Of a stretch of DNA of 64,000 bases, positions 1 through 64,000 are shown one piece after another; the stretch's first letter is position 1, and the number at the start of each line of letters is the position of its first letter. A program made the position numbers and the translations under genes. The notes beneath the pieces were generated by a model. It was not told the origin of the DNA. It ran no database searches and saw only the letters and a list, made by a program, of their open reading frames with translations. The stretch lies in assembly GCF_031769215.1 (NCBI RefSeq), contig NW_026781945.1, forward strand, positions 1,240,001 through 1,304,000, read 5' to 3'. This DNA is from Ylistrum balloti (taxonomy: Eukaryota).

Positions 1-2443
1 AATAAATGAAAGGAAATTTTTGGTTTAAAATTGGAACAAAGACATTATTTTCATGCAAGATTTTTCACACAATCTGAATTTATCTGATTTGGATCACCAT
101 CATTGCAAACAATCAATATTTGACAGAAAAAACAAACAAACCAACACCTAATACTTCTTTGTTCAATCTTGTTTTTGTTTTCTTCCTTGTTAATAAATTG
201 GTTTGTCTTTTTTTCCTGCAACAACCAATGTTCCACAAATTTGACAAAATTTCTGTAGAGATACTGTACAACTTTGTACCATACAAAAATCCAATACAAT
301 TTTCAAATTTGTGTGACATTTGTTTGAGCTCAGTTGCAGGTGACAAGGCTGATAATGACTCCATATCCTAACATCTTTGCCTAGTGTACAAGTATACACT
401 ATCACATATATATCAGAATAAGATCATACATTTATCAAATTAGGAATAAATTGTACAATATCCCTTTAATTATTACTGTTTGATTTCATTCATTAAAATG
501 TATGATGTTAGCATATGAGCCAATTGAGAAAAGACTTGTCCGCTGCATTTAGTGAAGAGAAAGTCAACTTTACATAGTCTGACCCAACAAGTTGTTTTTA
601 TTTGTTTCCACAACCAAAGACATACTGGAGACAAGGCATTACTGTCAATGAGTCATCAACTCCTACTGCAGGATTAGGTGTTGACTCTTTTACTTCTTTA
701 TTGACTTTCTCTGGGACTGAGCGTGGAATATACAATTATCTGTGAACAGACCAGAGTTTTCCTCGCATGATAGTGATCACAAGCTTTCAATTAAATTTTT
801 TAAGTATTAATTTGCAGACAAGTCCAAAAGCTGAAAGAATATATATGCAAACAAGAGTATAATGATATTGACAGTAATTCCTTTGCCAGAAATCAATTCA
901 TCATATAGTTATTTTCCTGAGGTCAAGGTGTGTTCAAAATGACAGCACAAGTGAAAACTTTGTAAGCCTCATTCACTACTGGACACTAAGAACCTAACAA
1001 GTCTCAAAGATATTGGTCAATATTTAATTTTTCAGTTAGCAGTCGAAGTCTAAGGACCAAACTGAACAACCTCAAACGACCATCAAATATACCAGTTTCT
1101 ATGCATACAAGCCAAAAGAAGAATCTCAAACCGATAACAATCAATGTAACATGTAAGGCAATCAGTGTACAAGATTATCACATCAATTAGCCAATTACAC
1201 ATTTTTTATAAAGATATAAAATTGTAGGACAGCATTCAAATATTATTTTATATTTTTCATTTGAAACCAAAATTCATATTTTCTCATTGTGATCACCATC
1301 ATGTTCAGTTGACAATGGTATAGTAGTAATATTGTATAAAACAATTTCAGTACTGTACATCCAAGTGCTAAAATTTTCTATCACATGATGAGATGTTCAT
1401 GCATATTTTCTCAATAACTAAATCCAATTTAAACAAAAAAGATGTTTTAGTAATCATATTTCAAGGTATTTAGTATACATATTTCAAAGAATTAATCAAT
1501 TACTAATTTTCAAGTGTTCACCTGTATTCAAACTGATCAACCAAACTAAGCAGTTCACTATTGCTGTACAATCATTATTATTATTTTTTTTAATTTCCAT
1601 TGCTTATGCTTCTGTCAACAAATGTTAGAATACAGAGCCACATTCATTAATGAAATCAATTTCTTCTATTGCAAAACTATGAGAATTTAGCCACAAGAAA
1701 GTAAGAAATTTTACAGTAGCTGTAAAAAATATAATATAGTAATTCCCTTCTGATATTGATTTGCAAAAGTGATGATAACCAACAGATAAAGAATGTGATG
1801 TTGTTGTGTAACCCTATATGTTCATGATGTCAAATTCTTTTTCATTTAATTAGGTTGGATGTAATATCATATAGATTTAGATTTGTCCATAACAATTAAA
1901 CCTGCTAATGCCAGAAAATTTCGGCAGATGGATCACATGACTGCTCTTGCATAAAAATCTTACCTTGATATCATCAGATCCTAACAAGTGATCATTAACA
2001 TTTTAGTTGTTTAAACCCATTTTACTTAAATTGTCATTTGTCAAAGTTCTGAACATCTTTTATATGGGAATGTTATTACACCTCGATTTTTGATGGAAGG
2101 ATTGCTTAACTGTAAACAAATTGAATTCACTAGTATACATACTATCAACATTTCAAATGATATGACCATGCTGTCAATATTTTTTCATCTCGATTTCATG
2201 ATAGTAAATTTAGCTTGGATTTGTACAGTACTCAATATAAGGAATTGACATACTTCCAAAGTTTCTATCATTGTGACCAGTGACCATGGCAACAGTGAGA
2301 GAAACATAGAAATAAGTCACTTCCTATAACAGAGTTCAAAGGCTGTATAATAGTATTATTATAATCAAATCATAAATCAATAATCATGATTAAAAAGATC
2401 AAAAGAAATTTAACAACAAAATTGTATTATAACAAGTGGAATG

Positions 2444-2449
2444 TTTATT
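2444..2449 (-). terminator. Polyadenylation signal (AATAAA on minus strand) of the paralog A BEN terminal exon
   Basis: TTTATT at 2444-2449 on + lies about 55 nt downstream of the stop codon at 2504. Confidence 0.55.
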
Positions 2450-2503
2450 GAGCCCAATGAAAATCCAAAACCAGACCAAAGTCTGTACAACTTCTATTCA
2501 GTG

Positions 2504-2979
2504 CTATTTCTGTGAACTTCTCTTTTCTGGTCGTCTCAGAGACTCGTTAATCTTGGTAACAATTGTACTTTTCCATATCATATCAATAGCACAACCAGGA
2601 TAGAACAATAGAACATATTTTCTAAGGTAGGACTTCCTTCTCTCATCTAATGCCTTTTTTCCCTTTACACCACCACCATAATAGGAGTAATTCAACCTTA
2701 GACTATCTGGCCCATACAGCTCTTTCCAAAGTCGCACACATAATCTCTTTGCAAAATTCCCTGGGCTTACAGAATTCAGTTTCATATCAAGAAGAGACAG
2801 CTTGTCAAATCTAAATTCTTCTGGTATGCCATCATAAAATCCAGGAGGAATTTCATTGTTCTCCTGACTGAAGAAAGGAGGAAAACTTGTGGTATTCACT
2901 GCCTGATATTTGTTGGCCTCTGTAATGAACCCAATAACAGTAGAATTACTACTAGTCCTCACTACCCAAGACCAGTCAT
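2504..2979 (-). CDS. Paralog A alternative terminal exon, BEN domain (5' boundary uncertain)
   Basis: Open frame 2980 to 2504 reads ...SPGNFAKRLCVRLWKELY...NYSYYGGGVKGKKALDERRKSYLRKYVLLFYP...WKSTIVTKINESLRRP, a typical BEN pattern. Candidate phase-1 acceptors are gtttaag| (2979) and ttcattacag| (2919). A stronger-looking cctcctttcttcag| (2867) is phase 2. Confidence 0.75.
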
Positions 2980-4668
2980 CTTAAACTTCTCCGATCCTAA
3001 CCTGTTATCAACGTGTTCTGTTAATCACAGAGGAATAACCAGAATTATCAGGACGTTTCTTTTTAGACAAGAACCATCTTCACATGTTGTAGCTCCTGAA
3101 TCTATTCCAAGCACACAAATACACAGAAATATGCTACCAATACCATTTGATATTAAATAGTCACTTCTATTGGCAACTGGAATTAATAACTTTTACTGGA
3201 CCCTGTGCACAGAACTACTTTTCTAGTTTCAACACTGAAAACAACACAAACTATGGACCCATTGTACACTTCACTAGTCTCAAAGTTGAAAACAAACACT
3301 GCCAACTGGGTTGTTCTTTCACCTGTCAAATTAACAGCTGTTTTACTTATCTATCCTTATGAAATGCATTTTTTCTGTCTGCATCCTATCGGGAAACAAA
3401 CAAGAAAACAATGAAATTACGGATATCCTTCCAAGCAACATCCAATGCCAACAAGTTTATAACCTTGCACTGTTCCAAGACTTCAACCTCATTTTTACAT
3501 TTTAATTGATGTTCAACTTCTCCAACCACACAATCTCTTGGCAATTTTTTTTTGCTTTCAGTGTTTTCTTTCAATGTATTTAACATAGCTTCATCATTTA
3601 ACTCTGTACACCTCTTGGATGTCATCACAGTTTAATACATCATTATACTTTAGTCTGACATTTTTATCCAGCGACAATCTTTTTTGACCTTAGTGATTTT
3701 GTCGAAAGGAGATAATGTAACACTATAACTGGTAGGGTCAACAATGTAAGTTAATGACAGACTTATTTGATGCAAATTATGAAGTCGCAAGGACTGTTGA
3801 TCGATCGCTTTTTTGAATCACATCAAAATCAAATCAAATATCAACTGCAAGAAAAAATTGCCAACAAGATTATTATATTAAACCACAATTAACCCACAGA
3901 TTACCCAAAATATACATTCCACTTGCATAAATTCCTAAAAAATTTGCTTTTGAAACAGCCTTTGAACAATTTTCTGGGAAATACCAACACATTTTTCAAC
4001 AAAGAAAACCAGAATAGTGTAAATTTGGCAAGATGGAGTATTTTTTTTTTTTAGATGATTTTGATAATAGACAAAGATGTTATTTGCATATGCCAGAATC
4101 AATTATCAATGAGCCTTGTGAATCACTCATAATAGCTTTTTATTATAAAAAGGTTTTATATCCACTGTTATGGCGTTTCTTCCTTTCAGAGGAACATTTT
4201 GGATATGGGAACTAAAATCACTAGATGAGGACAAAAATTAACTGGTGACCAAATGTATCAAATTTCAGATGCCATCACCATTTGTGTGAAATTGCTATAT
4301 AAATTATTATGAAGTCATTTCATTTTGATGAAACCAATTTTCCTATCATTGTTTCAAACACAATTTTACATTTTGACTTTAAATGCATTTTTAAGTTCAC
4401 AAAATGATTGTGAAATTTCAACATATCAATTCGACAGACTTATTTTTGATTGATATTAAACAACCTTATGTTTTTTTTTTACCTTTTTATGAAATAAAAC
4501 ATAATTTTGCATGAGAAAATGCAAAAATCAATAAAAAAAAATTGTTACCATTATTAAAGCAGTTGTTTCACTTGATTGTATAGGATGTTAACAACCAAAA
4601 CGCTTCACTGGTTTTCATTCAATTGTAAAATGTATTGATATTTGAAAAGAAAAGAAGGTGACTCCTAC

Positions 4669-4964
4669 CTTTGTAAGATCCCATGTACCAAGAGCTATTT
4701 GGATCTCCACTCATGTTAGCACCTTCATTTGACATTTCTTCTCGAGCCCATTCCTCAATTTCCGCATCACTTGGTTCTTCAAATTCTTCCTGATGCGATG
4801 CACCAGCTTGCATTTGCATTATACTTTGTTCAGCCATATCCACATGCATATCCAGTCCTCCAGTTTCTCCATCACCTAACGCTGCCTCTACCTTCACTAT
4901 ACTTAAATCAGGAGTAAGGTCGGCTGTACTTTCTTGCATGGAATCAGCAATTTCAATTTTTGTG
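4669..4964 (-). CDS. Paralog A constant exon 3 (acidic, ends in phase-1 donor)
   Basis: Acceptor tctgttctttcacag| takes phase 2 from exon 2, giving STKIEIADSMQESTADLTPDLSIVKVE...SWYMGSYK G|gtagga. Clearly homologous to 13194-13474. Confidence 0.88.
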
Positions 4965-5152
4965 CTGTGAAAGAACAGATTCACACATTATAAATACACA
5001 CACATTTTTGTATTAAGAATCTTTTACCATAGTGTAATCGCAAATATCTACATGTTAATATTAGCCATTTACTTAAGGATATGACATTAGAATTTCCAAA
5101 TTTTCCAAGATATTACAAAGACACAAAATAAACAATTATATATTTATATTAC

Positions 5153-6477
5153 CTTTTTCCTTTGCCGTCATCACCACCTGGACCAACATCCATGGACAAG
5201 GAACTGGAATCTGGTACACTCATGGACATTGCAGGTTGTGGTGTTGGCCTAGGTCTACTTGGGGCAGGTGAACTTTGAGAAACGGAAATAGGAGAACTGG
5301 TCACCATTGCTTGCATGGCACTGCCTGCTGCAAATGGCTTTCCTTGACTAGCTGATGGAGTAATGGACACTGGGAATGGCGTTCGTTGAGGTGTACTAGT
5401 CATTTGACTGTCAGAGGTACGAGGCTGCTGCTGGTGCTGTTTTGATGATGAAAACACATTTTCTGAATCTTGTTTTTGTGAAAATCCTGAGAATGGTTGC
5501 TCTTGTCTAAATGATGTTTGTCTGTCTGTCGTAGAAGATGAGGCAAGACCTGGCAAGTCTCGTGAAGATGAAGATGAAGATGGTGATGATTGGGCATGTT
5601 GAGAATCCTGGAATACTGTAAGAGGACTGACTGTTATTGAACCTTGCTGAGGTGTGGATGACGAGCTAATTGGCCCTGGCGGTTGTGTTGCTGACGAGGG
5701 CTTTTCTGGAACAGTCACAATACTAAGATCAGGATCGGTGTTGTATTGACTAGCTATTGCAATGGATATTGATGATGATGTCTTCTGTGATGAACGAGAT
5801 GATGATGGTTGTCCAGAATCTTTTTCTGGAGGCTCTGTCTGTACAAGTTCAATACTTTCTTCCACAATTTCTATCACACCGGGCTGGGAATTCTTCCCAG
5901 TAGCACCTTGACGACCCATGCCTGACCCCAGTTTGGGGACTCTATCCCAGGGATCTGGAGCTCCAGCCATGTAACTATGGGACATGCTTGCTGTATCATC
6001 AGCTTTGTCTGACCCTATCACAGTACCATCCGAGGGACTTGCCCCTCTATTTAACCTTGGTCGCTTACTTCCTGGACTTCCAGGCCGAGGAAAATCTGAC
6101 ATTCGTTTAGCCGCTCCATCATGAACAGTTTTCTGTAAGTCTGTGACACGAACATGACGGAATTCTATCAGATCATTAAAGTTGTATTTGTATTGAGTGC
6201 CAGGAAATGCAATACCCGTTTTGGCATGCATGCATTTGTAAAAGTCAGCAACACATTTAATAACACTGTCTACCTGTAAAAGTCTGGCTACTTTCTCAAC
6301 GTCACGAACATTGTCTTCTGTTAACATCATGAAGCCTTCATATAGATACTGTAGGAATGTGTTGACGGATTCTTGTTTGATATCGGCTGCTAGACGAACT
6401 TCTAGATGTGAACCTGCCGCTGCATTTTCCATTGACTGAAGCATGGGACAAGCTGCCACCAACACAACTCGGTGGGC
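5153..6477 (-). CDS. Paralog A constant exon 2: BTB/POZ core plus long S/P/Q-rich disordered linker
   Basis: Acceptor ttttcccattag|gcc gives AHRVVLVAACPML...FLQYLYEG...VEKVARLLQV, the BTB signature. Phase-2 donor AG|gtaata at 5152. Confidence 0.92.
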
Positions 6478-6865
6478 CTAATGGGAAAAAAGTTCACACA
6501 AACATAGCAGTTGGATAACAATTGGATGAAAGATTATAGTGATGTGGTCATTCAATTATCAGTTTTACTTCTGAATTACTCATGGATTGCACACTTTTCT
6601 AAGTAGTAACACAGCATTTTATTTTTAGAACCTGTAATTTCAGTTTACTATTACAGTGCTTTTAACTGTTCAAGGGAACTTTCACCAGTTTTTTTTTATA
6701 CCTTTTGCCACCTGGGTAAATATAAATTGTAGTGGTCTGAAGTTCAAAGTTTAATATGATTCTTTTAATGTATTTCAAGCAAATCTAACAAGTTGCAAGA
6801 TGTTTTGAGACAGGTGACAAAAACAAACCCTCAGCAAATGCTTTTCTCAACAATTCACTACTTAC

Positions 6866-6991
6866 TTTAGTAATGATTTGACCCGTCTTGATGATAGCGT
6901 CACATAGTAATTGATTTTTCCACATTGCAGACAGCTGACAAAGCAGAGAGCTGGAATGGATCTGGTTCATGTAAACCTTCTGGTAATTCAT
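6866..6991 (-). CDS. Paralog A constant exon 1 (start of BTB domain)
   Basis: MNYQKVYMNQIHSSSLLCQLSAMWKNQLLCDAIIKTGQIITK|gtaagt is phase 0 and joins AHR in exon 2. Upstream acceptor tatatttcag| at 7020 implies a further 5' UTR exon. Confidence 0.92.
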
Positions 6992-7699
6992 CTTGATTTC
7001 TTTTCTCTAATGTTGATAATCTGAAATATATAGAAAAATTGTATGATCAAATTCTAAAATCTAAAAAAAAATTATTTATGCCCCCACCCTTTAATTAATG
7101 CAACAATTAATAGAATTGCAAGACTGCCAGACGTGTTCAACAAAAAAGACTACCATTGCCGTTTTATTCCATATTAAAACTGATTTTTTTTTTTGTATAG
7201 ACTGAATAGCTTATTATGTGCAACATCTGGTTGAACAGGTTTATTTTGACAACATCATGACGTGGATAAATGTTAATCCAAGCAACTAACATTAACAACA
7301 TTAAATTTAAAACCCAAGTTCTCAACAACAATACTTCTGAAATTTTTAAAATCTAGTAACTTAAAAAAAAAATTTCCTCCAATAACATGAACAATTACTG
7401 ATTCCATAGCTCATAGTAATGTATAACCTAGCTCTATATTCTCCATCAGTGTTAGAGGTTAAACATGACGAGAAACTTTTGATAGGTGCCAATGCAATCA
7501 GGTAAACTAGTAGACCTATATTTGGCCAAGCGTGACCTTAATCAAAAGAAACATTTTAAACACGTGATCTTTGTAAAATTCGTTATGCATGTTTTCAAAC
7601 AAAATACAAGAAATTCGTACAACATTATCCTTGATATGGTAATCTTTCATTCCAATACTTTGCAATATAAAACAAACTTAATACACATGAAATCATATT

Positions 7700-9850
7700 G
7701 CTTACCAACGTTTTCGATATATTGGCTAGGTAGTCGCAGTCATATGCTTTTAAATTACTCAATACATTGTACAAAATCCCAATACGATTCATAAAGCATT
7801 ATATATATTCCAAGATGTCGTGTTTCAAGAAGGAAATAAAATCTAGTCCGAAACGCATGCACTGCAACTTGTGAACCGATGCTCATGGCCGCGTGGTCAA
7901 TAATAACCGCGCGCCGGCAAGGTGCTCGTTTGCCTACCATTTACAGGTCGCGTGACGTTTTTCCAAACGTAAACAATAAATACTGACGATTACGTCTGCA
8001 AAGTGGATTGCATGGCAAAAAAATTCTTCATTTGAATTTTTATTCAAAAACCAAATCAAGTCGACATAATTACTTAGGCGAAGAAACATTACGACCAGGG
8101 CATTTTACCTGTTCAGCGTCACGTCGCCGTCGACGGCCGACTTCGCCTCAAATAAATTTAGTATTTTCAAGCAGTTTATGGAAACAATCAAGCTAATATC
8201 AATTTAACCAAATTCAAAAATGTGTTATAATAACCTTGAAGTTTCGGTAAATGCTGTTTCATGCAGAATTTCTGTGGATAACGCTCAATCTTCCTGCTTC
8301 TGGTCACTTTCGTTCATTGTTCCCCGGCCATGGACTCGTTTATTGCGCAGAGTTGTTGCGCAGAACTTGATTGCAAATCACATCAGAGGCACTTCTAGGG
8401 AGAAAAGTAAGACTGCTTATATATTTTCGACAAGATAGATATTAACATCAACAATTTAAAATTTGTGCAGATTGAAATTCAAAGAAACTAGAAATCAATG
8501 AAAATATATTATGTACCACCAAACTAGTCGTATCATTTGTCTAAGATCACCCTCATTTAAAAAGCATTTATTTACTTTGTTAAACTTACTCCACGGACAG
8601 TTTATATGTATGTTTACACCAAAGAAAAATATCTTTATTAGATATGTATCGATCTTAATTATAAACCCACATATATTACCACTTATTGGCTCAGTTATAA
8701 GTTGCAATTTTAATCAGACAATTGATTAATGGTATTTCAGTTTATGTGAATAGAAGATTTCAAGTCGATGAAAAATTACACATACCATAATACTTTGCCA
8801 AATCTACTTACATTAGCGACCAATATCTAATATCATGTTCTCTGCTAACATCTACGAAAAATAACTGCTCTTTTATTGACTACTAGCATTTTGAAATATG
8901 AACGGCAAAAAAGTTTTAATGATAATCTGTACAAAGCTGATAAAGTTTCAAACATATCTATTTCGCTGTCTAATGCGAGAGATCTTAGAACACACAAAAG
9001 TTACAATAATCCAAATGGTAGACGTAAAAATGCATAGAATTTTACACGGACTTCGATGCGTGCCGTGGTAATAATTATAATGAAGTAGTGAGTACACGTT
9101 CACATCTAAGTTTGATTCAAATTCATTATCTCGTATAGTACACTGCTAATGTTTCAGACTTACTTAGATATCAATCGCTTTTTTTCCTAAATCTAAACAT
9201 GCATATTTATCTGATCTAATGAAGTCCTTGATGAAATAGTACTACAAACACATTTAAATTCGTAAATGAACTCTTAATTTCAATGTTACCCTTTGAAGGG
9301 CCCCACATCATATTAATTGAAAAGTTATTGCGCATAGTCTATGCGCAGTACCACGAGCCCTTGGCGTACCAAGCAAATTCGGACCACTGAACAATGGCAG
9401 AGATCGGTAAACTTTAGAAAAATAAGGCCCGCGTTCATTAACGGCAAGCAAGCGAAAGGACCAGGCTATCAACGATCTGTCTTAACATTGTAAGTTGACT
9501 TTGTCTCGTTTCAGAAAGACATATGATGAAAAATAATAATTGCAGTAGAGCAGAAGTTACCGAAACGCATAGCATTTTGCACTGGGCACAATTCTGATAT
9601 TACCGCCATATTTGCAGCATCGTTGCCACAAATTATGCCCGACTTTATTTCTATTTGTCGTACTCATGCCTACTCAATTGATATGTGGCATTTTTGCTCT
9701 ATTTAATTTATAAGATGATTGAAAAGGTGCTTTCTGATGATGTAAATCGACCGATATATGAAACTAGTGACATGAGGGCATGTAACTGTAAACAAGCACC
9801 TGCGCATCCGCCCTCCTAAGCCGGGTGCGTGTGTGTGTATTTGTACCTCG
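7700..9850. promoter_or_regulatory. Probable divergent promoter region or non-coding first exons of both BTB paralogs
   Basis: Lies between the two head-to-head start exons, both of which are preceded by splice acceptors. CpG-rich patches occur at about 7860-7990, 8090-8150, 9329-9480 and 9800-9830 in otherwise CpG-poor DNA. Candidate donors: minus strand at 8108 and 7705, plus strand near 9490. TSS not determinable. Confidence 0.45.
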
Positions 9851-10394
9851 TGTATTGTACACAGGTCGTCTTTATGTATAGAGGGCCATGTACTGTTTAC
9901 GTATATCTTCTTTAACACGCTTGCATGTAATTTTTTGAAACTGAGAACAGTTTTCGTTCCGTAGTAAAAAGACAATGAAACTGAAGAGCTCTGTTAACAT
10001 GTTGTTACAATAATAGCCTATGAAAATAAAAAAAAATATAGTATTATAAACTTCTTCAATAATGTATTTCAATTATATATGTCAATCCTACTATTACTCA
10101 ATACGAGAGTTAACAGTTTAACATAAACCTTTGTTATATATCCCTTTGATTTTATTCCCACACCATGTTAAGTGACAGATTAGTGAGTTATTGTGTCTTT
10201 AACACAAAGTATGCATACAAGACACTTAATTAGCTGAACAGGTTAAGTTAAAAATAAAAAAGAAATGTTAGGACTTCCTGACTTTGATTTTTGTTCAATG
10301 TAAGATTATTTGTTTATTGATGTTAGTTTATGATTTACTGAGAAAATACCCTCAGCCAGGGACGTATAATATGTCCCTGCCTCAGCCAATAAAA

Positions 10395-11095
10395 ATGTTG
10401 GGTGACAATATCCTATAGGGATATCTTGTATAAATAGAACCAATAAAGATCCTACAATGTTGGGTGACAATATCCTATAGGGATATCTTGTATAGATAGA
10501 ACCAATAAAGATCCTACAATGTTGGGTGACAATATCCTATAGGGATATCTTGTATAGATAGAACCAATAAAGATCCTACAATGTTGGGTGACAATATCCT
10601 ATAGGGATATCTTGTATAGATAGAACCAATAAAGATCCTACAATGTTGGGTGACAATATCCTATAGGGATATCTTGTATAGATAGAACCAATAAAGATCC
10701 TACAATGTTGGGTGACAATATCCTATAGGGATATCTTGTATAGATAGAACCAATAAAGATCCTACAATGTTGGGTGACAATATCCTATAGGGATATCTTG
10801 TATAGATAGAACCAATAAAGATCCTACAATGTTGGGTGACAATATCCTATAGGGATATCTTGTATAGATAGAACCAATAAAGATCCTACAATGTTGGGTG
10901 ACAATATCCTATAGGGATATCTTGTATAGATAGAACCAATAAAGATCCTACAATGTTGGGTGACAATATCCTATAGGGATATCTTGTATAGATAGAACCA
11001 ATAAAGATCCTACAATGTTGGGTGACAATATCCTATAGGGATATCTTGTATAGATAGAACCAATAAAGATCCTACAATGTTGGGTGACAATATCC
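10395..11095. repeat. 62-bp tandem minisatellite, about 11.3 near-identical copies
   Basis: Unit atgttgggtgacaatatcctatagggatatcttgtatagatagaaccaataaagatcctaca starts at 10395, 10457, 10519 ... 11077. Confidence 0.97.
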
Positions 11096-11302
11096 CACTG
11101 GAATGTCTTCACTCTTGTATATTTTGTAGATGTGTTTATTCCTTTTTTTTTTTTTTGTTTTAATGCAATTACATGTTCTTTGGAAATTATCGTCGCCATT
11201 ATCATTTGGGGACAGACGTGTAAATTAATAAACTTCTGATCATGAATGAATCATCTTTTTTGCAGGATTGGCCATATATAGTATTTCACACAAGCCAACA
11301 AG

Positions 11303-11437
11303 ATGTCCAGTATGAATTACCAGAAAGTTTACATGAACCAGATCCACTCCAGCTCATTGTTGTGTCAGCTTTCTCACATGTGGAAGAGTCAAATGCTGTG
11401 TGATGCCATTATCAAAACCGGTCAAATTATCACTAAA
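11303..11437 (+). CDS. Paralog B constant exon 1 (start of BTB domain)
   Basis: MSSMNYQKVYMNQIHSSSLLCQLSHMWKSQMLCDAIIKTGQIITK|gtaaga, phase 0. Upstream acceptor tctttttgcag-type site opens the exon at 11266. Confidence 0.93.
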
Positions 11438-11714
11438 GTAAGAAATTTCTATTTATTGAAAGTCTGTTGTCAGTTTGTGGGATTTGATTGAATTTCATTT
11501 TCTTTCACAAAACTTGATATAACCTGTAATCTAGGCTATTTTAAGCTGCCAGTAGATAATGCTTCATTTTGAAATTGACCAAAAATTGATCATTAAACAT
11601 CGCTCACAGAACTTTCATGGTTGTCTCAATTTCAAAAAAGGTAATTTGAGTTTCAAATAAAAAGTTTTTGTGCTTTAAAAATCAAACTTTGAATAATAAT
11701 TTTGCTTTTCTTAG

Positions 11715-12988
11715 GCCCACCGAGTTGTGCTGGTGGCAGCTTGTCCCATGCTTCAGTCCATGGAAAATGCATCGGCAGGTTCACATCTAGAAGTTCGTCT
11801 AGCAGCCGATATCAAACAAGAATCCGTCAACACATTCCTACAGTATCTATATGAAGGCTTCATGATGTTAACAGAAGACAATGTTCGTGATGTTGAGAAA
11901 GTAGCCAGACTTTTACAGGTAGACAGTGTTATTAAATGTTGTGCTGACTTTTACAAATGCATGAATGCCAAAACGGGTGCACCATTCCCAGGATCAGCAT
12001 ATAAATATTCCTTTTCTGGACATGATCTTGCTGAATTTCGTCATGTACGTGCTACTGGCTTGCAAAAAACTGCATCTGAAAGAATAATTAAACGTGTTTC
12101 TGATTTCCCTCGGCCTGGAAGTCCAGGAAATAAGAGACCAAGGTTACATAGAGGGGCAAGTCCCTCAGATGTTACTGTGATAGGGTCAGACAAAGCTGAT
12201 GATACAGCAAGTATGTCCCATAGTTACATGACTGGAGCTCCAGATCCCTGGGATAGAGTCCCCAAACTGGGGTCAGGCATGGGTCGTCAAGGTGCTACTG
12301 GAAAGAATTCCCAGCCCGGTGTGATAGAAATTGTGGAAGAAAGTATTGAACTTGTACAGACAGAGCCTCCAGAAAAAGATTCTGGACAACCATCATCATC
12401 TCGTTCATCACAAAAATCAGCAGCAGTGTCCATAGCAGTAACTAGTCAATTTAACACAGAACCAGACATCAGTGTTGTCAATGTGTTTGGTGCTCCTGAA
12501 ACACAGTCAGCATCTGCTGGCACTGCTTCTGCCAATACTATCACTTCATCTAGTTCATCCCGTGGGTCCATCACCGTCAGCCCGTTAACAATATTTCAGG
12601 ACCCCCATCCTCCATCATCGTCTGCTCCTGAACCGCCCTCCTCATCTGCTGTAGATTCCTCATCAGGTCAAGATCAACAACAAAGATTACCAGAGATGCA
12701 GTTTTCAGGTTTCTCACAAAGACAAGATATGGACAGTGTTTATAGTGCAGGAAAACAGCAAAAGAATACAGATAGTCAGTTAACTAGTACACCTCAGCAG
12801 AGACCGTTTCCAGTGTCTGTGTCGCCCATCAACCAACCAAAACCTTTTGCAGCAGGAAGTGCAATGCAAGCAGGAATTTCCTCACCCTCATCTATGTCCC
12901 TACCACTTGGTTCACCATCTAGCAGTAAATCAGTCCAAAAGCCGAGGAGTGCACCAGCCTCACCCGCTGAACGGGCAAGGGACAACAG
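11715..12988 (+). CDS. Paralog B constant exon 2: BTB/POZ core plus S/P/Q-rich disordered linker
   Basis: Acceptor ttgcttttcttag|gcc gives AHRVVLVAACP...FLQYLYEG...VEKVARLLQV. Phase-2 donor AG|gtaaga at 12989. Confidence 0.93.
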
Positions 12989-13193
12989 GTAAGAACAAAA
13001 AGTTTGGCCAAGATTGAAATCTCCGAATTTTAAAAAAAAAAAAATTTGAGCATATAACTATAGTTCCATGTAGTGAAATTGATCATGACATGCAATTCAA
13101 CTAACATTTATTTAAAGAAATGTTATCTAAAGATGTACTTATATGCTATATTTTAAGTGAAGTTTAATGAATTTGATATATTTCCATTGACAG

Positions 13194-13474
13194 GAGGGCG
13201 TCAGAAGCAACTGGTATGCAGAGTACAGCTGACATGACACCTGACTTGAGTATAGTGAAAATAGAAGCCAGCAATCATGAAACAGGAGGACTCGATATGC
13301 ATGTAGATATGCCAGAGGAGGGGGTGATGCGTATTCACCAAGGCAGGTTACCAGAGGAACAAGAAGACACAAGTGACAAAGAAATAGAAGACTGGGCGCG
13401 TGAGGAAATGTCAAATGAAGGAAGCAATGTTAGCGGTGATCAGAATAATTCGTGGTACATGGGAACATTCAAAG
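13194..13474 (+). CDS. Paralog B constant exon 3, the last common exon, with the phase-1 donor used by all variable cassettes
   Basis: Acceptor tttccattgacag| in phase 2 gives RRASEATGMQSTADMTPDLSIVKIE...SWYMGTFK G|gtaggt. The constant CDS totals 1690 nt (563 codons + 1 nt). Confidence 0.92.
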
Positions 13475-13849
13475 GTAGGTGTCATTCCTTTAACCTTTCA
13501 TGTTTTGATTGGAGCTGTTCTATGTAATCAAACAAGTACTGTAGTTAGTCAGGGAATTAATAGTATCTTCTTTAAAAATGGGAGGGGGGAGGACTTAATC
13601 CAATAAACTGGTGTCACATGATCTTTTAATGAAAAATGTTTATATCTTTGTAAGAGAATATCATTTCTTGATGGTGATATCATTTCACAACATGGTTATG
13701 AATTCACTTTCTTGGTATTTGTTGAATTATCACATAGAACAGCTCCAGAGGAACTGTTCAAACAATCTGTCATGTTTAGACCTGCAATCACTTTATTTTT
13801 AACAAGTGCTTGATTGTCATATATCAGAAGTTTGAGGTCTGATTGATAA

Positions 13850-14620
13850 TTCATTGAGGTCAGGAGTCATATTGCTTATTGTCCAGGTCACAAGATCTGA
13901 TCAGTAGTAAGTTGAGGTCAAGGTCAGATACCTGCTGTTCAGGTAGCAAAATCTTCTCAAAAGTACTGGAGGTTGAGGTCAGGGCCAAATATATATCATC
14001 CAGATAGCAGGGTGTAACCAATATAAGGTTAAAGTCAAATATTGGTTATCCATGTAGTAATGTTTGAATTCATCATAAAAATATTACTAGCGGGTCAAGC
14101 ATCGATAGTCAAGGTAGAATTGTCTGAGCAAAGTAAGTTGATATCCAAGTGATACTTTATTGTCCAGCTAACAACAATGTAGAAGAAAGAAAGGTTGTGT
14201 TAATGTTGTGGATCTGTAGTCTTAAGTTGAAGGTCAAGTGTCTGTAGTCCAGGCAATATGTATGCCAAGGATGACATGAGGTGAAAAGGTTATTTCGCTT
14301 TAATCAAGGTACTTGAGCATCTGTGTTCTAGAAAATAACGCATGACATAAGTTGAGGTCAAATATGTGTTTTATTGATAGAAAGTAATGATCAGGGGTCA
14401 TCCCGGTATATGTAATCAGGTTTGACTAATAATATGTACAGGTCAAGGGTCAAGAATAGTCCAGATAAACATAATTAGGTCTGACTTATAGAAAGTAGAA
14501 GTCATTGGTCTTCCATGTATATGTAATCAGGTTTGATTGAAAGCAAGTAGAGGTCAAAGGTCACACAGGTACATGTAATTAGGTTTGATTGATAGCAAGT
14601 AGAGGTCAAGGGTCCAGAAT
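13850..14620. repeat. Degenerate repeat region rich in (G)AGGTCA motifs
   Basis: Recurrent gttgaggtca, aggtcaaggtca and aggtcaagggtca words at loose spacing, with no ORF. Confidence 0.55.
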
Positions 14621-14741
14621 AGTTTAGGTTTATGTAACCAGGTCCTGTAATAGAAGTTTTACTTTATGTAACCCCAGAAAGTACCTGGTATACCTTAGGA
14701 CTGTTATGACACTTAATACAACCTTGAGGCCATTAAACTTG

Positions 14742-14826
14742 ATGTTGTTTAGCTGTGAAAGTGTTGAGGTTGTTTAGCTGGGGAAGTGTTGAGGTTGTTT
14801 AGCTGGGGAAGTGTTGAGGTTGTTTA
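14742..14826. repeat. 25-bp tandem repeat, about 3 copies
   Basis: gtgttgaggttgtttagctggggaa at 14761, 14786 and 14811. Confidence 0.85.
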
Positions 14827-17800
14827 CGAATGTCTTAATAGCTGTAGGACAGTAGGGATGATGAGACATGACTACAGGTTGTTTAAGCACTCCTTTATCT
14901 GTGTCATTTCTTGTCTGGTTATTTGCTTCAAGGTAATTTTCATTTTGACATCAAAATGTGATAAAAGCCAAAAATTAAACCTTTTTTAAAATTAATATAT
15001 TTCACAATTAAATGGTAAGATTTTTAAGACCTACTGAATACATTAGATTATTATATTTCAAGAATGATCCAAACATGAAAAGATGCCAGTACTGTCGCCG
15101 TTTTGGAAGTTTTAACCAGACTTGCAATGATTTTTACAATACTATGTAGTATTAATCATTTACTACTACATCAGTATAAGAAATGCTTTGTTCAGTAAAA
15201 AATCCAAGGAAGTTGCTGTTTCATTTAAACTCCCTGGATTGATATTGAACCAGCATGCTTGGCTTTCACTGCACTTTTAACAAAGTTTGAAAATTAAGAC
15301 CTTGGATCAGATAGAAGAAAATTTCCATGAATGGAGTTAGTTTAAAATTTGATTCTTGTTTTAAATTTATCTGACAAGAATTTGATATGTATTTTAAATG
15401 TATCTGACAAGAAATGAAACCAAACTGATATTGATGTTTGCTAACCGACCAAAACATGCTTGTCAAACCCAGAATCTGCTGGTGTAGTTTAATTTCATTT
15501 CCTGTAACTTCTTTGTATAAGCAGGTGCTCCCTATAGCTATAACTGATGAATTATACAAGAATAAGGATAAGCTGTATGTACTGTACAGGTCTAATATAT
15601 GTATATTCATTTCTTTGTTAAGAATGCAGAGTCATGATGAATATTGTTTTTACAATGTTGGAATATTTTATTTGTTGAAATTCCAACTTTATGTCTCATG
15701 GACTTGTCAAGAAAGAGCAATTTTCATTGATAAAAATGAATCCCATTTGTTTGGATGATTATTGCTCTGAAGAAGGATGATCTGCATATGACATCAAAGT
15801 TGGGATTTAAAGCCTAAAAGTACATATACAGGTAGCAGGACTGATCAGTCTAACAGTATTTTAATGATACATCTTGAAAGTTATCTGTGTATGTACTTAA
15901 ACCTGGCAAAAATTAATATGTCACAAGTCCCATCAATACGTGAAAATGTTCCAGTAAAGATATTTACTCTTCAAATACTTTCTACAGCAATGCAAGTCTG
16001 TATTGCAAAATAGTTTTTCTTTACTGAACTGAAGTCAGTAACATAAGGAAATGCTAAATTACCTTTCAGGCCTTGTCTGATAAATATAGCAAATCACTTA
16101 TTGATGGAACTTTAAAGACCTGTGATATTAGTGTTATAGCGTGTTACATTGTTTACAGACCTTTATTGTTCTTTCTAAATTTGGATGCACATGTGAATAT
16201 ATTTGATAATCGCCAGTTTAAATGGGGTAGTCCTTCCCCACACAGTAAATATTTAAAAAGTACATATCAAGTAGTGAAAGTGCAATATGAACAAATTTTC
16301 ATTCTCTTAAACCATTAAATTTTCTGATAGAAAATGCATCCAGCAGTAGTATAATTGAGTGTTTGGTCACAGAAGGTCTGTAAATATATGTACTCGCCTT
16401 AACCAAACAATCAATTTTATTACTTGTGCCTTATGTCCAGTTTCCTGACGTCCCTTTGCACACATACAGTCACATATACAACAATTACAAGTTAGCTTTG
16501 GAGGCTCTTCCTATTAATATGTTAAGCATCATCAGATTTGATAAAATCATAATCGAAAAATTTGAAAGTTGAAAAAAAAAGAAACAAAAAAAAAGTGACT
16601 TAAAATTTAGCAATATAGAAGTAAGCAGTTCATGTATAAAGATATGTTTGGGGTGAGCCTCCTTTATTTACAGCTATAAATACAAAACTGCATGTTTGCT
16701 GGCTGGATCAGAAGGAGGACCTGCAAAAAAAGTTCAATCTGTTGCCGAGTCCAATAAAATTTTGTAGGAACTACAGATTTAGAAATTTCAGGAGGAAAGG
16801 AAGAGTGAAAAAGAGAGAAATTAAAACAAGCATTTTTTTATGATTTTTGATTGATGGATATAAACTTCAGATTGAACTTGGCACAGGTAAGTGATCTCAC
16901 ACGAACATATACACACAGTAACTGGGGAAACCTTGTGGTGGTCTGTCGTATGTTTAAAATAAAATATAACATACAGGCAATGCACCTGCATAATATATCT
17001 CAGAAATCTATCCAAATTGTAAAAAAGATCTATTGGCATTCCAATGCAAGTTTTCTCCAGTGTATGCATTCACCCCTCCCTCCCCACTCCCTGCGCCGAC
17101 CTGGTTTATACACATTATGGAGCTGATCCTCTGAAGCTTGTCTTCAGTGTGTCATATTGGCCTACGAAATGTATATGCTTAATTACTACAAGGAAAGATA
17201 ACTATTGATGAGGACCATTGATGTTTAAATGAATACAGATGATGATAGAGAATGTTTGCCATAAGATATTAAAGGGAAAAAACCCTTGATGAATCACAGC
17301 TTAATAAACTTAAATTACCTACACTGATTTACTGATGACCTTGGAAAATGACCTTCATGAATGCACCATTGTATGACCTATAAAGGATGAAAAGTGTGTT
17401 TGGGGTAGGGGATGGAAATATAACTGATTTACAATACTTGTAGTATATTCTATGTTGAGAGATAAAACTACAGGAAAGTTGCACTATTGATTCTACCTCA
17501 TTAGCAAAGAGAAGACCATCATATCTGTTCTACTGGATGGTGCTGAGTATGTTACAACTGGTTTCCTTGAGGAATTTGGTGTTTGGACAAGTTTCTGGTT
17601 TGGAAATAGACCTGAATTGAGGGATACTTTGGATTGGGGGAGGGGAGAAATAATATTACTGAAATGTAGTTAGGGCCATATACAATCCATTCTGTCAGTG
17701 TTAATACAGGTATTAAACAGTCATGATGATATTAGTGGTCAGTTAATGATACCATGAAAGGAGTGATGAAATCGTGTAGTTTATGGAATGGGTAAATAGC

Positions 17801-17854
17801 TTAGAATTCCTTTAGTAGCGGATATATATACCTCTGTGTTATGTCCATTTTCAG

Positions 17855-18462
17855 GCAGAAGACCTGATAAATGGAGAACAGGAGGTCATGTACTTACTGG
17901 GGAATCAAAGCACTTGTCTGCCCCTTCTCAGCTATGGTTACAAAGTCCGACCCTGGCTCTAGATACCTCTTCCAGTGTGTCTTTAGATAATAAAACATCA
18001 ATGATCCTGACAGAGCATTCTTCTTTAGTTCAACAAATACTACTCAATACGCCTAAAGGAAAGAGGCACAATATGTGGCCTTCAGTTATTGTCTCTGATA
18101 AAGGTATAGATGGAAAGTCTGAAGGACCAGAGACATGTTATATTAAACTAGATCCAGAGGTCCAGGAGGCTGTATATGAAATATTTGGTTCTTCCTACTC
18201 TAGACAAAACTTTGCCTGGAGGCTGGTACGTTCTATGTTTGAAGACTCCGAATTAAAGGACCACAATTGTTATGGACGGAAGGGCAAACCTTCACTGGAT
18301 GTTGAGAAGCTGAGCAAGGTGAAGGAGCTTGTATTCTCTTATTATCCTTTGGATGATTGTGTCCTCCAACAGCGTGCATGGAAGGCATGCACTGTTGCCA
18401 TAGACAAGGGTATTAGAAACACTTTCTGTGATTATCACCCTCGGCAACAGTCCAGCGATTAA
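17855..18462 (+). CDS. Variable terminal exon V1: BEN domain
   Basis: Phase-1 acceptor tgtccattttcag|gc. SRQNFAWRLVRSMFEDSELKDHNCYGRKGKPSLDVEKLSKVKELVFSYYP...WKACTVAIDKGIRN is a classic BEN pattern. Confidence 0.88.
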
Positions 18463-19157
18463 GATTATTAACTTGGCCTCTATTCCAGTGTCATTTTCAT
18501 AAGCCTACAATAGAAACTGACCCCAGCTGGCGTAATTTTTGTTATTTCTGTGATAATTAGTTGCCATGAACATGATCTCTATTTAGTAACCATGCCTTTT
18601 CATTAACTTTCTTGAAGTTTCCTTCCATATAAAGATATGCAGGTTTTACTGTGATGGTTGTAAGCTGAACACTGTTTGAGGAATCATTTGATCTGTCATA
18701 CAAATGGTTTGTGTATTGTTCCAAGTGTCACACAATGACAATACATTTGTGTATTGTCACTGTAACGGAGATTTAAGTCTCTTTATTGAAATTTTATAAA
18801 GTTTAGGGTATCGGGTAGATAGTGAATATATTGCTGGGATCTTAGAAAGGGCATACATACATTCATTACAATCACATCAAAAAGTTCTGGAAGGAACTTT
18901 AACCCTCAGTAGGATGCGGAATATCACAGCGAGAACAATGTTTGTAATGCATATCAAGTGAACATATAGCTTTGAGTATTTGAGAAGCGAGTTAAAAGTT
19001 GATGGAGTCCAATAAGTTTAGGTGTGTTGTGTCTTAAAGAAAGGCAATTTGTCATCATTTTTTTCTAGTTTTGACAGTATTAAATTAAACTGTTTCTCAA
19101 AGGAAATTGTACTCTCAAAAGAACTTTCAAAGAACACAAGCTCTCTCTTGTTTTTAG

Positions 19158-19645
19158 GAGACTTGACTGGGACTTTCAAGCAGCCATTTTTACCAACCAT
19201 CCAGAATGCAAGTGAGATGGGTACTATGGACAGCAGTTGGTATGGCAACCAGTATGTAGTTCAAACAAGCAGGCAGGTTACTAAGACAGTGGCCAGTGCA
19301 GGTGTCACCAATAAAGTGTTTAACTGTCGAATCTGTTGTGAAAACTATGTTGACAAGGCAAGCCTGAAACAGCACATGTATGACAGTCATAGCCTTCAGT
19401 ATTCTCACTTCTGTTTTGAATGTGGAAAGGGTTTTAAAGCGTATTCTGGTCTGTATGACCACGACAAGAGCAACCATGCTGTAGGGGAAAACCTGCCAAC
19501 CTGTCATGTCTGTGGCAAGTACTTTGCTCGTCAGAGTCGTCTGCTTGTACACATGAGAAAACACTCCAAGGAGCGACCATTTGTTTGCCAGAGGTGTGGC
19601 AAGACTTATAAACACATGCAGAATCTTAAGGAACATGTATGCTGA
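19158..19645 (+). CDS. Variable terminal exon V2: 4 C2H2-type zinc fingers (last one C2HC)
   Basis: Phase-1 acceptor ctctctcttgtttttag|ga. Fingers CRIC...H...H, CFEC...H, CHVC...HMRKH and CQRC...HVC, with an SKERPF linker. Confidence 0.88.
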
Positions 19646-20292
19646 GTGTCCTTGTAAAAAACCACCATGTACAAAATTTTTACTGTCACTTCACCGTCTT
19701 TATAGTGATCAGTGGATATTGTCTCCAGCTTTTGTACTCTTATACTCACAGCTCATACGATTCTTAATATGTCCGAATGAGTGATCAACTGTGATGGATG
19801 GCTGTAGTTTGATGATGTGTCCGCATATGGACCTTTGACTGTCACAGGATGTGGGTGTGGTATGTTATTAAATTATGGAGGGACAAAAATGGCACGTCAT
19901 ACTTCACTCACTGATAATAAGTTGTTTCAGATAAATGTAGTTCTTAATTAAAGTATTACAAATGACAGGATGTACAAGATATATTTGACTTGTAGAAAGT
20001 CTTGGTGTTATCAACAACGTCACAAATGTGATTCTTTACGGATACTTATTTCCAGTTTCAGTAGGAGAGGATTTATTTAAACACAATAAACTGATTGTCA
20101 AAGTTGAAAGTCCATCTTACAGGGGCTGTATTTGATTGTTGTCATGCTCAGGAAATATGCACAGGGACTCCAGCAGATAATCGGTCTAGGTATCTATACT
20201 TAAAACGGGGGTGGGGGGCATATTGCTGCAAGTGAACAACCTTTACAAGCATCAGCCTAAGGTTACCAAACATCCTCTTTTTTCTTATATAG

Positions 20293-20723
20293 GTCATGGT
20301 AATCCAGTATTCAACATGAGTGAGATGACTTTGCCAGGAGATGCTTCAAGTTCCTTTTCAAGGGAGGCCACTTATAGTTGTCAGACCTGCTTCAAAAACT
20401 TTTGGACTCTAGATGAGTTAAACACACATAGTCATTCTCAAACTGAAATGGGATTTGTTTGTAAAATATGTGGATCATCTGCGATCAATAGAAAACAGCT
20501 TGGGGAGCACTTGGTTTCCCAACATTCTGTAGACTATCTCCACTTCTGTGTTGTATGTGGCAAGGGGTTCAAATCCTACTCAGGTTACTATGACCACCAG
20601 CGGACCTATCATGGCACAGGGCCTGTTTGCCCTGTCTGTGGAAAGTGTTTTGCTCGGCATTCACACCTCCAACATCACATGACCAATAGTCATAACACAA
20701 CATCACATGATCAATTGTCATAA
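20293..20723 (+). CDS. Variable terminal exon V3: 3-4 C2H2 zinc fingers
   Basis: Phase-1 acceptor tttttcttatatag|gt. Fingers CKIC...HLVSQH, CVVCGKGFKSYSGYYDHQRTYH and CPVC...HHMTNSH. Paralogous to V2. Confidence 0.87.
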
Positions 20724-21044
20724 CACTACAACATCACATGACAAGTTGTTGTGATATACTAATGGCATCAGATAAAGGCCTTCGGCATGTGTTACATAGA
20801 TGATTAAAAGAAATGGCTGATATTTCATAGGTCCTACGAAAAAGCCTGTATAAACAGTATTCAATGGTACAGTGTACTGTGCATGTGAAAGTTATACTGC
20901 AAGTTAATCAGGATATTTTCTATTCGATGTGGAGATTTCCAGCCAATCACTGACAAGGAATTGTATCATTCTAAGGATGGTTATTCAAGTCTGTGTATAG
21001 AGTAGCACCTTGGCTTAGCCAGGAATGTTGAGTTTGTATAACTG

Positions 21045-21512
21045 GTGAAAGATGGTGGTTCAGTAACAACGAGGACTCGCGTTCTTAAGTATCACTACAT
21101 AGAATGTCACATTTCCTCCCCCTCAAAATATCTCTTTGTTAAGCATCAGAAATTGAAACACCCTTTTGGGAGTAAGAATTCTCTATACTTTATTTGCCAG
21201 TACAAATTTGCCTCTAATGAGTTGAAAAAAGAGCATCTACACGGTTATCACTGTGGGGAGTTTAATTTCTTTTGTTACAAATGTGGGCATGGTTTTAAAA
21301 GCAAAGGCAGGCTTAGTGAACATAATAAGACTAGACACAGCATCAGTCTGTCCAACTCACCTTTTAAGTGGTATATCTGCGGGTGGGCGTGTTCATGTTT
21401 AAGTAAACTGCGAGCACACATGGCTATACATTCAGACACTAGACAGTTTACCTGTAACAGTTGTGGCAGACAATTGAAAAATAAACAAGCTAAGCATATG
21501 TGTTGCGAATAG
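21045..21512 (+). pseudogene. V4: degenerate C2H2 variable exon (probable pseudo-exon)
   Basis: Same finger spacing as V2/V3, but three first cysteines read Y (tac), Y (tac) and W (tgg). There is an in-frame stop at 21039-21041 and only a weak phase-1 acceptor (cactacatag| at 21103). Confidence 0.6.
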
Positions 21513-22132
21513 TAATTCAAATTGTGGGGAAAAAATAACTCATTTCGAATTTAATAGAGTAAAGTGTAACAACTTGATGATGACTATGGTCTGACAGATT
21601 CTCTGGATGTGGTAATATGTGTATGAAGACAGTATGTTGTGTTGAAACTGTATAATTAATGACGAAAAGACAGCATATGTATTGTATAAATTTCTATAGA
21701 ACAGAAAGTGTGTCGTACACTTGAAAGTTTCGTTAAATATTTAAGTTTTAATAAAGATTTCTAATATTATTACAATTATTCTGTTTCATTCTTTATCCGA
21801 ATGTGGAAGGAAACAAATGGATATGTTGAGAAAATTAAGTCGTGATGATGAAAACGCTGGAATAATGGAATCATACCGAATCAGGTTTTTAAGTAGTTAA
21901 TGCAGATCTCAGGAATATCTTCAACTTCAAGAAGAATTTTTTTTTGAAACTTTATGATGCAGCTTTGTTGTACAGTGCTGTCCGTCTTGATGTGGATAAA
22001 GAAAGGCATGTATATCTAACAAATCATTTTTACTTAAAAAATGTGAACTTTTACTTGAACTGAGAAAGTATGTAAAAGCATTGGTACATGGTAACTGGAC
22101 TTGGTAACACAGCCTTTCTTTATCCCTTTCAG

Positions 22133-22515
22133 GACCTGACACTGGTATGTACACAAGCAATTGGCAATATGAAGCTCCAGACATTACCCCCGAGATTGGG
22201 GAGGGACCTGAGGTCCACATCGAGGGTCATGCTATGATACACATCGAAGGCAACAAGAAGGCTTGTGCATTTTGTCAGATGCATAACATTAAAACTAAGT
22301 CAGGCTGGGCAATAAAATCTTACTATAAGTGTGAAACTTGTGATGTACCACTATGTCGGGGTAAAAGTAAACAGTGCTACCAGAGATACCATGAACTGCG
22401 CAGGGAACATGACAACATGTCACCTCGGATGATGCAGAAAGCTATCAAAGCTTCTATGCCAAAACCTGCTAAATTTTCCTTTAAGACAGCAGATCCCCCA
22501 CTATCATTTTGGTGA
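22133..22515 (+). CDS. V5: piggyBac-type cysteine-rich domain (CRD) terminal exon
   Basis: Phase-1 acceptor tttctttatccctttcag|ga. HAMIHIEGNKKACAFC..KTKSGWAIKSYYKCETCDVPLC..CYQRYH. AATAAA at 22563. Confidence 0.9.
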
Positions 22516-23616
22516 TCTGTCCATCAGAAAATCTGGCAGTTTTTATTTTTCACTGTGAACTTAATAAATAAGTGCTATAACAGATCATCTATTGAAAATC
22601 AAATTTGGAAATTCAGATTCTGTTGGAGATTTTCCTCCTCGTGGTTTTTGGTGCGCCAGAAGATGTAGTAATTGTTGTGGACGATCAACACAGATACTTT
22701 GATGTCTAGATATTACTCGGTTCCAAAATGGCTAATCACCAGGATGTTTTTTCAAATATCATGAAATTGGGCTTGTTGATGTCATGATACAATTTTGTGT
22801 GGTCAGCAAGGTTATTTTGAAAGTAAGAAAATATTTAATTGGGACTACGACTATTGATAAGGTGATTTGTAGTATGTCAGGTTATTTCTGAAAAATATAT
22901 ATTGGTAGTTTATATATTTGATAATGATACTGATTGTCAAAGTCGTTCGTAACCGGTTTTGATTTATCAACATGGATTTTTTGTGTCTTCAAATAAAGTA
23001 ATATGAGGTGTGAGGTAAAAAGCACAACTCCGTTATATCTTTATTTTGTAGAAACAAATCAAAACAATGCAGTTGAGGAAATTTTTGCTCAAGTTCATTT
23101 GTAAATAACAGTATTTCTTAAGCACTTTAAGAGTTTGTGTTACATATCCTGTAAACATGTATAATGTCTGATCATATCAGAATTTTTACCTCGAGATGCC
23201 CAACAAAAAGATTTAGACATGCACAGTGGTTATAACACATTATGTTTATGCACATATTTTCAAATGTCTTATTTATAATCATGCATATTGTTTGTGGGAA
23301 TTTTATTGTTGTATTAAAATAAATTTTAAGTTATATTTATCTTATTTCGAGACCTATATAGTGGCATGCTATTTTTTTTTTTTTTTTTTATGAAGAAAGG
23401 CTACCAATATTAGTGTCACACCATCATTGAATGTTTGTTTTCATACCCTATATGGAAATGTTGTGAAATATTTACAAATTACAAATGTCAAAACTGCGCT
23501 GCTGACCCATATTTCTTCAGCAGATCTCGTTTTGTTTGACATATATAGCAAATGAAATTCCAGGTACAGTTGACAGGAAGTGACACTAGTAACCGAGCCT
23601 TTCTTTATAATTGCAG

Positions 23617-24116
23617 GGGGCAGTAGTGTAACCTTCCCGCAGGGTAAGCCCTCTTCAGTTACCATGGCAACTAGCCTGTCGGGTAACAATTCCATGGCTA
23701 ATATGACAACAAGCTTGCTAGGGATTGGTACCAACATGTCCATGGCGACTAATCTGCCAGAGTGGCAAGACCAGATACAAATACAAGGTGTTGACCATCG
23801 CCTCATACATATTGGAGGGAAGAACCGGGCTTGTGCTTACTGTACTATAAGTAAAAATAAAACCAGGTTAGGCTGGGCTAGGAAGTCCTACTACAAGTGT
23901 GATGCATGTGGAGTGCCCCTTTGTCGTGGGGAGACTAATTGCTACGAGCGATATCATGACTTAGTGCAGGAGCACCAACACCTTGTAGACTCCCCCAAAA
24001 ATCTGTACAAATTTCTCCTAAGGAAGTTCTCATCACAAGTAGAAGTAGACTTTGTGCAGGAGACTTTCAAAATGCAAAGCATGGACTTTGGATTGGGCAA
24101 CATAGAACCAAAATAA
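23617..24116 (+). CDS. V6: piggyBac-type CRD terminal exon
   Basis: Phase-1 acceptor tttctttataattgcag|gg. HRLIHIGGKNRACAYC..KTRLGWARKSYYKCDACGVPLC..CYERYH. Confidence 0.9.
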
Positions 24117-24674
24117 AATTTTTGAAATTGAAAAATTTCAAATGTGATTTGCTAAAATAGTTTCATCAGTTGATACAAGGAGAGGAAAGAATGGTTGCCA
24201 AGCCATATTGACTTTTCCATCAGTAACAATGGATTTTAAATTAAGAACCATTTCTGGATCCAAGTTGTTGACTGAACACTGGCTGTCTGTATAAGAACTA
24301 TTCCTGGTTCCTGGATATGTATGGCTGATTCTGATGGCTGTCAGTATATAGAAACCAGATTAATTAAAAAAAGATTAATGGATACTTTATGAAAATAATC
24401 TGATGTCCTGAGTTCAAAATCATCTATATGACACGTGTATTAATGTTTTTTTTAATGCTTCAGTTGAAAATTGTACAACTGAGAAGAAAATAACTTGATT
24501 TCCAAACACCTTGCTGTGTGGAACTAGCACCAATATAAAGTTTTTTTATTAATTTGTTAGTATCCTTGAAGATCAAAACAATGTGATTAAATATATCAAA
24601 AAGTTTTTTTTATTTTTTTATTTATTTTTTTTTTTTTTGATAATTGGGTAATCCTGGTTTCTTTGTCCTTTCAG

Positions 24675-25051
24675 GAACGCCAGTTCCTCAAGAAAACATT
24701 GCCTACATAAGCCAATCAGAAAGTACAGCACACTATCAAAGTAGCCAATCAGAAGGCTTCATACAATCTCAATCAACCAGTCATTCTGAAAGTGTTCCTT
24801 CTTGCATAGTTAAGGACTATGGAACACATGCAACATTCCAATCAGAAATTCCTGGACATAGGCTAGTAACAAGACCAGGGCGTCAACTGAAAGCGTGTGT
24901 GTACTGTCAGTTGAAGAAGGTCAAAACGAGGTCAGGATGGGTGGTGAAATCCTATTACATGTGTGAGGCATGTGGTGTACCCCTGTGCCGGGGTCAGCGG
25001 GAGTGTTACCACTATTATCACCAACTTATTTCAGGACATGGTCCGATGTAG
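24675..25051 (+). CDS. V7: piggyBac-type CRD terminal exon
   Basis: Phase-1 acceptor tttctttgtcctttcag|ga. HRLVTRPGRQLKACVYC..KTRSGWVVKSYYMCEACGVPLC..CYHYYH. Confidence 0.9.
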
Positions 25052-25231
25052 TGGTCAGTGATACAAAAGACATTTGTTTAGATAACATTAATCTTCTTTT
25101 CTCCCCTCGTGTTTGTGTTGGTCTGTGTGTATTTTACCCTTGTGATTTAGTGATAAGATTATAGGGTACAAGTATTAACTGTACCAGGTACTCATGGTCT
25201 CTGTCCTAACTTTTCTCTTTCTCCCTTTCAG

Positions 25232-25611
25232 TGCCTCATGGTGTTCTGAGTCCAAAACGATCCCTTGACTCATTTTTGGGGCCATTTGATGATCATGGCT
25301 CCTATGGGTCAAATGAGCACCTGGGCCTGCTCAAGAGTGGGGAGAACCCGACCATATTAGATCCTAAAGGTGTCATTCACACACAGATAACTTCTCAAGG
25401 ATACAAACTGAAAAAGTGTGTTTACTGTGCATCTCATCGTGTGCGGTCCAAGTCTGGCTACATTGTGTATTGTCGATTCATGTGTCAGACATGTGATGTG
25501 GCATTGTGTAAAGGAACAAGGGCCTGCTTTCAGATGTATCACAAAGAATTATTTCATGAACAAAAAAGCAATGACCAACCAACCTCTGATTCCTCACAGT
25601 ACATTCTTTAA
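25232..25611 (+). CDS. V8: piggyBac-type CRD terminal exon
   Basis: Phase-1 acceptor tctctttctccctttcag|tg. KKCVYC..RSKSGYIVYCRFMCQTCDVALC..CFQMYH. Confidence 0.9.
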
Positions 25612-25701
25612 AATGTTAGGTGCATGTAGGTGTTTTTAATGGCTAGATAAAGGATGAGTTTTATACTGTTTGGATAATTCCAAATCCTTTTATCCTTTCA
25701 G

Positions 25702-26324
25702 ACTCGGCATCAGTATCCCACAGCCAAATGCAAAGCTTTCAGAGCCTTTCAAAAAACTTTGCACCATGTCCTTCCAGACAATCACAAATTCTAGGCCAGG
25801 GGAATATTTCAGGTCACCTAGCAAAGCTTGCTTGCATGTCAGTCCCAGAGTTCCATGGTCAGGTGTACAGTAGTAAAGAGCAGGGTAAAGAAAGCCCAAA
25901 CTTTGGTGTTAATCAGCAAAGAACAGGGTCTTTGTATCTAGGAGGTCATCACCATAGACTTGCTCATCTTCAGGGTCTCAGGAAGTTATGTGTGTACTGT
26001 CAGTTTAATAAGATCAAAACCAAATCTGGGTGGTGGATCTATACCCGTTACAAGTGTGATGGTTGTGAAGTGCCTTTATGCAACACCACGTCAGAACGGG
26101 ACTGCTTCATGCTTTACCACAACTTGATGTACGGGGGTTCCAATGTTGAGGGTTCAAAGGTTGGCCAAGCTTCTCCGCTCATTGAGACTCGAACCTCGGT
26201 CCCTGATCCTGTGCTTGTACAAAGCATTACAAATAATGATGCAAAGGTAGAATTCTCACAAAGCACTTCAACTTCTACCTTTTTAGGACAAAATGTTTAC
26301 AATGCAGACAGAGTAGACAACTAG
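25702..26324 (+). CDS. V9: piggyBac-type CRD terminal exon
   Basis: Phase-1 acceptor ccttttatcctttcag|ac. HRLAHLQGLRKLCVYC..KTKSGWWIYTRYKCDGCEVPLC..CFMLYH. Confidence 0.9.
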
Positions 26325-26421
26325 ATACAAGGATTTTACACGACGTGGCGTGTTAATTACATTATAGATATTGCTGCTACAGTGATAGGAGGGTAATCAA
26401 ATGTCCTTTTATCCTTTTCAG

Positions 26422-26834
26422 AACCAGCCTCAAACCCTTACAGCCATTCAAAATCCTTATTAAATTTATCAGGCCACCTAACAACGATGGCTCGAATGTC
26501 CGTACCAAGTGTGCTGCAAGTGGCACCCCAAAGACAAATGGTCATAGCTCAAAGTCGATTTCCACAAGGTCACCCTCCTCAAGGTCATGTTTTAGAGGCG
26601 AGGACTAGTAGCAAGGGCACACTGATGGTGGACCCTAGCCACCAGGGGGATCTACAACACCGTCTGGTGCACTTAGAAGGCCAAAAGAAGCTGTGTGTTT
26701 ATTGCCAATTAAATAACATAAAAACTAAGTCAGGATGGTGGGTTTATACCTGGTACAAATGTGAAGGGTGTGAGGTACCGCTGTGTAACACGACGTCGGA
26801 ACGAGACTGTTTTATACTCTATCACTCACATTGA
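26422..26834 (+). CDS. V10: piggyBac-type CRD terminal exon (close duplicate of V9)
   Basis: Phase-1 acceptor ccttttatccttttcag|aa. HRLVHLEGQKKLCVYC..KTKSGWWVYTWYKCEGCEVPLCNTTSERDCFILYH. Confidence 0.9.
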
Positions 26835-27230
26835 TATATACCTGTTACTTCATGCGGTACGGCAGTGAATTGTGACGGAATCTGTCACGCCTATTAAACT
26901 ATACATGCTATGTACCACTGTGTAATATGACATCAGATTGTCACTGACCATCTACACATGGTACAATATAAGATTTTTTACACAGTAAGATCATTTCTGT
27001 TTATACTTAATACTGGTTAAACAACTGTTGTAATGCCTGTGTGGCATTAATGCCATCTTGTGTCCTTGGTGTGAGTTTCAACACCAGAAATGAAACATAT
27101 TTCATCCCTATACAAACTTTAGTGTAAGTTTGAACGCTAACACCATATGTCCTCACCAAAGTACCTAAAGTCCCTAACCAATATCACATATTTCTTTTGA
27201 AGTACCAAGAATTTACCTGTAATGTGATAC

Positions 27231-27339
27231 AATAAAAAGACCTTTCTGTGTTCTCTAACAAGGTTTTCATCACGCTCTGTCTTTTATATGCCACATTCTT
27301 CCTACACCTGTCATTCTGTGATTTATTTCATGAAATAAA
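27231..27339 (+). terminator. Candidate shared polyadenylation signals for V7-V10
   Basis: AATAAA at 27231 and 27334, followed by GT/T-rich sequence (ttgttttatttgttgt). I saw no AATAAA in the short gaps between V7, V8, V9 and V10. Confidence 0.5.
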
Positions 27340-28028
27340 ATTGTTTTATTTGTTGTAAAGCTTTCACTTGTGTTGTATGTTGTAATCAACAGTTGTGTAC
27401 GAGACGGACACCGTTTTAGTGAGTTCTGCAATAACTATTTATAACAGAGAATCTATCAATACTTGTCTCAGAACCTTAGATACCTAAGAGTGTTTGATAT
27501 CAATAAGAAGGCCTACTGCGGGTTTACTCTCCTGATGATGTTGTAAGGATTTGTCCTAAGATAATCTTCAGATATTTTGTTCAGAGTTTTGTCATAAGAT
27601 CATGTCCAAATAATCCTTCACAAGCTGTAGTCTAAAGATAACTTTAGATGAACTCACAGAACCTGTACCTTATCCTAAGATTATCACAAACATACTCTTA
27701 ATCTATTACTGATTTTACCTCTGATAATTCTCTAGGCCTGCTCCTACATATCTCAGATAATCCTGCATGGCCCATAAGAAATTTTTTCAGAGCTTGCAAC
27801 AAAGATTACATGTATAGCACCTTGGACCACCTCCAGGGATAACCAGAGATATCCAGATACTGGCCTAGTTTGACTATATATTGGAATACACTAAAAGTTT
27901 GATATCTAATAATGTAGGCTTTTAGATCAGGTCATTAAAGAATTAGCTAATACTGAAGGTTTAGTTTTAAGTATTGAAGGTTTCTGGAACAGGAGAGATG
28001 ATTTTGGCCATTCTGTTTTATCTTTCAG

Positions 28029-28411
28029 ACCCTGGCCCCCTTAGATCTGTGTGTGGATCCTCAGCAACCTTTGGCAGCTTAAGTCCCTTTAAGTCCAATA
28101 TTACCAAGCACCTGGAGGGGCTGGGGCATAGAATAGATAGAAATGTAGAGAATAAGCCACGACTGTGTGTGATGTGTCAGGCTGGCAAAGTGAAGACCAG
28201 GAAGGGCTGGAAGGTGTACTCTCGCTTCCACTGTTCTGCCTGTGTCGTCCCTCTGTGTATTGGGGAAAGGGACTGTTTTGGTACCTTCCATAAGTCTCTT
28301 TGTGAACCCTTCCTGAACCAAGAGAGTGCTGCTGTTCCCAACATAGGGCCTATCATCCTCTCGAGTCACATGTATCCCTCCATTGAGGATGAAAAACCAA
28401 AATATCATTAA
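28029..28411 (+). CDS. V11: piggyBac-type CRD terminal exon
   Basis: Phase-1 acceptor ctgttttatctttcag|ac. PRLCVMC..KTRKGWKVYSRFHCSACVVPLC..CFGTFH. Confidence 0.9.
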
Positions 28412-29077
28412 ATTTAAATTGAATATTTTGTGTCTGGCAAAGCTCATCACAAAATGGCTTCATTCACTTGTCGTCTGCAACTTTGACTTTGTCATGAACA
28501 ACTTTGACCCTGCCATTGCCTTCTGTCTCCTTTCACTGGAGGAAAATGTATGTGATACCACAAATTACCTTCATCAACTGTGAAGGTGTAGAAAAATAAA
28601 GTGGTTGCAAGGCAAAGTAGTTGTGTAAAAACGGTTGTTTATATCCTTGCAGAAAATGTAATAATTTTGATTCAGTACTGTGCAGACAGTTAAATCAAGA
28701 GTCCAGATATCTTTTCTCAAATCCTGAAAATATTTATTCATCTTTCTTCAAAATTGTTAGCATATGACATCTTAATGCAAAGAGTGAGAAAGAGAGAAAA
28801 AAAAAAAGAGAAAAAGAATTACGTTAAAAGATCTTCATAACTTTGTAGGCACAATTTATTTCATATCAATATAGTGAATAAATTAATTGATTACCAATAT
28901 CTGAAATTGCTGTACATACAAGATTACCTTAACTCCTATCCTTCACCAGAGGCAAAAAAAACGTATTGTATTATATGCATGACTTGGTACATAATGTATT
29001 AATAGTTTCTTGAAGACGAGAATAAAAAATAAAAAATATCAAGAAAAAAACTGAGTGCGTTTATTTTGTTGTTTCAG

Positions 29078-29403
29078 GACCGATGGATGCCCTAACAATG
29101 CGTGCTAACCAATCACTGAGCATGTCGGTCACGTCTCCCCTATCTCTAGATTTGGAACGTATAGTTGACTCGCAGGTTAACAGGCATATCCCCACTAAGA
29201 CCAGGCCCTCAAAAGTGTGTGTTGTGTGTCGCTTCAATAACGTAAAAACTAAGAGAGGGTGGCGGGTGTATACCTCAGACAAATGTGCTATGTGTAATGT
29301 TGCTTTGTGTACCGGCCCTCGTGCCTGTTTCGTAAAGTTCCATAATCTCTCGGACGATGACAGAACTCAAGTCTTAGCAAATCCACCATTTCCATACTTG
29401 TGA
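29078..29403 (+). CDS. V12: piggyBac-type CRD terminal exon
   Basis: Phase-1 acceptor ttattttgttgtttcag|ga. SKVCVVC..KTKRGWRVYTSDKCAMCNVALC..CFVKFH. Confidence 0.9.
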
Positions 29404-30000
29404 ATATTGACAACATAGCCGAAAGCAGATTATTGTCCCACACTATCTAGTTAGGAACACCTATTTGGGGTGATACAGTAAGCAGGGGACTGTCACATAT
29501 CTCTGACCTAGAGTTAGGACAGTTGATTTTTACAAGACAAAGATTACAGCAGTATAAATGGTTGGGCTTATTACTAAGCATTGACATGTTACTGGATATA
29601 TACAGAAAGGGCTGTGTGATCCAGATACCTACCAGACTGTACATAAACGGATACAGGATAGTTCGTTAAAACAACACTGCTTCAGATACAAAGTAAATGA
29701 TTCGGAGATATTTGGGTAGTTCGGGAAAAGGCAAACTTTTCAAAGATTGTATGGTATATGTACTTGCCAGCAGTTTCTATTATTAGGTTAGCCAGGATGG
29801 TTCTTGTCAACTAAAGAGTCTAGATACATAGCATTTGATACATATCAAAGCTACCTATTTCAAATATTTGATCAACAGTTTTTAAAAGTCTGGCATTTCA
29901 TTGTTGACATTGACACTAGATGGTTCAAATGAATCATATAGTCTGGTTACTGGAATATCCAGGTACAATATGATTGACAAGTGGTTCAGACAATTGCCAT

Positions 30001-30500
30001 CTGGTTCAGATGAGTAATGTGGTTCACATAACTACTATATGATTCAGATGAGTGACGTGGTTCACATAACTGGTTCAGATGAGTAATGTGGTTCACATAA
30101 CTGCTGTCTGGTTCAGATGAGTAATGTGGTTCACATAACTGGTTCAGATGAGTAATGTGGTTCACATAACTGCTGTCTGGTTCAGATGAGTAATGTGGTT
30201 CACATAACTGGTTCAGATGAGTAATATGGTTCACATAACTGCTATATGATTAAGATGAGTGACGTGGTTCACATAACTGGTTCAGATGAGTAATGTGGTT
30301 CACATAACTGCTGTCTGGTTCAGATGAGTAACATGGTTCACATAACTGGTTCAGATGAGTAATGTGGTTCACATAACTGCTATATGATTCAGATGAGTAA
30401 TGTGGTTCACATAACTGGTTCAGATGAGTAACGTGGTTCACATAACTGCTGTCTGGTTCAGATGAGTAACATGGTTCACATAACTGCTACCGGGTTCAGA
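30001..30500. repeat. Minisatellite of alternating 31- and 38-bp units (69-bp higher-order period)
   Basis: Core ttcagatgagtaatgtggttcacataa. The spurious minus-strand ORFs show a 23-aa (69-nt) period. Confidence 0.92.
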
Positions 30501-32481
30501 TCTGTGAGGTTGTTCACATTATATATAAATTCATAATTCTTGTGAAGCCTGGCGCATTTCAGATGAAGTGGGGATGAGCAACAAGTGTATATTTTATGGT
30601 TTACAAGTTTTTTTTCATCCTTGCATTTGTATCTGAATAATTTATGATATAAATGTGTAAACTAGATGATATATACGAAAGAGAATTTTTTATAACTCTC
30701 CATTATCAGTTGAAGTCAGTTCCAATCTATGAATTCTCTAACAACAACCTGTAATGTCTATATGAAAACACAATATGTATATGTTACTCAATATTTCTAA
30801 CCTTATAGGAAAATGCAGAATTTGTGTTTATGGTTATGTACTGCTAGCTGGCCTACTGATGTTGTAAAATAAAACTGTGACTAGACTTATATGGTGTTGG
30901 TGCTTTTTGTAAGGAGTGGCACATATAAATATCCTCAGGGAACCAATGTAATAGAAGGTTTATAACAAGGGATTTCAGTTATCACTAACAGGAGTCTTGT
31001 GATAAAGCAGAGCTCAAAAGGTGAAAAGCTTTGTCAGCTTAAATATTATGTACATAATAATTAATTCAGAACATTGTAAGGTATTCTGTGCATACATGTA
31101 CACTGTTATGTGTTGACATGAACAATTTAATTTCTATTTATGAAATTTTGGTTTTAGAAATTTATATTAAAATATGAGAAAACCATCACTTTAGACATTT
31201 TGATTGATGCTATAAAGCTATCAATTGCTGTTGGAGCCCCAATCTGACTGTTGTGTGACCTAGCAGCCTGGTAAAGAAGCCTGTCTGAGTCATACACAGC
31301 CCAGGCAAACCACTAGGCTTGTCATGTTTGCCATGATAAACAGCTTACATGACAAGAGGCATCCAATGGGGAACTTCAAAACAGCAGCTGTAGGATTTTC
31401 TTCTCTCATTCCTAAATAAATAAGATCTCTGCTCAATCGTGTGTTTAGTTATGTTTGATGTATGGAGTGTAAAATATAAGAATTATTTAGAAGTGGTTAT
31501 GTAACTGCTACACGTATCAGAAAAGATGTTTACATAATTATAGTGTTTCCATATATAAAAACCTGTATTGATAACTTGAAATTTGGAGACCATCCAAATG
31601 GAGTTCTCTATTTTGATACCTCAAGGACAATTATCTCCATATGATAACTTGAAAGTCTGAGGCCCTTCAGGGGGTAAACTGTCTATTCACATGTTCTCTG
31701 AAACAGGAAATTGTTTTCACCCGTTTAAAGGCATTAAAGGGATTTCATTCTGGAACACTTGATATAAAACCAGTAAAAACAGTAATAACATGAAATAAAA
31801 AGGAAACTACCAGGGACTAGATGACTTTACCTTGTAGTGATGGTATTCTATTTAATGGCTAGACTGGTGTTTACATAACCTGATAATAGTGTACTGCACT
31901 GTATCATGTATCATGTATCATGATGACTAGAAGTGTTGTCGGTAGGATCCTGTGCCAACCTCTATAACACTGTTATTTTAATATTTAACCAACCTTTCCA
32001 CTATCCCAATACTTAAAATAAATTTTCATCACAAATAGAACAGTTTTTATGTTTGTTATTGTAAACAAAATTACATAACTGAGGAGATACACTGTTGTTG
32101 TGCAATGCAGCTTCACACCACAAGCCTTCACTGTCATTAAACATTGATGATGTATTATCATACAAACTGACTGTGTCATCTTTACATAAAATTCCTTTAG
32201 AAGGTTAAATTACACAATGAGTTGTCATGGCATTCACAAATATGTAAAGGGAGCTAACTCCTTTTTTCTACAGAAATTTTATAGTTATTGCTTATAATGA
32301 TATAGGTAAGGAATAATATTGATTTGATGTTAATAGTTTCACATTCACACGGTCATCTCTTTATCACTGCATATTGTGTAACTGAGAGGGAACAGTAACA
32401 TAAAAACTGACAAGTCTATAAAGATACATACCTTCAGATGTATACCAAACATTAACACAATAACATTGTTTGTACTTTGAC

Positions 32482-32655
32482 ACCAGGCATATACCATGTT
32501 ACAAATGTTTGTACATTCACCAGACATACCATGTTACAAATGTTTGTACATTCACCAGACATACCATGTTACAAATGTTTGTACATCACCAGACATACCA
32601 TGTTACAAATGTTTGTACCTTCACCAGACATACCATGTTACAGGTGTTTGTACCT
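32482..32655. repeat. 35-bp tandem repeat, about 5 copies
   Basis: Unit accagacataccatgttacaaatgtttgtacattc at 32519, 32554, 32588 and 32623. Confidence 0.92.
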
Positions 32656-32822
32656 ACAACTATGTTTCGGATTACAATTGCTTAAATTTTATTTCAAGCC
32701 GTATCAATACACAAAAAAACCCAACCCTTTTACAGGCATAGTCTTTTAACTGAATTTTCTCAAATAAGTTCTAGGTTCACTGGGCTTTCACATTCTACAT
32801 CAAAATTTCTTTTTCCTTTCAG

Positions 32823-33079
32823 AGCGAGGTGATTCCGTCCCATTTCCCACGATGCCTCCTCTTTTCCCTTCCACCATGCACATGTCACATCACAGGGCTG
32901 TTCGTAACCATGGGAACAAGTACACCACATGCTTCTTCTGTCTCAGAAATAAAGTGAAGACAAAATCAGGGTGGCGTGTGAACACTTACTATAAGTGTGA
33001 ACAGTGTAATGTGCCACTCTGTATCGGCAAGGACAGAAACTGTTTCGACCTGTTCCACAACATTTTAATGAAGCAATGA
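32823..33079 (+). CDS. V13: piggyBac-type CRD terminal exon
   Basis: Phase-1 acceptor tttctttttcctttcag|ag. HRAVRNHGNKYTTCFFC..KTKSGWRVNTYYKCEQCNVPLC..CFDLFH. Confidence 0.9.
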
Positions 33080-34093
33080 ATATGCATGCTTGCCATTGAC
33101 TATTATTCTTTATTACAACAGTTCGTTTAGAAGTTTGGCACAGACCTTTGTACAGAGATTGAGACTTTTAAGTTGCAGATAAGTGAGAATTGTGTTTAGA
33201 GAGAGGTACACCTGGAATCTTTCACGCAGCTGAACTTCATCGTGCTGTTTTGACAATAGGGAGAAAATAAGGGGTGTACTAATGTTTGACATTATTTTTA
33301 AACTTTTTGTGCAAATTCAACACTTAATGAAAAGAAACAGTTCCAATACAGATACAGCCATTATAAAGAACAGGTTATGACTTATTATCTATGTGAAGTG
33401 AAAAACCCCAAAATTCATCAGCTGACATTTGCAGGGGAGGTAACCAGCATTAACTCACATTTTCTCAAGTAGAGATTAAATAATATACCAAATGGAAAAG
33501 AATAACAATCATCTTTAACAATTGCACAATGAAAATTATAAATTTAGAAGAAGGAATATAGATAGATGTGTAATAATGTTATTATTCAACTCCTTGGTTT
33601 TCACAAATACTTAAATTTAGATAAAAATACACCATGAATTTATGAACAGTTGATTATTAGTTTTTTCTTTCTTTTTTTTTTTTTTTTTTTCCTCTCCTCT
33701 TGTAATTTTAGTTCTCCTGCAAGACTTTGTAAAAATTCTTTCAAATGACACACTTGAGTATGCAACATTATGATATCATCCAACTTGGTAAAATAATAGC
33801 TTTCATTGAATGTATTGGTGTTTATCTACCTCCACCAAGGACACAAGTTGATAGTTAATATCATTGTACAGTTACTAAATTAAGGGAAGGAATATTGACA
33901 AAGCAAGAACATGGATCTATCCCTAATATATCAAATTGATAGACCTGTTTATCACAGCAACTATAAGGCTTCTGTAAACTGCATACTACTTTACAGCAGC
34001 ATGTTGGGATATGTGTTGATTGGGACCATGCTTAAGATTTTTAGTACTAAGTTCGGGCTATATATCTAAAGCGTGGTTTCTTTATCCTTTCAG

Positions 34094-34422
34094 ACACCAA
34101 GTCTGGCCTGTTCCATCCTCCTTTCTCCCAATCTTCAAGTGTAGAACTCTTCCCGCCTCTGACAGGCGACCTCACCCAACACATCCCTGTCAAGAACGAG
34201 AACAACAAATACACCAAGTGCTTTCTGTGTCTGAGGAATAAAACTAAGACAAAGTCTGGTTGGCGTGTCAACACTTACTACAAATGTAGCCATTGTTCCA
34301 TCCCTCTGTGTAACAACCGAGAGAGGAACTGTTTTGAGACTTTCCATCGCCAGCTTCTTGCATACAAATCAGAGGCTAGTCAATACACAAACCCACAGCT
34401 ATTTAAGTACCCATTTGAATGA
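34094..34422 (+). CDS. V14: piggyBac-type CRD terminal exon (absent from the ORF track because it has no start codon)
   Basis: Phase-1 acceptor ggtttctttatcctttcag|ac. Manual translation: DTKSGLFHPPFSQSSSVELFPPLTGDLTQHIPVKNENNKYTKCFLCLRNKTKTKSGWRVNTYYKCSHCSIPLCNNRERNCFETFHRQLLAYKSEASQYTNPQLFKYPFE*. Confidence 0.9.
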
Positions 34423-34655
34423 CCCTAGTCTTCGGTGCTGTTAGAGCTTTATAGGCATGGCCCTGTCTGTGATAGGTAGATATTCTTCCCCCCTTGTATA
34501 AACTCCTACAGGTTAAGATAGTGAACTTGTATGGAGTGATGCAGTGAATTTGGTGTGATAGCTAAACAGAATTCGTAAGCCATCTTTTTATTTGTGGCCT
34601 CTTAACCCTTTTTGTTGTCGTGTTTGTAATTGGTGTTGTTTCTTTATCCTTTCAG

Positions 34656-35608
34656 AAGATCCCTGGGTAGCCTCCTCAGTATCAGGCTCTCCTTTCCCGG
34701 CCTCACCTTCTTGGAGAAGTTCGAGTCATGTGGGTACCCTGCCCACTAGACTTGCCATCCACAAACTCATTCCTATCACTGGCCCCATCAATAGAAAGCT
34801 TTGTGTTTACTGTCAGCTAAATAAAACTAAGACCAAGTCAGGCTGGTTGGTGTACAGTCGCTGCAAGTGTGAGGCGTGTGATGTGGCGCTGTGTAAGAGG
34901 GAGAGGGGATGTTTTAAACTCTACCATGATCTCATCTTCGGCGGTGTCAATGAGGCGAACGAGTCTCAGACGGGCGTCGGTTCAAATGTGAACCTGAAGC
35001 AGTTCATCGTCAAGCCTCATAGTGGTGTCACCATGTCTCAGGCTAATGTCTCCTCGTCAGTTTTAAGTAACACTGCACCATACTCCAAGTATGCCTTGTC
35101 ACACCATGTCGCCTCATTGTCACAATCAAATTTGTCGTCTACTAATCAAAATGTCTCCTCGACACATCCAAATAATTCTCATGTTCTGGTTTGTCCTACT
35201 TCTCCAAAAAGAGAATACCACCAGTTACCTTCCTCATCTGTTGACAGTACAATGTCAACTGGTCACAGCAGACCTGACTTTGAGGAACCTCTTGCCCTCA
35301 CAATGTCCGCACATGTAACTGCAAACTCGGGTCCTGTGACAGCAAGTACTGGTCATGCGATGCCAAGTTCTAGTCATATGGCACCGAGTCCTGATATGGT
35401 GACAGAAAATTCTGATAACATGGCTGCAGATTCTGGACAAGACATCATTATTTCCAGTCAGGAGACTTCCGATACAGATCATGTGTCAGAAAGCACTGCT
35501 CAGGTGACTGGCAGTTCAGATCATGTGACTGGAAATGCTTCCTATGCCTACGGAAGTGTAGTATTCCCAACTCGAAGCTTTATGCATGACAGGACAGAGG
35601 AAGGCTAG
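34656..35608 (+). CDS. V15: piggyBac-type CRD terminal exon with long S/T/H-rich tail
   Basis: Phase-1 acceptor gtttctttatcctttcag|aa. HKLIPITGPINRKLCVYC..KTKSGWLVYSRCKCEACDVALC..CFKLYH. Confidence 0.9.
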
Positions 35609-36366
35609 AAATAGTGCTACATTTTGTGATTTAAATGTTTCTCATCCTAAACCAGAAATGACACACACTGCTAACATCTCATTAGCGTGAACATTGATAA
35701 ATGAACAAACTTAATTCATATGCAGATATGTATTCACTAACTCGAAAAACACATTAACATTTGTGTGAGTATTGTGATTGTATACATAATCCAATAGCAA
35801 GCGATTGCCTTGGATATGGAAGATATGAAATAGCTTTTTATATGCAATACAAATGGAGATCTTTGTCTGGGTTATTGCTTGTCATGGCAGGTGAAGACTT
35901 GTGTACAAATTGTAACTTGATGGTGGAGGTGTTTTCTGTCCTACTTACTTTACTTGTAACCTAGCCTTTAGACATTAAACAACAGAGTTTACCTTTGGGT
36001 TTGATCTCTTCAGTATATATATATTTTTTTGATAGTTTGGATTTTCAGAAATAATATTGTACTGTCTATAAATAGAGTTTGATAAGAAATATTGACAGCA
36101 TGGTCCAATATTGATTCCGGATCCAAACAAAGAAATGTTGGATGTGTTTTACTAGATACATGATCAATAAAATAAAGTGCTGATATGTAAATATATATGA
36201 AAGGTACTGTATAACACACTACTTAATTTGAACAGAAATGGTGTACAAAATACTTTATATTGGTTATTAGAAATAAACTGTGTCTTGTTTGGAAGTCACC
36301 ATAAAGTTTCTGGCTGAAAATCACATCGTAAACAAAATTGAAAGTCATAGCGTGGGCTCGTTTTAA

Positions 36367-36618
36367 ATAATATTTGTTTGTGAAAGGGCTTAGGGTGAGC
36401 TCATTTGAAATATTTTTTGTGAAAGGGCTTAGGGTTGGTTCATTTGAAAAAAATATTTGTGAAAAGGCTTAGGGTGGGCTTATTCGAAAAAATATTTGTT
36501 TGTGAAAGGGCTTAGGATGGGTTTATTGGAAATAACATTTGTTTGTGAATGGGCTTAGAGGGAACATATTGGAAATAATATTTGTTTGTGAAAGGGCTTA
36601 GAATGGGCTTATTTGAAA
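36367..36618. repeat. Degenerate ~43-47 bp tandem repeat, about 5-6 copies
   Basis: Recurrent tttgtgaaagggcttagg(g)tgggct core. Confidence 0.8.
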
Positions 36619-37527
36619 TAGTGGTTGGTTTTGGCAGGGCTTATTGTGAGATAGATGTACAAAATTCATATCATAGAGTTTGTCTTGACTTTCTTTTGAT
36701 TTTTTAGTTTCCAAAGACAATTTTTAAAGTTTCAGTGTTGTAAACTTTTATGGAAGTATTAAAACCAGAGGATCAGTAATATAGTCCATACATCATTATG
36801 TTATATTGAGAGGATATTGAGTTGAACAGGGAATGTTGTATAGAGTTGTGTGTGAAAGAAGAGTATAGTTACAGATGAAATTTACAGGAGACAATTTACA
36901 GGGATAAATTATGAATTGGTAACTAAATGCTCAACAAATCTAACAAGTTAGCCATTTACAAGGTCATCATGAAACTACAAGACAAACCTATTTGTTCTTG
37001 CAGAATTCCTGGAATTCAAATTTTTTCTGTGGTCATATTTATTCTACTTTCATAATACTGGAAGGGACATTTATTATTTACTATTGTGTCATTCTGTCTG
37101 TAACTTCCTTACATTTTGTTTTTAATTTCATGCTTTGTTATAGATCTCTGGCACTTTCTATTTCTGTTAGATAGGGTCAAAGTATGTACTGAAAGAACGT
37201 ACCACATGGCTTCCTTCTTTTGAAATGATTGATAAATGGTAAGATTTTGTGTATTAACCACTGGAAATTAAGTCAGAACGATTCAGCAGAACTCAACTAT
37301 AGATATTACATATTATGAAACATATTCGCACAAAGCTTAGATTACTGTTGATGGAGATCAAGCCATATCAGAAAGGCCAACAAATCCAAGTAAGCTCCCA
37401 TCACTGTGCCTCATTGCACCGTTACAGTGTGCTAGAGGATGAACTTTTATTGGCCATATGATAATGGGTCATGTGATGTGTCTAGTCCAATCACAGTTGA
37501 GGACTTGGTTCTGTTTTATCCTTCTAG

Positions 37528-38132
37528 TACCTGGGATGGACCTGAAGCTTGACCCTGACTCAGTAGTGTCTGCTTACCAGCCATCAACCCTTGAGGAGGT
37601 GGACGACATGCTCGATCTCCAACAGACATTCAGTTCTGATATTGGCTTGTATGAGGGAAACACAGGTATTGTCAAAAGACGTGCCCGTGGGCCCAGGAGG
37701 GGCACGTATGGGCGTTTGATGAACCGGAAAGAGCATGTATGTCCAGAACCAGGCTGTGACTTCAGAACTACTAGACTATATAACTTCCAGAGGCACTGTC
37801 GCATCCATAATGACGATGCAAAACTAAAGTGTGACATCTGCCAGAAAAAATTTCTGGATGCATATGAATTGAAACATCATGTTGCTGGTCACTCTGGTGC
37901 CTTCAAATGCAATCTGTGTGATCGTAGTTTCGCCTCGCGTATGGGGTTCTATGAGCACACTAAGTTTCACCAAGAGTCTGACGAGAGGTTTGACTGTCAA
38001 ATGTGCGGTAAAACTTTCTGGAAAAAGTCACGATATGTCTATCATCTGAGAGCATATCACAATAAGATACTAGTTGAAGAGGAGGAGGGTAGATTTTCAT
38101 TGCAAGATGCTGACACTAATTCTTCATCTTAG
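37528..38132 (+). CDS. V16: 4 C2H2 zinc fingers preceded by a basic patch
   Basis: Phase-1 acceptor ctgttttatccttctag|ta. KRRARGPRR is followed by CPEPGC..HCRIH, CDIC..HVAGH, CNLC..HTKFH and CQMC..HLRAYH. Confidence 0.9.
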
Positions 38133-38582
38133 CTTTTTTCCCCTGAGAACAATGGGATAAAGACAACAATATTTAGCATGGTTTTACCAAGTTATCAGTT
38201 GTCAAGAGACAAAACTTCCTAAAAGTGACATTTTCAGAATATCTTAATATTTATTGGTTGTTAATTTTCCACATAAAATTGGAATGCAAGAACACAGCTA
38301 TCATAATTGTAAACAGTTGATTAGGGTGTTTTTGTACTGCCTCTGATTTTGGCAATGTTTGGTGCATAATTAAATTAACATCGCTCCATGTCTTGCATGC
38401 TCTACTGATCTACAGGCTTGTGACAGGAGATAATCAAGACATTCATAATTGAAATGTCAGTCCAGGACAGGTTGTAAATTTATGTACAGATGTATAAAAA
38501 CAGTACAAAATTGTAGATAATAAGAAAAATGGAGAGTACAATATGTTTGGAGGGAAGAGTTGTTATATCTACTGTGTTTCGA

Positions 38583-38700
38583 GTGTAATGTCTGATACAT
38601 TTAGAGAGTAATGTCTGATATGTTTAGAGAGAATGTTTCTAATGTGTTTAGAGAGAGTAATGTCTGATATGTTTAGAGAGAATGCTTCTAATGTGTTCAG
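38583..38700. repeat. Short degenerate tandem repeat (~47 bp, 2-3 copies)
   Basis: gagagtaatgtctgatatgtttagagagaatg occurs twice, with partial flanks. Confidence 0.7.
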
Positions 38701-38978
38701 AAAGTACAAAGGGTGTTTATCTTATCTGTCTAGAAAGCAGGCTGATATTATATTCAAAATGATATTATATGGCATGTTTAATGATATGTGTCGAAAGTAT
38801 GAAGTGTGAAGAGGTAAGGAAAAAGTTGGGTTGGTTTAGAGAGTATAGAATGTGAAATGCCGAAATAATAAAAGTTGAATGTGTAATAGATGTAGAATAT
38901 GCTGCCTGAATTAATGTAGGGAACCAATAATTGAAAATTACATGTAGTTCTAAAGATCAATGTGAAGAGAAAGTACTA

Positions 38979-39242
38979 GAGACTGAAGAGTGTTGTAAAA
39001 ATAAAAAAATACAGGTGAGCTAATGTTTAAATATACAAGGCCCTGTACAGAATTTAACCTGTGAGGAGACTGAATAGTGTTGTAAAAATTAAAAAATACA
39101 GGTGAGCTTATATGTTTAAATGTACAAGGCCCTGTACAGAAATTAACCTGTGAGGAGACTGAATAGTGTTGTAAAAATAAAAAAATACAGGTGAGCTAAT
39201 ATGTTTAAATGTACAAGGCCCTGTACAGAATTTAACCTGTGA
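38979..39242. repeat. ~88-bp tandem repeat, 3 copies
   Basis: gactgaatagtgttgtaaaaa...acaggtgagct...aaggccctgtacagaatttaacctgtga at about 38981, 39068 and 39157. Confidence 0.9.
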
Positions 39243-39586
39243 TGTTAAAACAACAAACTGTAAATATCTCAATTGTTAATTTTCTTATAAAATTCAATAC
39301 GATAAAAATAAAGTTATAAATAATGTTAAACATCAATGTTGTTGTTTTTCTCTCCTGTGTTTAAACACAGTGGTCATGTGACAGACTCTCCAACAGAAAG
39401 TTGTCATAGGATGGGCTCTCTAACAGCTAGTTACAGACACACTGCTTTAACAGATACGAACATGCCATTAGGAAGTTCACATAAAGTGAATATTTATAGC
39501 ATAGCTGAACAAGTTTGGAAAAAAGGGAAATAATTCATTATCACCTACTATTCAGGAACATTCATTAAAAATAATCATGTATTTGG

Positions 39587-40022
39587 AAAATTATTGACGT
39601 AGATAATACCAGCAGTTGTTTTGGAAGCTTAAAATTATTGACGTAGATAATACCAGCAGTTGTTTTGGAAGCTTAAAATTATTGACGTAGATAATACCAG
39701 CAGTTGTTTTGGAAGCTTAAAATTATTGACGTAGATAATACCAGCAGTTGTTTTGGAAACTTAAAATTATTGACGTAGATAATACCAGCAGTTGTTTTGG
39801 AAGCTTAAAATTATTGACGTAGATAATACCAGCAGTTGTTTTGGAAACTTAAAATTATTGACGTAGATAATACCAGCAGTTGTTTTGGAAACTTAAAATT
39901 ATTGACGTAGATAATACCAGCAGTTGTTTTGGAAGCTTAAAATTATTGACGTAGATAATACCAGCAGTTGTTTTGGAAACTTAAACTTATTGACGTAGAT
40001 AATACCAGCAGTTGTTTTGGAA
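39587..40022. repeat. 44-bp tandem minisatellite, 10 copies
   Basis: Unit aaattattgacgtagataataccagcagttgttttggaa(g/a)ctta with period 44 (39591 ... 39987). Confidence 0.96.
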
Positions 40023-40837
40023 GGCAGCAATCCTTGTTTCTGATTGCCAGACTTCTGGATCGCTCTATTTTCCTGTAGATGCCAGACAGGGATTTGGACA
40101 ACTGTATTCACCTTACAAACCCAGATTCTGTCTGTTTCAGGGTAACATCACAATTTATTTAGACCTATGAAAGGAGTTTTGACCATTCAGTAAGCAGATT
40201 AAACTTTATATTGTATATGACAATAGTAGTTGTCCTCCATTCTATACCAGGTTTTGATCAGACTGGTTCCTCTATAAAGCAGGAACTACTTATCACCTGT
40301 GTATTTGCTCTGTTAATCATTTTACTGGCATTGTGTCTGACATTCATTGTATACTTTCTGTGCTATTCGGGTTAAAATCACAACTCATTTTACTGACCTT
40401 GTGAATCTGATCTAAACTTAACACAGAATTTCCTTAATGCCTGCCGAAGAGGGACAGACACCCGGACAGTTTTCAAAACAGATATTAATGGTAGTTTGAA
40501 GATGAGCAGTTAGACTGATTCTTGGTGCATACTATGGCGGGGAGAGGGAATATTGTATTTATTGTATAGATTTAAAATGATGTCTACCATACCTGGATCT
40601 AGGCTCCTAGTGATGTGTTAAATCTGACATGTTATTTACCTGTTATCGACGGAGAACAACAAACTTTGACCTTGAACAAATTTGCATATTAATATATCCT
40701 TTATAATCGTAGCTTTGAGTTTTGAATTCCTATGTGTATGTTGTAAGCGTGACCTTCACATCTTCCAATTATTATTTTTAGATTCTTTCGTGTGTAAGGT
40801 TTCTCGCATGGTAATAGATACATTTTTATTCTTTCAG

Positions 40838-41400
40838 ATCCAGAGCCTAGTGATAGCAGTAACATGCCAAGATTCATAAGACAAGTTACCTCTGGCAAAC
40901 GTCCACTGATTTCTGAAACTTTTGGCCTCCCTCCTGAACTATTACAGTCATTCATAATTCCAAAGCAAAATTCACAAGGACGATTACAAAGTCAAAGTTC
41001 TGACATTTCACAAACAAGGTTTCAAGGTCAAAGTTCAAATATGACAACAGTCCCAACAGTTATGTCTGACTCCATGCTTCGACACCATGAAAATATAGTT
41101 TTACCTGACCCCAACTTGAATATAAGTCAAGGCCTTTCCTCTGCATATAGAGGTCAACATGATTATGGACAGCACAAGCTTGTGTATATAGCAGACAAGA
41201 AGTACAAGCCATGTGTGGTGTGTGTACTTAACAAGGTGAAAAGCCCTAAAGGGTGGTATATTTACTCTTATTACAAATGTGAGGTGTGTGATGTACCTCT
41301 ATGTCGTAGTAAGCGGGACTGTTTCCATCAGTACCATCAGTATATGTCTACTATGGATACAAGTGAACTGCAGTTGAATTTTCCTTCCCATACAGGCTAA
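40838..41400 (+). CDS. V17: piggyBac-type CRD terminal exon
   Basis: Phase-1 acceptor catttttattctttcag|at. HKLVYIADKKYKPCVVC..KSPKGWYIYSYYKCEVCDVPLC..CFHQYH. Confidence 0.9.
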
Positions 41401-43507
41401 TGGCCATTCCGTAGAGTCTGCAATGAAAGTGTGAATGTTTTGTCCTCTTTTAGTGTGAAGTTTTATACACACATTCCACCTTGAAACTGATTTCATTAAA
41501 GTTCTATAGGAGTTTTCTCCCCAAAAAAGTCTAAATCCTGAATTCTTCATGTAAGTATAGTGCAAGATTCTTCCTAAGACAGGTGAAAGTCTGTTGTCAC
41601 TTAGGTTTGTAAAAGTCTGATGTCATTGAAGTGTTTCTAGAGTGTAAAACCTAGTTTCATGAAGTATGGTGCAGGTTTTCTCCTCATACTGGAGTAAAGG
41701 TTACTTTTCAATACAGTTTAGGGGCTCATGACATATGAAAGTTCCATAAAGTTGTGTGTAGAGACTGATGTCTTTGAGGTATTTGATTAACCTCATTGAT
41801 GAAGCATTTCTGGTATCATTGCCTTGATTGGTATTTTGTATATAAAGTTACCTAGCCATAAATATTTGTAGGATATTCTTGTCAAAACAACCCTCAATTT
41901 CTGTAAATTAATAAATATTTGTAGAATATTCTTATTAAAACAACCCTCAATTTCTTTGCCTATTATAATCAATAACTGGTACATCATGTTAGAAGCAAGA
42001 TAAAAAGTATTGCTTATCCTTTCATCAATGTTTTACGCGGAAAGCAAAGTGAAAGTTTTCATGGAATTACGGTACAGCAGAAAAAGATAGATGATTCCTT
42101 ACCATCTTATATACTTCATTTTTTTAAGTGCTAGTAAGCTTCACATTGGTCATTTGTCTTATAAAGATGGCAGTGTAGTCATGGGAGTATCTCCTACTGG
42201 CTGTGAGAATTTAAGAACTTCTATTCTAAAAATAAAAGATGTAGGTTTGAGCCGTCCTTACATTGATCTGTAAATCTTGGAGTAAAGTCACCTCCAATTA
42301 CTACGCTGCATTGTGTTCCAATGTGGCATAGTTTTACTATAGGTTCTAAATTTTATATTGATCTTGAATTGATATTTAAAGTTACAAACAAACAGAAATG
42401 GCATTAAAAATAATTATTCTAAAGTGTGGTATTTATTCTGTATACCATACTGGTTTTTATAGCTCATCTTCCCAAAGAACAAGTGAATTTATGCCATGAT
42501 GCTGTGTTCATTGTCAATCCATCATTAATAGACAACCACTTCTCAAAAACCAAGAGGCCCTAGCTCATAATATTGGGCCTGTACCATGCTAAGATGAAAG
42601 GGTACTCATTTTGCTAAATTGAATGACCTTGACCCATTTTCAAGACCACAAGGATCAATTGTGCTGAAATCCTTAAACATCATCTCAGTAAGAAAGAGAG
42701 ATCATGATACCTAGGTATCTTAGCCTGCAACATGTGTATTGTTTAGAAGTGGTTTGATGTTTGAAGTGAACATGAAAGGTAACAGGATAAAATCTCGGTA
42801 TCATGCCATCTTGTTTTGAGACTGTAATGTAGGTTTGGGGTTCAGGCCCTTAAGGCTGTTTGTTTTATTGCAGACAGATATGTAGGGAAATGTCATTTAG
42901 TCTAAAGGAAGCAATGAATAATATGCATTAAATCCTGCAGTAGAGTGCATTTGAGTTCTCTCTTTTTCAGTGTGATATTTAGATAAACCAAACATCGCCG
43001 TTACAACATATTGTGACATTTGTAGGTTTGTAAATATTTGTAAAAATGTTGAAATTCAGTATCTGAATATTGAAATGTTATGATTTCTATTAAAAATAAA
43101 AACGGTTGCAGTGAAATCAATAATCGTCTGTTGTCTTTATTAATATCAACACACCTATATAAAGTTTGAAGGAAAATATGAAACCTGCTGTATTTGGACC
43201 CCACGCTTATCAGGACTATCATCTTCCATTGTTTACAAGTAGAGCTCTATAACCACTCAATCCTCTTTGTCCTTACACTGCAGGTTTGAAGAGAACTGCT
43301 TCTGAATGGCATCCATGTGTGCATTGAATTACTACTGTCAATTTTACAAGAAGTGTCTTTAGAAGTTGAGAAGTAAAGATTGAATTATTTTAAAAACCAC
43401 CCTCAGTCTTAGAGAGATTTCAAGAAGATCTAGTGAATTGTGGTATGTTACATATCCTTTGGTACAGACTTTTGAGTTGTAACAAAAGCATTCTTTTTTG
43501 CTTTCAG

Positions 43508-44118
43508 ACCCACAAACATCTGCTGGCAGTAAAGCTCAATGGTTATCTAATGCGATGAGGCAGGATGCAGTTCCTTTTAAGGGTACGGCCCACCAAGGGT
43601 CGTCATTAGGCTCTACCAAGGCCCTGCCTGGTTTGGGATCCTTTTTGAAAGGTCCTGGATATAGTAAACATGGTCTGTCTCAAAGTCAGCTAGTCTCAGC
43701 TATGATTCATGGTTCCCTGTCGGGACACCAGACAGCTTTATTGACAGGAAGTGTATCTGAACCTAGTGCTCCCAATCTACAGCCTGGACAACAGGGAGCT
43801 TGGTTACAGCAGCAAGGTGAAGGTCAAGGTCATGGTGAATCTCACAACACTGGTCCTTATAGTGATCATAAGCTGGTGTACACCATTGACAAGAAATATA
43901 AACCTTGTGTCTTTTGTCAGATCAACAAGAAAAAGACAAAATCAGGATGGTATGCCTACTCGTACTATAAATGTGATGTGTGTGACATACCATTGTGTAA
44001 GGGCAGTCGTGACTGTTTCAACCAGTATCACAAATTCCTTGTTATCAACAAAGATTATGGTGGCGTCAATATTCCTAAATCGAGGCTCGACTCGTACCAA
44101 AATTCTCTAAATCAATGA
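43508..44118 (+). CDS. V18: piggyBac-type CRD terminal exon (sister of V17)
   Basis: Phase-1 acceptor ttcttttttgctttcag|ac. HKLVYTIDKKYKPCVFC..KTKSGWYAYSYYKCDVCDIPLC..CFNQYH. Confidence 0.9.
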
Positions 44119-44609
44119 ACACCCTTATTTTGAGATGTTACAATACCTACTAGAGTTGCTGGCTTTTCCCACAAAAAGTATTCAAATGAGTACTGAATTA
44201 GCTGTTCTGAATTAGACCTTTTCTTTGTTTCTGGAAAGAAATTCCTTTTGTGTGCAACTGATGAAGAAGAACTTGTTTGATAAAGACAAAATGTACAATA
44301 TACAATACCTGGTGGAGTGATGCTAAAAAGAAATAGTGTTTTTTTACCAATTAGTTCCATCCTTTTTTTTACATGAAGAGCATGTGTCTTGCCTAATAAA
44401 GTAACTGGCTTTCCTACAGAAGAATTATTTTGATTTCTGAACATTTTCAAAGAAAATTGTTGTAAAACATGTATACATGTACAAATATTCCATATCAAAA
44501 GCCTTACTTGGATTCACTGATTAATTGTTGCCTTATATTGATATTTCTAGCCTTACATGGGTAGAATATTGGTTGATGTGTAGGAACAGAAACATTGTCA
44601 ATTATTTTA

Positions 44610-44915
44610 TGGTGATCTGTGTGACCAGGACTGAACAAAAGCATGCTGCAATCTGTGGTGGTCTGTATGACCAGGACTGAACAAAAGCATGCTGCAATCT
44701 GTGGTGGTCCGTATGACCAGGACTGAACAAGAGTATGCTGCGGTCTATGTTGATCCATTTGACCAGGACTGAACAAGAGTATGGTGCGGTCAATGGTGAT
44801 TTGTATGACCAGGGCTGAACAAAAGTATGCTGCGGACTGTGGTGATCTGTATGACCAGAGCTGAACAAGAGTATGCTGCAGTCTGTGGTGGTCCGCATAA
44901 CCAGGGCTGAACAAA
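44610..44915. repeat. 46-bp tandem repeat, about 6-7 copies
   Basis: Unit tgaccaggactgaacaaaagcatgctgcaatctgtggtggtctgta at 44622, 44668 and onward. Confidence 0.92.
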
Positions 44916-45389
44916 AGAGTATGGCTGAATCTGTTATGATATTTGAAACTACTATAAACATGTAGAAGATTAAAACTTATTGATGAATGTTCTGTAATGT
45001 CTTCCTTGATGACATGTGAAGAGGTTGGATATTTTCCTGTAATACACCAACAATAACCAGGGTTTCCTCCTCCCTTCTTTTCTTGTAAACCACACAATGC
45101 TCTTGATGTTCAAGACAGTTTTTAACAAGTTGTGAATATTTAGGCAATCCAAAGAATTAAAAATTCCAGGTTGTAAAATGATTTTTTTTGTTTCTTCTTT
45201 TTTGGTCTCCAACAAAAAAACTAAATTGAAGTCAAAACTGTCTTCTAATTTGCCTATAGAACACCAGAACACCTGCCAGACTTAACGCACACAGATCAGA
45301 CCTGCCAATGTTTTTGTCAATGGAGATGCACCCTTATCACATCCATGAGATTTTTTTGCCAGGCTGAATTCGTAGATACACACTAATCA

Positions 45390-45940
45390 CATCTACTGAG
45401 GGTTTTGCCAGACTTTCGATGTAATTGCACACTGACCACACCTGCTAATGTTTTTGCCAGACCTTTGATGTAGATGTATACTGACCACACCTGACAATGT
45501 TTTTGCCAGACTTTCGATGTAGTTGCACACTGACCACACCTGCCAATGTTTTTGCCAGACTTTCGATGTAGTTGCACACTGACCACACCTGCTAATGTTT
45601 TTGCCAGACTTACGATGTGGTTCACACTGACCACACCTGCTAATGTTTTTGCCAGACTTTCGATGTAGTTGCACACTGACCACACCTGCTAATGTTTTTG
45701 CCAGACTTTCAATGTAGATATATGCTGACCACACCTGCCAATGTTTTTGCCAGACTTTCGATGTAGTTGCACACTGACCACACCTGCTAATGTTTTTGCC
45801 AGACTTTCGATGTAGATATATGCTGACCACACCTTCCAATGTTTTTGCCACTTTCAATGTAGATATATGCTGACCACACCTGCCAATGTTTTTGCCAGAC
45901 TTTTGATGTAGTTGTACACTTACCATACCTGCAAAGGTGT
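45390..45940. repeat. 49-bp tandem repeat, about 11 copies
   Basis: Unit ccacacctgc(c/t)aatgtttttgccagactttcgatgtagttgcacactga with period 49 (45436, 45485, 45534 ...). Confidence 0.95.
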
Positions 45941-46006
45941 TCACTTTATCACTGATGGAGTAATGATGATGTTACTAAACTCTTACAATACTCACCTCTT
46001 TCATAG

Positions 46007-46153
46007 GGCCCCTGTACCCAGCCAAAGGGTGGGGCCGCAGAGGGCGAAGAGAGGACAACTTTACTGACATTACCATTGTACTACTGGACCAGCCCAATCT
46101 GACAGAGGTGCCCAAAATCACCACTCTGAGAGAGCTGGAAGCCAGAGGCTTGG
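46007..46153 (+). CDS. V19a: first exon of a two-exon variable cassette (not in the ORF track)
   Basis: Phase-1 acceptor ctcacctctttcatag|gg. Translation GPLYPAKGWGRRGRREDNFTDITIVLLDQPNLTEVPKITTLRELEARGL. Phase-1 donor G|gtaatt. Length 147 nt is divisible by 3. Confidence 0.72.
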
Positions 46154-46199
46154 GTAATTGATTTCATGTGTACTGAATATCTGTCTATCATTTGATGTT

Positions 46200-46449
46200 A
46201 AGTATCTTAGTTTCCATCTGCGAACAATCTGTGAACATTGATGTAAAATACTTGGTGTTGTTAAGGTTAGTTTCCATCTGCGAGCAATCTGTGAACATTA
46301 ATGTGAAATAACTGGCGTTGTTAAGGTTAGATTCCATCTGCGAGCAATCTGTGAACATTAATGTGAAATAACTGGCCTTGTTAAGGTTAGTTTCCATCTG
46401 CGAGCAATCTGTGAACATTAATGTGAAATAACTGGCATTGTTAAGGTAG
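46200..46449. repeat. 60-bp tandem repeat, about 4 copies, inside the V19 intron
   Basis: ttaaggttagtttccatctgcgagcaatctgtgaacattaatgtgaaataactggc at 46261, 46321 and 46381. Confidence 0.95.
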
Positions 46450-46562
46450 ACTTCTAGGTTACCGGTACCGTTACACCTCTAATTCAAGATTTCTCACCTT
46501 GTCTGTGGATATCAGGTTACAGATTTTTGTTTTACCCGTGACCTGAATGGTTTGTCTTATAG

Positions 46563-46789
46563 GTGAAAGGTCGTTAAAGGTTATGAGGAACATGACATTG
46601 GAAGGGATAAAATCCTTGATTGTACAGACATTTCCAATGCTTCGGGCTGGGGAGTTCACCCTGTGGAAGTCCGAACAAAACAGGAAGCTAAAAGGTCCGC
46701 TGGTATGCCCTGATGTGCAATCACTCAAATGTATAATAAAGAAAGGCAAAGTCTTCATCTTACCAAACAGACGTATTGTTCTGCTTTGA
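46563..46789 (+). CDS. V19b: terminal exon of the two-exon cassette, putative ubiquitin-like/beta-grasp domain
   Basis: Phase-1 acceptor tggtttgtcttatag|gt gives GERSLKVMRNMTLEGIKSLIVQTFPMLRAGEFTLWKSEQNRKLKGPLVCPDVQSLKCIIKKGKVFILPNRRIVLL*. The sequence is globular with an alternating beta/alpha pattern. The fold call is inference. Confidence 0.7.
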
Positions 46790-47163
46790 GATCGTGTGGA
46801 AATGAGTTGACCAGCATATCTTCAGCACTTTTACCAATCAGATTGGCAGTATCAATCACAGCACAGTATCACAGCCGCTACACTTATCTATATACGAACT
46901 GAGACAGCCCTATTCTTGGCCCTTGTTATTCTGTCATGTCTTTTCATTATGTTGGAATTCCCTTTTCATTTTAACATTTTTATCTTCCTAATATTTTGAA
47001 GATTCTGTTTTTGGAACAGGTGCTTTGTCATGGTCAGTGAACCCCTTCACTTCTAAAGACGTTATGATATAGATCATTTGTTAATAATGTAAAGATATCT
47101 GATAAAATTGTCAAAATTTTGAAATACCCGAGTAGTGATACAAGTATTTCTTTATGATTTCAG

Positions 47164-47933
47164 AGCCTATACCAAAACATAGAAGTGTAACACAGCAGAA
47201 TGGCGAGAAACAGAATCTCAAACTTCCTCAGATGGCTCCTGTAGTAGCTTCCTCCAAAGCCCCCACCACTGTAACTTCCTCATCTAGGCAACAGGTGTAT
47301 CCTGAGTTTGAAGGGGCAGACCCTGCCCTATTAGCTCTTGGCATTACTGATAGCTGTATTACCCCAGGAGAGGTGTATATAGACATAGGGGGAGAGAACC
47401 AGGATGATGTTGTCATCACTGGTAACACTCCTGGTGTCTCAAGTGTTCAGCAACATAAACAACACAATTGGGGTGCATCCCCACGAACGGGTAAAGCTCG
47501 GGGCAGGTCTCCACGGCCCCTACTGGGTTCTACCCAGGGGCATGCCACTTCCTGGGATCAGGTTGCTATGTCAAGAGATTCACAGGTTGTCCCAGTAGAA
47601 CTGCACAGAGCTCATTCATATCAGGACGCTTTCCCAGATGAGCCAGGCACTGGAGAACGAAGTCCTCGCAGTGTTGGTGCCATGTTAAATCACAGGGCAA
47701 TACACACACCCATGATGAAGAATAAGCCTTGCGCCTATTGTTTGATGAAACAGGTGAGAACTAAATCAGGCTGGTATGTATACACCACCTACAAATGTGA
47801 GGTGTGTGATGTGCCACTGTGTACTGGACAGAGAAACTGCTTTGCACTCTACCACATGGACAACAAACTACCTGGTCAAGTTATCAACACCAGAGCAGAC
47901 AGCAACAATGTATTGTCAACTTTACAATCGTAG
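47164..47933 (+). CDS. V20: piggyBac-type CRD terminal exon with long N-terminal linker
   Basis: Phase-1 acceptor gtatttctttatgatttcag|ag. HRAIHTPMMKNKPCAYC..RTKSGWYVYTTYKCEVCDVPLC..CFALYH. Confidence 0.9.
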
Positions 47934-48097
47934 TGTAACAACATTCTAGTCCAGTGGATGATGTCTCAGTCATAACAATAGACATTCTAGTCATACAGTT
48001 GGCAATAAGGATTTGTGTCAACTGAAGGAGGCAGTCATAATATAAAACTATCCATTCAGTGACTGATTGGAGGGCAATATTTTGACATCATAAATGT

Positions 48098-49010
48098 AAC
48101 TAAAAGCTATCCAGTTAAGTGGTCAGTAACTAACTGGAGGGTACAAATCAACATCACAATAACCACTAAAGACTATCCAGTCATGACTAAAAACTATCCA
48201 GTTAAGGGATCAGTAACTAACTGGAGGGTACAAATCAACATCACAATAACCACTAAAAACTATCCAGTTAAGGGATCAGTGACTAGCTGGAGGGTACAAA
48301 TCAACATCACAATAACCACTAAAAACTATCCAGTTAAGGGATCAGTAACTAACTGGAGGGTACAAATCAACATCACAATAACCACTAAAAACTATCCAGT
48401 TAAGGGATCAGTGACTAGCTGGAGGGTACAAATCAACATCACAATAACCACTAAAAACTATCCAGTTAAGGGATCAGTAACTAACTGGAGGGTACAAATC
48501 AACATCACAATAACCACTAAAAACTATCCAGTTAAGGGATCAGTGACTAGCTGGAGGGTACAAATCAACATCACAATAACCACTAAAGACTATCCAGTCA
48601 TGTGGTCATTGACTGACTGGAGGGTACAAATCAACATCACAATAACCACTAAAAACTATCCAGTCATGTGGTCAGTGACAGACTGGAGGGTACAAATCAA
48701 CATCACAATAACCACTAAAAACTATCCAGCTAAGTGATCAGTAACTAAGTGGAGGGTACAAATCAACATCACAATAACCACTAAAAACTATCCAGTTAAG
48801 TGGTCAGTAACTAACTGGAGGGTACAAATCAACATCACAATAACCACTAAAGACTATCTAGTTAAGTGGTCAGTGACTGACTGGAGGGTACAAATCAACA
48901 TCACAATAACCACTAAAAACTATCCAGCTAAGTGATCAGTGACTAACTGGAGGGTACAAATCAACATCACAATAGCCACTAAAGACTATCTAGTTAAGTG
49001 GTCAGTGACT
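48098..49010. repeat. 66-bp tandem minisatellite, about 13 copies plus decayed flanks (to about 48040 and 49200)
   Basis: Unit actaaaaactatccagttaagggatcagtaactaactggagggtacaaatcaacatcacaataacc. The overlying ORF has a 22-aa period. Confidence 0.96.
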
Positions 49011-50856
49011 GACTGGAGGACAACATATTTACATAACAGTTACAACTAAAAACTATCCAGACAAGTGATCAGTGACTGAGTTGAGATCAACATCACAATT
49101 ATAACTAAAACTATCCATTGAAATGGTCAGTGACTGACTGAAGGGCAACATATCAACATCATAAATGTGATTTAAACAACCCAGTCAATTTGACGCTGAC
49201 TCATTGGGCAATCGATCAACATCTCAGATATTACTTATGTCAATCCAGTTGAGCTAACAGTGACAGATAGGAAGGCACAAAAAAAACCTTTAGATTATTA
49301 CTGAAAACTCTCCAGTCAATTTTTACAATTTCTTGATTTTATAGTGAATATTTCACACCCATAAGGCTAGTCATGATCAGAATAATTAATACAAGGGTGT
49401 GTCATATTAATTCTAGGATGTATCATATTCTAGGATTTATCATATCAGTGATGTACAATAATTTGATACAACATGTAAGGTAAAGCTTAGTATACAAATT
49501 ATGTGTCATATAAGTGATATAGCTGGAAGATGTTGTGAGAAGAATTATAATTTTCTTGTAAACAGACACGTTAGTTCATAATGATTTAGTTTGAGAAGTA
49601 GTACCACTGCTAAATATTTAATGATCTGTTAATTGATGTTATAAATAATCATGTTTAGCTAGAACACTGGATGTTATTTTTAAGTAGTTCAGATGTCAAT
49701 TCCATTAAAATTTTTGGAACTTTAATTTGGTGTTACTTATTTAAATAACCATTCTCTATTTCACTTAAGTACAAAAAGGGAATGTCATGGTAGACACAAC
49801 ATTTTTTCCTGGAATATCTAATGAATTCCGATCATTTATGACTTTAGTGCACCAACAACTGTTTAACATACACTATTGTCAGGCAAAGTATTGGGTTACA
49901 TTTGTGGTGAGAAAATTGTAATATGATTGTAACAGGCAACAATTTCAATAAAAGAAGACGAAAACTTTGAAAAACATTTGTAAAATGTAGAAAAAAAGCT
50001 AAATGCAGCATGCAATAGTTAATGAAAATCTGGTGACAGTTTAGGTCAAGTGAATGACTTCTCACAGTCTAGTGTGTTATGAAGGTGACATACGCCATTT
50101 GATTACTGGGATCTACAGCACCACAGAAATGGAGAAAAACGCAAAGATTACCCATGCGTTACAGATGGATGCACAGTCAAGACAAACACATAACACTCTT
50201 CCACAATTACTGGAGTATGGAAATAAGAAAATTAATTAGAAAAATAAGGAAGGGAGATGGCATATAAAGTGATGGTTGTTGACATTCCTTGTTATTGTAC
50301 ACGGTGCCTGTTTAACAGGTCATATTTCATATATGGCTGCATTGTGTAAGTAGGGGATTCTTCATGATGTTGAAGGCAATATGATATTGGTTGAACTCCA
50401 GGTTTAAAATTGCTCACATTGTGATTTATAACTGAGGAAAACATGTCCAATTATGATGTAAAATTATGATAGTGTAATAAAGCTTGATGTGCATTGACAT
50501 TCAAGGCATACCTGTATTTATATTTCAGTAAGTCCGTGTGATAAACATTCCAATTCTGCTGGAAAGACCAGGGGTGGGCTTATTAAACAACAATGAAATC
50601 ACATTTGTTTATAATTCTGCTGATCATCTCTTGATAGAGGTGACTTCCTTATCAGGTCCGGTTTAATGATGGTATTGACTAGTATACAAAAAATGGCTAT
50701 AATTTTTAATATCTGTTTCTCCCTAAAGACAAGATTAATTTCCTTTCAGTTTTCATTTACAAGACAACCATTGGACATCATTTCTTCTTTTACTATGGCA
50801 ATGTTTATGGCATTGGTTTAGATTAGGCAAAGTAACAACACACTAGCACTTTAATG

Positions 50857-51080
50857 ACTTATGATATTGAGCCCTGTATGAAGGTTCTCTATTGACATCA
50901 CATTGGTACAAATTACAATCACTTATGATATTGAGCCCTGTATGAAGGTTCTCTATTGACATCACATTGGTACAAATTACAATCACTTATGATATTGAGC
51001 CCTGTATGAAGGTTCTCTATTGACATCACATTGGTACAAATTACAATCACTTATGATATTGAGCCCTGGATAAAGGTTCT
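50857..51080. repeat. 64-bp tandem repeat, about 3.4 copies
   Basis: acttatgatattgagccctgtatgaaggttctctattgacatcacattggtacaaattacaatc at 50857, 50921, 50985 and 51049. Confidence 0.95.
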
Positions 51081-54000
51081 CACTTAACAATGGTACAAAT
51101 TAAAATGACATTTTCTACATTACAAAGATTTGATGTATATGAAATTTTTAGACAAATTCTTTTATGCCTCCTCCGTGATCAAAGTATGCAGCTTTTCTTT
51201 TGTTTGACGGTTCCACTGCTGACCTTTTCCCGTCTAATACAAGGACATTGTGACCTCTATAAGAACTTTCATTGACTTTTGGTATAGATGTATTGGTTCC
51301 AGCACACACACCTCTTGGTGACAGGTTTCTGCATGGACTTCAGATTGAGTATGGAAAGATGTAACATGGAGGCACTGCCTCACTTATCCAAAATGAAACC
51401 AACGCAACCTTTTTTTACCTTTTCAACCTTTGCACTCTGATACAAAAATTGACCTGAACTCTTATATCATTTGGGTATAATATGAAAGACTTTAAATGGA
51501 AAAGATAAAAAAAAACCCATAGAATATGGAAACATGCATGTATCTTTTTATAGTGCAGTATAATGAAAGTGTTTTTACTAATACAGGAGATGTTCATGGC
51601 ATTTCCTGTACACTGTCATAACAGAAAGCAGTGACATTTACGATCCATTGAAAACACAACAGTGAGAATGGCTATAGTGCATCCATCAAGATGTCTGAAA
51701 TAAATTCATTTAGTCGAAATACAATCAAGTATACATACCATGGCAAAAACCTCAGGTATTAGCAATGTAAATATGATTAATGTCCTGTTTGGTGTATCAT
51801 TTATAGTTGATATTAATGACATGAAATTTAGAGTTTGACTGAATTTTTACAAGCCCTTCACCTCTGGGTTGTGAGTTGGAGACTTAGGTGGGGCAGTCGC
51901 AAGGTACTGGCTACAGCTAAAAGGTTTCTGCACCACCCAAGCCTGCCATTTTGTTCAATAACCCTCGCTGTTATAGGCAACAAAAAGCTAAACCAGCTGC
52001 AGGCAAATTTACCTTTTATAAAGAGGCGAAGAGATACACCACAATTACTTTGTTATTTTGATCCCTCTGGGCCACCATAGTTTACCTGTCTACATCTGAT
52101 ATGTACCTCATGTGTATTTCTACATTACATCCACCAGCTGTATACATTAACTAAACATAGCCTAGGTGCTTGTGTGTGGCATGACCATCAAACTATACAC
52201 CTAGCCAACACTATATATCATGTTTCAGTGGAATAGCTGGTGGAGATTTCAATATACACCAAATGTATACTTAAACAAGAAGACAATTACATGTTCATGG
52301 ATGTTGAACTTTAAACATTTTTGAGTGGTACATACATATATGACATGTAATCCCAGTAAATGAAAATTGCACATTTTTTAAAAAGTCTGCTGTTGCTAAA
52401 TACAGGATATATTGAATGGATATTGAAATTTTTTTGTACCACTCCCAGATACTTGTTTAGGAGCTTAGTGGGAATTTTCTTTGCATTCACCAACTCCTAT
52501 TCATTAAGGTACAAAAATATGGGCCAAGATTTCAATTACAATGTAATGATATTTGATACTTCGTGTGAACACATCCTGTTTGTCCTATAGTTGAATACAG
52601 ACAGACTTTGTCCCACAATAGTATACAGACAATGTGTATTGTTGATTTGTCGGCCATTGTTGTAAGTCTGGCTCAGTCCCAGTGAGCCGACCTAGTGCAT
52701 GGCCTGGTGGTGTCTACAGCCTGTATGTGTACACACCAGCTCACATATACTTGGCAGCTCACTGCAAGGCTCAGATCTGCCAGCCACAAAATCAATGATC
52801 CATCTGTAAGGCTGCTTGTGTTCAGTAAAAACCCCCATGTAACCATAGAAACCAGATATCGGGAGGTCTGAGCTGTCAGGCTCACATGACTGGGGTTACC
52901 AAAGGGTTACTGGGGCCAAGCAAGGGGGAAATACATCACATCAAAGTGATATTGATGAAACTTGTAACAGAAAAAGAATAGATATTCAAATTTAATGTGT
53001 TGAAAACTGCAATCAGCAGAAGTTGATATTGAGTAATTTTTGTATTGTTTATAGACCATATCCTCACATTACTAGTTGACATAGGAGAAGAACCATTAAC
53101 CATGTCCAATTCTATGACTGGTATAAGTTTTGTTACATAATTTATGTAAAATGAAAAATGTTTAAAAACAAGATTTGCTTGACTGCTTGAAAGTATTGCC
53201 ATATTTGTGAAGTAACTTTTCCACACAGACAAGTTTGTCAAGTTTTATATTACATACAAAATGTAGAGAAAAAAACACATTTTGGCAGCCATATTGGATA
53301 TTCATCAAATTTGTGATGAAATTGATTACACTGGGATTCTTGTATCACACTGTTTTTAATTGTGATAAAAAAAACCTCCACTATCAACAACATGATAAAT
53401 AGGAATGGTATACATGTATTCTTCCTAGCCTATCTAAAGGGTCAACCTTTGTGCTCTAGTCCAGTTAGGTCAACTAGCTATGCACATAGTGTGTTGTATA
53501 GACAGTGAAGAGATAAAGCAGACCAGATCTATTACAGTAATGGATTTTCTGGATGTTAGTGGGAACTGGTCCAGGTTGTTAGCGCAGATATATCTGGCAG
53601 AGCTAAGGAGCCAGCACTCATGTCTACCAGATCCTTCTCCTCTGGATAGTAACCCCAGACCTATAACAAATTTACATTTAGAGATTTTTATTTCCAAACA
53701 TAAAAATTATATTTGTAGACATAGTCACAAAATCAGTATAAAATTGTCTGTATGGCTGTCTTATTTGAGAACTACTTTTCAGTCAGTGTTGATTATGCAT
53801 TTCTATATTCTTGAATAATGTCATGAAATATTGGGTATAGGTGCATTCATTTTCTAACAGGTTCAGTGAGTTTGTACTTCATATTACTACACTACAACAC
53901 TGACAAACAGTGTAGCAATGCGTAAATTATTATGTAAGAAATATGCATCCCTTGTCATGCATGGGATATCTTTATTACATAGTCTGTTGCCTGTACGATT

Positions 54001-54700
54001 AATAATGTATTATCTAATGTTGTGTGTCTCTGCTTAGCTAAGTAGGGCATGGTGTCTACTGGGCCTGGCTGACAACTGCTGTGGTGTATACACACAGTGT
54101 GGTGGTAGGCTGGTGGTGGTAGGTGTGCTCTGATGGTGTGTTGTGGTTGTTGTAGCTGGCGTAGCTGTATCTCTGCAGCGTAGCTAGCTGTAGGCAGACA
54201 AAGCTGGGTCTTGTGACCAGCTGTACCTTGTACAAGGTCAAAAGGTCACCTGGCATATAGTTACTAACTGACAGGGGCTCAACAAAGGGGTAGAAACAAG
54301 TATAAGCACAGACATGAAGGAATATTTACAACATCCTGAAGTTTCTCTCTGGAGTTTGGAGGGATCACTACTGGCCAAAATATACAAATTCTTCAGAGAT
54401 GTTTTTGTAATGGAAGGAACTAATTAGTCCCATAGCTGATAAATATTATTTTTGAAGTCTTAATTAATACAAATATTGCTTTTCCTTCTGCATAAATACT
54501 GAAAAACACAGATCACAACTTGTGCAGCACGAAATATTTGATAGTTACTTTATACTTACAGATATATATGTAGTAACACTTTGTTATACCTTCATATATT
54601 AATTGTAAACAGCACTCTTTACATCCCCTTTATAACGTAAACTTAATCATAACTTGTTTTGAGACATTTCCTGGTTAATAGAAAGTCAATTATTTCACAT

Positions 54701-57700
54701 ACTGAGACATCCCTTGGTAAACAGGAAGTATTTCATTTACTGAGACATCCCTCGGTAAACAGGAAGTATTTTATTTACTCAGACATCCCTTGGTAAACAG
54801 GAAGTATTTTTATTACAGAGACATCCCTTGGTAAACAGGAAGTATTTCATTTACTGAGACATCCCTCTGTAAACAGGAAGTAAATCATTTACTGAGACAT
54901 CCCTTGGTAAACAGGAAGTATTTCATTTACTGAGACATCCCTCTGTAAACAGGAAGTAAATCATTTACTGAGACATCCCTTGGTAAACAGGAAGTATTTC
55001 ATTTACTGAGACATCCCTCTGTAAACAGGAAGTATTTCATTTACTGAGACATCCCTTGGTAAACAGGAAGTATTTCATTTACTGAGACATCCCTTGGTAA
55101 ACAGGAAGTATTTCATTTACTGAGACATCCCTTGGTAAACAGGAAGTATTTCATTTACTGAGACATCCCTCTGTAAACAGGAAGTATTTCATTTACTGAG
55201 ACATCCCTCTGTAAACAGGAAGTATTTCATTTACTGAGACATCCCTTGGTAAACAGGAAGTATTTCATTTACTGAGACATCCCTTGGTAAACAGGAAGTA
55301 TTTCATTTACTGAGACATCCCTCTGTAAACAGGAGTATTTCATTTACTGAGACATCCCTCGGTAAACAGGAAGTATTTCATTTACTGAGACATCCCTTGG
55401 TAAACAGGAAGTATTTCATTTACTGAGACATCCCTTGGTAAACAGGAAGTATTTCATTTACTGAGACATCCCTCTGTAAACAGGAGTATTTCATTTACTG
55501 AGACATCCCTTGGTAAACAGGAAGTATTACATTTACTGAGACATCCCTTGGTAAACAGGAAGTATTTCATTTACTGAGACATCCCTCTGTAAACAGGAAG
55601 TATTTCATTTACTGAGACATCCCTCTGTAAACAGGAAGTATTTCATTTACTGAGACATCCCTCTGTAAACAGGAGTATTTCATTTACTGAGACATCCCTC
55701 GGTAAACAGGAAGTATTTCATTTACTGACATCCCTCTGTAAAAGTATTTCATTTACTGAGACATCCCTCGGTAAACAGGAAGTATTTCATTTACTGAGAC
55801 ATCCCTTGGTAAACAGGAAGTATTTCATTTACTGAGACATCCCTTGGTAAACAGGAAGTATTTCATTTACTGAGACATCCCTTGGTAAACAGGAAGTATT
55901 TCATTTACTGAGACATCCCTCTGTAAACAGGAAGTATTTCATTTACTGAGACATCCCTCTGTAAACAGGAAGTATTTCATTTACTGAGACATCCCTTGGT
56001 AAACAGGAAGTATTTCATTTACTGAGACATCCCTTGGTAAACAGGAAGTATTTCATTTACTGAGACATCCCTCTGTAAACAGGAAGTATTTCATTTACTG
56101 AGACATCCCTTGGTAAACAGGAAGTATTTCATTTACTGAGACATACCTTGGTTAACAGGAATATTTCATTTACTGGGACATCCCTTGGTAATCAGGAGTA
56201 TTTCATTTACTGAGACATCCCTCTGTAAACAGGAAGTATTTCATTTACTGAGACATCCCTTGGTAAACAGGAAGTATTTCATTTACTGAGACATCCTTCT
56301 GTAAACAGGAAGTATTTCATTTACTGAGACATCCCTTGGTAAACAGGAAGTATTTCATTTACTGAGACATCCCTTGGTAAACAGGAAGTATTTCATTTAC
56401 TGAGACATCCCTCTGTAAACAGGAAGTATTTCATTTACTGAGACATCCCTTGGTAAACAGGAAGTATTTCATTTACTGAGACATCCCTTGGTAAACAGGA
56501 AGTATTTCATTTACTGAGACATCCCTCTGTAAACAGGAAGTATTTCATTTACTGAGACATCCCTTGGTAAACAGGAAGTATTTCATTTACTGAGACATCC
56601 CTCTGTAAACAGGAAGTATTTCATTTACTGAGACATCCCTTGGTAAACAGGAAGTATTTCATTTACTGAGACATCCCTCGGTAAACAGGAAGTATTTCAT
56701 TTACTGAGACATCCCTCTGTAAACAGGAAGTATTTCATTTACTGAGACATCCCTTGGTAAACAGGAAGTATTTCATTTACTGAGACATCCCTTGGTAAAC
56801 AGGAAGTATTTCATTTACTGAGACATCCTCTGTAAACAGGAAGTATTTCATTTACTGAGACATCCCTTGGTAAACAGGAAGTATTTCATTTACTGAGACA
56901 TCCCTTGGTAAACAGGAAGTATTTCATTTACTGAGACATCCCTTGGTAAACAGGAAGTATTTCATTTACTGAGACATCCCTCTGTAAACAGGAAGTATTT
57001 CATTTACTGAGACATCCCTGGTAAACAGGAAGTAAACAGGAAGTATTTCATTTACTGGGACATCCCTTGGTAAACAGGAAGTATTTCATTTACTGAGACA
57101 TCCTTCGGTAAACAGGAAGTATTTTATTTACTGAGACATCCCTCGGCAAACAGGAAGTATTTTTATTACTGGGACATCCCTTGGTAAACAGGAAGTATTT
57201 CATTTACTGAGACATCCTTCGGTAAACAGGAAGTATTTTATTTACTGAGACATCCCTCGGCAAACAGGAAGTATTTTTATTACAGAGACATCCCTTGGTA
57301 AACAGGAAGTATTTCATTTACTGAGACATCCCTTGGTAAACAGGAAGTATTTCATTTACTGAGACATCCCTTGGTTAACAGGAAGTATTTCATTTACTGG
57401 GACATCCCTTGGTTAACAGGAATATTTCATTTACTGGGACATCCCTTGGTAAACAGGAGTATTTCATTTACTGAGACATCCCTCTGTAAACAGGAAGTAT
57501 TTCATTTACTGAGACATCCCTTGGTTAACAGGAATATTTCATTTACTGGGACATCCCTTGGTAAACAGGAGTATTTCATTTACTGAGACATCCCTCCGTA
57601 AACAGGAAGTAAATCATTTACTGAGACATCCCTCCGTAAACAGGAAGTAAATCATTTACTGAGACATCCCTTGGTTAACAGGAGTATTTCATTTACTGGG

Positions 57701-57790
57701 ACATCCCTTGGTTAACAGGAGTATTTCATTTACTGAGACATCCCTTGGTTAACAGGAGTATTTCATTTACTGAGACATCCCTTGGTTTAC
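54701..57790. repeat. 38-bp tandem minisatellite, about 80 copies (3.1 kb)
   Basis: Unit actgagacatccct(tg/ct/cg)gtaaacaggaagtatttcattt with period 38 and no unique spacers. Confidence 0.98.
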
Positions 57791-58068
57791 ATGTAGGAAT
57801 TCATTTCATATACTTAGAAATCCCTTGATAAACAGGAAATCAATTATTTCCTAGACCGAGATATCCCCTGGTGAATAGTTCATACAATGAGACATCCTTT
57901 GGTAAACAGGAAGTCAATTGTTTGTGTACCTTTCTTATTTCATGAGATTTGACAGGAACAATTGTTATAAAAAGCATCAAATGTTCATTGCTGGTTATAG
58001 GCTAAAACTACAAGAATAGAATTTTCTATTTCTCGTTTCTTCCCTAACCTTCCATCGGCTCCATACAG

Positions 58069-58083
58069 AACAGCCTCTTTTTG
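58069..58083 (+). CDS. Candidate 15-nt phase 1-1 microexon upstream of the DUF3504 cassette
   Basis: Long pyrimidine tract with a ctaac branch-like motif ending catacag|, then aacagcctctttttg, then |gtaagg. Encodes (E)QPLF in frame. Confidence 0.4.
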
Positions 58084-58161
58084 GTAAGGGATTTCACAAG
58101 AAACAGTTGTGTAAATCTCCATGTGCATGATATATATACAGTAGATTTAGTCTTTATGTAG

Positions 58162-58332
58162 TTGGTCGCTATAGTGACGCAGTCATTCACGTTTGGTCGT
58201 CGCCATTGACAGGCACATCCAGCTGTCCCGAGGACCTAACTTTCTCCCCAGGACATGACGCAGCACCTAACTACGTGTACCTGGACACGGGAGACATTCA
58301 AACAGTGCAGTGGGCGCTTAAGCTCTTCAGAG
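58162..58332 (+). CDS. V21a: first exon of the Crypton/DUF3504-derived cassette (not in the ORF track)
   Basis: Two in-frame phase-1 acceptors: tctttatgtag| at 58162 and ctaactttctccccag| at 58252. Ends IQTVQWALKLFR G|gtgggt, matching the T..WA...F..FL motif that starts DUF3504-type domains. Confidence 0.72.
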
Positions 58333-58429
58333 GTGGGTAAAACATATATCCTTTCCTTTATGTTTTCTTCTGTCATCACTGTACATTATGTGTAGGTAAT
58401 ATGTTAGGACCCCATGGAATTACCTGTGC

Positions 58430-59710
58430 CTTTACTGTAGGTGATATGTAAAAACTGATCCACTAGCTGTCCCATTTACTGTAGGTAATACGGTAGTGAC
58501 CTGATCCACTAGCTGGCCCAATACTATAGGTAATACGGTAGTGACTTATCCACTAGCTGGCCCACTTACTATAGGTAATACGGTAGTGACCTATCCACTA
58601 GCTGGCCCATTTACTCTAGGTTATATGGTAGTAACCTGATCCACTAGCTGGCCCATTTACTGTAGGTAATAAGGTAGTGACCTGATCCACTAGCTGGCCC
58701 ATTTACTGTAGGTAATACGGTAGTGACATATACACTAGCTGGCCCATTTACTATAGCTTATATGGTAGTGACCTGATCCACTAGCTGGCCCATTTACTGT
58801 CTGTAATATGATAGAAACCTGATCCACTAGTTGGCCCATTTACTGTAGGTAATACGGTAGTGACCTATACACTAGCTGGCCCCTTTACTGTAGGTAATAT
58901 GGTAGTGACCTGTCCACTAGTTGGCCCATTACTGTTGGTAATATGGTAGTGACCTGTCCACTAGATGGCCAGTTTACTGGAGGTAATATGGTAGTGACCT
59001 GTCCACAGTCTGGCCCATTTACTGTAGGTAATATGGTAGTGACCTATACACTAGCTGGCCCATTTACTGAAGGTAATATGGTAGTGACCTGTCCACAGCC
59101 TGGCCCATTTACTGTAGGTAATATGGTAGTGACCTATACACTAGCTGGCCCATTTACTGAAGGTAATATGGTAGTGACCTGTCCACAGCCTGGCCCATTT
59201 ACTGTAGGTAATATGATAGAAACCTGATCCACTAGCTGGCCCATTTACTGTCTGTAATATGATAGAAACCTGATCCACTAGCTGGCCCATTTACTGTAGG
59301 TAATACGGTAGTGACCTATACACTAGCTGGCCCATTTACTGAAGGTAATATGGTAGTGACCTGTCCATTAGCTTGCCCATTTACTTTAGGTAATACGGTA
59401 GTGACCTGATCCGCTAGCTGGCCCATTTACTATAGGTAATATGGTAGTGACCTGTTCCACTAGCTGGCCCATTTACTGTAGGTAATATGGTAGAGACCTA
59501 TCCACTAGCTGGCCCATTTACTATAGGTAATACAGTAGTGACCTATACACTAGCTGGCCCATTTACTATAGCTTATATGGTAGTGACCTGATCCACTAGC
59601 TGGCCCATTTACTGTCGGTAATACGGTAGGGGCCTGATCCACTAACTGGCCGATTTACTGAAGGTAATATGGTAGTGACCTGTCCACAGCCTGGCTTTTT
59701 TGCTGTAGGT
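58430..59710. repeat. 45/46-bp tandem minisatellite, about 28 copies
   Basis: Unit actgtaggtaatatggtagtgacctgatccactagctggcccattt with variants. Confidence 0.96.
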
Positions 59711-60365
59711 TATGTGGTAGCAACTGAATGCACTACAGCAAAAAGAAATTCAAATGAAAAAATAAATTAAACAGTTTACAGATTTGGCTTTGATTCTACA
59801 ATCTCTGGCTGAATTAATTCAGATTTTTTGAAAGTCGAAATTAAATTTTAGTTTGCCTGAATCAAGGTAGGAAATCTGAATACAAAATGGGAGATATAGC
59901 TGATACTTTTAAAAGATGACTGGAAAAGTTGAAAGAACTTCATTTCTTAGATAAAGCAACAAACATCAACAAGGTGTGTTAGTTTTAAAAATTGAAGTTT
60001 TGATTTAAAAGTGGGATAGTTAAACCTTTGCTATAAAGTTTTTGGAATTTTTATAATTTATTTTGGATTCTATATGATTGCAGGTATTCAATCTTAATCA
60101 CAAAATCACTGATCATATCATCCTATACATATATCCAATACATAGAACATGAATTGTAAATTCTGATTTTTATTTTCCATCAGAATGATATTGCTATAAA
60201 ATGCATATGCTGTGGTATTGAAACCTTTAGATTTTGCCAAAACTATTAAAATATGTGAAAGATACAAGAAGAGCATGTATTCCCATAAATATTTTGGCCG
60301 CCATCTGCTTTAGTGATAATAATCATAGTAAGTACATCACTACAATATGTGTTACATTAGGTTTA

Positions 60366-61008
60366 TTTCTTTGATCCTATCCATGTAGGTAGGGCTTACT
60401 TCTTTGATCCTATCCATGTAGGTAGGGCTTACTTCTTTGATCCTATCCATGTAAGTAGGGCTTACTTCTTTGATCCTATCCATGTAGGTAGGGCTTACTT
60501 CTTTGAGCCTTTCCATGTAAGTAGGGCTTACTTCTTTGAGCCTATCCATGTAGGTAGGGCTTACTTCTTTGAGCCTATCCATGTAGGTCTTACATCTCTG
60601 AGCCTATCCATGTAAGTAGGGCTTACTTCTATGATCCTATCCATGTAGGTAGGGCTTACTTCTTTGAGCCTATCCATGTAGGTAGGACTTACTTCTTTGA
60701 TCCTATCCATGTAGGTAGGGCTTACTTCTTTGATCCTATCCATGTAGGTAGGACTTATTTCTTTGAGCCTATCCATGTAGGTAGGGCTTACTTCTTTGAT
60801 CCTATCCATGTAGGTAGGGCTTACTTCTTTGATCCTATCCATGTAGGTAGGGCTTACTTCTTTGATCCTATCCATGTAGGTAGGGCTTACTTCTTTGATC
60901 CTATCCATGTAGGTAGGGCTTACTTCTTTGAGCCTATCCATGTAGGTATGGGTTATATCTTTGAGCCTATTAATGGAGGTAGGGCTTATTTCTTTGATCC
61001 TATCCATA
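60366..61008. repeat. 33-bp tandem minisatellite, about 19 copies
   Basis: Unit ctttgatcctatccatgtaggtagggcttactt. The spurious minus-strand ORFs have an 11-aa period. Confidence 0.96.
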
Positions 61009-61315
61009 TAATTTGTTGCCTTTGTTACATAAATGTCAGTTGCTGCTAAAAGGCTCTTACCATCATTGCAGGATATGACATGAATTTTTAACTATTTTAA
61101 TCAACAAATAAACAAATTTAAAGATTTTTCATATTTATCTGTAAATCAATTTTGTTTTCATGTCAAAAGCAGTAAGCTATCCAAAAATAATCTTCTTGAT
61201 GATTTTCTAGAATATGAATAATTGAAGCACGGCGAAATCTTTTTTCATTTAACGGTATGAGGTTTCCCAACATCACTGTTTATGTATAATTTATGATGTG
61301 TTCATTTGGTTGTAG

Positions 61316-64000: not shown

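What the first reader, a model, noticed from the sequence alone, without database searches (positions are those of the whole stretch)
4669..13474. Two head-to-head BTB paralogs with identical exon phases and the same terminal donor: candidates for trans-splicing onto one variable array
Seen: A (minus) and B (plus) have the same three-exon structure (phases 0, 2, 1) and end in AAA G|GTAGG(A/T), so any variable exon fits either gene. Within the window A has one intact terminal ORF with an ambiguous acceptor, while B has 20 intact cassettes. Established: mod(mdg4) and lola assemble isoforms by trans-splicing. Inference: A pre-mRNA could be trans-spliced to B's variable exons. Alternatively A has its own mirror-image array to the left of the window.
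Basis: partly seen in the sequence, partly recalled or inferred. Interest (0 to 1): 0.75.

Follow-up and report, generated by a model that had tools for sequence, protein, structure and literature searches.

The report
Two mirrored scallop BTB isoform-array genes
Two back-to-back scallop genes each join one shared protein-pairing module to dozens of alternative DNA-binding endings, and gene A has its own array of endings just outside the window, so it has no need to borrow its neighbour's.

Summary
In this Ylistrum balloti (scallop) window, gene A (minus strand, exons 6991-6866, 6477-5153, 4964-4669) and gene B (plus strand, 11303-11437, 11715-12988, 13194-13474) have the same three-exon BTB structure. 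Both have phases 0, 2, 1 and both end in AAAG|GTAGG.

The headline idea, that A is trans-spliced onto B's array, is not supported. Its premise was that A has only one terminal exon, and that is an effect of the window's edge. A is RefSeq LOC132565723 with 36 predicted isoforms. All 31 isoform tails I could fetch map at 96-100% identity to A's own strand. They span from the BEN exon in the window (2919-2504) to 61.6 kb beyond the window's left end. That array holds about 43 same-phase cassettes and none lies on the opposite strand.

Shared phase and donor are explained by an old inverted duplication, plus ongoing gene conversion in two tracts of exon 2.

No RNA data could be reached: the only run holding the stretch is genomic DNA. 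Rare trans-splicing is therefore untested, not refuted. One lead remains. B's last common intron carries a perfect U1-complementary pseudo-5' splice site conserved in three scallop genera.

Other first-reader notes of this scan cover the same window.

The parts
6866..6991 (-). Gene A (LOC132565723) coding exon 1, ATG at 6991, N-terminal part of the BTB domain, ends in phase 0
   Evidence: identical to the N-terminus of P0001-P0015 and P0147
5153..6477 (-). Gene A exon 2: rest of the BTB domain plus a long Ser/Pro-rich linker, ends in phase 2
   Evidence: 100% match to Ylistrum balloti isoforms
4669..4964 (-). Gene A exon 3, the last common exon, ends in phase 1, donor AAAG|GTAGGA
   Evidence: the end of exon 3 and the donor are conserved in A and B across species
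2504..2919 (-). First variable terminal exon of A's own array (BEN domain, isoform X26), phase-1 acceptor at 2919. The other ~42 cassettes lie left of the window (L001 17971-84064).
   Evidence: Pfam BEN 5.6e-8; acceptor candidates; P0159 tail maps 100% to 2920-2507; array mapped
6992..11302 (.). 4.3-kb divergent intergenic region between the two ATGs. It holds a 62-nt x 11.3 tandem repeat at 10394-11095.
   Evidence: the same head-to-head layout with a 5.3-kb spacer occurs in Mizuhopecten
11303..11437 (+). Gene B (LOC132565629) coding exon 1, phase 0
11715..12988 (+). Gene B exon 2 (BTB plus linker), phase 2
13194..13474 (+). Gene B exon 3, the last common exon, phase 1, donor AAAG|GTAGGT
16730..16893 (+). 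Conserved element in B's last common intron. It has inverted-repeat arms at 16730-16741 and 16868-16879. They are followed by a perfect 9-nt U1-complementary pseudo-5' splice site, CAGGTAAGT, at 16884-16892.
   Evidence: the fold is not exceptional
17855..18462 (+). B's first variable terminal exon (BEN, isoform X8)
19158..62286 (+). Rest of B's array in the window. C2H2 cassettes start at 19158, 20293, (21042) and 37528. zf-Tnp_2 cassettes start at 22133, 23617, 24675, 25232, 25702, 26422, 28029, 29078, 32823, 34094, 34656, 40838, 43508 and 47164. A DUF3504 cassette uses 58212-58334 plus 61297-62286. All are on the plus strand and in phase 1.
6230..6477 (-). Gene-conversion tract 1 with B 11715-11960 (95-100% DNA identity, perfect runs of 118 and 48 nt)
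5786..6095 (-). Gene-conversion tract 2 with B 12105-12412 (93-100% identity, perfect runs of 70 and 110 nt)

Best explanation
A and B are two separate, divergently transcribed paralogs that arose by an old inverted duplication of a BTB 'constant plus variable' gene. Each has three common exons encoding a dimerising BTB domain and a disordered linker, and these end in phase 1. Downstream on the same strand, each has its own long array of alternative terminal exons. Every terminal exon has a phase-1 acceptor and its own stop codon and encodes one binding module. A's array holds a BEN exon followed by about 42 C2H2 zinc-finger cassettes spread over about 70 kb, mostly left of the window. B's array holds BEN, a few C2H2, many piggyBac-type zinc ribbons (zf-Tnp_2) and a DUF3504 module. 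Each isoform is most likely made in cis, by choosing one terminal exon from the gene's own pre-mRNA (this step is inferred). The identical phases and near-identical donor are inherited features. Gene conversion additionally keeps the BTB core and a second tract of exon 2 nearly identical. If A and B interact, the likelier route is BTB-mediated heterodimers at the protein level, not shared exons at the RNA level (inferred).
For: The exon structure and phases are shown directly. The organism and gene identities come from 100% protein matches: LOC132565723 for A, with isoforms X1-X36, and LOC132565629 for B. A's gene range is 68.6 kb on A's strand. All 31 A isoform tails map to that strand between L001 14072 and 78643. 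Twenty-nine map at 100% in one piece. Three are two-cassette isoforms whose pieces map at 92-100%. There are 43 cassette clusters and none on the opposite strand, and nearly all have phase-1 acceptors. Only the BEN tail is encoded in the window; the other tails are at most 57% like anything there. Five of the seven B tails tested map 100% to plus-strand cassettes. X2 maps as two exons at 98-100%. X4 has no match in the window. Three RefSeq isoforms of A splice one cassette into a later one (X10, X32, X36), which implies a pre-mRNA that spans several cassettes. Both genes, with 33-49 (A) and 20 or more (B) predicted isoforms, exist in Pecten, Mizuhopecten and Argopecten. For gene conversion, four-fold-site divergence between A and B is 0.03-0.04 in two tracts. 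It is 0.20-0.26 between orthologs and 0.35-0.73 elsewhere.
Against: The isoforms are RefSeq predictions. A cis-only gene-model pipeline cannot report trans-spliced products, and I could not inspect its RNA support. No RNA reads were available. The choice of terminal exon in cis, and polyadenylation after each cassette, are inferred rather than shown. AATAAA spacing after the stops is no better than expected in AT-rich DNA. B's last common intron holds a conserved strong U1 site, a feature that promotes trans-splicing in mod(mdg4) and lola (PMC4387717).
Confidence: 0.85

Rival explanations
1. Cross-gene trans-splicing. A's exon-3 donor is joined, between separate RNA molecules, to acceptors of B's plus-strand cassettes and perhaps the reverse. 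This would give A-BTB proteins with zf-Tnp_2 or other B-type modules.
For: All cassettes of both arrays accept phase 1, and the two donors differ by one base. [quoted passage not shown] The two genes lie 4.3 kb apart head to head here and 5.3 kb apart in Mizuhopecten.
Against: A does not lack exons: it has about 43 cassettes of its own. None of the 73 listed A-type proteins from four scallops carries zf-Tnp_2, though cis-only models could not show it anyway. In Pecten and Argopecten the partner gene is not within 10 kb upstream. A's last common intron has no strong U1 site in three species. No transcript evidence could be obtained.
Confidence: 0.05
2. Trans-splicing within each locus, as in mod(mdg4). 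The common-exon transcript ends in the last common intron and is joined to cassettes transcribed from their own promoters. The conserved U1 site in B's intron would act like the TSA core.
For: A perfect CAGGTAAGT lies 3.4 kb into B's 4.4-kb last common intron. It is the only such site in the 50 kb of B's array. It is conserved with its flank in Mizuhopecten and Argopecten, next to conserved inverted-repeat arms. The mod(mdg4) and lola precedent is in PMC4387717.
Against: No cassette lies on the opposite strand in either array, so nothing in the layout demands it. A has no such site. The site can instead be read as the donor of a 16-nt exon that puts a stop (G|AT TGA) directly after exon 3, or as a U1 site that suppresses premature polyadenylation. 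The hairpin fold is not better than shuffles, z = -1.29. Cassette-to-cassette splices in the RefSeq models fit read-through transcripts.
Confidence: 0.1

Closest known systems
Drosophila lola (longitudinals lacking)
   Same: N-terminal BTB in common 5' exons. One of many alternative 3' exons, mostly C2H2 zinc-finger pairs, is joined at a single shared donor. This gives dozens of isoforms that can dimerise through the BTB domain.
   Different: The scallop BTB is of the general ZBTB/BACH kind. Its best solved matches are ZBTB17, BCL6 and BACH1. It lacks the FxLRWN-type TTK motif, which is reported absent from Mollusca (PMC11426971). There are about 43 cassettes in A against about 20 in lola. Trans-splicing is shown for lola and not shown here. 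The scallop locus is a mirrored pair.
Drosophila mod(mdg4)
   Same: BTB common exons plus more than 30 alternative terminal exons. B has a conserved strong U1 site in the last common intron.
   Different: mod(mdg4) cassettes encode FLYWCH domains and some lie on the opposite strand, which forces trans-splicing. Here 0 of about 64 cassettes are antisense, and the modules are BEN, C2H2, zf-Tnp_2 and DUF3504.
Vertebrate NACC1/NACC2 (BTB plus BEN) and ZBTB proteins (BTB plus C2H2)
   Same: Single isoforms of A and B have exactly these two-domain layouts. BTB-BEN occurs in A X26 and B X8, and BTB-C2H2 in most A isoforms.
   Different: In vertebrates each layout is a separate gene. Here one gene offers all of them as alternative endings. 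Orthology was not tested.

Membership tests
lola / mod(mdg4)-type constant-plus-variable BTB locus | BTB domain encoded by common 5' exons | tested here: met
   Pfam BTB in exon 2 of A and B; spliced common regions
lola / mod(mdg4)-type constant-plus-variable BTB locus | Array of alternative terminal exons, each with its own stop, all joined to one donor in one phase | tested here: met
   B. A. The isoform lists are RefSeq predictions.
lola / mod(mdg4)-type constant-plus-variable BTB locus | TTK-type BTB (N-terminal FxLRWN motif, arthropod-specific) | tested here: not met
   The N-terminus MNYQKVYMNQIHSSSLLCQL has no such motif. The nearest solved BTBs are ZBTB17, BCL6 and BACH1. PMC11426971 reports no TTK motif in Mollusca.
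lola / mod(mdg4)-type constant-plus-variable BTB locus | Variable exons on the opposite strand (mod(mdg4)) | tested here: not met
   All tblastn hits of the tails lie on the gene's own strand: 0 of 1052 hits on L001 are antisense, and all window hits are on the plus strand
lola / mod(mdg4)-type constant-plus-variable BTB locus | Isoforms made by intermolecular trans-splicing | not testable with these tools
   The only run holding the stretch is genomic DNA. The RNA runs hold 0.05-0.07 of the words. No transcript-derived fragments were found.
lola / mod(mdg4)-type constant-plus-variable BTB locus | Conserved strong U1-binding pseudo-5' splice site in the last common intron (TSA core) | tested here: inconclusive
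   B has CAGGTAAGT at 16884, conserved in three genera. A has none with 7 or more paired bases in Ylistrum or Mizuhopecten, and only a 7-nt site in Pecten. Its function is untested.
BTB-BEN proteins (NACC1/NACC2-like) | N-terminal BTB and C-terminal BEN in one polypeptide | tested here: met
   A X26 (P0159) and B X8 (P0076); Pfam BEN 5.6e-8 and 3.9e-5; mapping. Orthology to NACC genes was not tested.

The most novel reading that the evidence does not exclude
The scallop arrays may use intermolecular trans-splicing as mod(mdg4) and lola do. The conserved U1 site and flanking inverted repeat in B's last common intron would act as the promoting element. Because A and B share phase and donor, some A-B chimeric mRNAs could form. 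That would be the first lola/mod(mdg4)-style trans-splicing outside arthropods, arising on a non-TTK BTB gene.
Probability: 0.1. Interest if true: 0.75.

Novelty: new member of a known kind. Interest (0 to 1): 0.35.

Why it matters
The specific proposal, that A borrows B's exons, loses its reason, because A has the larger array of the two. What remains is a clear molluscan counterpart of the insect lola and mod(mdg4) design, built on a different type of BTB domain. Two mirrored genes offer about 43 and at least 21 alternative binding modules. They are conserved across four scallop genera. Gene conversion keeps their dimerisation cores nearly identical. I found no paper describing such loci in molluscs in four literature searches, although RefSeq annotates them as ordinary multi-isoform genes. 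They would be useful for asking whether this architecture, and perhaps its splicing mechanism, evolved more than once.

Tried and rejected
- RNA evidence. The run search returned 23 runs with only 0.05-0.07 of the words and one real holder, X24. Laid on 22100-28099, X24 proved to be genomic DNA: its contigs run unbroken through introns, with no joints. X1 laid nothing. No splice junction could be read.
- Transcript-derived protein fragments. A search for fragments containing A exon 3 found nothing.
- Look-ups of A's locus through isoforms X16 and X2 failed, because only the longest product is on record. It worked with X1. B orthologs by X2 also failed.
- A docking/selector scheme. The arms of the intronic inverted repeat are not enriched elsewhere in the window: 9 matches against 11.7 expected.
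- The hairpin as a stable structure. z = -1.29, not exceptional.
- A known RNA family in 1-20000. Nothing came near a gathering score.
- Shared intronic elements between A and B. There are no shared 14-mers, and blastn similarity stops 10 nt past the donor.
- Poly(A) hexamers after cassette stops are uninformative in AT-rich DNA.
- The large protein-representative search, structure prediction and fold search were not used. The domains were already settled by Pfam.
Full report
**What is in the sequence**

- Gene A runs on the minus strand: exon 1 at 6991-6866, exon 2 at 6477-5153, exon 3 at 4964-4669.
- Gene B runs on the plus strand: exon 1 at 11303-11437, exon 2 at 11715-12988, exon 3 at 13194-13474.
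- In both genes the exons end in phases 0, 2 and 1.
- The last donors are AAAG|GTAGGA (A) and AAAG|GTAGGT (B).
- Both genes encode a BTB domain followed by a long Ser/Pro-rich linker.
- DNA similarity between the two is confined to the exons, at 70-89%. It stops 10 nt past the exon-3 donor. They are therefore old paralogs in inverted orientation, with 4.3 kb between their start codons.

**B's array**

Downstream of B, all on the plus strand, I find 19 single-exon cassettes with phase-1 acceptors between 17855 and 47933. There is also a two-exon DUF3504 cassette at 58212-58334 plus 61297-62286.
- Pfam assigns BEN to the first cassette.
- C2H2 fingers are assigned to cassettes starting at 19158, 20293, 21042 and 37528.
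- The piggyBac-type zinc ribbon zf-Tnp_2 (PF13842) is found in all four such cassettes that were scanned. The others resemble these by sequence.
- One B isoform tail (X4) is not encoded in the window, so B's array runs on to the right.

**Identity of the genes**

A word search with A's exon 2 gave 100% matches to predicted proteins of Ylistrum balloti on a 3.03-Mb contig.
- A is LOC132565723 and B is LOC132565629.
- A has isoforms X1 to X36.
- Nearly all of A's isoforms end in C2H2 fingers. None of the A-type proteins listed, from four scallops, carries zf-Tnp_2.
- Orthologs of both genes, and a third paralog, exist in Pecten maximus, Mizuhopecten yessoensis and Argopecten irradians. A's orthologs have 33 to 49 predicted isoforms.

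**The decisive point: A has its own array**

The tails of A's isoforms are not encoded in the window. The best similarity to anything there is 57%, except for the BEN tail, which maps 100% to 2920-2507 on the minus strand.

With the longest isoform (X1, P0147) I fetched the locus L001. It overlaps the window base for base over 16,991 nt. Window position p corresponds to L001 position 10001 + 6991 - p. The gene range is 68.6 kb on A's strand.
- All 31 A tails I hold map to that strand between L001 14072 and 78643.
- Twenty-nine map at 100% in one piece. Three are two-cassette isoforms whose pieces map at 92-100%.
- The array therefore runs from the BEN exon in the window to 61.6 kb beyond the window's left end.
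- Counting all similar ORFs gives 43 cassette clusters: one BEN and about 42 C2H2.
- Not one of 1052 hits lies on the opposite strand.
- Nearly all cassettes have a good phase-1 acceptor at the place where the RefSeq tail starts.
- The 'ambiguous' acceptor of the BEN exon is at window 2919.

**What this does to the trans-splicing idea**

The idea rested on A having a compatible donor but almost no exons of its own. A in fact has the larger array.
- Phase compatibility between the arrays is real but inherited. Both arrays begin with a BEN cassette, and these two are 31% identical over 84 residues. C2H2 cassettes follow in both. The ancestral gene therefore already had an array when it was duplicated in inverted orientation.
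- Nothing in the layout requires trans-splicing. In mod(mdg4), by contrast, some cassettes lie on the opposite strand.
- Three RefSeq isoforms of A (X10, X32, X36) splice from inside one cassette into the acceptor of a later one. This fits pre-mRNAs that read through several cassettes.
- These are predictions from a pipeline that only builds cis models. I could not see their RNA support, so this is weak evidence.

**RNA could not be examined**

- The run search gave only one true holder of the stretch.
- Laid on 22100-28099, that run turned out to be genomic DNA of another individual. Its contigs run through introns without joints, and it differs at about 0.7% of positions.
- The RNA runs listed held 5-7% of the words. 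The one I laid (X1) placed nothing.
- A search for transcript-derived protein fragments containing A exon 3 was blank.

Cross-gene trans-splicing is therefore unsupported and unmotivated, but not refuted. I put it at about 5%.

**Gene conversion between the paralogs**

Four-fold degenerate sites were compared between A and B within Ylistrum.

| Region (A residues) | A vs B within species | Comparison |
|---|---|---|
| 43-125 | 3% (14% in Mizuhopecten) | orthologs 8-22% |
| 185-275 | 4% (also 4% in Mizuhopecten) | orthologs and cross-species A-B pairs 20-26% |
| rest of the common region | 35-63% (up to 73% in Mizuhopecten) | - |

At the DNA level the tracts are A 6477-6230 with B 11715-11960, and A 6095-5786 with B 12105-12412. 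They contain perfect runs of up to 118 nt. Paralogs within a species being closer than orthologs across species means conversion recurs in each lineage. This agrees with another first-reader note on this stretch. Exon 3 and its donor lie outside the tracts.

One consequence, which is inferred: the BTB cores of A and B are almost identical. A and B isoforms can therefore probably heterodimerise. That would mix C2H2 and zinc-ribbon modules at the protein level with no exchange of exons.

**A lead that keeps a mod(mdg4)-like mechanism open for B**

- B's last common intron (13475-17854) contains one perfect 9-nt match to the U1-complementary consensus, CAGGTAAGT, at 16884. It is the only such site in the 50 kb of B's array within the window.
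- The site and its flank (CAGATTGAACTT, 4-5 nt, CAGGTAAGTG) are conserved in Mizuhopecten and Argopecten, at similar depth in the intron.
- An upstream arm, AAGTTCA(A/T)TCTG, is complementary to the flank and is also conserved.

Against reading too much into it:
- A's intron has no comparable site in three species.
- The predicted fold is not better than shuffled sequence, z = -1.29.
- The arms are not repeated upstream of cassettes.
- The site can equally be the donor of a 16-nt exon that would place a stop (G|AT TGA) right after exon 3, giving a BTB-only product.
- It could also be a U1 site that suppresses premature polyadenylation in a long gene.

**Synteny**

- The head-to-head pair is also found in Mizuhopecten, with A's ATG 5.3 kb from B's.
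- In Pecten the 10 kb upstream of A holds no B exons. In Argopecten the 10 kb upstream of B holds no A exons.
- The close spacing is therefore not universal.
- In Argopecten another BTB paralog follows each array on the same strand.

**Comparison with what is known**

The design is that of lola and mod(mdg4): a BTB constant part and many alternative terminal modules joined at one donor.
- The BTB here is not the arthropod-specific TTK type. Its nearest solved relatives are ZBTB17, BCL6 and BACH1, and the TTK motif is reported absent from Mollusca (PMC11426971).
- The module set (BEN, C2H2, zf-Tnp_2, DUF3504) also differs.
- Single isoforms look like vertebrate NACC1/2 (BTB-BEN) or ZBTB proteins (BTB-C2H2).
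- Four literature searches found no description of such loci in molluscs. RefSeq annotates them as ordinary multi-isoform genes.
- I file this as a new member of a known kind, probably convergent with the insect loci.

**Verdict**

The headline interpretation is not supported. Interest is moderate (0.35) for the mirrored arrays, the recurrent gene conversion and the conserved intronic U1 site. It would be high only if RNA data showed trans-splicing.

Noticed in passing
window 16730-16893; L004 about 15430-15610; L002 14944-15118: Conserved element in B's last common intron. It has inverted-repeat arms followed by a perfect U1-complementary CAGGTAAGT, kept in three scallop genera. It could be a TSA-like site, the donor of a 16-nt stop-carrying exon (G|AT TGA), or a U1 site against premature polyadenylation.
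   Followed up: partly
window 16328-16514 (L004 15020-15207; L002 about 14640-14735): Non-coding block in the same intron that is 83% identical between Ylistrum and Mizuhopecten. That is as conserved as the neighbouring exons. Invariant motifs include GAAGGTCTGT and TTATGTCCA. Function unknown.
   Followed up: partly
window 6230-6477 with 11715-11960, and 5786-6095 with 12105-12412: Two gene-conversion tracts between the inverted paralogs. Synonymous divergence is 3-4% against 35-63% elsewhere. For the second tract, paralogs within a species are closer than orthologs in both Ylistrum and Mizuhopecten.
   Followed up: yes
L001 21561-83529 (A's array, left of the window): 27 of 43 A cassettes begin with GT directly after the acceptor AG (for example AG|GTGAAC, AG|GTAAAT). 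Splicing exon 3 (...AAAG) onto them would recreate a 5' splice-site-like AAAG|GT. This resembles recursive-splice ratchet points. It may instead be no more than an inherited GGT glycine codon. B's cassettes do not show it.
   Followed up: no
window 22120-47164 and L001 17950-78009: Each array has its own acceptor signature, as expected from tandem duplication within each array. B shows TTTATCCTTTCAG. A shows TTCTTGTnTTGTnYAG.
   Followed up: partly
L001 28312, 31505 and 42180 joined to 33201 and 42823: RefSeq isoforms X32, X10 and X36 of A splice from inside one cassette into the acceptor of a later cassette, in another frame. Cassettes are therefore not always terminal.
   Followed up: partly
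window 10394-11095: A 62-nt unit repeated 11.3 times at 99% identity, in the divergent intergenic region 200 nt upstream of B's start codon.
   Followed up: no
window 21042-21512: This C2H2 cassette ORF has no convincing phase-1 acceptor (best polypyrimidine score 12 of 20). It may be a decaying cassette.
   Followed up: no
L002 113314-115684; Argopecten locus (no DNA): In Argopecten a further BTB paralog follows B's array, and another follows A's array, each on the same strand. The cluster may therefore hold four array genes.
   Followed up: no
window 22100-28099: Run X24 is genomic DNA of another individual. It shows about 41 substitutions and 8 small indels in 6 kb, nearly all in introns.
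   Followed up: no

What the first reader, a model, noticed from the sequence alone, without database searches (positions are those of the whole stretch)
22133..47933. Fourteen domesticated piggyBac-type cysteine-rich domains as interchangeable exons, with no transposase
Seen: V5-V15, V17, V18 and V20 share H-x(8-14)-C-x2-C-x(5)-K[TS][KR]SG[WY]-x6-x-C-x2-C-x-[VI][PA]LC-x(5-7)-C[FY]-x2-[YF]H. No DDD catalytic core or terminal inverted repeats are visible around any of them. Established: piggyBac transposases end in a cross-brace Zn-binding CRD (Pfam Tnp_zf-ribbon_2-like CxxCxVxLC...CFxxYH) that binds the element ends. Inference: one captured CRD exon was amplified into a family of recognition modules, paralleling FLYWCH and BED capture in insect BTB loci.
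Basis: partly seen in the sequence, partly recalled or inferred. Interest (0 to 1): 0.86.

Follow-up and report, generated by a model that had tools for sequence, protein, structure and literature searches.

The report
Scallop BTB gene with piggyBac-finger exons
A scallop BTB transcription-factor gene can end in any of 14 alternative last exons, each encoding a strongly conserved zinc-finger domain of the kind found at the tail of piggyBac transposases but with no transposase attached, which looks like an undescribed way for bivalves to make many probable DNA-reading proteins from one gene.

Summary
The window is Ylistrum balloti gene LOC132565629. Exactly 14 open segments, all on the + strand between 22133 and 47933, carry H…CxxC…CxxC…C…C-x4-H. 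All 14 match Pfam PF13842 (13 above the curated cut-off, one at 23.4 against 24 bits).

Each exon starts at a phase-1 acceptor that fits the phase-1 donor of the last BTB constant exon (13474), and each ends in its own stop codon. RefSeq isoforms of three other scallop genera use these same junctions.

The fold is the piggyBat/PGBD4 type of cysteine-rich domain (VIA Z 6.5 to PDB 9c0f; C1 and HIT fingers score 2.9 or less). It is not the PHD-like type of the Trichoplusia ni transposase.

No transposase core was detected at the sensitivity used, and no flanking inverted repeats were found. Against Mizuhopecten, nine collinear orthologous exons give dN/dS of about 0.03 in the domain and about 0.45 in the linkers. 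Similar arrays occur in an ark clam, and BTB plus PF13842 proteins occur in oysters and mussels.

Still inferred: DNA binding, a single capture event, and the transposon-to-host direction. I found no paper describing this. I rate it a new variant of the lola/mod(mdg4) kind of locus.

The parts
11303..11437 (+). Constant exon 1 (start codon, N-terminal part of the BTB domain)
   Evidence: Exact mapping of the Y. balloti RefSeq isoform X1 (P0122), aa 1-45; donor GTAAGA
11715..12988 (+). Constant exon 2 (rest of the BTB domain plus a long Ser/Pro-rich linker)
   Evidence: P0122 aa 46-470; Pfam BTB PF00651, E 9.7e-7
13194..13474 (+). Last constant exon; terminal donor AAAG|GTAGGT leaves one base of a codon (phase 1)
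   Evidence: RefSeq proteins read ...WYMGTFK and then the variable exon
22133..22515 (+).
   Evidence: PF13842 29 bits; acceptor ctttatccctttcag|; orthologues P0131 and P0136
23617..24116 (+). CRD exon 2 (V6)
   Evidence: PF13842 26 bits; junction identical to P. maximus isoform X12, P0004
24675..25051 (+). CRD exon 3 (V7)
   Evidence: PF13842 32.8 bits; orthologues P0133 and P0149
25232..25611 (+). CRD exon 4 (V8; GY in place of GW)
   Evidence: PF13842 35 bits; orthologues P0125 and P0134
25702..26324 (+). CRD exon 5 (V9), tandem sister of the next exon
   Evidence: PF13842 32.8 bits; groups with exon 6 at 98/90 support
26422..26834 (+). CRD exon 6 (V10)
   Evidence: PF13842 34.6 bits; junction identical to P. 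maximus P0002
28029..28411 (+). CRD exon 7 (V11); its subfamily is shared with oyster, mussel and ark clam
   Evidence: PF13842 32.7 bits; groups with Magallana gigas P0051 at 97/89 support
29078..29403 (+). CRD exon 8 (V12); upstream His shifted by two residues
   Evidence: PF13842 23.4 bits, just under the 24-bit cut-off; orthologues P0124 and P0139
32823..33079 (+). CRD exon 9 (V13)
   Evidence: PF13842 31.9 bits; orthologues P0123 and P0140
34094..34422 (+). CRD exon 10 (V14), tandem sister of exon 9
   Evidence: PF13842 32.8 bits; orthologues P0005, P0130 and P0006
34656..35608 (+). CRD exon 11 (V15), with a long Ser-rich tail after the domain
   Evidence: PF13842 31.8 bits; orthologue P0143
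40838..41400 (+). CRD exon 12 (V17)
   Evidence: PF13842 33.4 bits; orthologues P0009 and P0308
43508..44118 (+). CRD exon 13 (V18)
   Evidence: PF13842 35.1 bits; the core is visibly close to that of C. virginica P0044 (sequences printed)
47164..47933 (+). CRD exon 14 (V20)
   Evidence: PF13842 39 bits; acceptor ttctttatgatttcag|
17855..18462 (+). Alternative BEN-domain exon of the same gene (context; the acceptor shown is only one candidate)
   Evidence: Pfam BEN, E 3.9e-5; candidate acceptors
19158..21512 (+). Three alternative C2H2 zinc-finger exons (about 19158-19645, 20293-20723 and about 21103-21512) lying before the CRD array
   Evidence: Pfam zf-C2H2; acceptors; orthologous tails P0003 and P0008
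37528..38132 (+). Alternative C2H2 exon (V16) interleaved within the CRD array
   Evidence: Pfam zf-C2H2 and zf-H2C2_2; phase-1 acceptor

Best explanation
The window holds most of Ylistrum balloti LOC132565629, a BTB transcription-factor gene built like insect lola or mod(mdg4). Three constant exons encode a BTB dimerisation domain and a linker. They end in a phase-1 donor at 13474.

That donor is spliced to one of more than 20 alternative last exons, each with its own stop codon. Fourteen of these exons encode a roughly 60-residue, two-zinc cysteine-rich domain (CRD) homologous to the C-terminal CRD of piggyBat/PGBD4-type piggyBac transposases. No transposase core accompanies them.

Shown here:
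- the domain identity and fold;
- the exon-phase logic, and isoforms that use these junctions;
- collinear 1:1 orthology across scallop genera;
- very strong purifying selection on the domain, with paralogue-specific residues kept the same in every orthologue.

Inferred:
- Each CRD is a DNA-recognition module of different specificity. It would read the major groove with the basic 18-residue loop between the first and second CxxC, as the piggyBat CRD does.
- The BTB dimer would present two CRDs to dyad or palindromic sites.
- The family arose by capture of a transposase CRD before the pteriomorph bivalve radiation, and then grew by tandem exon duplication.
For: **Domain identity**
- PF13842 matches all 14 exons, E 1e-9 to 9e-5, 13 above the curated cut-off.
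- A profile of the 14 domains has as its best PDB sequence hit the piggyBat transposase CRD, E 1.5e-4.
- AlphaFold2 model pLDDT is 85.5.
- Foldseek's top hits are 9c0f and PiggyMac 6zop.
- VIA gives Z 6.5 to 9c0f, with the next hit at 2.9.
- PGBD4, PGBD2 and PGBD3 are the top four Swiss-Prot models.

**Gene structure**
- The terminal donor is phase 1.
- All 14 exons begin at strong phase-1 acceptors that share a tttcag| tract.
- RefSeq isoforms in Pecten, Argopecten and Mizuhopecten join ...WYMGTFK to these exons.
- An intron-free 3147-bp Logan contig carries an uninterrupted 648-aa ORF with BTB and zf-Tnp_2, so it is a spliced transcript.

**Constraint**
- Across genera the domain is 93% identical and the rest of the exon 69%.
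- Y. balloti against M. yessoensis, nine collinear exons: domain omega 0.02-0.036 (bootstrap 0.021-0.057); linkers 0.40-0.48.
- Between paralogues, synonymous sites are saturated while dN is 0.1-0.46.
- Fifteen alignment columns vary between paralogues yet are at least 90% conserved within orthologues.

**Age**
- Tegillarca granosa has nine such exons in 22 kb, each with a phase-1 acceptor.
- BTB plus PF13842 proteins occur in oysters, mussels and pearl oysters.
- The subfamily of exon 7 spans scallop and oyster at 97/89 support, and extends to mussel and ark clam at 84/87.

**Support for DNA binding**
- All cores are basic, net +2 to +11, and the loop carries +3 to +6.
- In piggyBat the equivalent loop sits in the major groove, and two CRDs bind a palindrome (PMC11707139).
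- The same gene alternates these exons with C2H2 and BEN exons.
Against: - No binding data exist. The same fold in PiggyMac does not bind DNA; it weakly binds the histone H3 tail (PMC8086355).
- Similarity to transposase CRDs is distant (23-39 Pfam bits, about 30% identity to piggyBat). Among the 150 best of 635 representative hits, none of the ten longer proteins scanned has a transposase core. So no donor element was identified.
- Single capture and the transposon-to-host direction are untested.
- Isoform evidence for this species rests on automatic RefSeq models and on orthologues, not on reads that I inspected.
- Exons 3-5 and exon 10 lie only 91-234 nt before the next exon, with no AATAAA or ATTAAA in between. 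Their 3' end formation is therefore unclear.
Confidence: 0.8

Rival explanations
1. The exons are real and constrained, but the domain is a chromatin or protein reader rather than a sequence-specific DNA binder. It would bind histone tails or partner proteins, as the PiggyMac and Tpb2 CRDs do. The isoforms would then differ in which chromatin state or partner they recruit the BTB scaffold to.
For: PiggyMac's CRD has the same Cys/His class, does not bind DNA, and binds the H3 N-terminus (PMC8086355). 6zop is among the Foldseek matches. That paper itself warns that fold does not predict the ligand.
Against: The model is much closer to the DNA-bound piggyBat CRD (Z 6.5) than to PiggyMac (Z 2.4). 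All 14 domains are strongly basic. The gene alternates them with C2H2 and BEN exons, which are DNA-binding classes. Some paralogue-specific positions fall in the loop that reads the major groove in piggyBat (PMC11707139).
Confidence: 0.15
2. The domain is homologous to piggyBac-family CRDs but was never part of a transposase in this lineage. On this view the piggyBat/PGBD4-type finger is an old host zinc-finger family that one piggyBac lineage acquired, and the bivalve exons descend from the host copy.
For: piggyBac transposases carry two unrelated CRD folds (PMC11707139, PMC8086355), so at least one was acquired secondarily. None of the closest representative proteins scanned carries a transposase core. 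No transposase remnant lies in the locus.
Against: According to the literature read here, this CRD class sits on piggyBac-type transposases and their derivatives in ciliates, insects, fish and mammals (PMC8086355). The named transposase-free copies found here are all pteriomorph bivalves. Parsimony therefore favours transposon to host.
Confidence: 0.12
3. The cysteine-rich ORFs are decaying relics of piggyBac insertions in the introns of a BTB gene, and annotation pipelines have mis-joined them.
For: The Pfam family is otherwise a transposase family. Many database relatives are orphan single-exon ORFs.
Against: - All 14 are intact, on one strand, and in one splice phase.
- Omega is about 0.03.
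- Order is collinear with Mizuhopecten.
- There is no transposase core and there are no TIRs.
- A spliced BTB-CRD transcript contig exists.
Confidence: 0.02

Closest known systems
Drosophila lola and mod(mdg4) loci
   Same: An N-terminal BTB domain sits in the constant exons. It is followed by a long array of alternative C-terminal exons, each carrying its own small nucleic-acid-binding domain and stop codon. In mod(mdg4) the variable domain (FLYWCH) is also of transposon-related origin.
   Different: The variable domain here is the piggyBat/PGBD4-type CRD, mixed with C2H2, BEN and DUF3504 exons. The BTB domain lacks the arthropod TTK-type N-terminal motif, which PMC11426971 reports is absent from molluscs. 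All exons lie downstream on the same strand, so ordinary cis splicing is sufficient; trans-splicing is neither needed nor shown. The lineage is Bivalvia.
piggyBat transposase CRD (PDB 9c0f) and the C-termini of human PGBD2, PGBD3 and PGBD4
   Same: Same Pfam family and same fold: an upstream His, two CxxC pairs, and a terminal C-x4-H. The domain is cross-braced, binds two zinc ions and has a C1-like topology. A long loop follows the first strand; in piggyBat this loop reads the major groove.
   Different: There is no DDD transposase core. The piggyBat His in IPLH is a Cys here (VPLC), so both sites would be Cys3His, which is inferred from the alignment. The recognition loop is six residues longer than in piggyBat and contains a conserved K-T-K-x-G-W. 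The domain is encoded as a free-standing alternative exon.
Trichoplusia ni piggyBac CRD (PHD-like; PMC5861402, PMC7351741)
   Same: It is a C-terminal cysteine-rich, two-zinc module of a piggyBac transposase and binds specific repeats at the element ends.
   Different: The ligand order (CxxC-CxxC-CxxH-CxxC) and the fold are different. PMC11707139 states that the two CRDs are not structurally related.
Host-transposase fusion transcription factors (for example CSB-PGBD3, SETMAR, KRAB-transposase fusions)
   Same: A transposase-derived DNA-binding part is fused by splicing to a host effector domain.
   Different: Those fusions keep most or all of the transposase and are single fusions. Here only the roughly 60-residue finger is kept, and it has been multiplied into 14 alternatives in one gene and into several paralogous genes.

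Membership tests
Pfam PF13842 zf-Tnp_2 (piggyBac-family C-terminal zinc finger) | Score above the curated gathering cut-off (24 bits) | tested here: met
   13 of 14 score 26-39 bits; the exon at 29078 scores 23.4 bits
piggyBat/PGBD4/PiggyMac class of CRD | Ligand pattern: upstream His, then CxxC, CxxC, C/H, C-x(3-4)-H | tested here: met
   H5, C17, C20, C39, C42, C47, C54 and H59 are invariant or nearly so. The pattern is as described in PMC8086355.
piggyBat/PGBD4/PiggyMac class of CRD | Three-dimensional fold like the solved piggyBat CRD | tested here: met
   Predicted model against 9c0f: Z 6.5, rmsd 2.2 A over 54 residues, 30% identity. PGBD4, PGBD2 and PGBD3 are top in Swiss-Prot. This compares a prediction with a solved structure; it is not an experimental structure.
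piggyBat/PGBD4/PiggyMac class of CRD | Binds two zinc ions; binds DNA sequence-specifically | not testable with these tools
   Inferred from the eight conserved ligands and the basic charge
piggyBac transposase / domesticated PGBD protein | DDD (RNase H-like) transposase core, PF13843, N-terminal to the CRD | tested here: not met
   None of 118 open segments in 21.5-48.5 kb matches a transposase family. The isoforms have BTB upstream instead. Remnants shorter than 55 aa would have been missed.
piggyBac transposon | Terminal inverted repeats flanking the coding part | tested here: not met
   Only eight short inverted pairs of 16-24 nt were found, and none brackets an exon
lola/mod(mdg4)-type BTB locus | Constant BTB exons followed by an array of alternative terminal exons in one splice phase | tested here: met
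   Phase-1 donor at 13474 and phase-1 acceptors at all 14 CRD exons and at the C2H2 exons. RefSeq isoform sets support this.
lola/mod(mdg4)-type BTB locus | TTK-type BTB domain (N-terminal FxLRWN motif, hexamer-forming) | tested here: not met
   By my reading of the N-terminus printed (MSSMNYQKVYMNQIHSSSLL...), it has no such motif. PMC11426971 found none in Mollusca.
lola/mod(mdg4)-type BTB locus | Trans-splicing of variable exons | not testable with these tools
   All exons are downstream on the same strand, so cis splicing is sufficient. No read data were examined.

The most novel reading that the evidence does not exclude
The piggyBat/PGBD4-type finger, freed from its transposase, has become a major sequence-specific DNA-binding domain class of bivalve transcription factors. 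There are at least 288 sequence clusters in public data, several BTB genes per genome, and 14 alternatives in this one gene. BTB dimers would present pairs of fingers to dyad sites. This would be a molluscan counterpart, evolved independently, of insect lola/mod(mdg4), and a natural variant library for working out the recognition code of the still unexplained human PGBD2-4 fingers. A bolder sub-reading (perhaps 0.1) is that some isoforms still recognise piggyBac-like element ends and act as a transposon-targeting repressor system.
Probability: 0.5. Interest if true: 0.8.

Novelty: new variant of a known kind. Interest (0 to 1): 0.68.

Why it matters
Transposase-derived transcription factors usually keep a recognisable transposase, and each is a one-off. 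Here only the 60-residue finger survives. It is encoded as a self-contained exon and multiplied into a set of alternatives behind one BTB scaffold, and it has been held under very strong constraint since before scallops, oysters, mussels and ark clams diverged.

- It adds a second, independent example of the lola/mod(mdg4) design outside arthropods.
- It points to a probable DNA-binding domain class that I did not find described in the searchable literature on molluscan regulators.
- It offers dozens of naturally diverged, evidently functional variants of the fold found in human PGBD2, PGBD3 and PGBD4. According to PMC11707139, only PGBD3 has so far been shown to bind DNA.

The genes are already in RefSeq as 'uncharacterized protein' isoforms. 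What is new is the reading of them, not the sequence.

Tried and rejected
**Fetching orthologous DNA**
- Look-ups by isoform P0001, P0002, P0005 and P0135 found nothing on record.
- The P. maximus gene is too long to fetch.
- P0122 turned out to be the window's own genome.
- The ENA contig for P0145 had no DNA available.
- Success came only through the orphan ORF P0149, which gave Mizuhopecten locus L003.

**Finding the donor transposase and the range outside bivalves**
- A region-restricted search with P0009 gave only 2 candidates.
- The alignment search with A2 gave 15 unnamed short ORFs.
- The profile search lists only 150 of its 635 hits, nearly all orphan exons.
- Cluster look-ups named only bivalves.
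- The Atlas feature search gave only PF13842-type leads.
- Donor family and wider range therefore remain open.

**Other points**
- NG86 alone overstated dS in the Cys/Lys/Tyr-rich domain, so I repeated the estimate with LWL85, YN00 and ML.
- Idea of a Dscam-like docking/selector pairing: one + strand copy of the complement of the shared acceptor tract lies at 21984-22007, 104 nt before the first CRD exon. C2H2 exon V16 has a similar tract, and I had no orthologous sequence of that spot, so I did not pursue it.
- Literature searches found no description of BTB plus piggyBac-finger genes.

Full report
**What is in the sequence.** A six-frame scan for C-x2-C…C-x2-C-x(1-3)-[LIVAM]C…C[FYW]xx[FYW]H finds exactly 14 matches. 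All are on the + strand between 22264 and 47855, and none lies elsewhere in the window. There are also none in the further 24 kb of the same gene held in L001.

In the alignment of the 14 domains, C17, C20, G30, C39, C42, L46, C47, C54 and H59 are invariant. An upstream His is present in 13 of 14.

**Domain identity.**
- Pfam PF13842 (zf-Tnp_2, the 'DDE_Tnp_1-like zinc finger') is the best and only significant family for all 14. Thirteen exceed the 24-bit curated cut-off and one scores 23.4 bits.
- A profile of the 14 domains has as its best PDB sequence match the C-terminus of the piggyBat transposase, 9c0f, at E 1.5e-4.
- An AlphaFold2 model (pLDDT 85.5) matches 9c0f first and the PiggyMac CRD third in Foldseek.
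- VIA gives Z 6.5, rmsd 2.2 A over 54 residues and 30% identity to 9c0f. The next matches (RAF and PKC C1 domains, a HIT finger) score Z 2.9 or less.
- In Swiss-Prot models the top four are the C-termini of human PGBD4, PGBD2, ERCC6-PGBD3 and PGBD3.

Two papers separate two unrelated CRD folds within the piggyBac superfamily. The T. ni type is PHD-like. The PiggyMac/piggyBat/PGBD2-4 type has an upstream His ligand and a C1-like topology (PMC8086355, PMC11707139). The scallop domains belong to the second class. The C1 and HIT neighbours I found are the same ones the piggyBat authors reported. Where piggyBat has His (IPLH) the scallop domains have Cys (VPLC). By inference from the alignment, both zinc sites would therefore be Cys3His.

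**Gene architecture.** The window is Ylistrum balloti JAUZWB010000497.1, gene LOC132565629. L001 carries the same 14 domains, residue for residue, at a constant offset of 1302.
- The constant exons are 11303-11437, 11715-12988 and 13194-13474. They encode a BTB domain.
- The last one ends AAAG|GTAGGT, which leaves one base of a codon.
- Each of the 14 open frames begins, just after the upstream stop codon, with a strong acceptor in the matching phase. These acceptors share a tract of the form ttctttatcctttcag|.
- Each exon ends in its own stop codon.
- RefSeq isoforms of Pecten maximus, Argopecten irradians and Mizuhopecten yessoensis read …WYMGTFK followed by exactly the residues predicted from these acceptors. 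NCBI names some of the Argopecten isoforms 'longitudinals lacking protein-like'.
- A 3147-bp Logan contig (SRR5451711) carries an uninterrupted 648-aa ORF with BTB plus zf-Tnp_2. It can only be a spliced transcript.
- The same gene also has BEN, C2H2 and DUF3504 alternative exons, so the fingers are one class among several. They are the largest class.

**No transposase.** Of 118 stop-to-stop open segments of at least 55 aa on both strands of 21.5-48.5 kb, 14 hit PF13842. One hits C2H2 families, a few minisatellite translations give spurious hits, and none hits a transposase family. No inverted repeats bracket any exon. Remnants shorter than 55 aa would have escaped this test.

**Selection.**
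- For 11 of the 14 exons I found 1:1 orthologous isoforms in other scallop genera. The domain is 93% identical, or 96% by my arithmetic if one frameshifted P. maximus copy is left out. The rest of the exon is 69% identical.
- A 20.8-kb stretch of Mizuhopecten (L003) holds nine collinear orthologues of the first nine exons.
- Concatenated domain cores (492 codons) give dN 0.016-0.020, dS 0.54-0.87 and omega 0.019-0.036 by four methods. The bootstrap range is 0.021-0.057.
- The remaining 679 codons give omega 0.40-0.48.
- Between paralogues, synonymous sites are saturated even for the closest pair, which has dN 0.10. The duplications are old.
- Fifteen columns are highly variable between paralogues yet at least 90% conserved within orthologues. 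They include the residues just after the first CxxC and the one after G-W. This is the pattern expected of modules with different, fixed specificities.

**Age and spread.**
- Tegillarca granosa (an ark clam) has nine such exons in 22 kb on one strand, each with a tttcag-type phase-1 acceptor.
- BTB plus PF13842 proteins are annotated in oysters, mussels and pearl oysters.
- In a tree of 37 domains, scallop exon 7 groups with a Magallana gigas copy at 97/89 support, and with mussel and ark-clam copies at 84/87. The pairs 5/6, 9/10 and 12/13 are local tandem sisters.
- A profile search of 1.84 billion representative proteins gives 635 hits at E <= 1e-3 and 288 at E <= 1e-10. Most are orphan single-exon ORFs. 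Every hit that carries a name is a bivalve. None of the ten longer proteins scanned has a transposase core.
- I could not test other molluscs or phyla, and I could not identify a donor transposon.

**How it probably works (inference).** In the piggyBat-DNA complex the loop after the first strand of the CRD lies in the major groove and makes most of the base contacts (R543, E545). The two CRDs of a dimer bind an imperfect palindrome (PMC11707139).

By my mapping of the HMM alignment (PDB chain numbering is the paper's numbering plus 6), those residues fall in the stretch that is six residues longer in the scallop domains and contains the conserved K-T-K-x-G-W. That 18-residue loop carries +3 to +6 net charge, and the whole core carries +2 to +11.

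A BTB dimer carrying two identical fingers would suit dyad sites. The main rival is a histone or protein reader, as for PiggyMac, whose CRD does not bind DNA (PMC8086355). I give that about 0.15.

**Comparison and novelty.** The design is that of lola/mod(mdg4), but three things differ: the BTB subtype (no TTK motif; PMC11426971 found none in molluscs), the phylum, and the variable domain. It also differs from known piggyBac domestications such as the PGBDs, PiggyMac and CSB-PGBD3, which keep the transposase body. Seven full-text searches found no paper describing it. A large screen of transposon-host domain fusions lists the InterPro entry for this finger among its transposon domains. In the text and the supplementary files held here (one of them cut when stored) it does not report a BTB combination with it. 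The genes are present in RefSeq only as automatic 'uncharacterized protein' isoforms. I rate it a new variant of a known kind, with interest 0.68.

Noticed in passing
window 24675-25051, compared with P. maximus isoform X26 (P0129): The P. maximus orthologue of CRD exon 3 reads ...KKVKTRPWPP and then stops. This looks like a frameshift inside the finger, either an assembly error or a lineage-specific loss. The exon is intact in Ylistrum, Argopecten and Mizuhopecten.
   Followed up: partly
window 21984-22007 and 22112-22135: A 24-nt inverted repeat (83% complementary, arms 104 nt apart) pairs a purine-rich stretch with the polypyrimidine tract and acceptor of the first CRD exon. It is the only exact + strand copy of GGATAAAGAAA, the complement of the tract shared by several CRD acceptors. 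It could be a hairpin that masks a splice site, or chance.
   Followed up: partly
window 24675-26834 and 34094-35608: CRD exons 3-6, and exons 10-11, are packed 91-234 nt apart. There is no AATAAA or ATTAAA between a stop codon and the next acceptor. Transcripts ending in exons 3-5 or 10 must either read through the following finger exon(s) as 3' UTR or use non-canonical poly(A) signals.
   Followed up: no
Y. balloti against M. yessoensis, nine CRD exons: Synonymous divergence is higher in the finger cores than in the linkers of the same exons: 4-fold sites 0.38 against 0.275, and ML dS 0.54 against 0.38. This is unexplained. It may reflect codon composition, or constraint on linker RNA.
   Followed up: partly
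window 4669-6991 (- strand) and 2504-2962 (- strand): A head-to-head paralogous BTB gene has the same terminal donor sequence and phase. It has its own BEN-domain exon further along on the - strand (Pfam E 5.6e-8). In L001 its product also carries C2H2 fingers, so it has a variable array of its own.
   Followed up: partly
window 61306-62286 (+): A 326-aa open frame matches Pfam DUF3504 (E 2.3e-10), the Crypton-related domain. It corresponds to the C-terminus of Argopecten isoform X2 (P0135). A second DUF3504-type exon lies beyond the window and forms the tail of isoform X1 (P0122).
   Followed up: partly
window 29986-30441, 45383-45944, 48183-48737, 58943-59227, 60352-61007: Minisatellite arrays in the introns translate into long repetitive ORFs. 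These give spurious Pfam hits such as AcrIIA4 and Zn_ribbon_TOP3B.
   Followed up: no
Y. balloti contig JAUZWB010000497.1 (outside the window): A second BTB gene with PF13842 isoforms, LOC132565634 (P0021, P0215), lies on the same 3-Mb contig. Only 53% of its constant exon is identical to this gene. Its orthologues are P. maximus LOC117336857 and a Mizuhopecten 'ZBTB32-like' gene. The design is therefore a multigene family.
   Followed up: no
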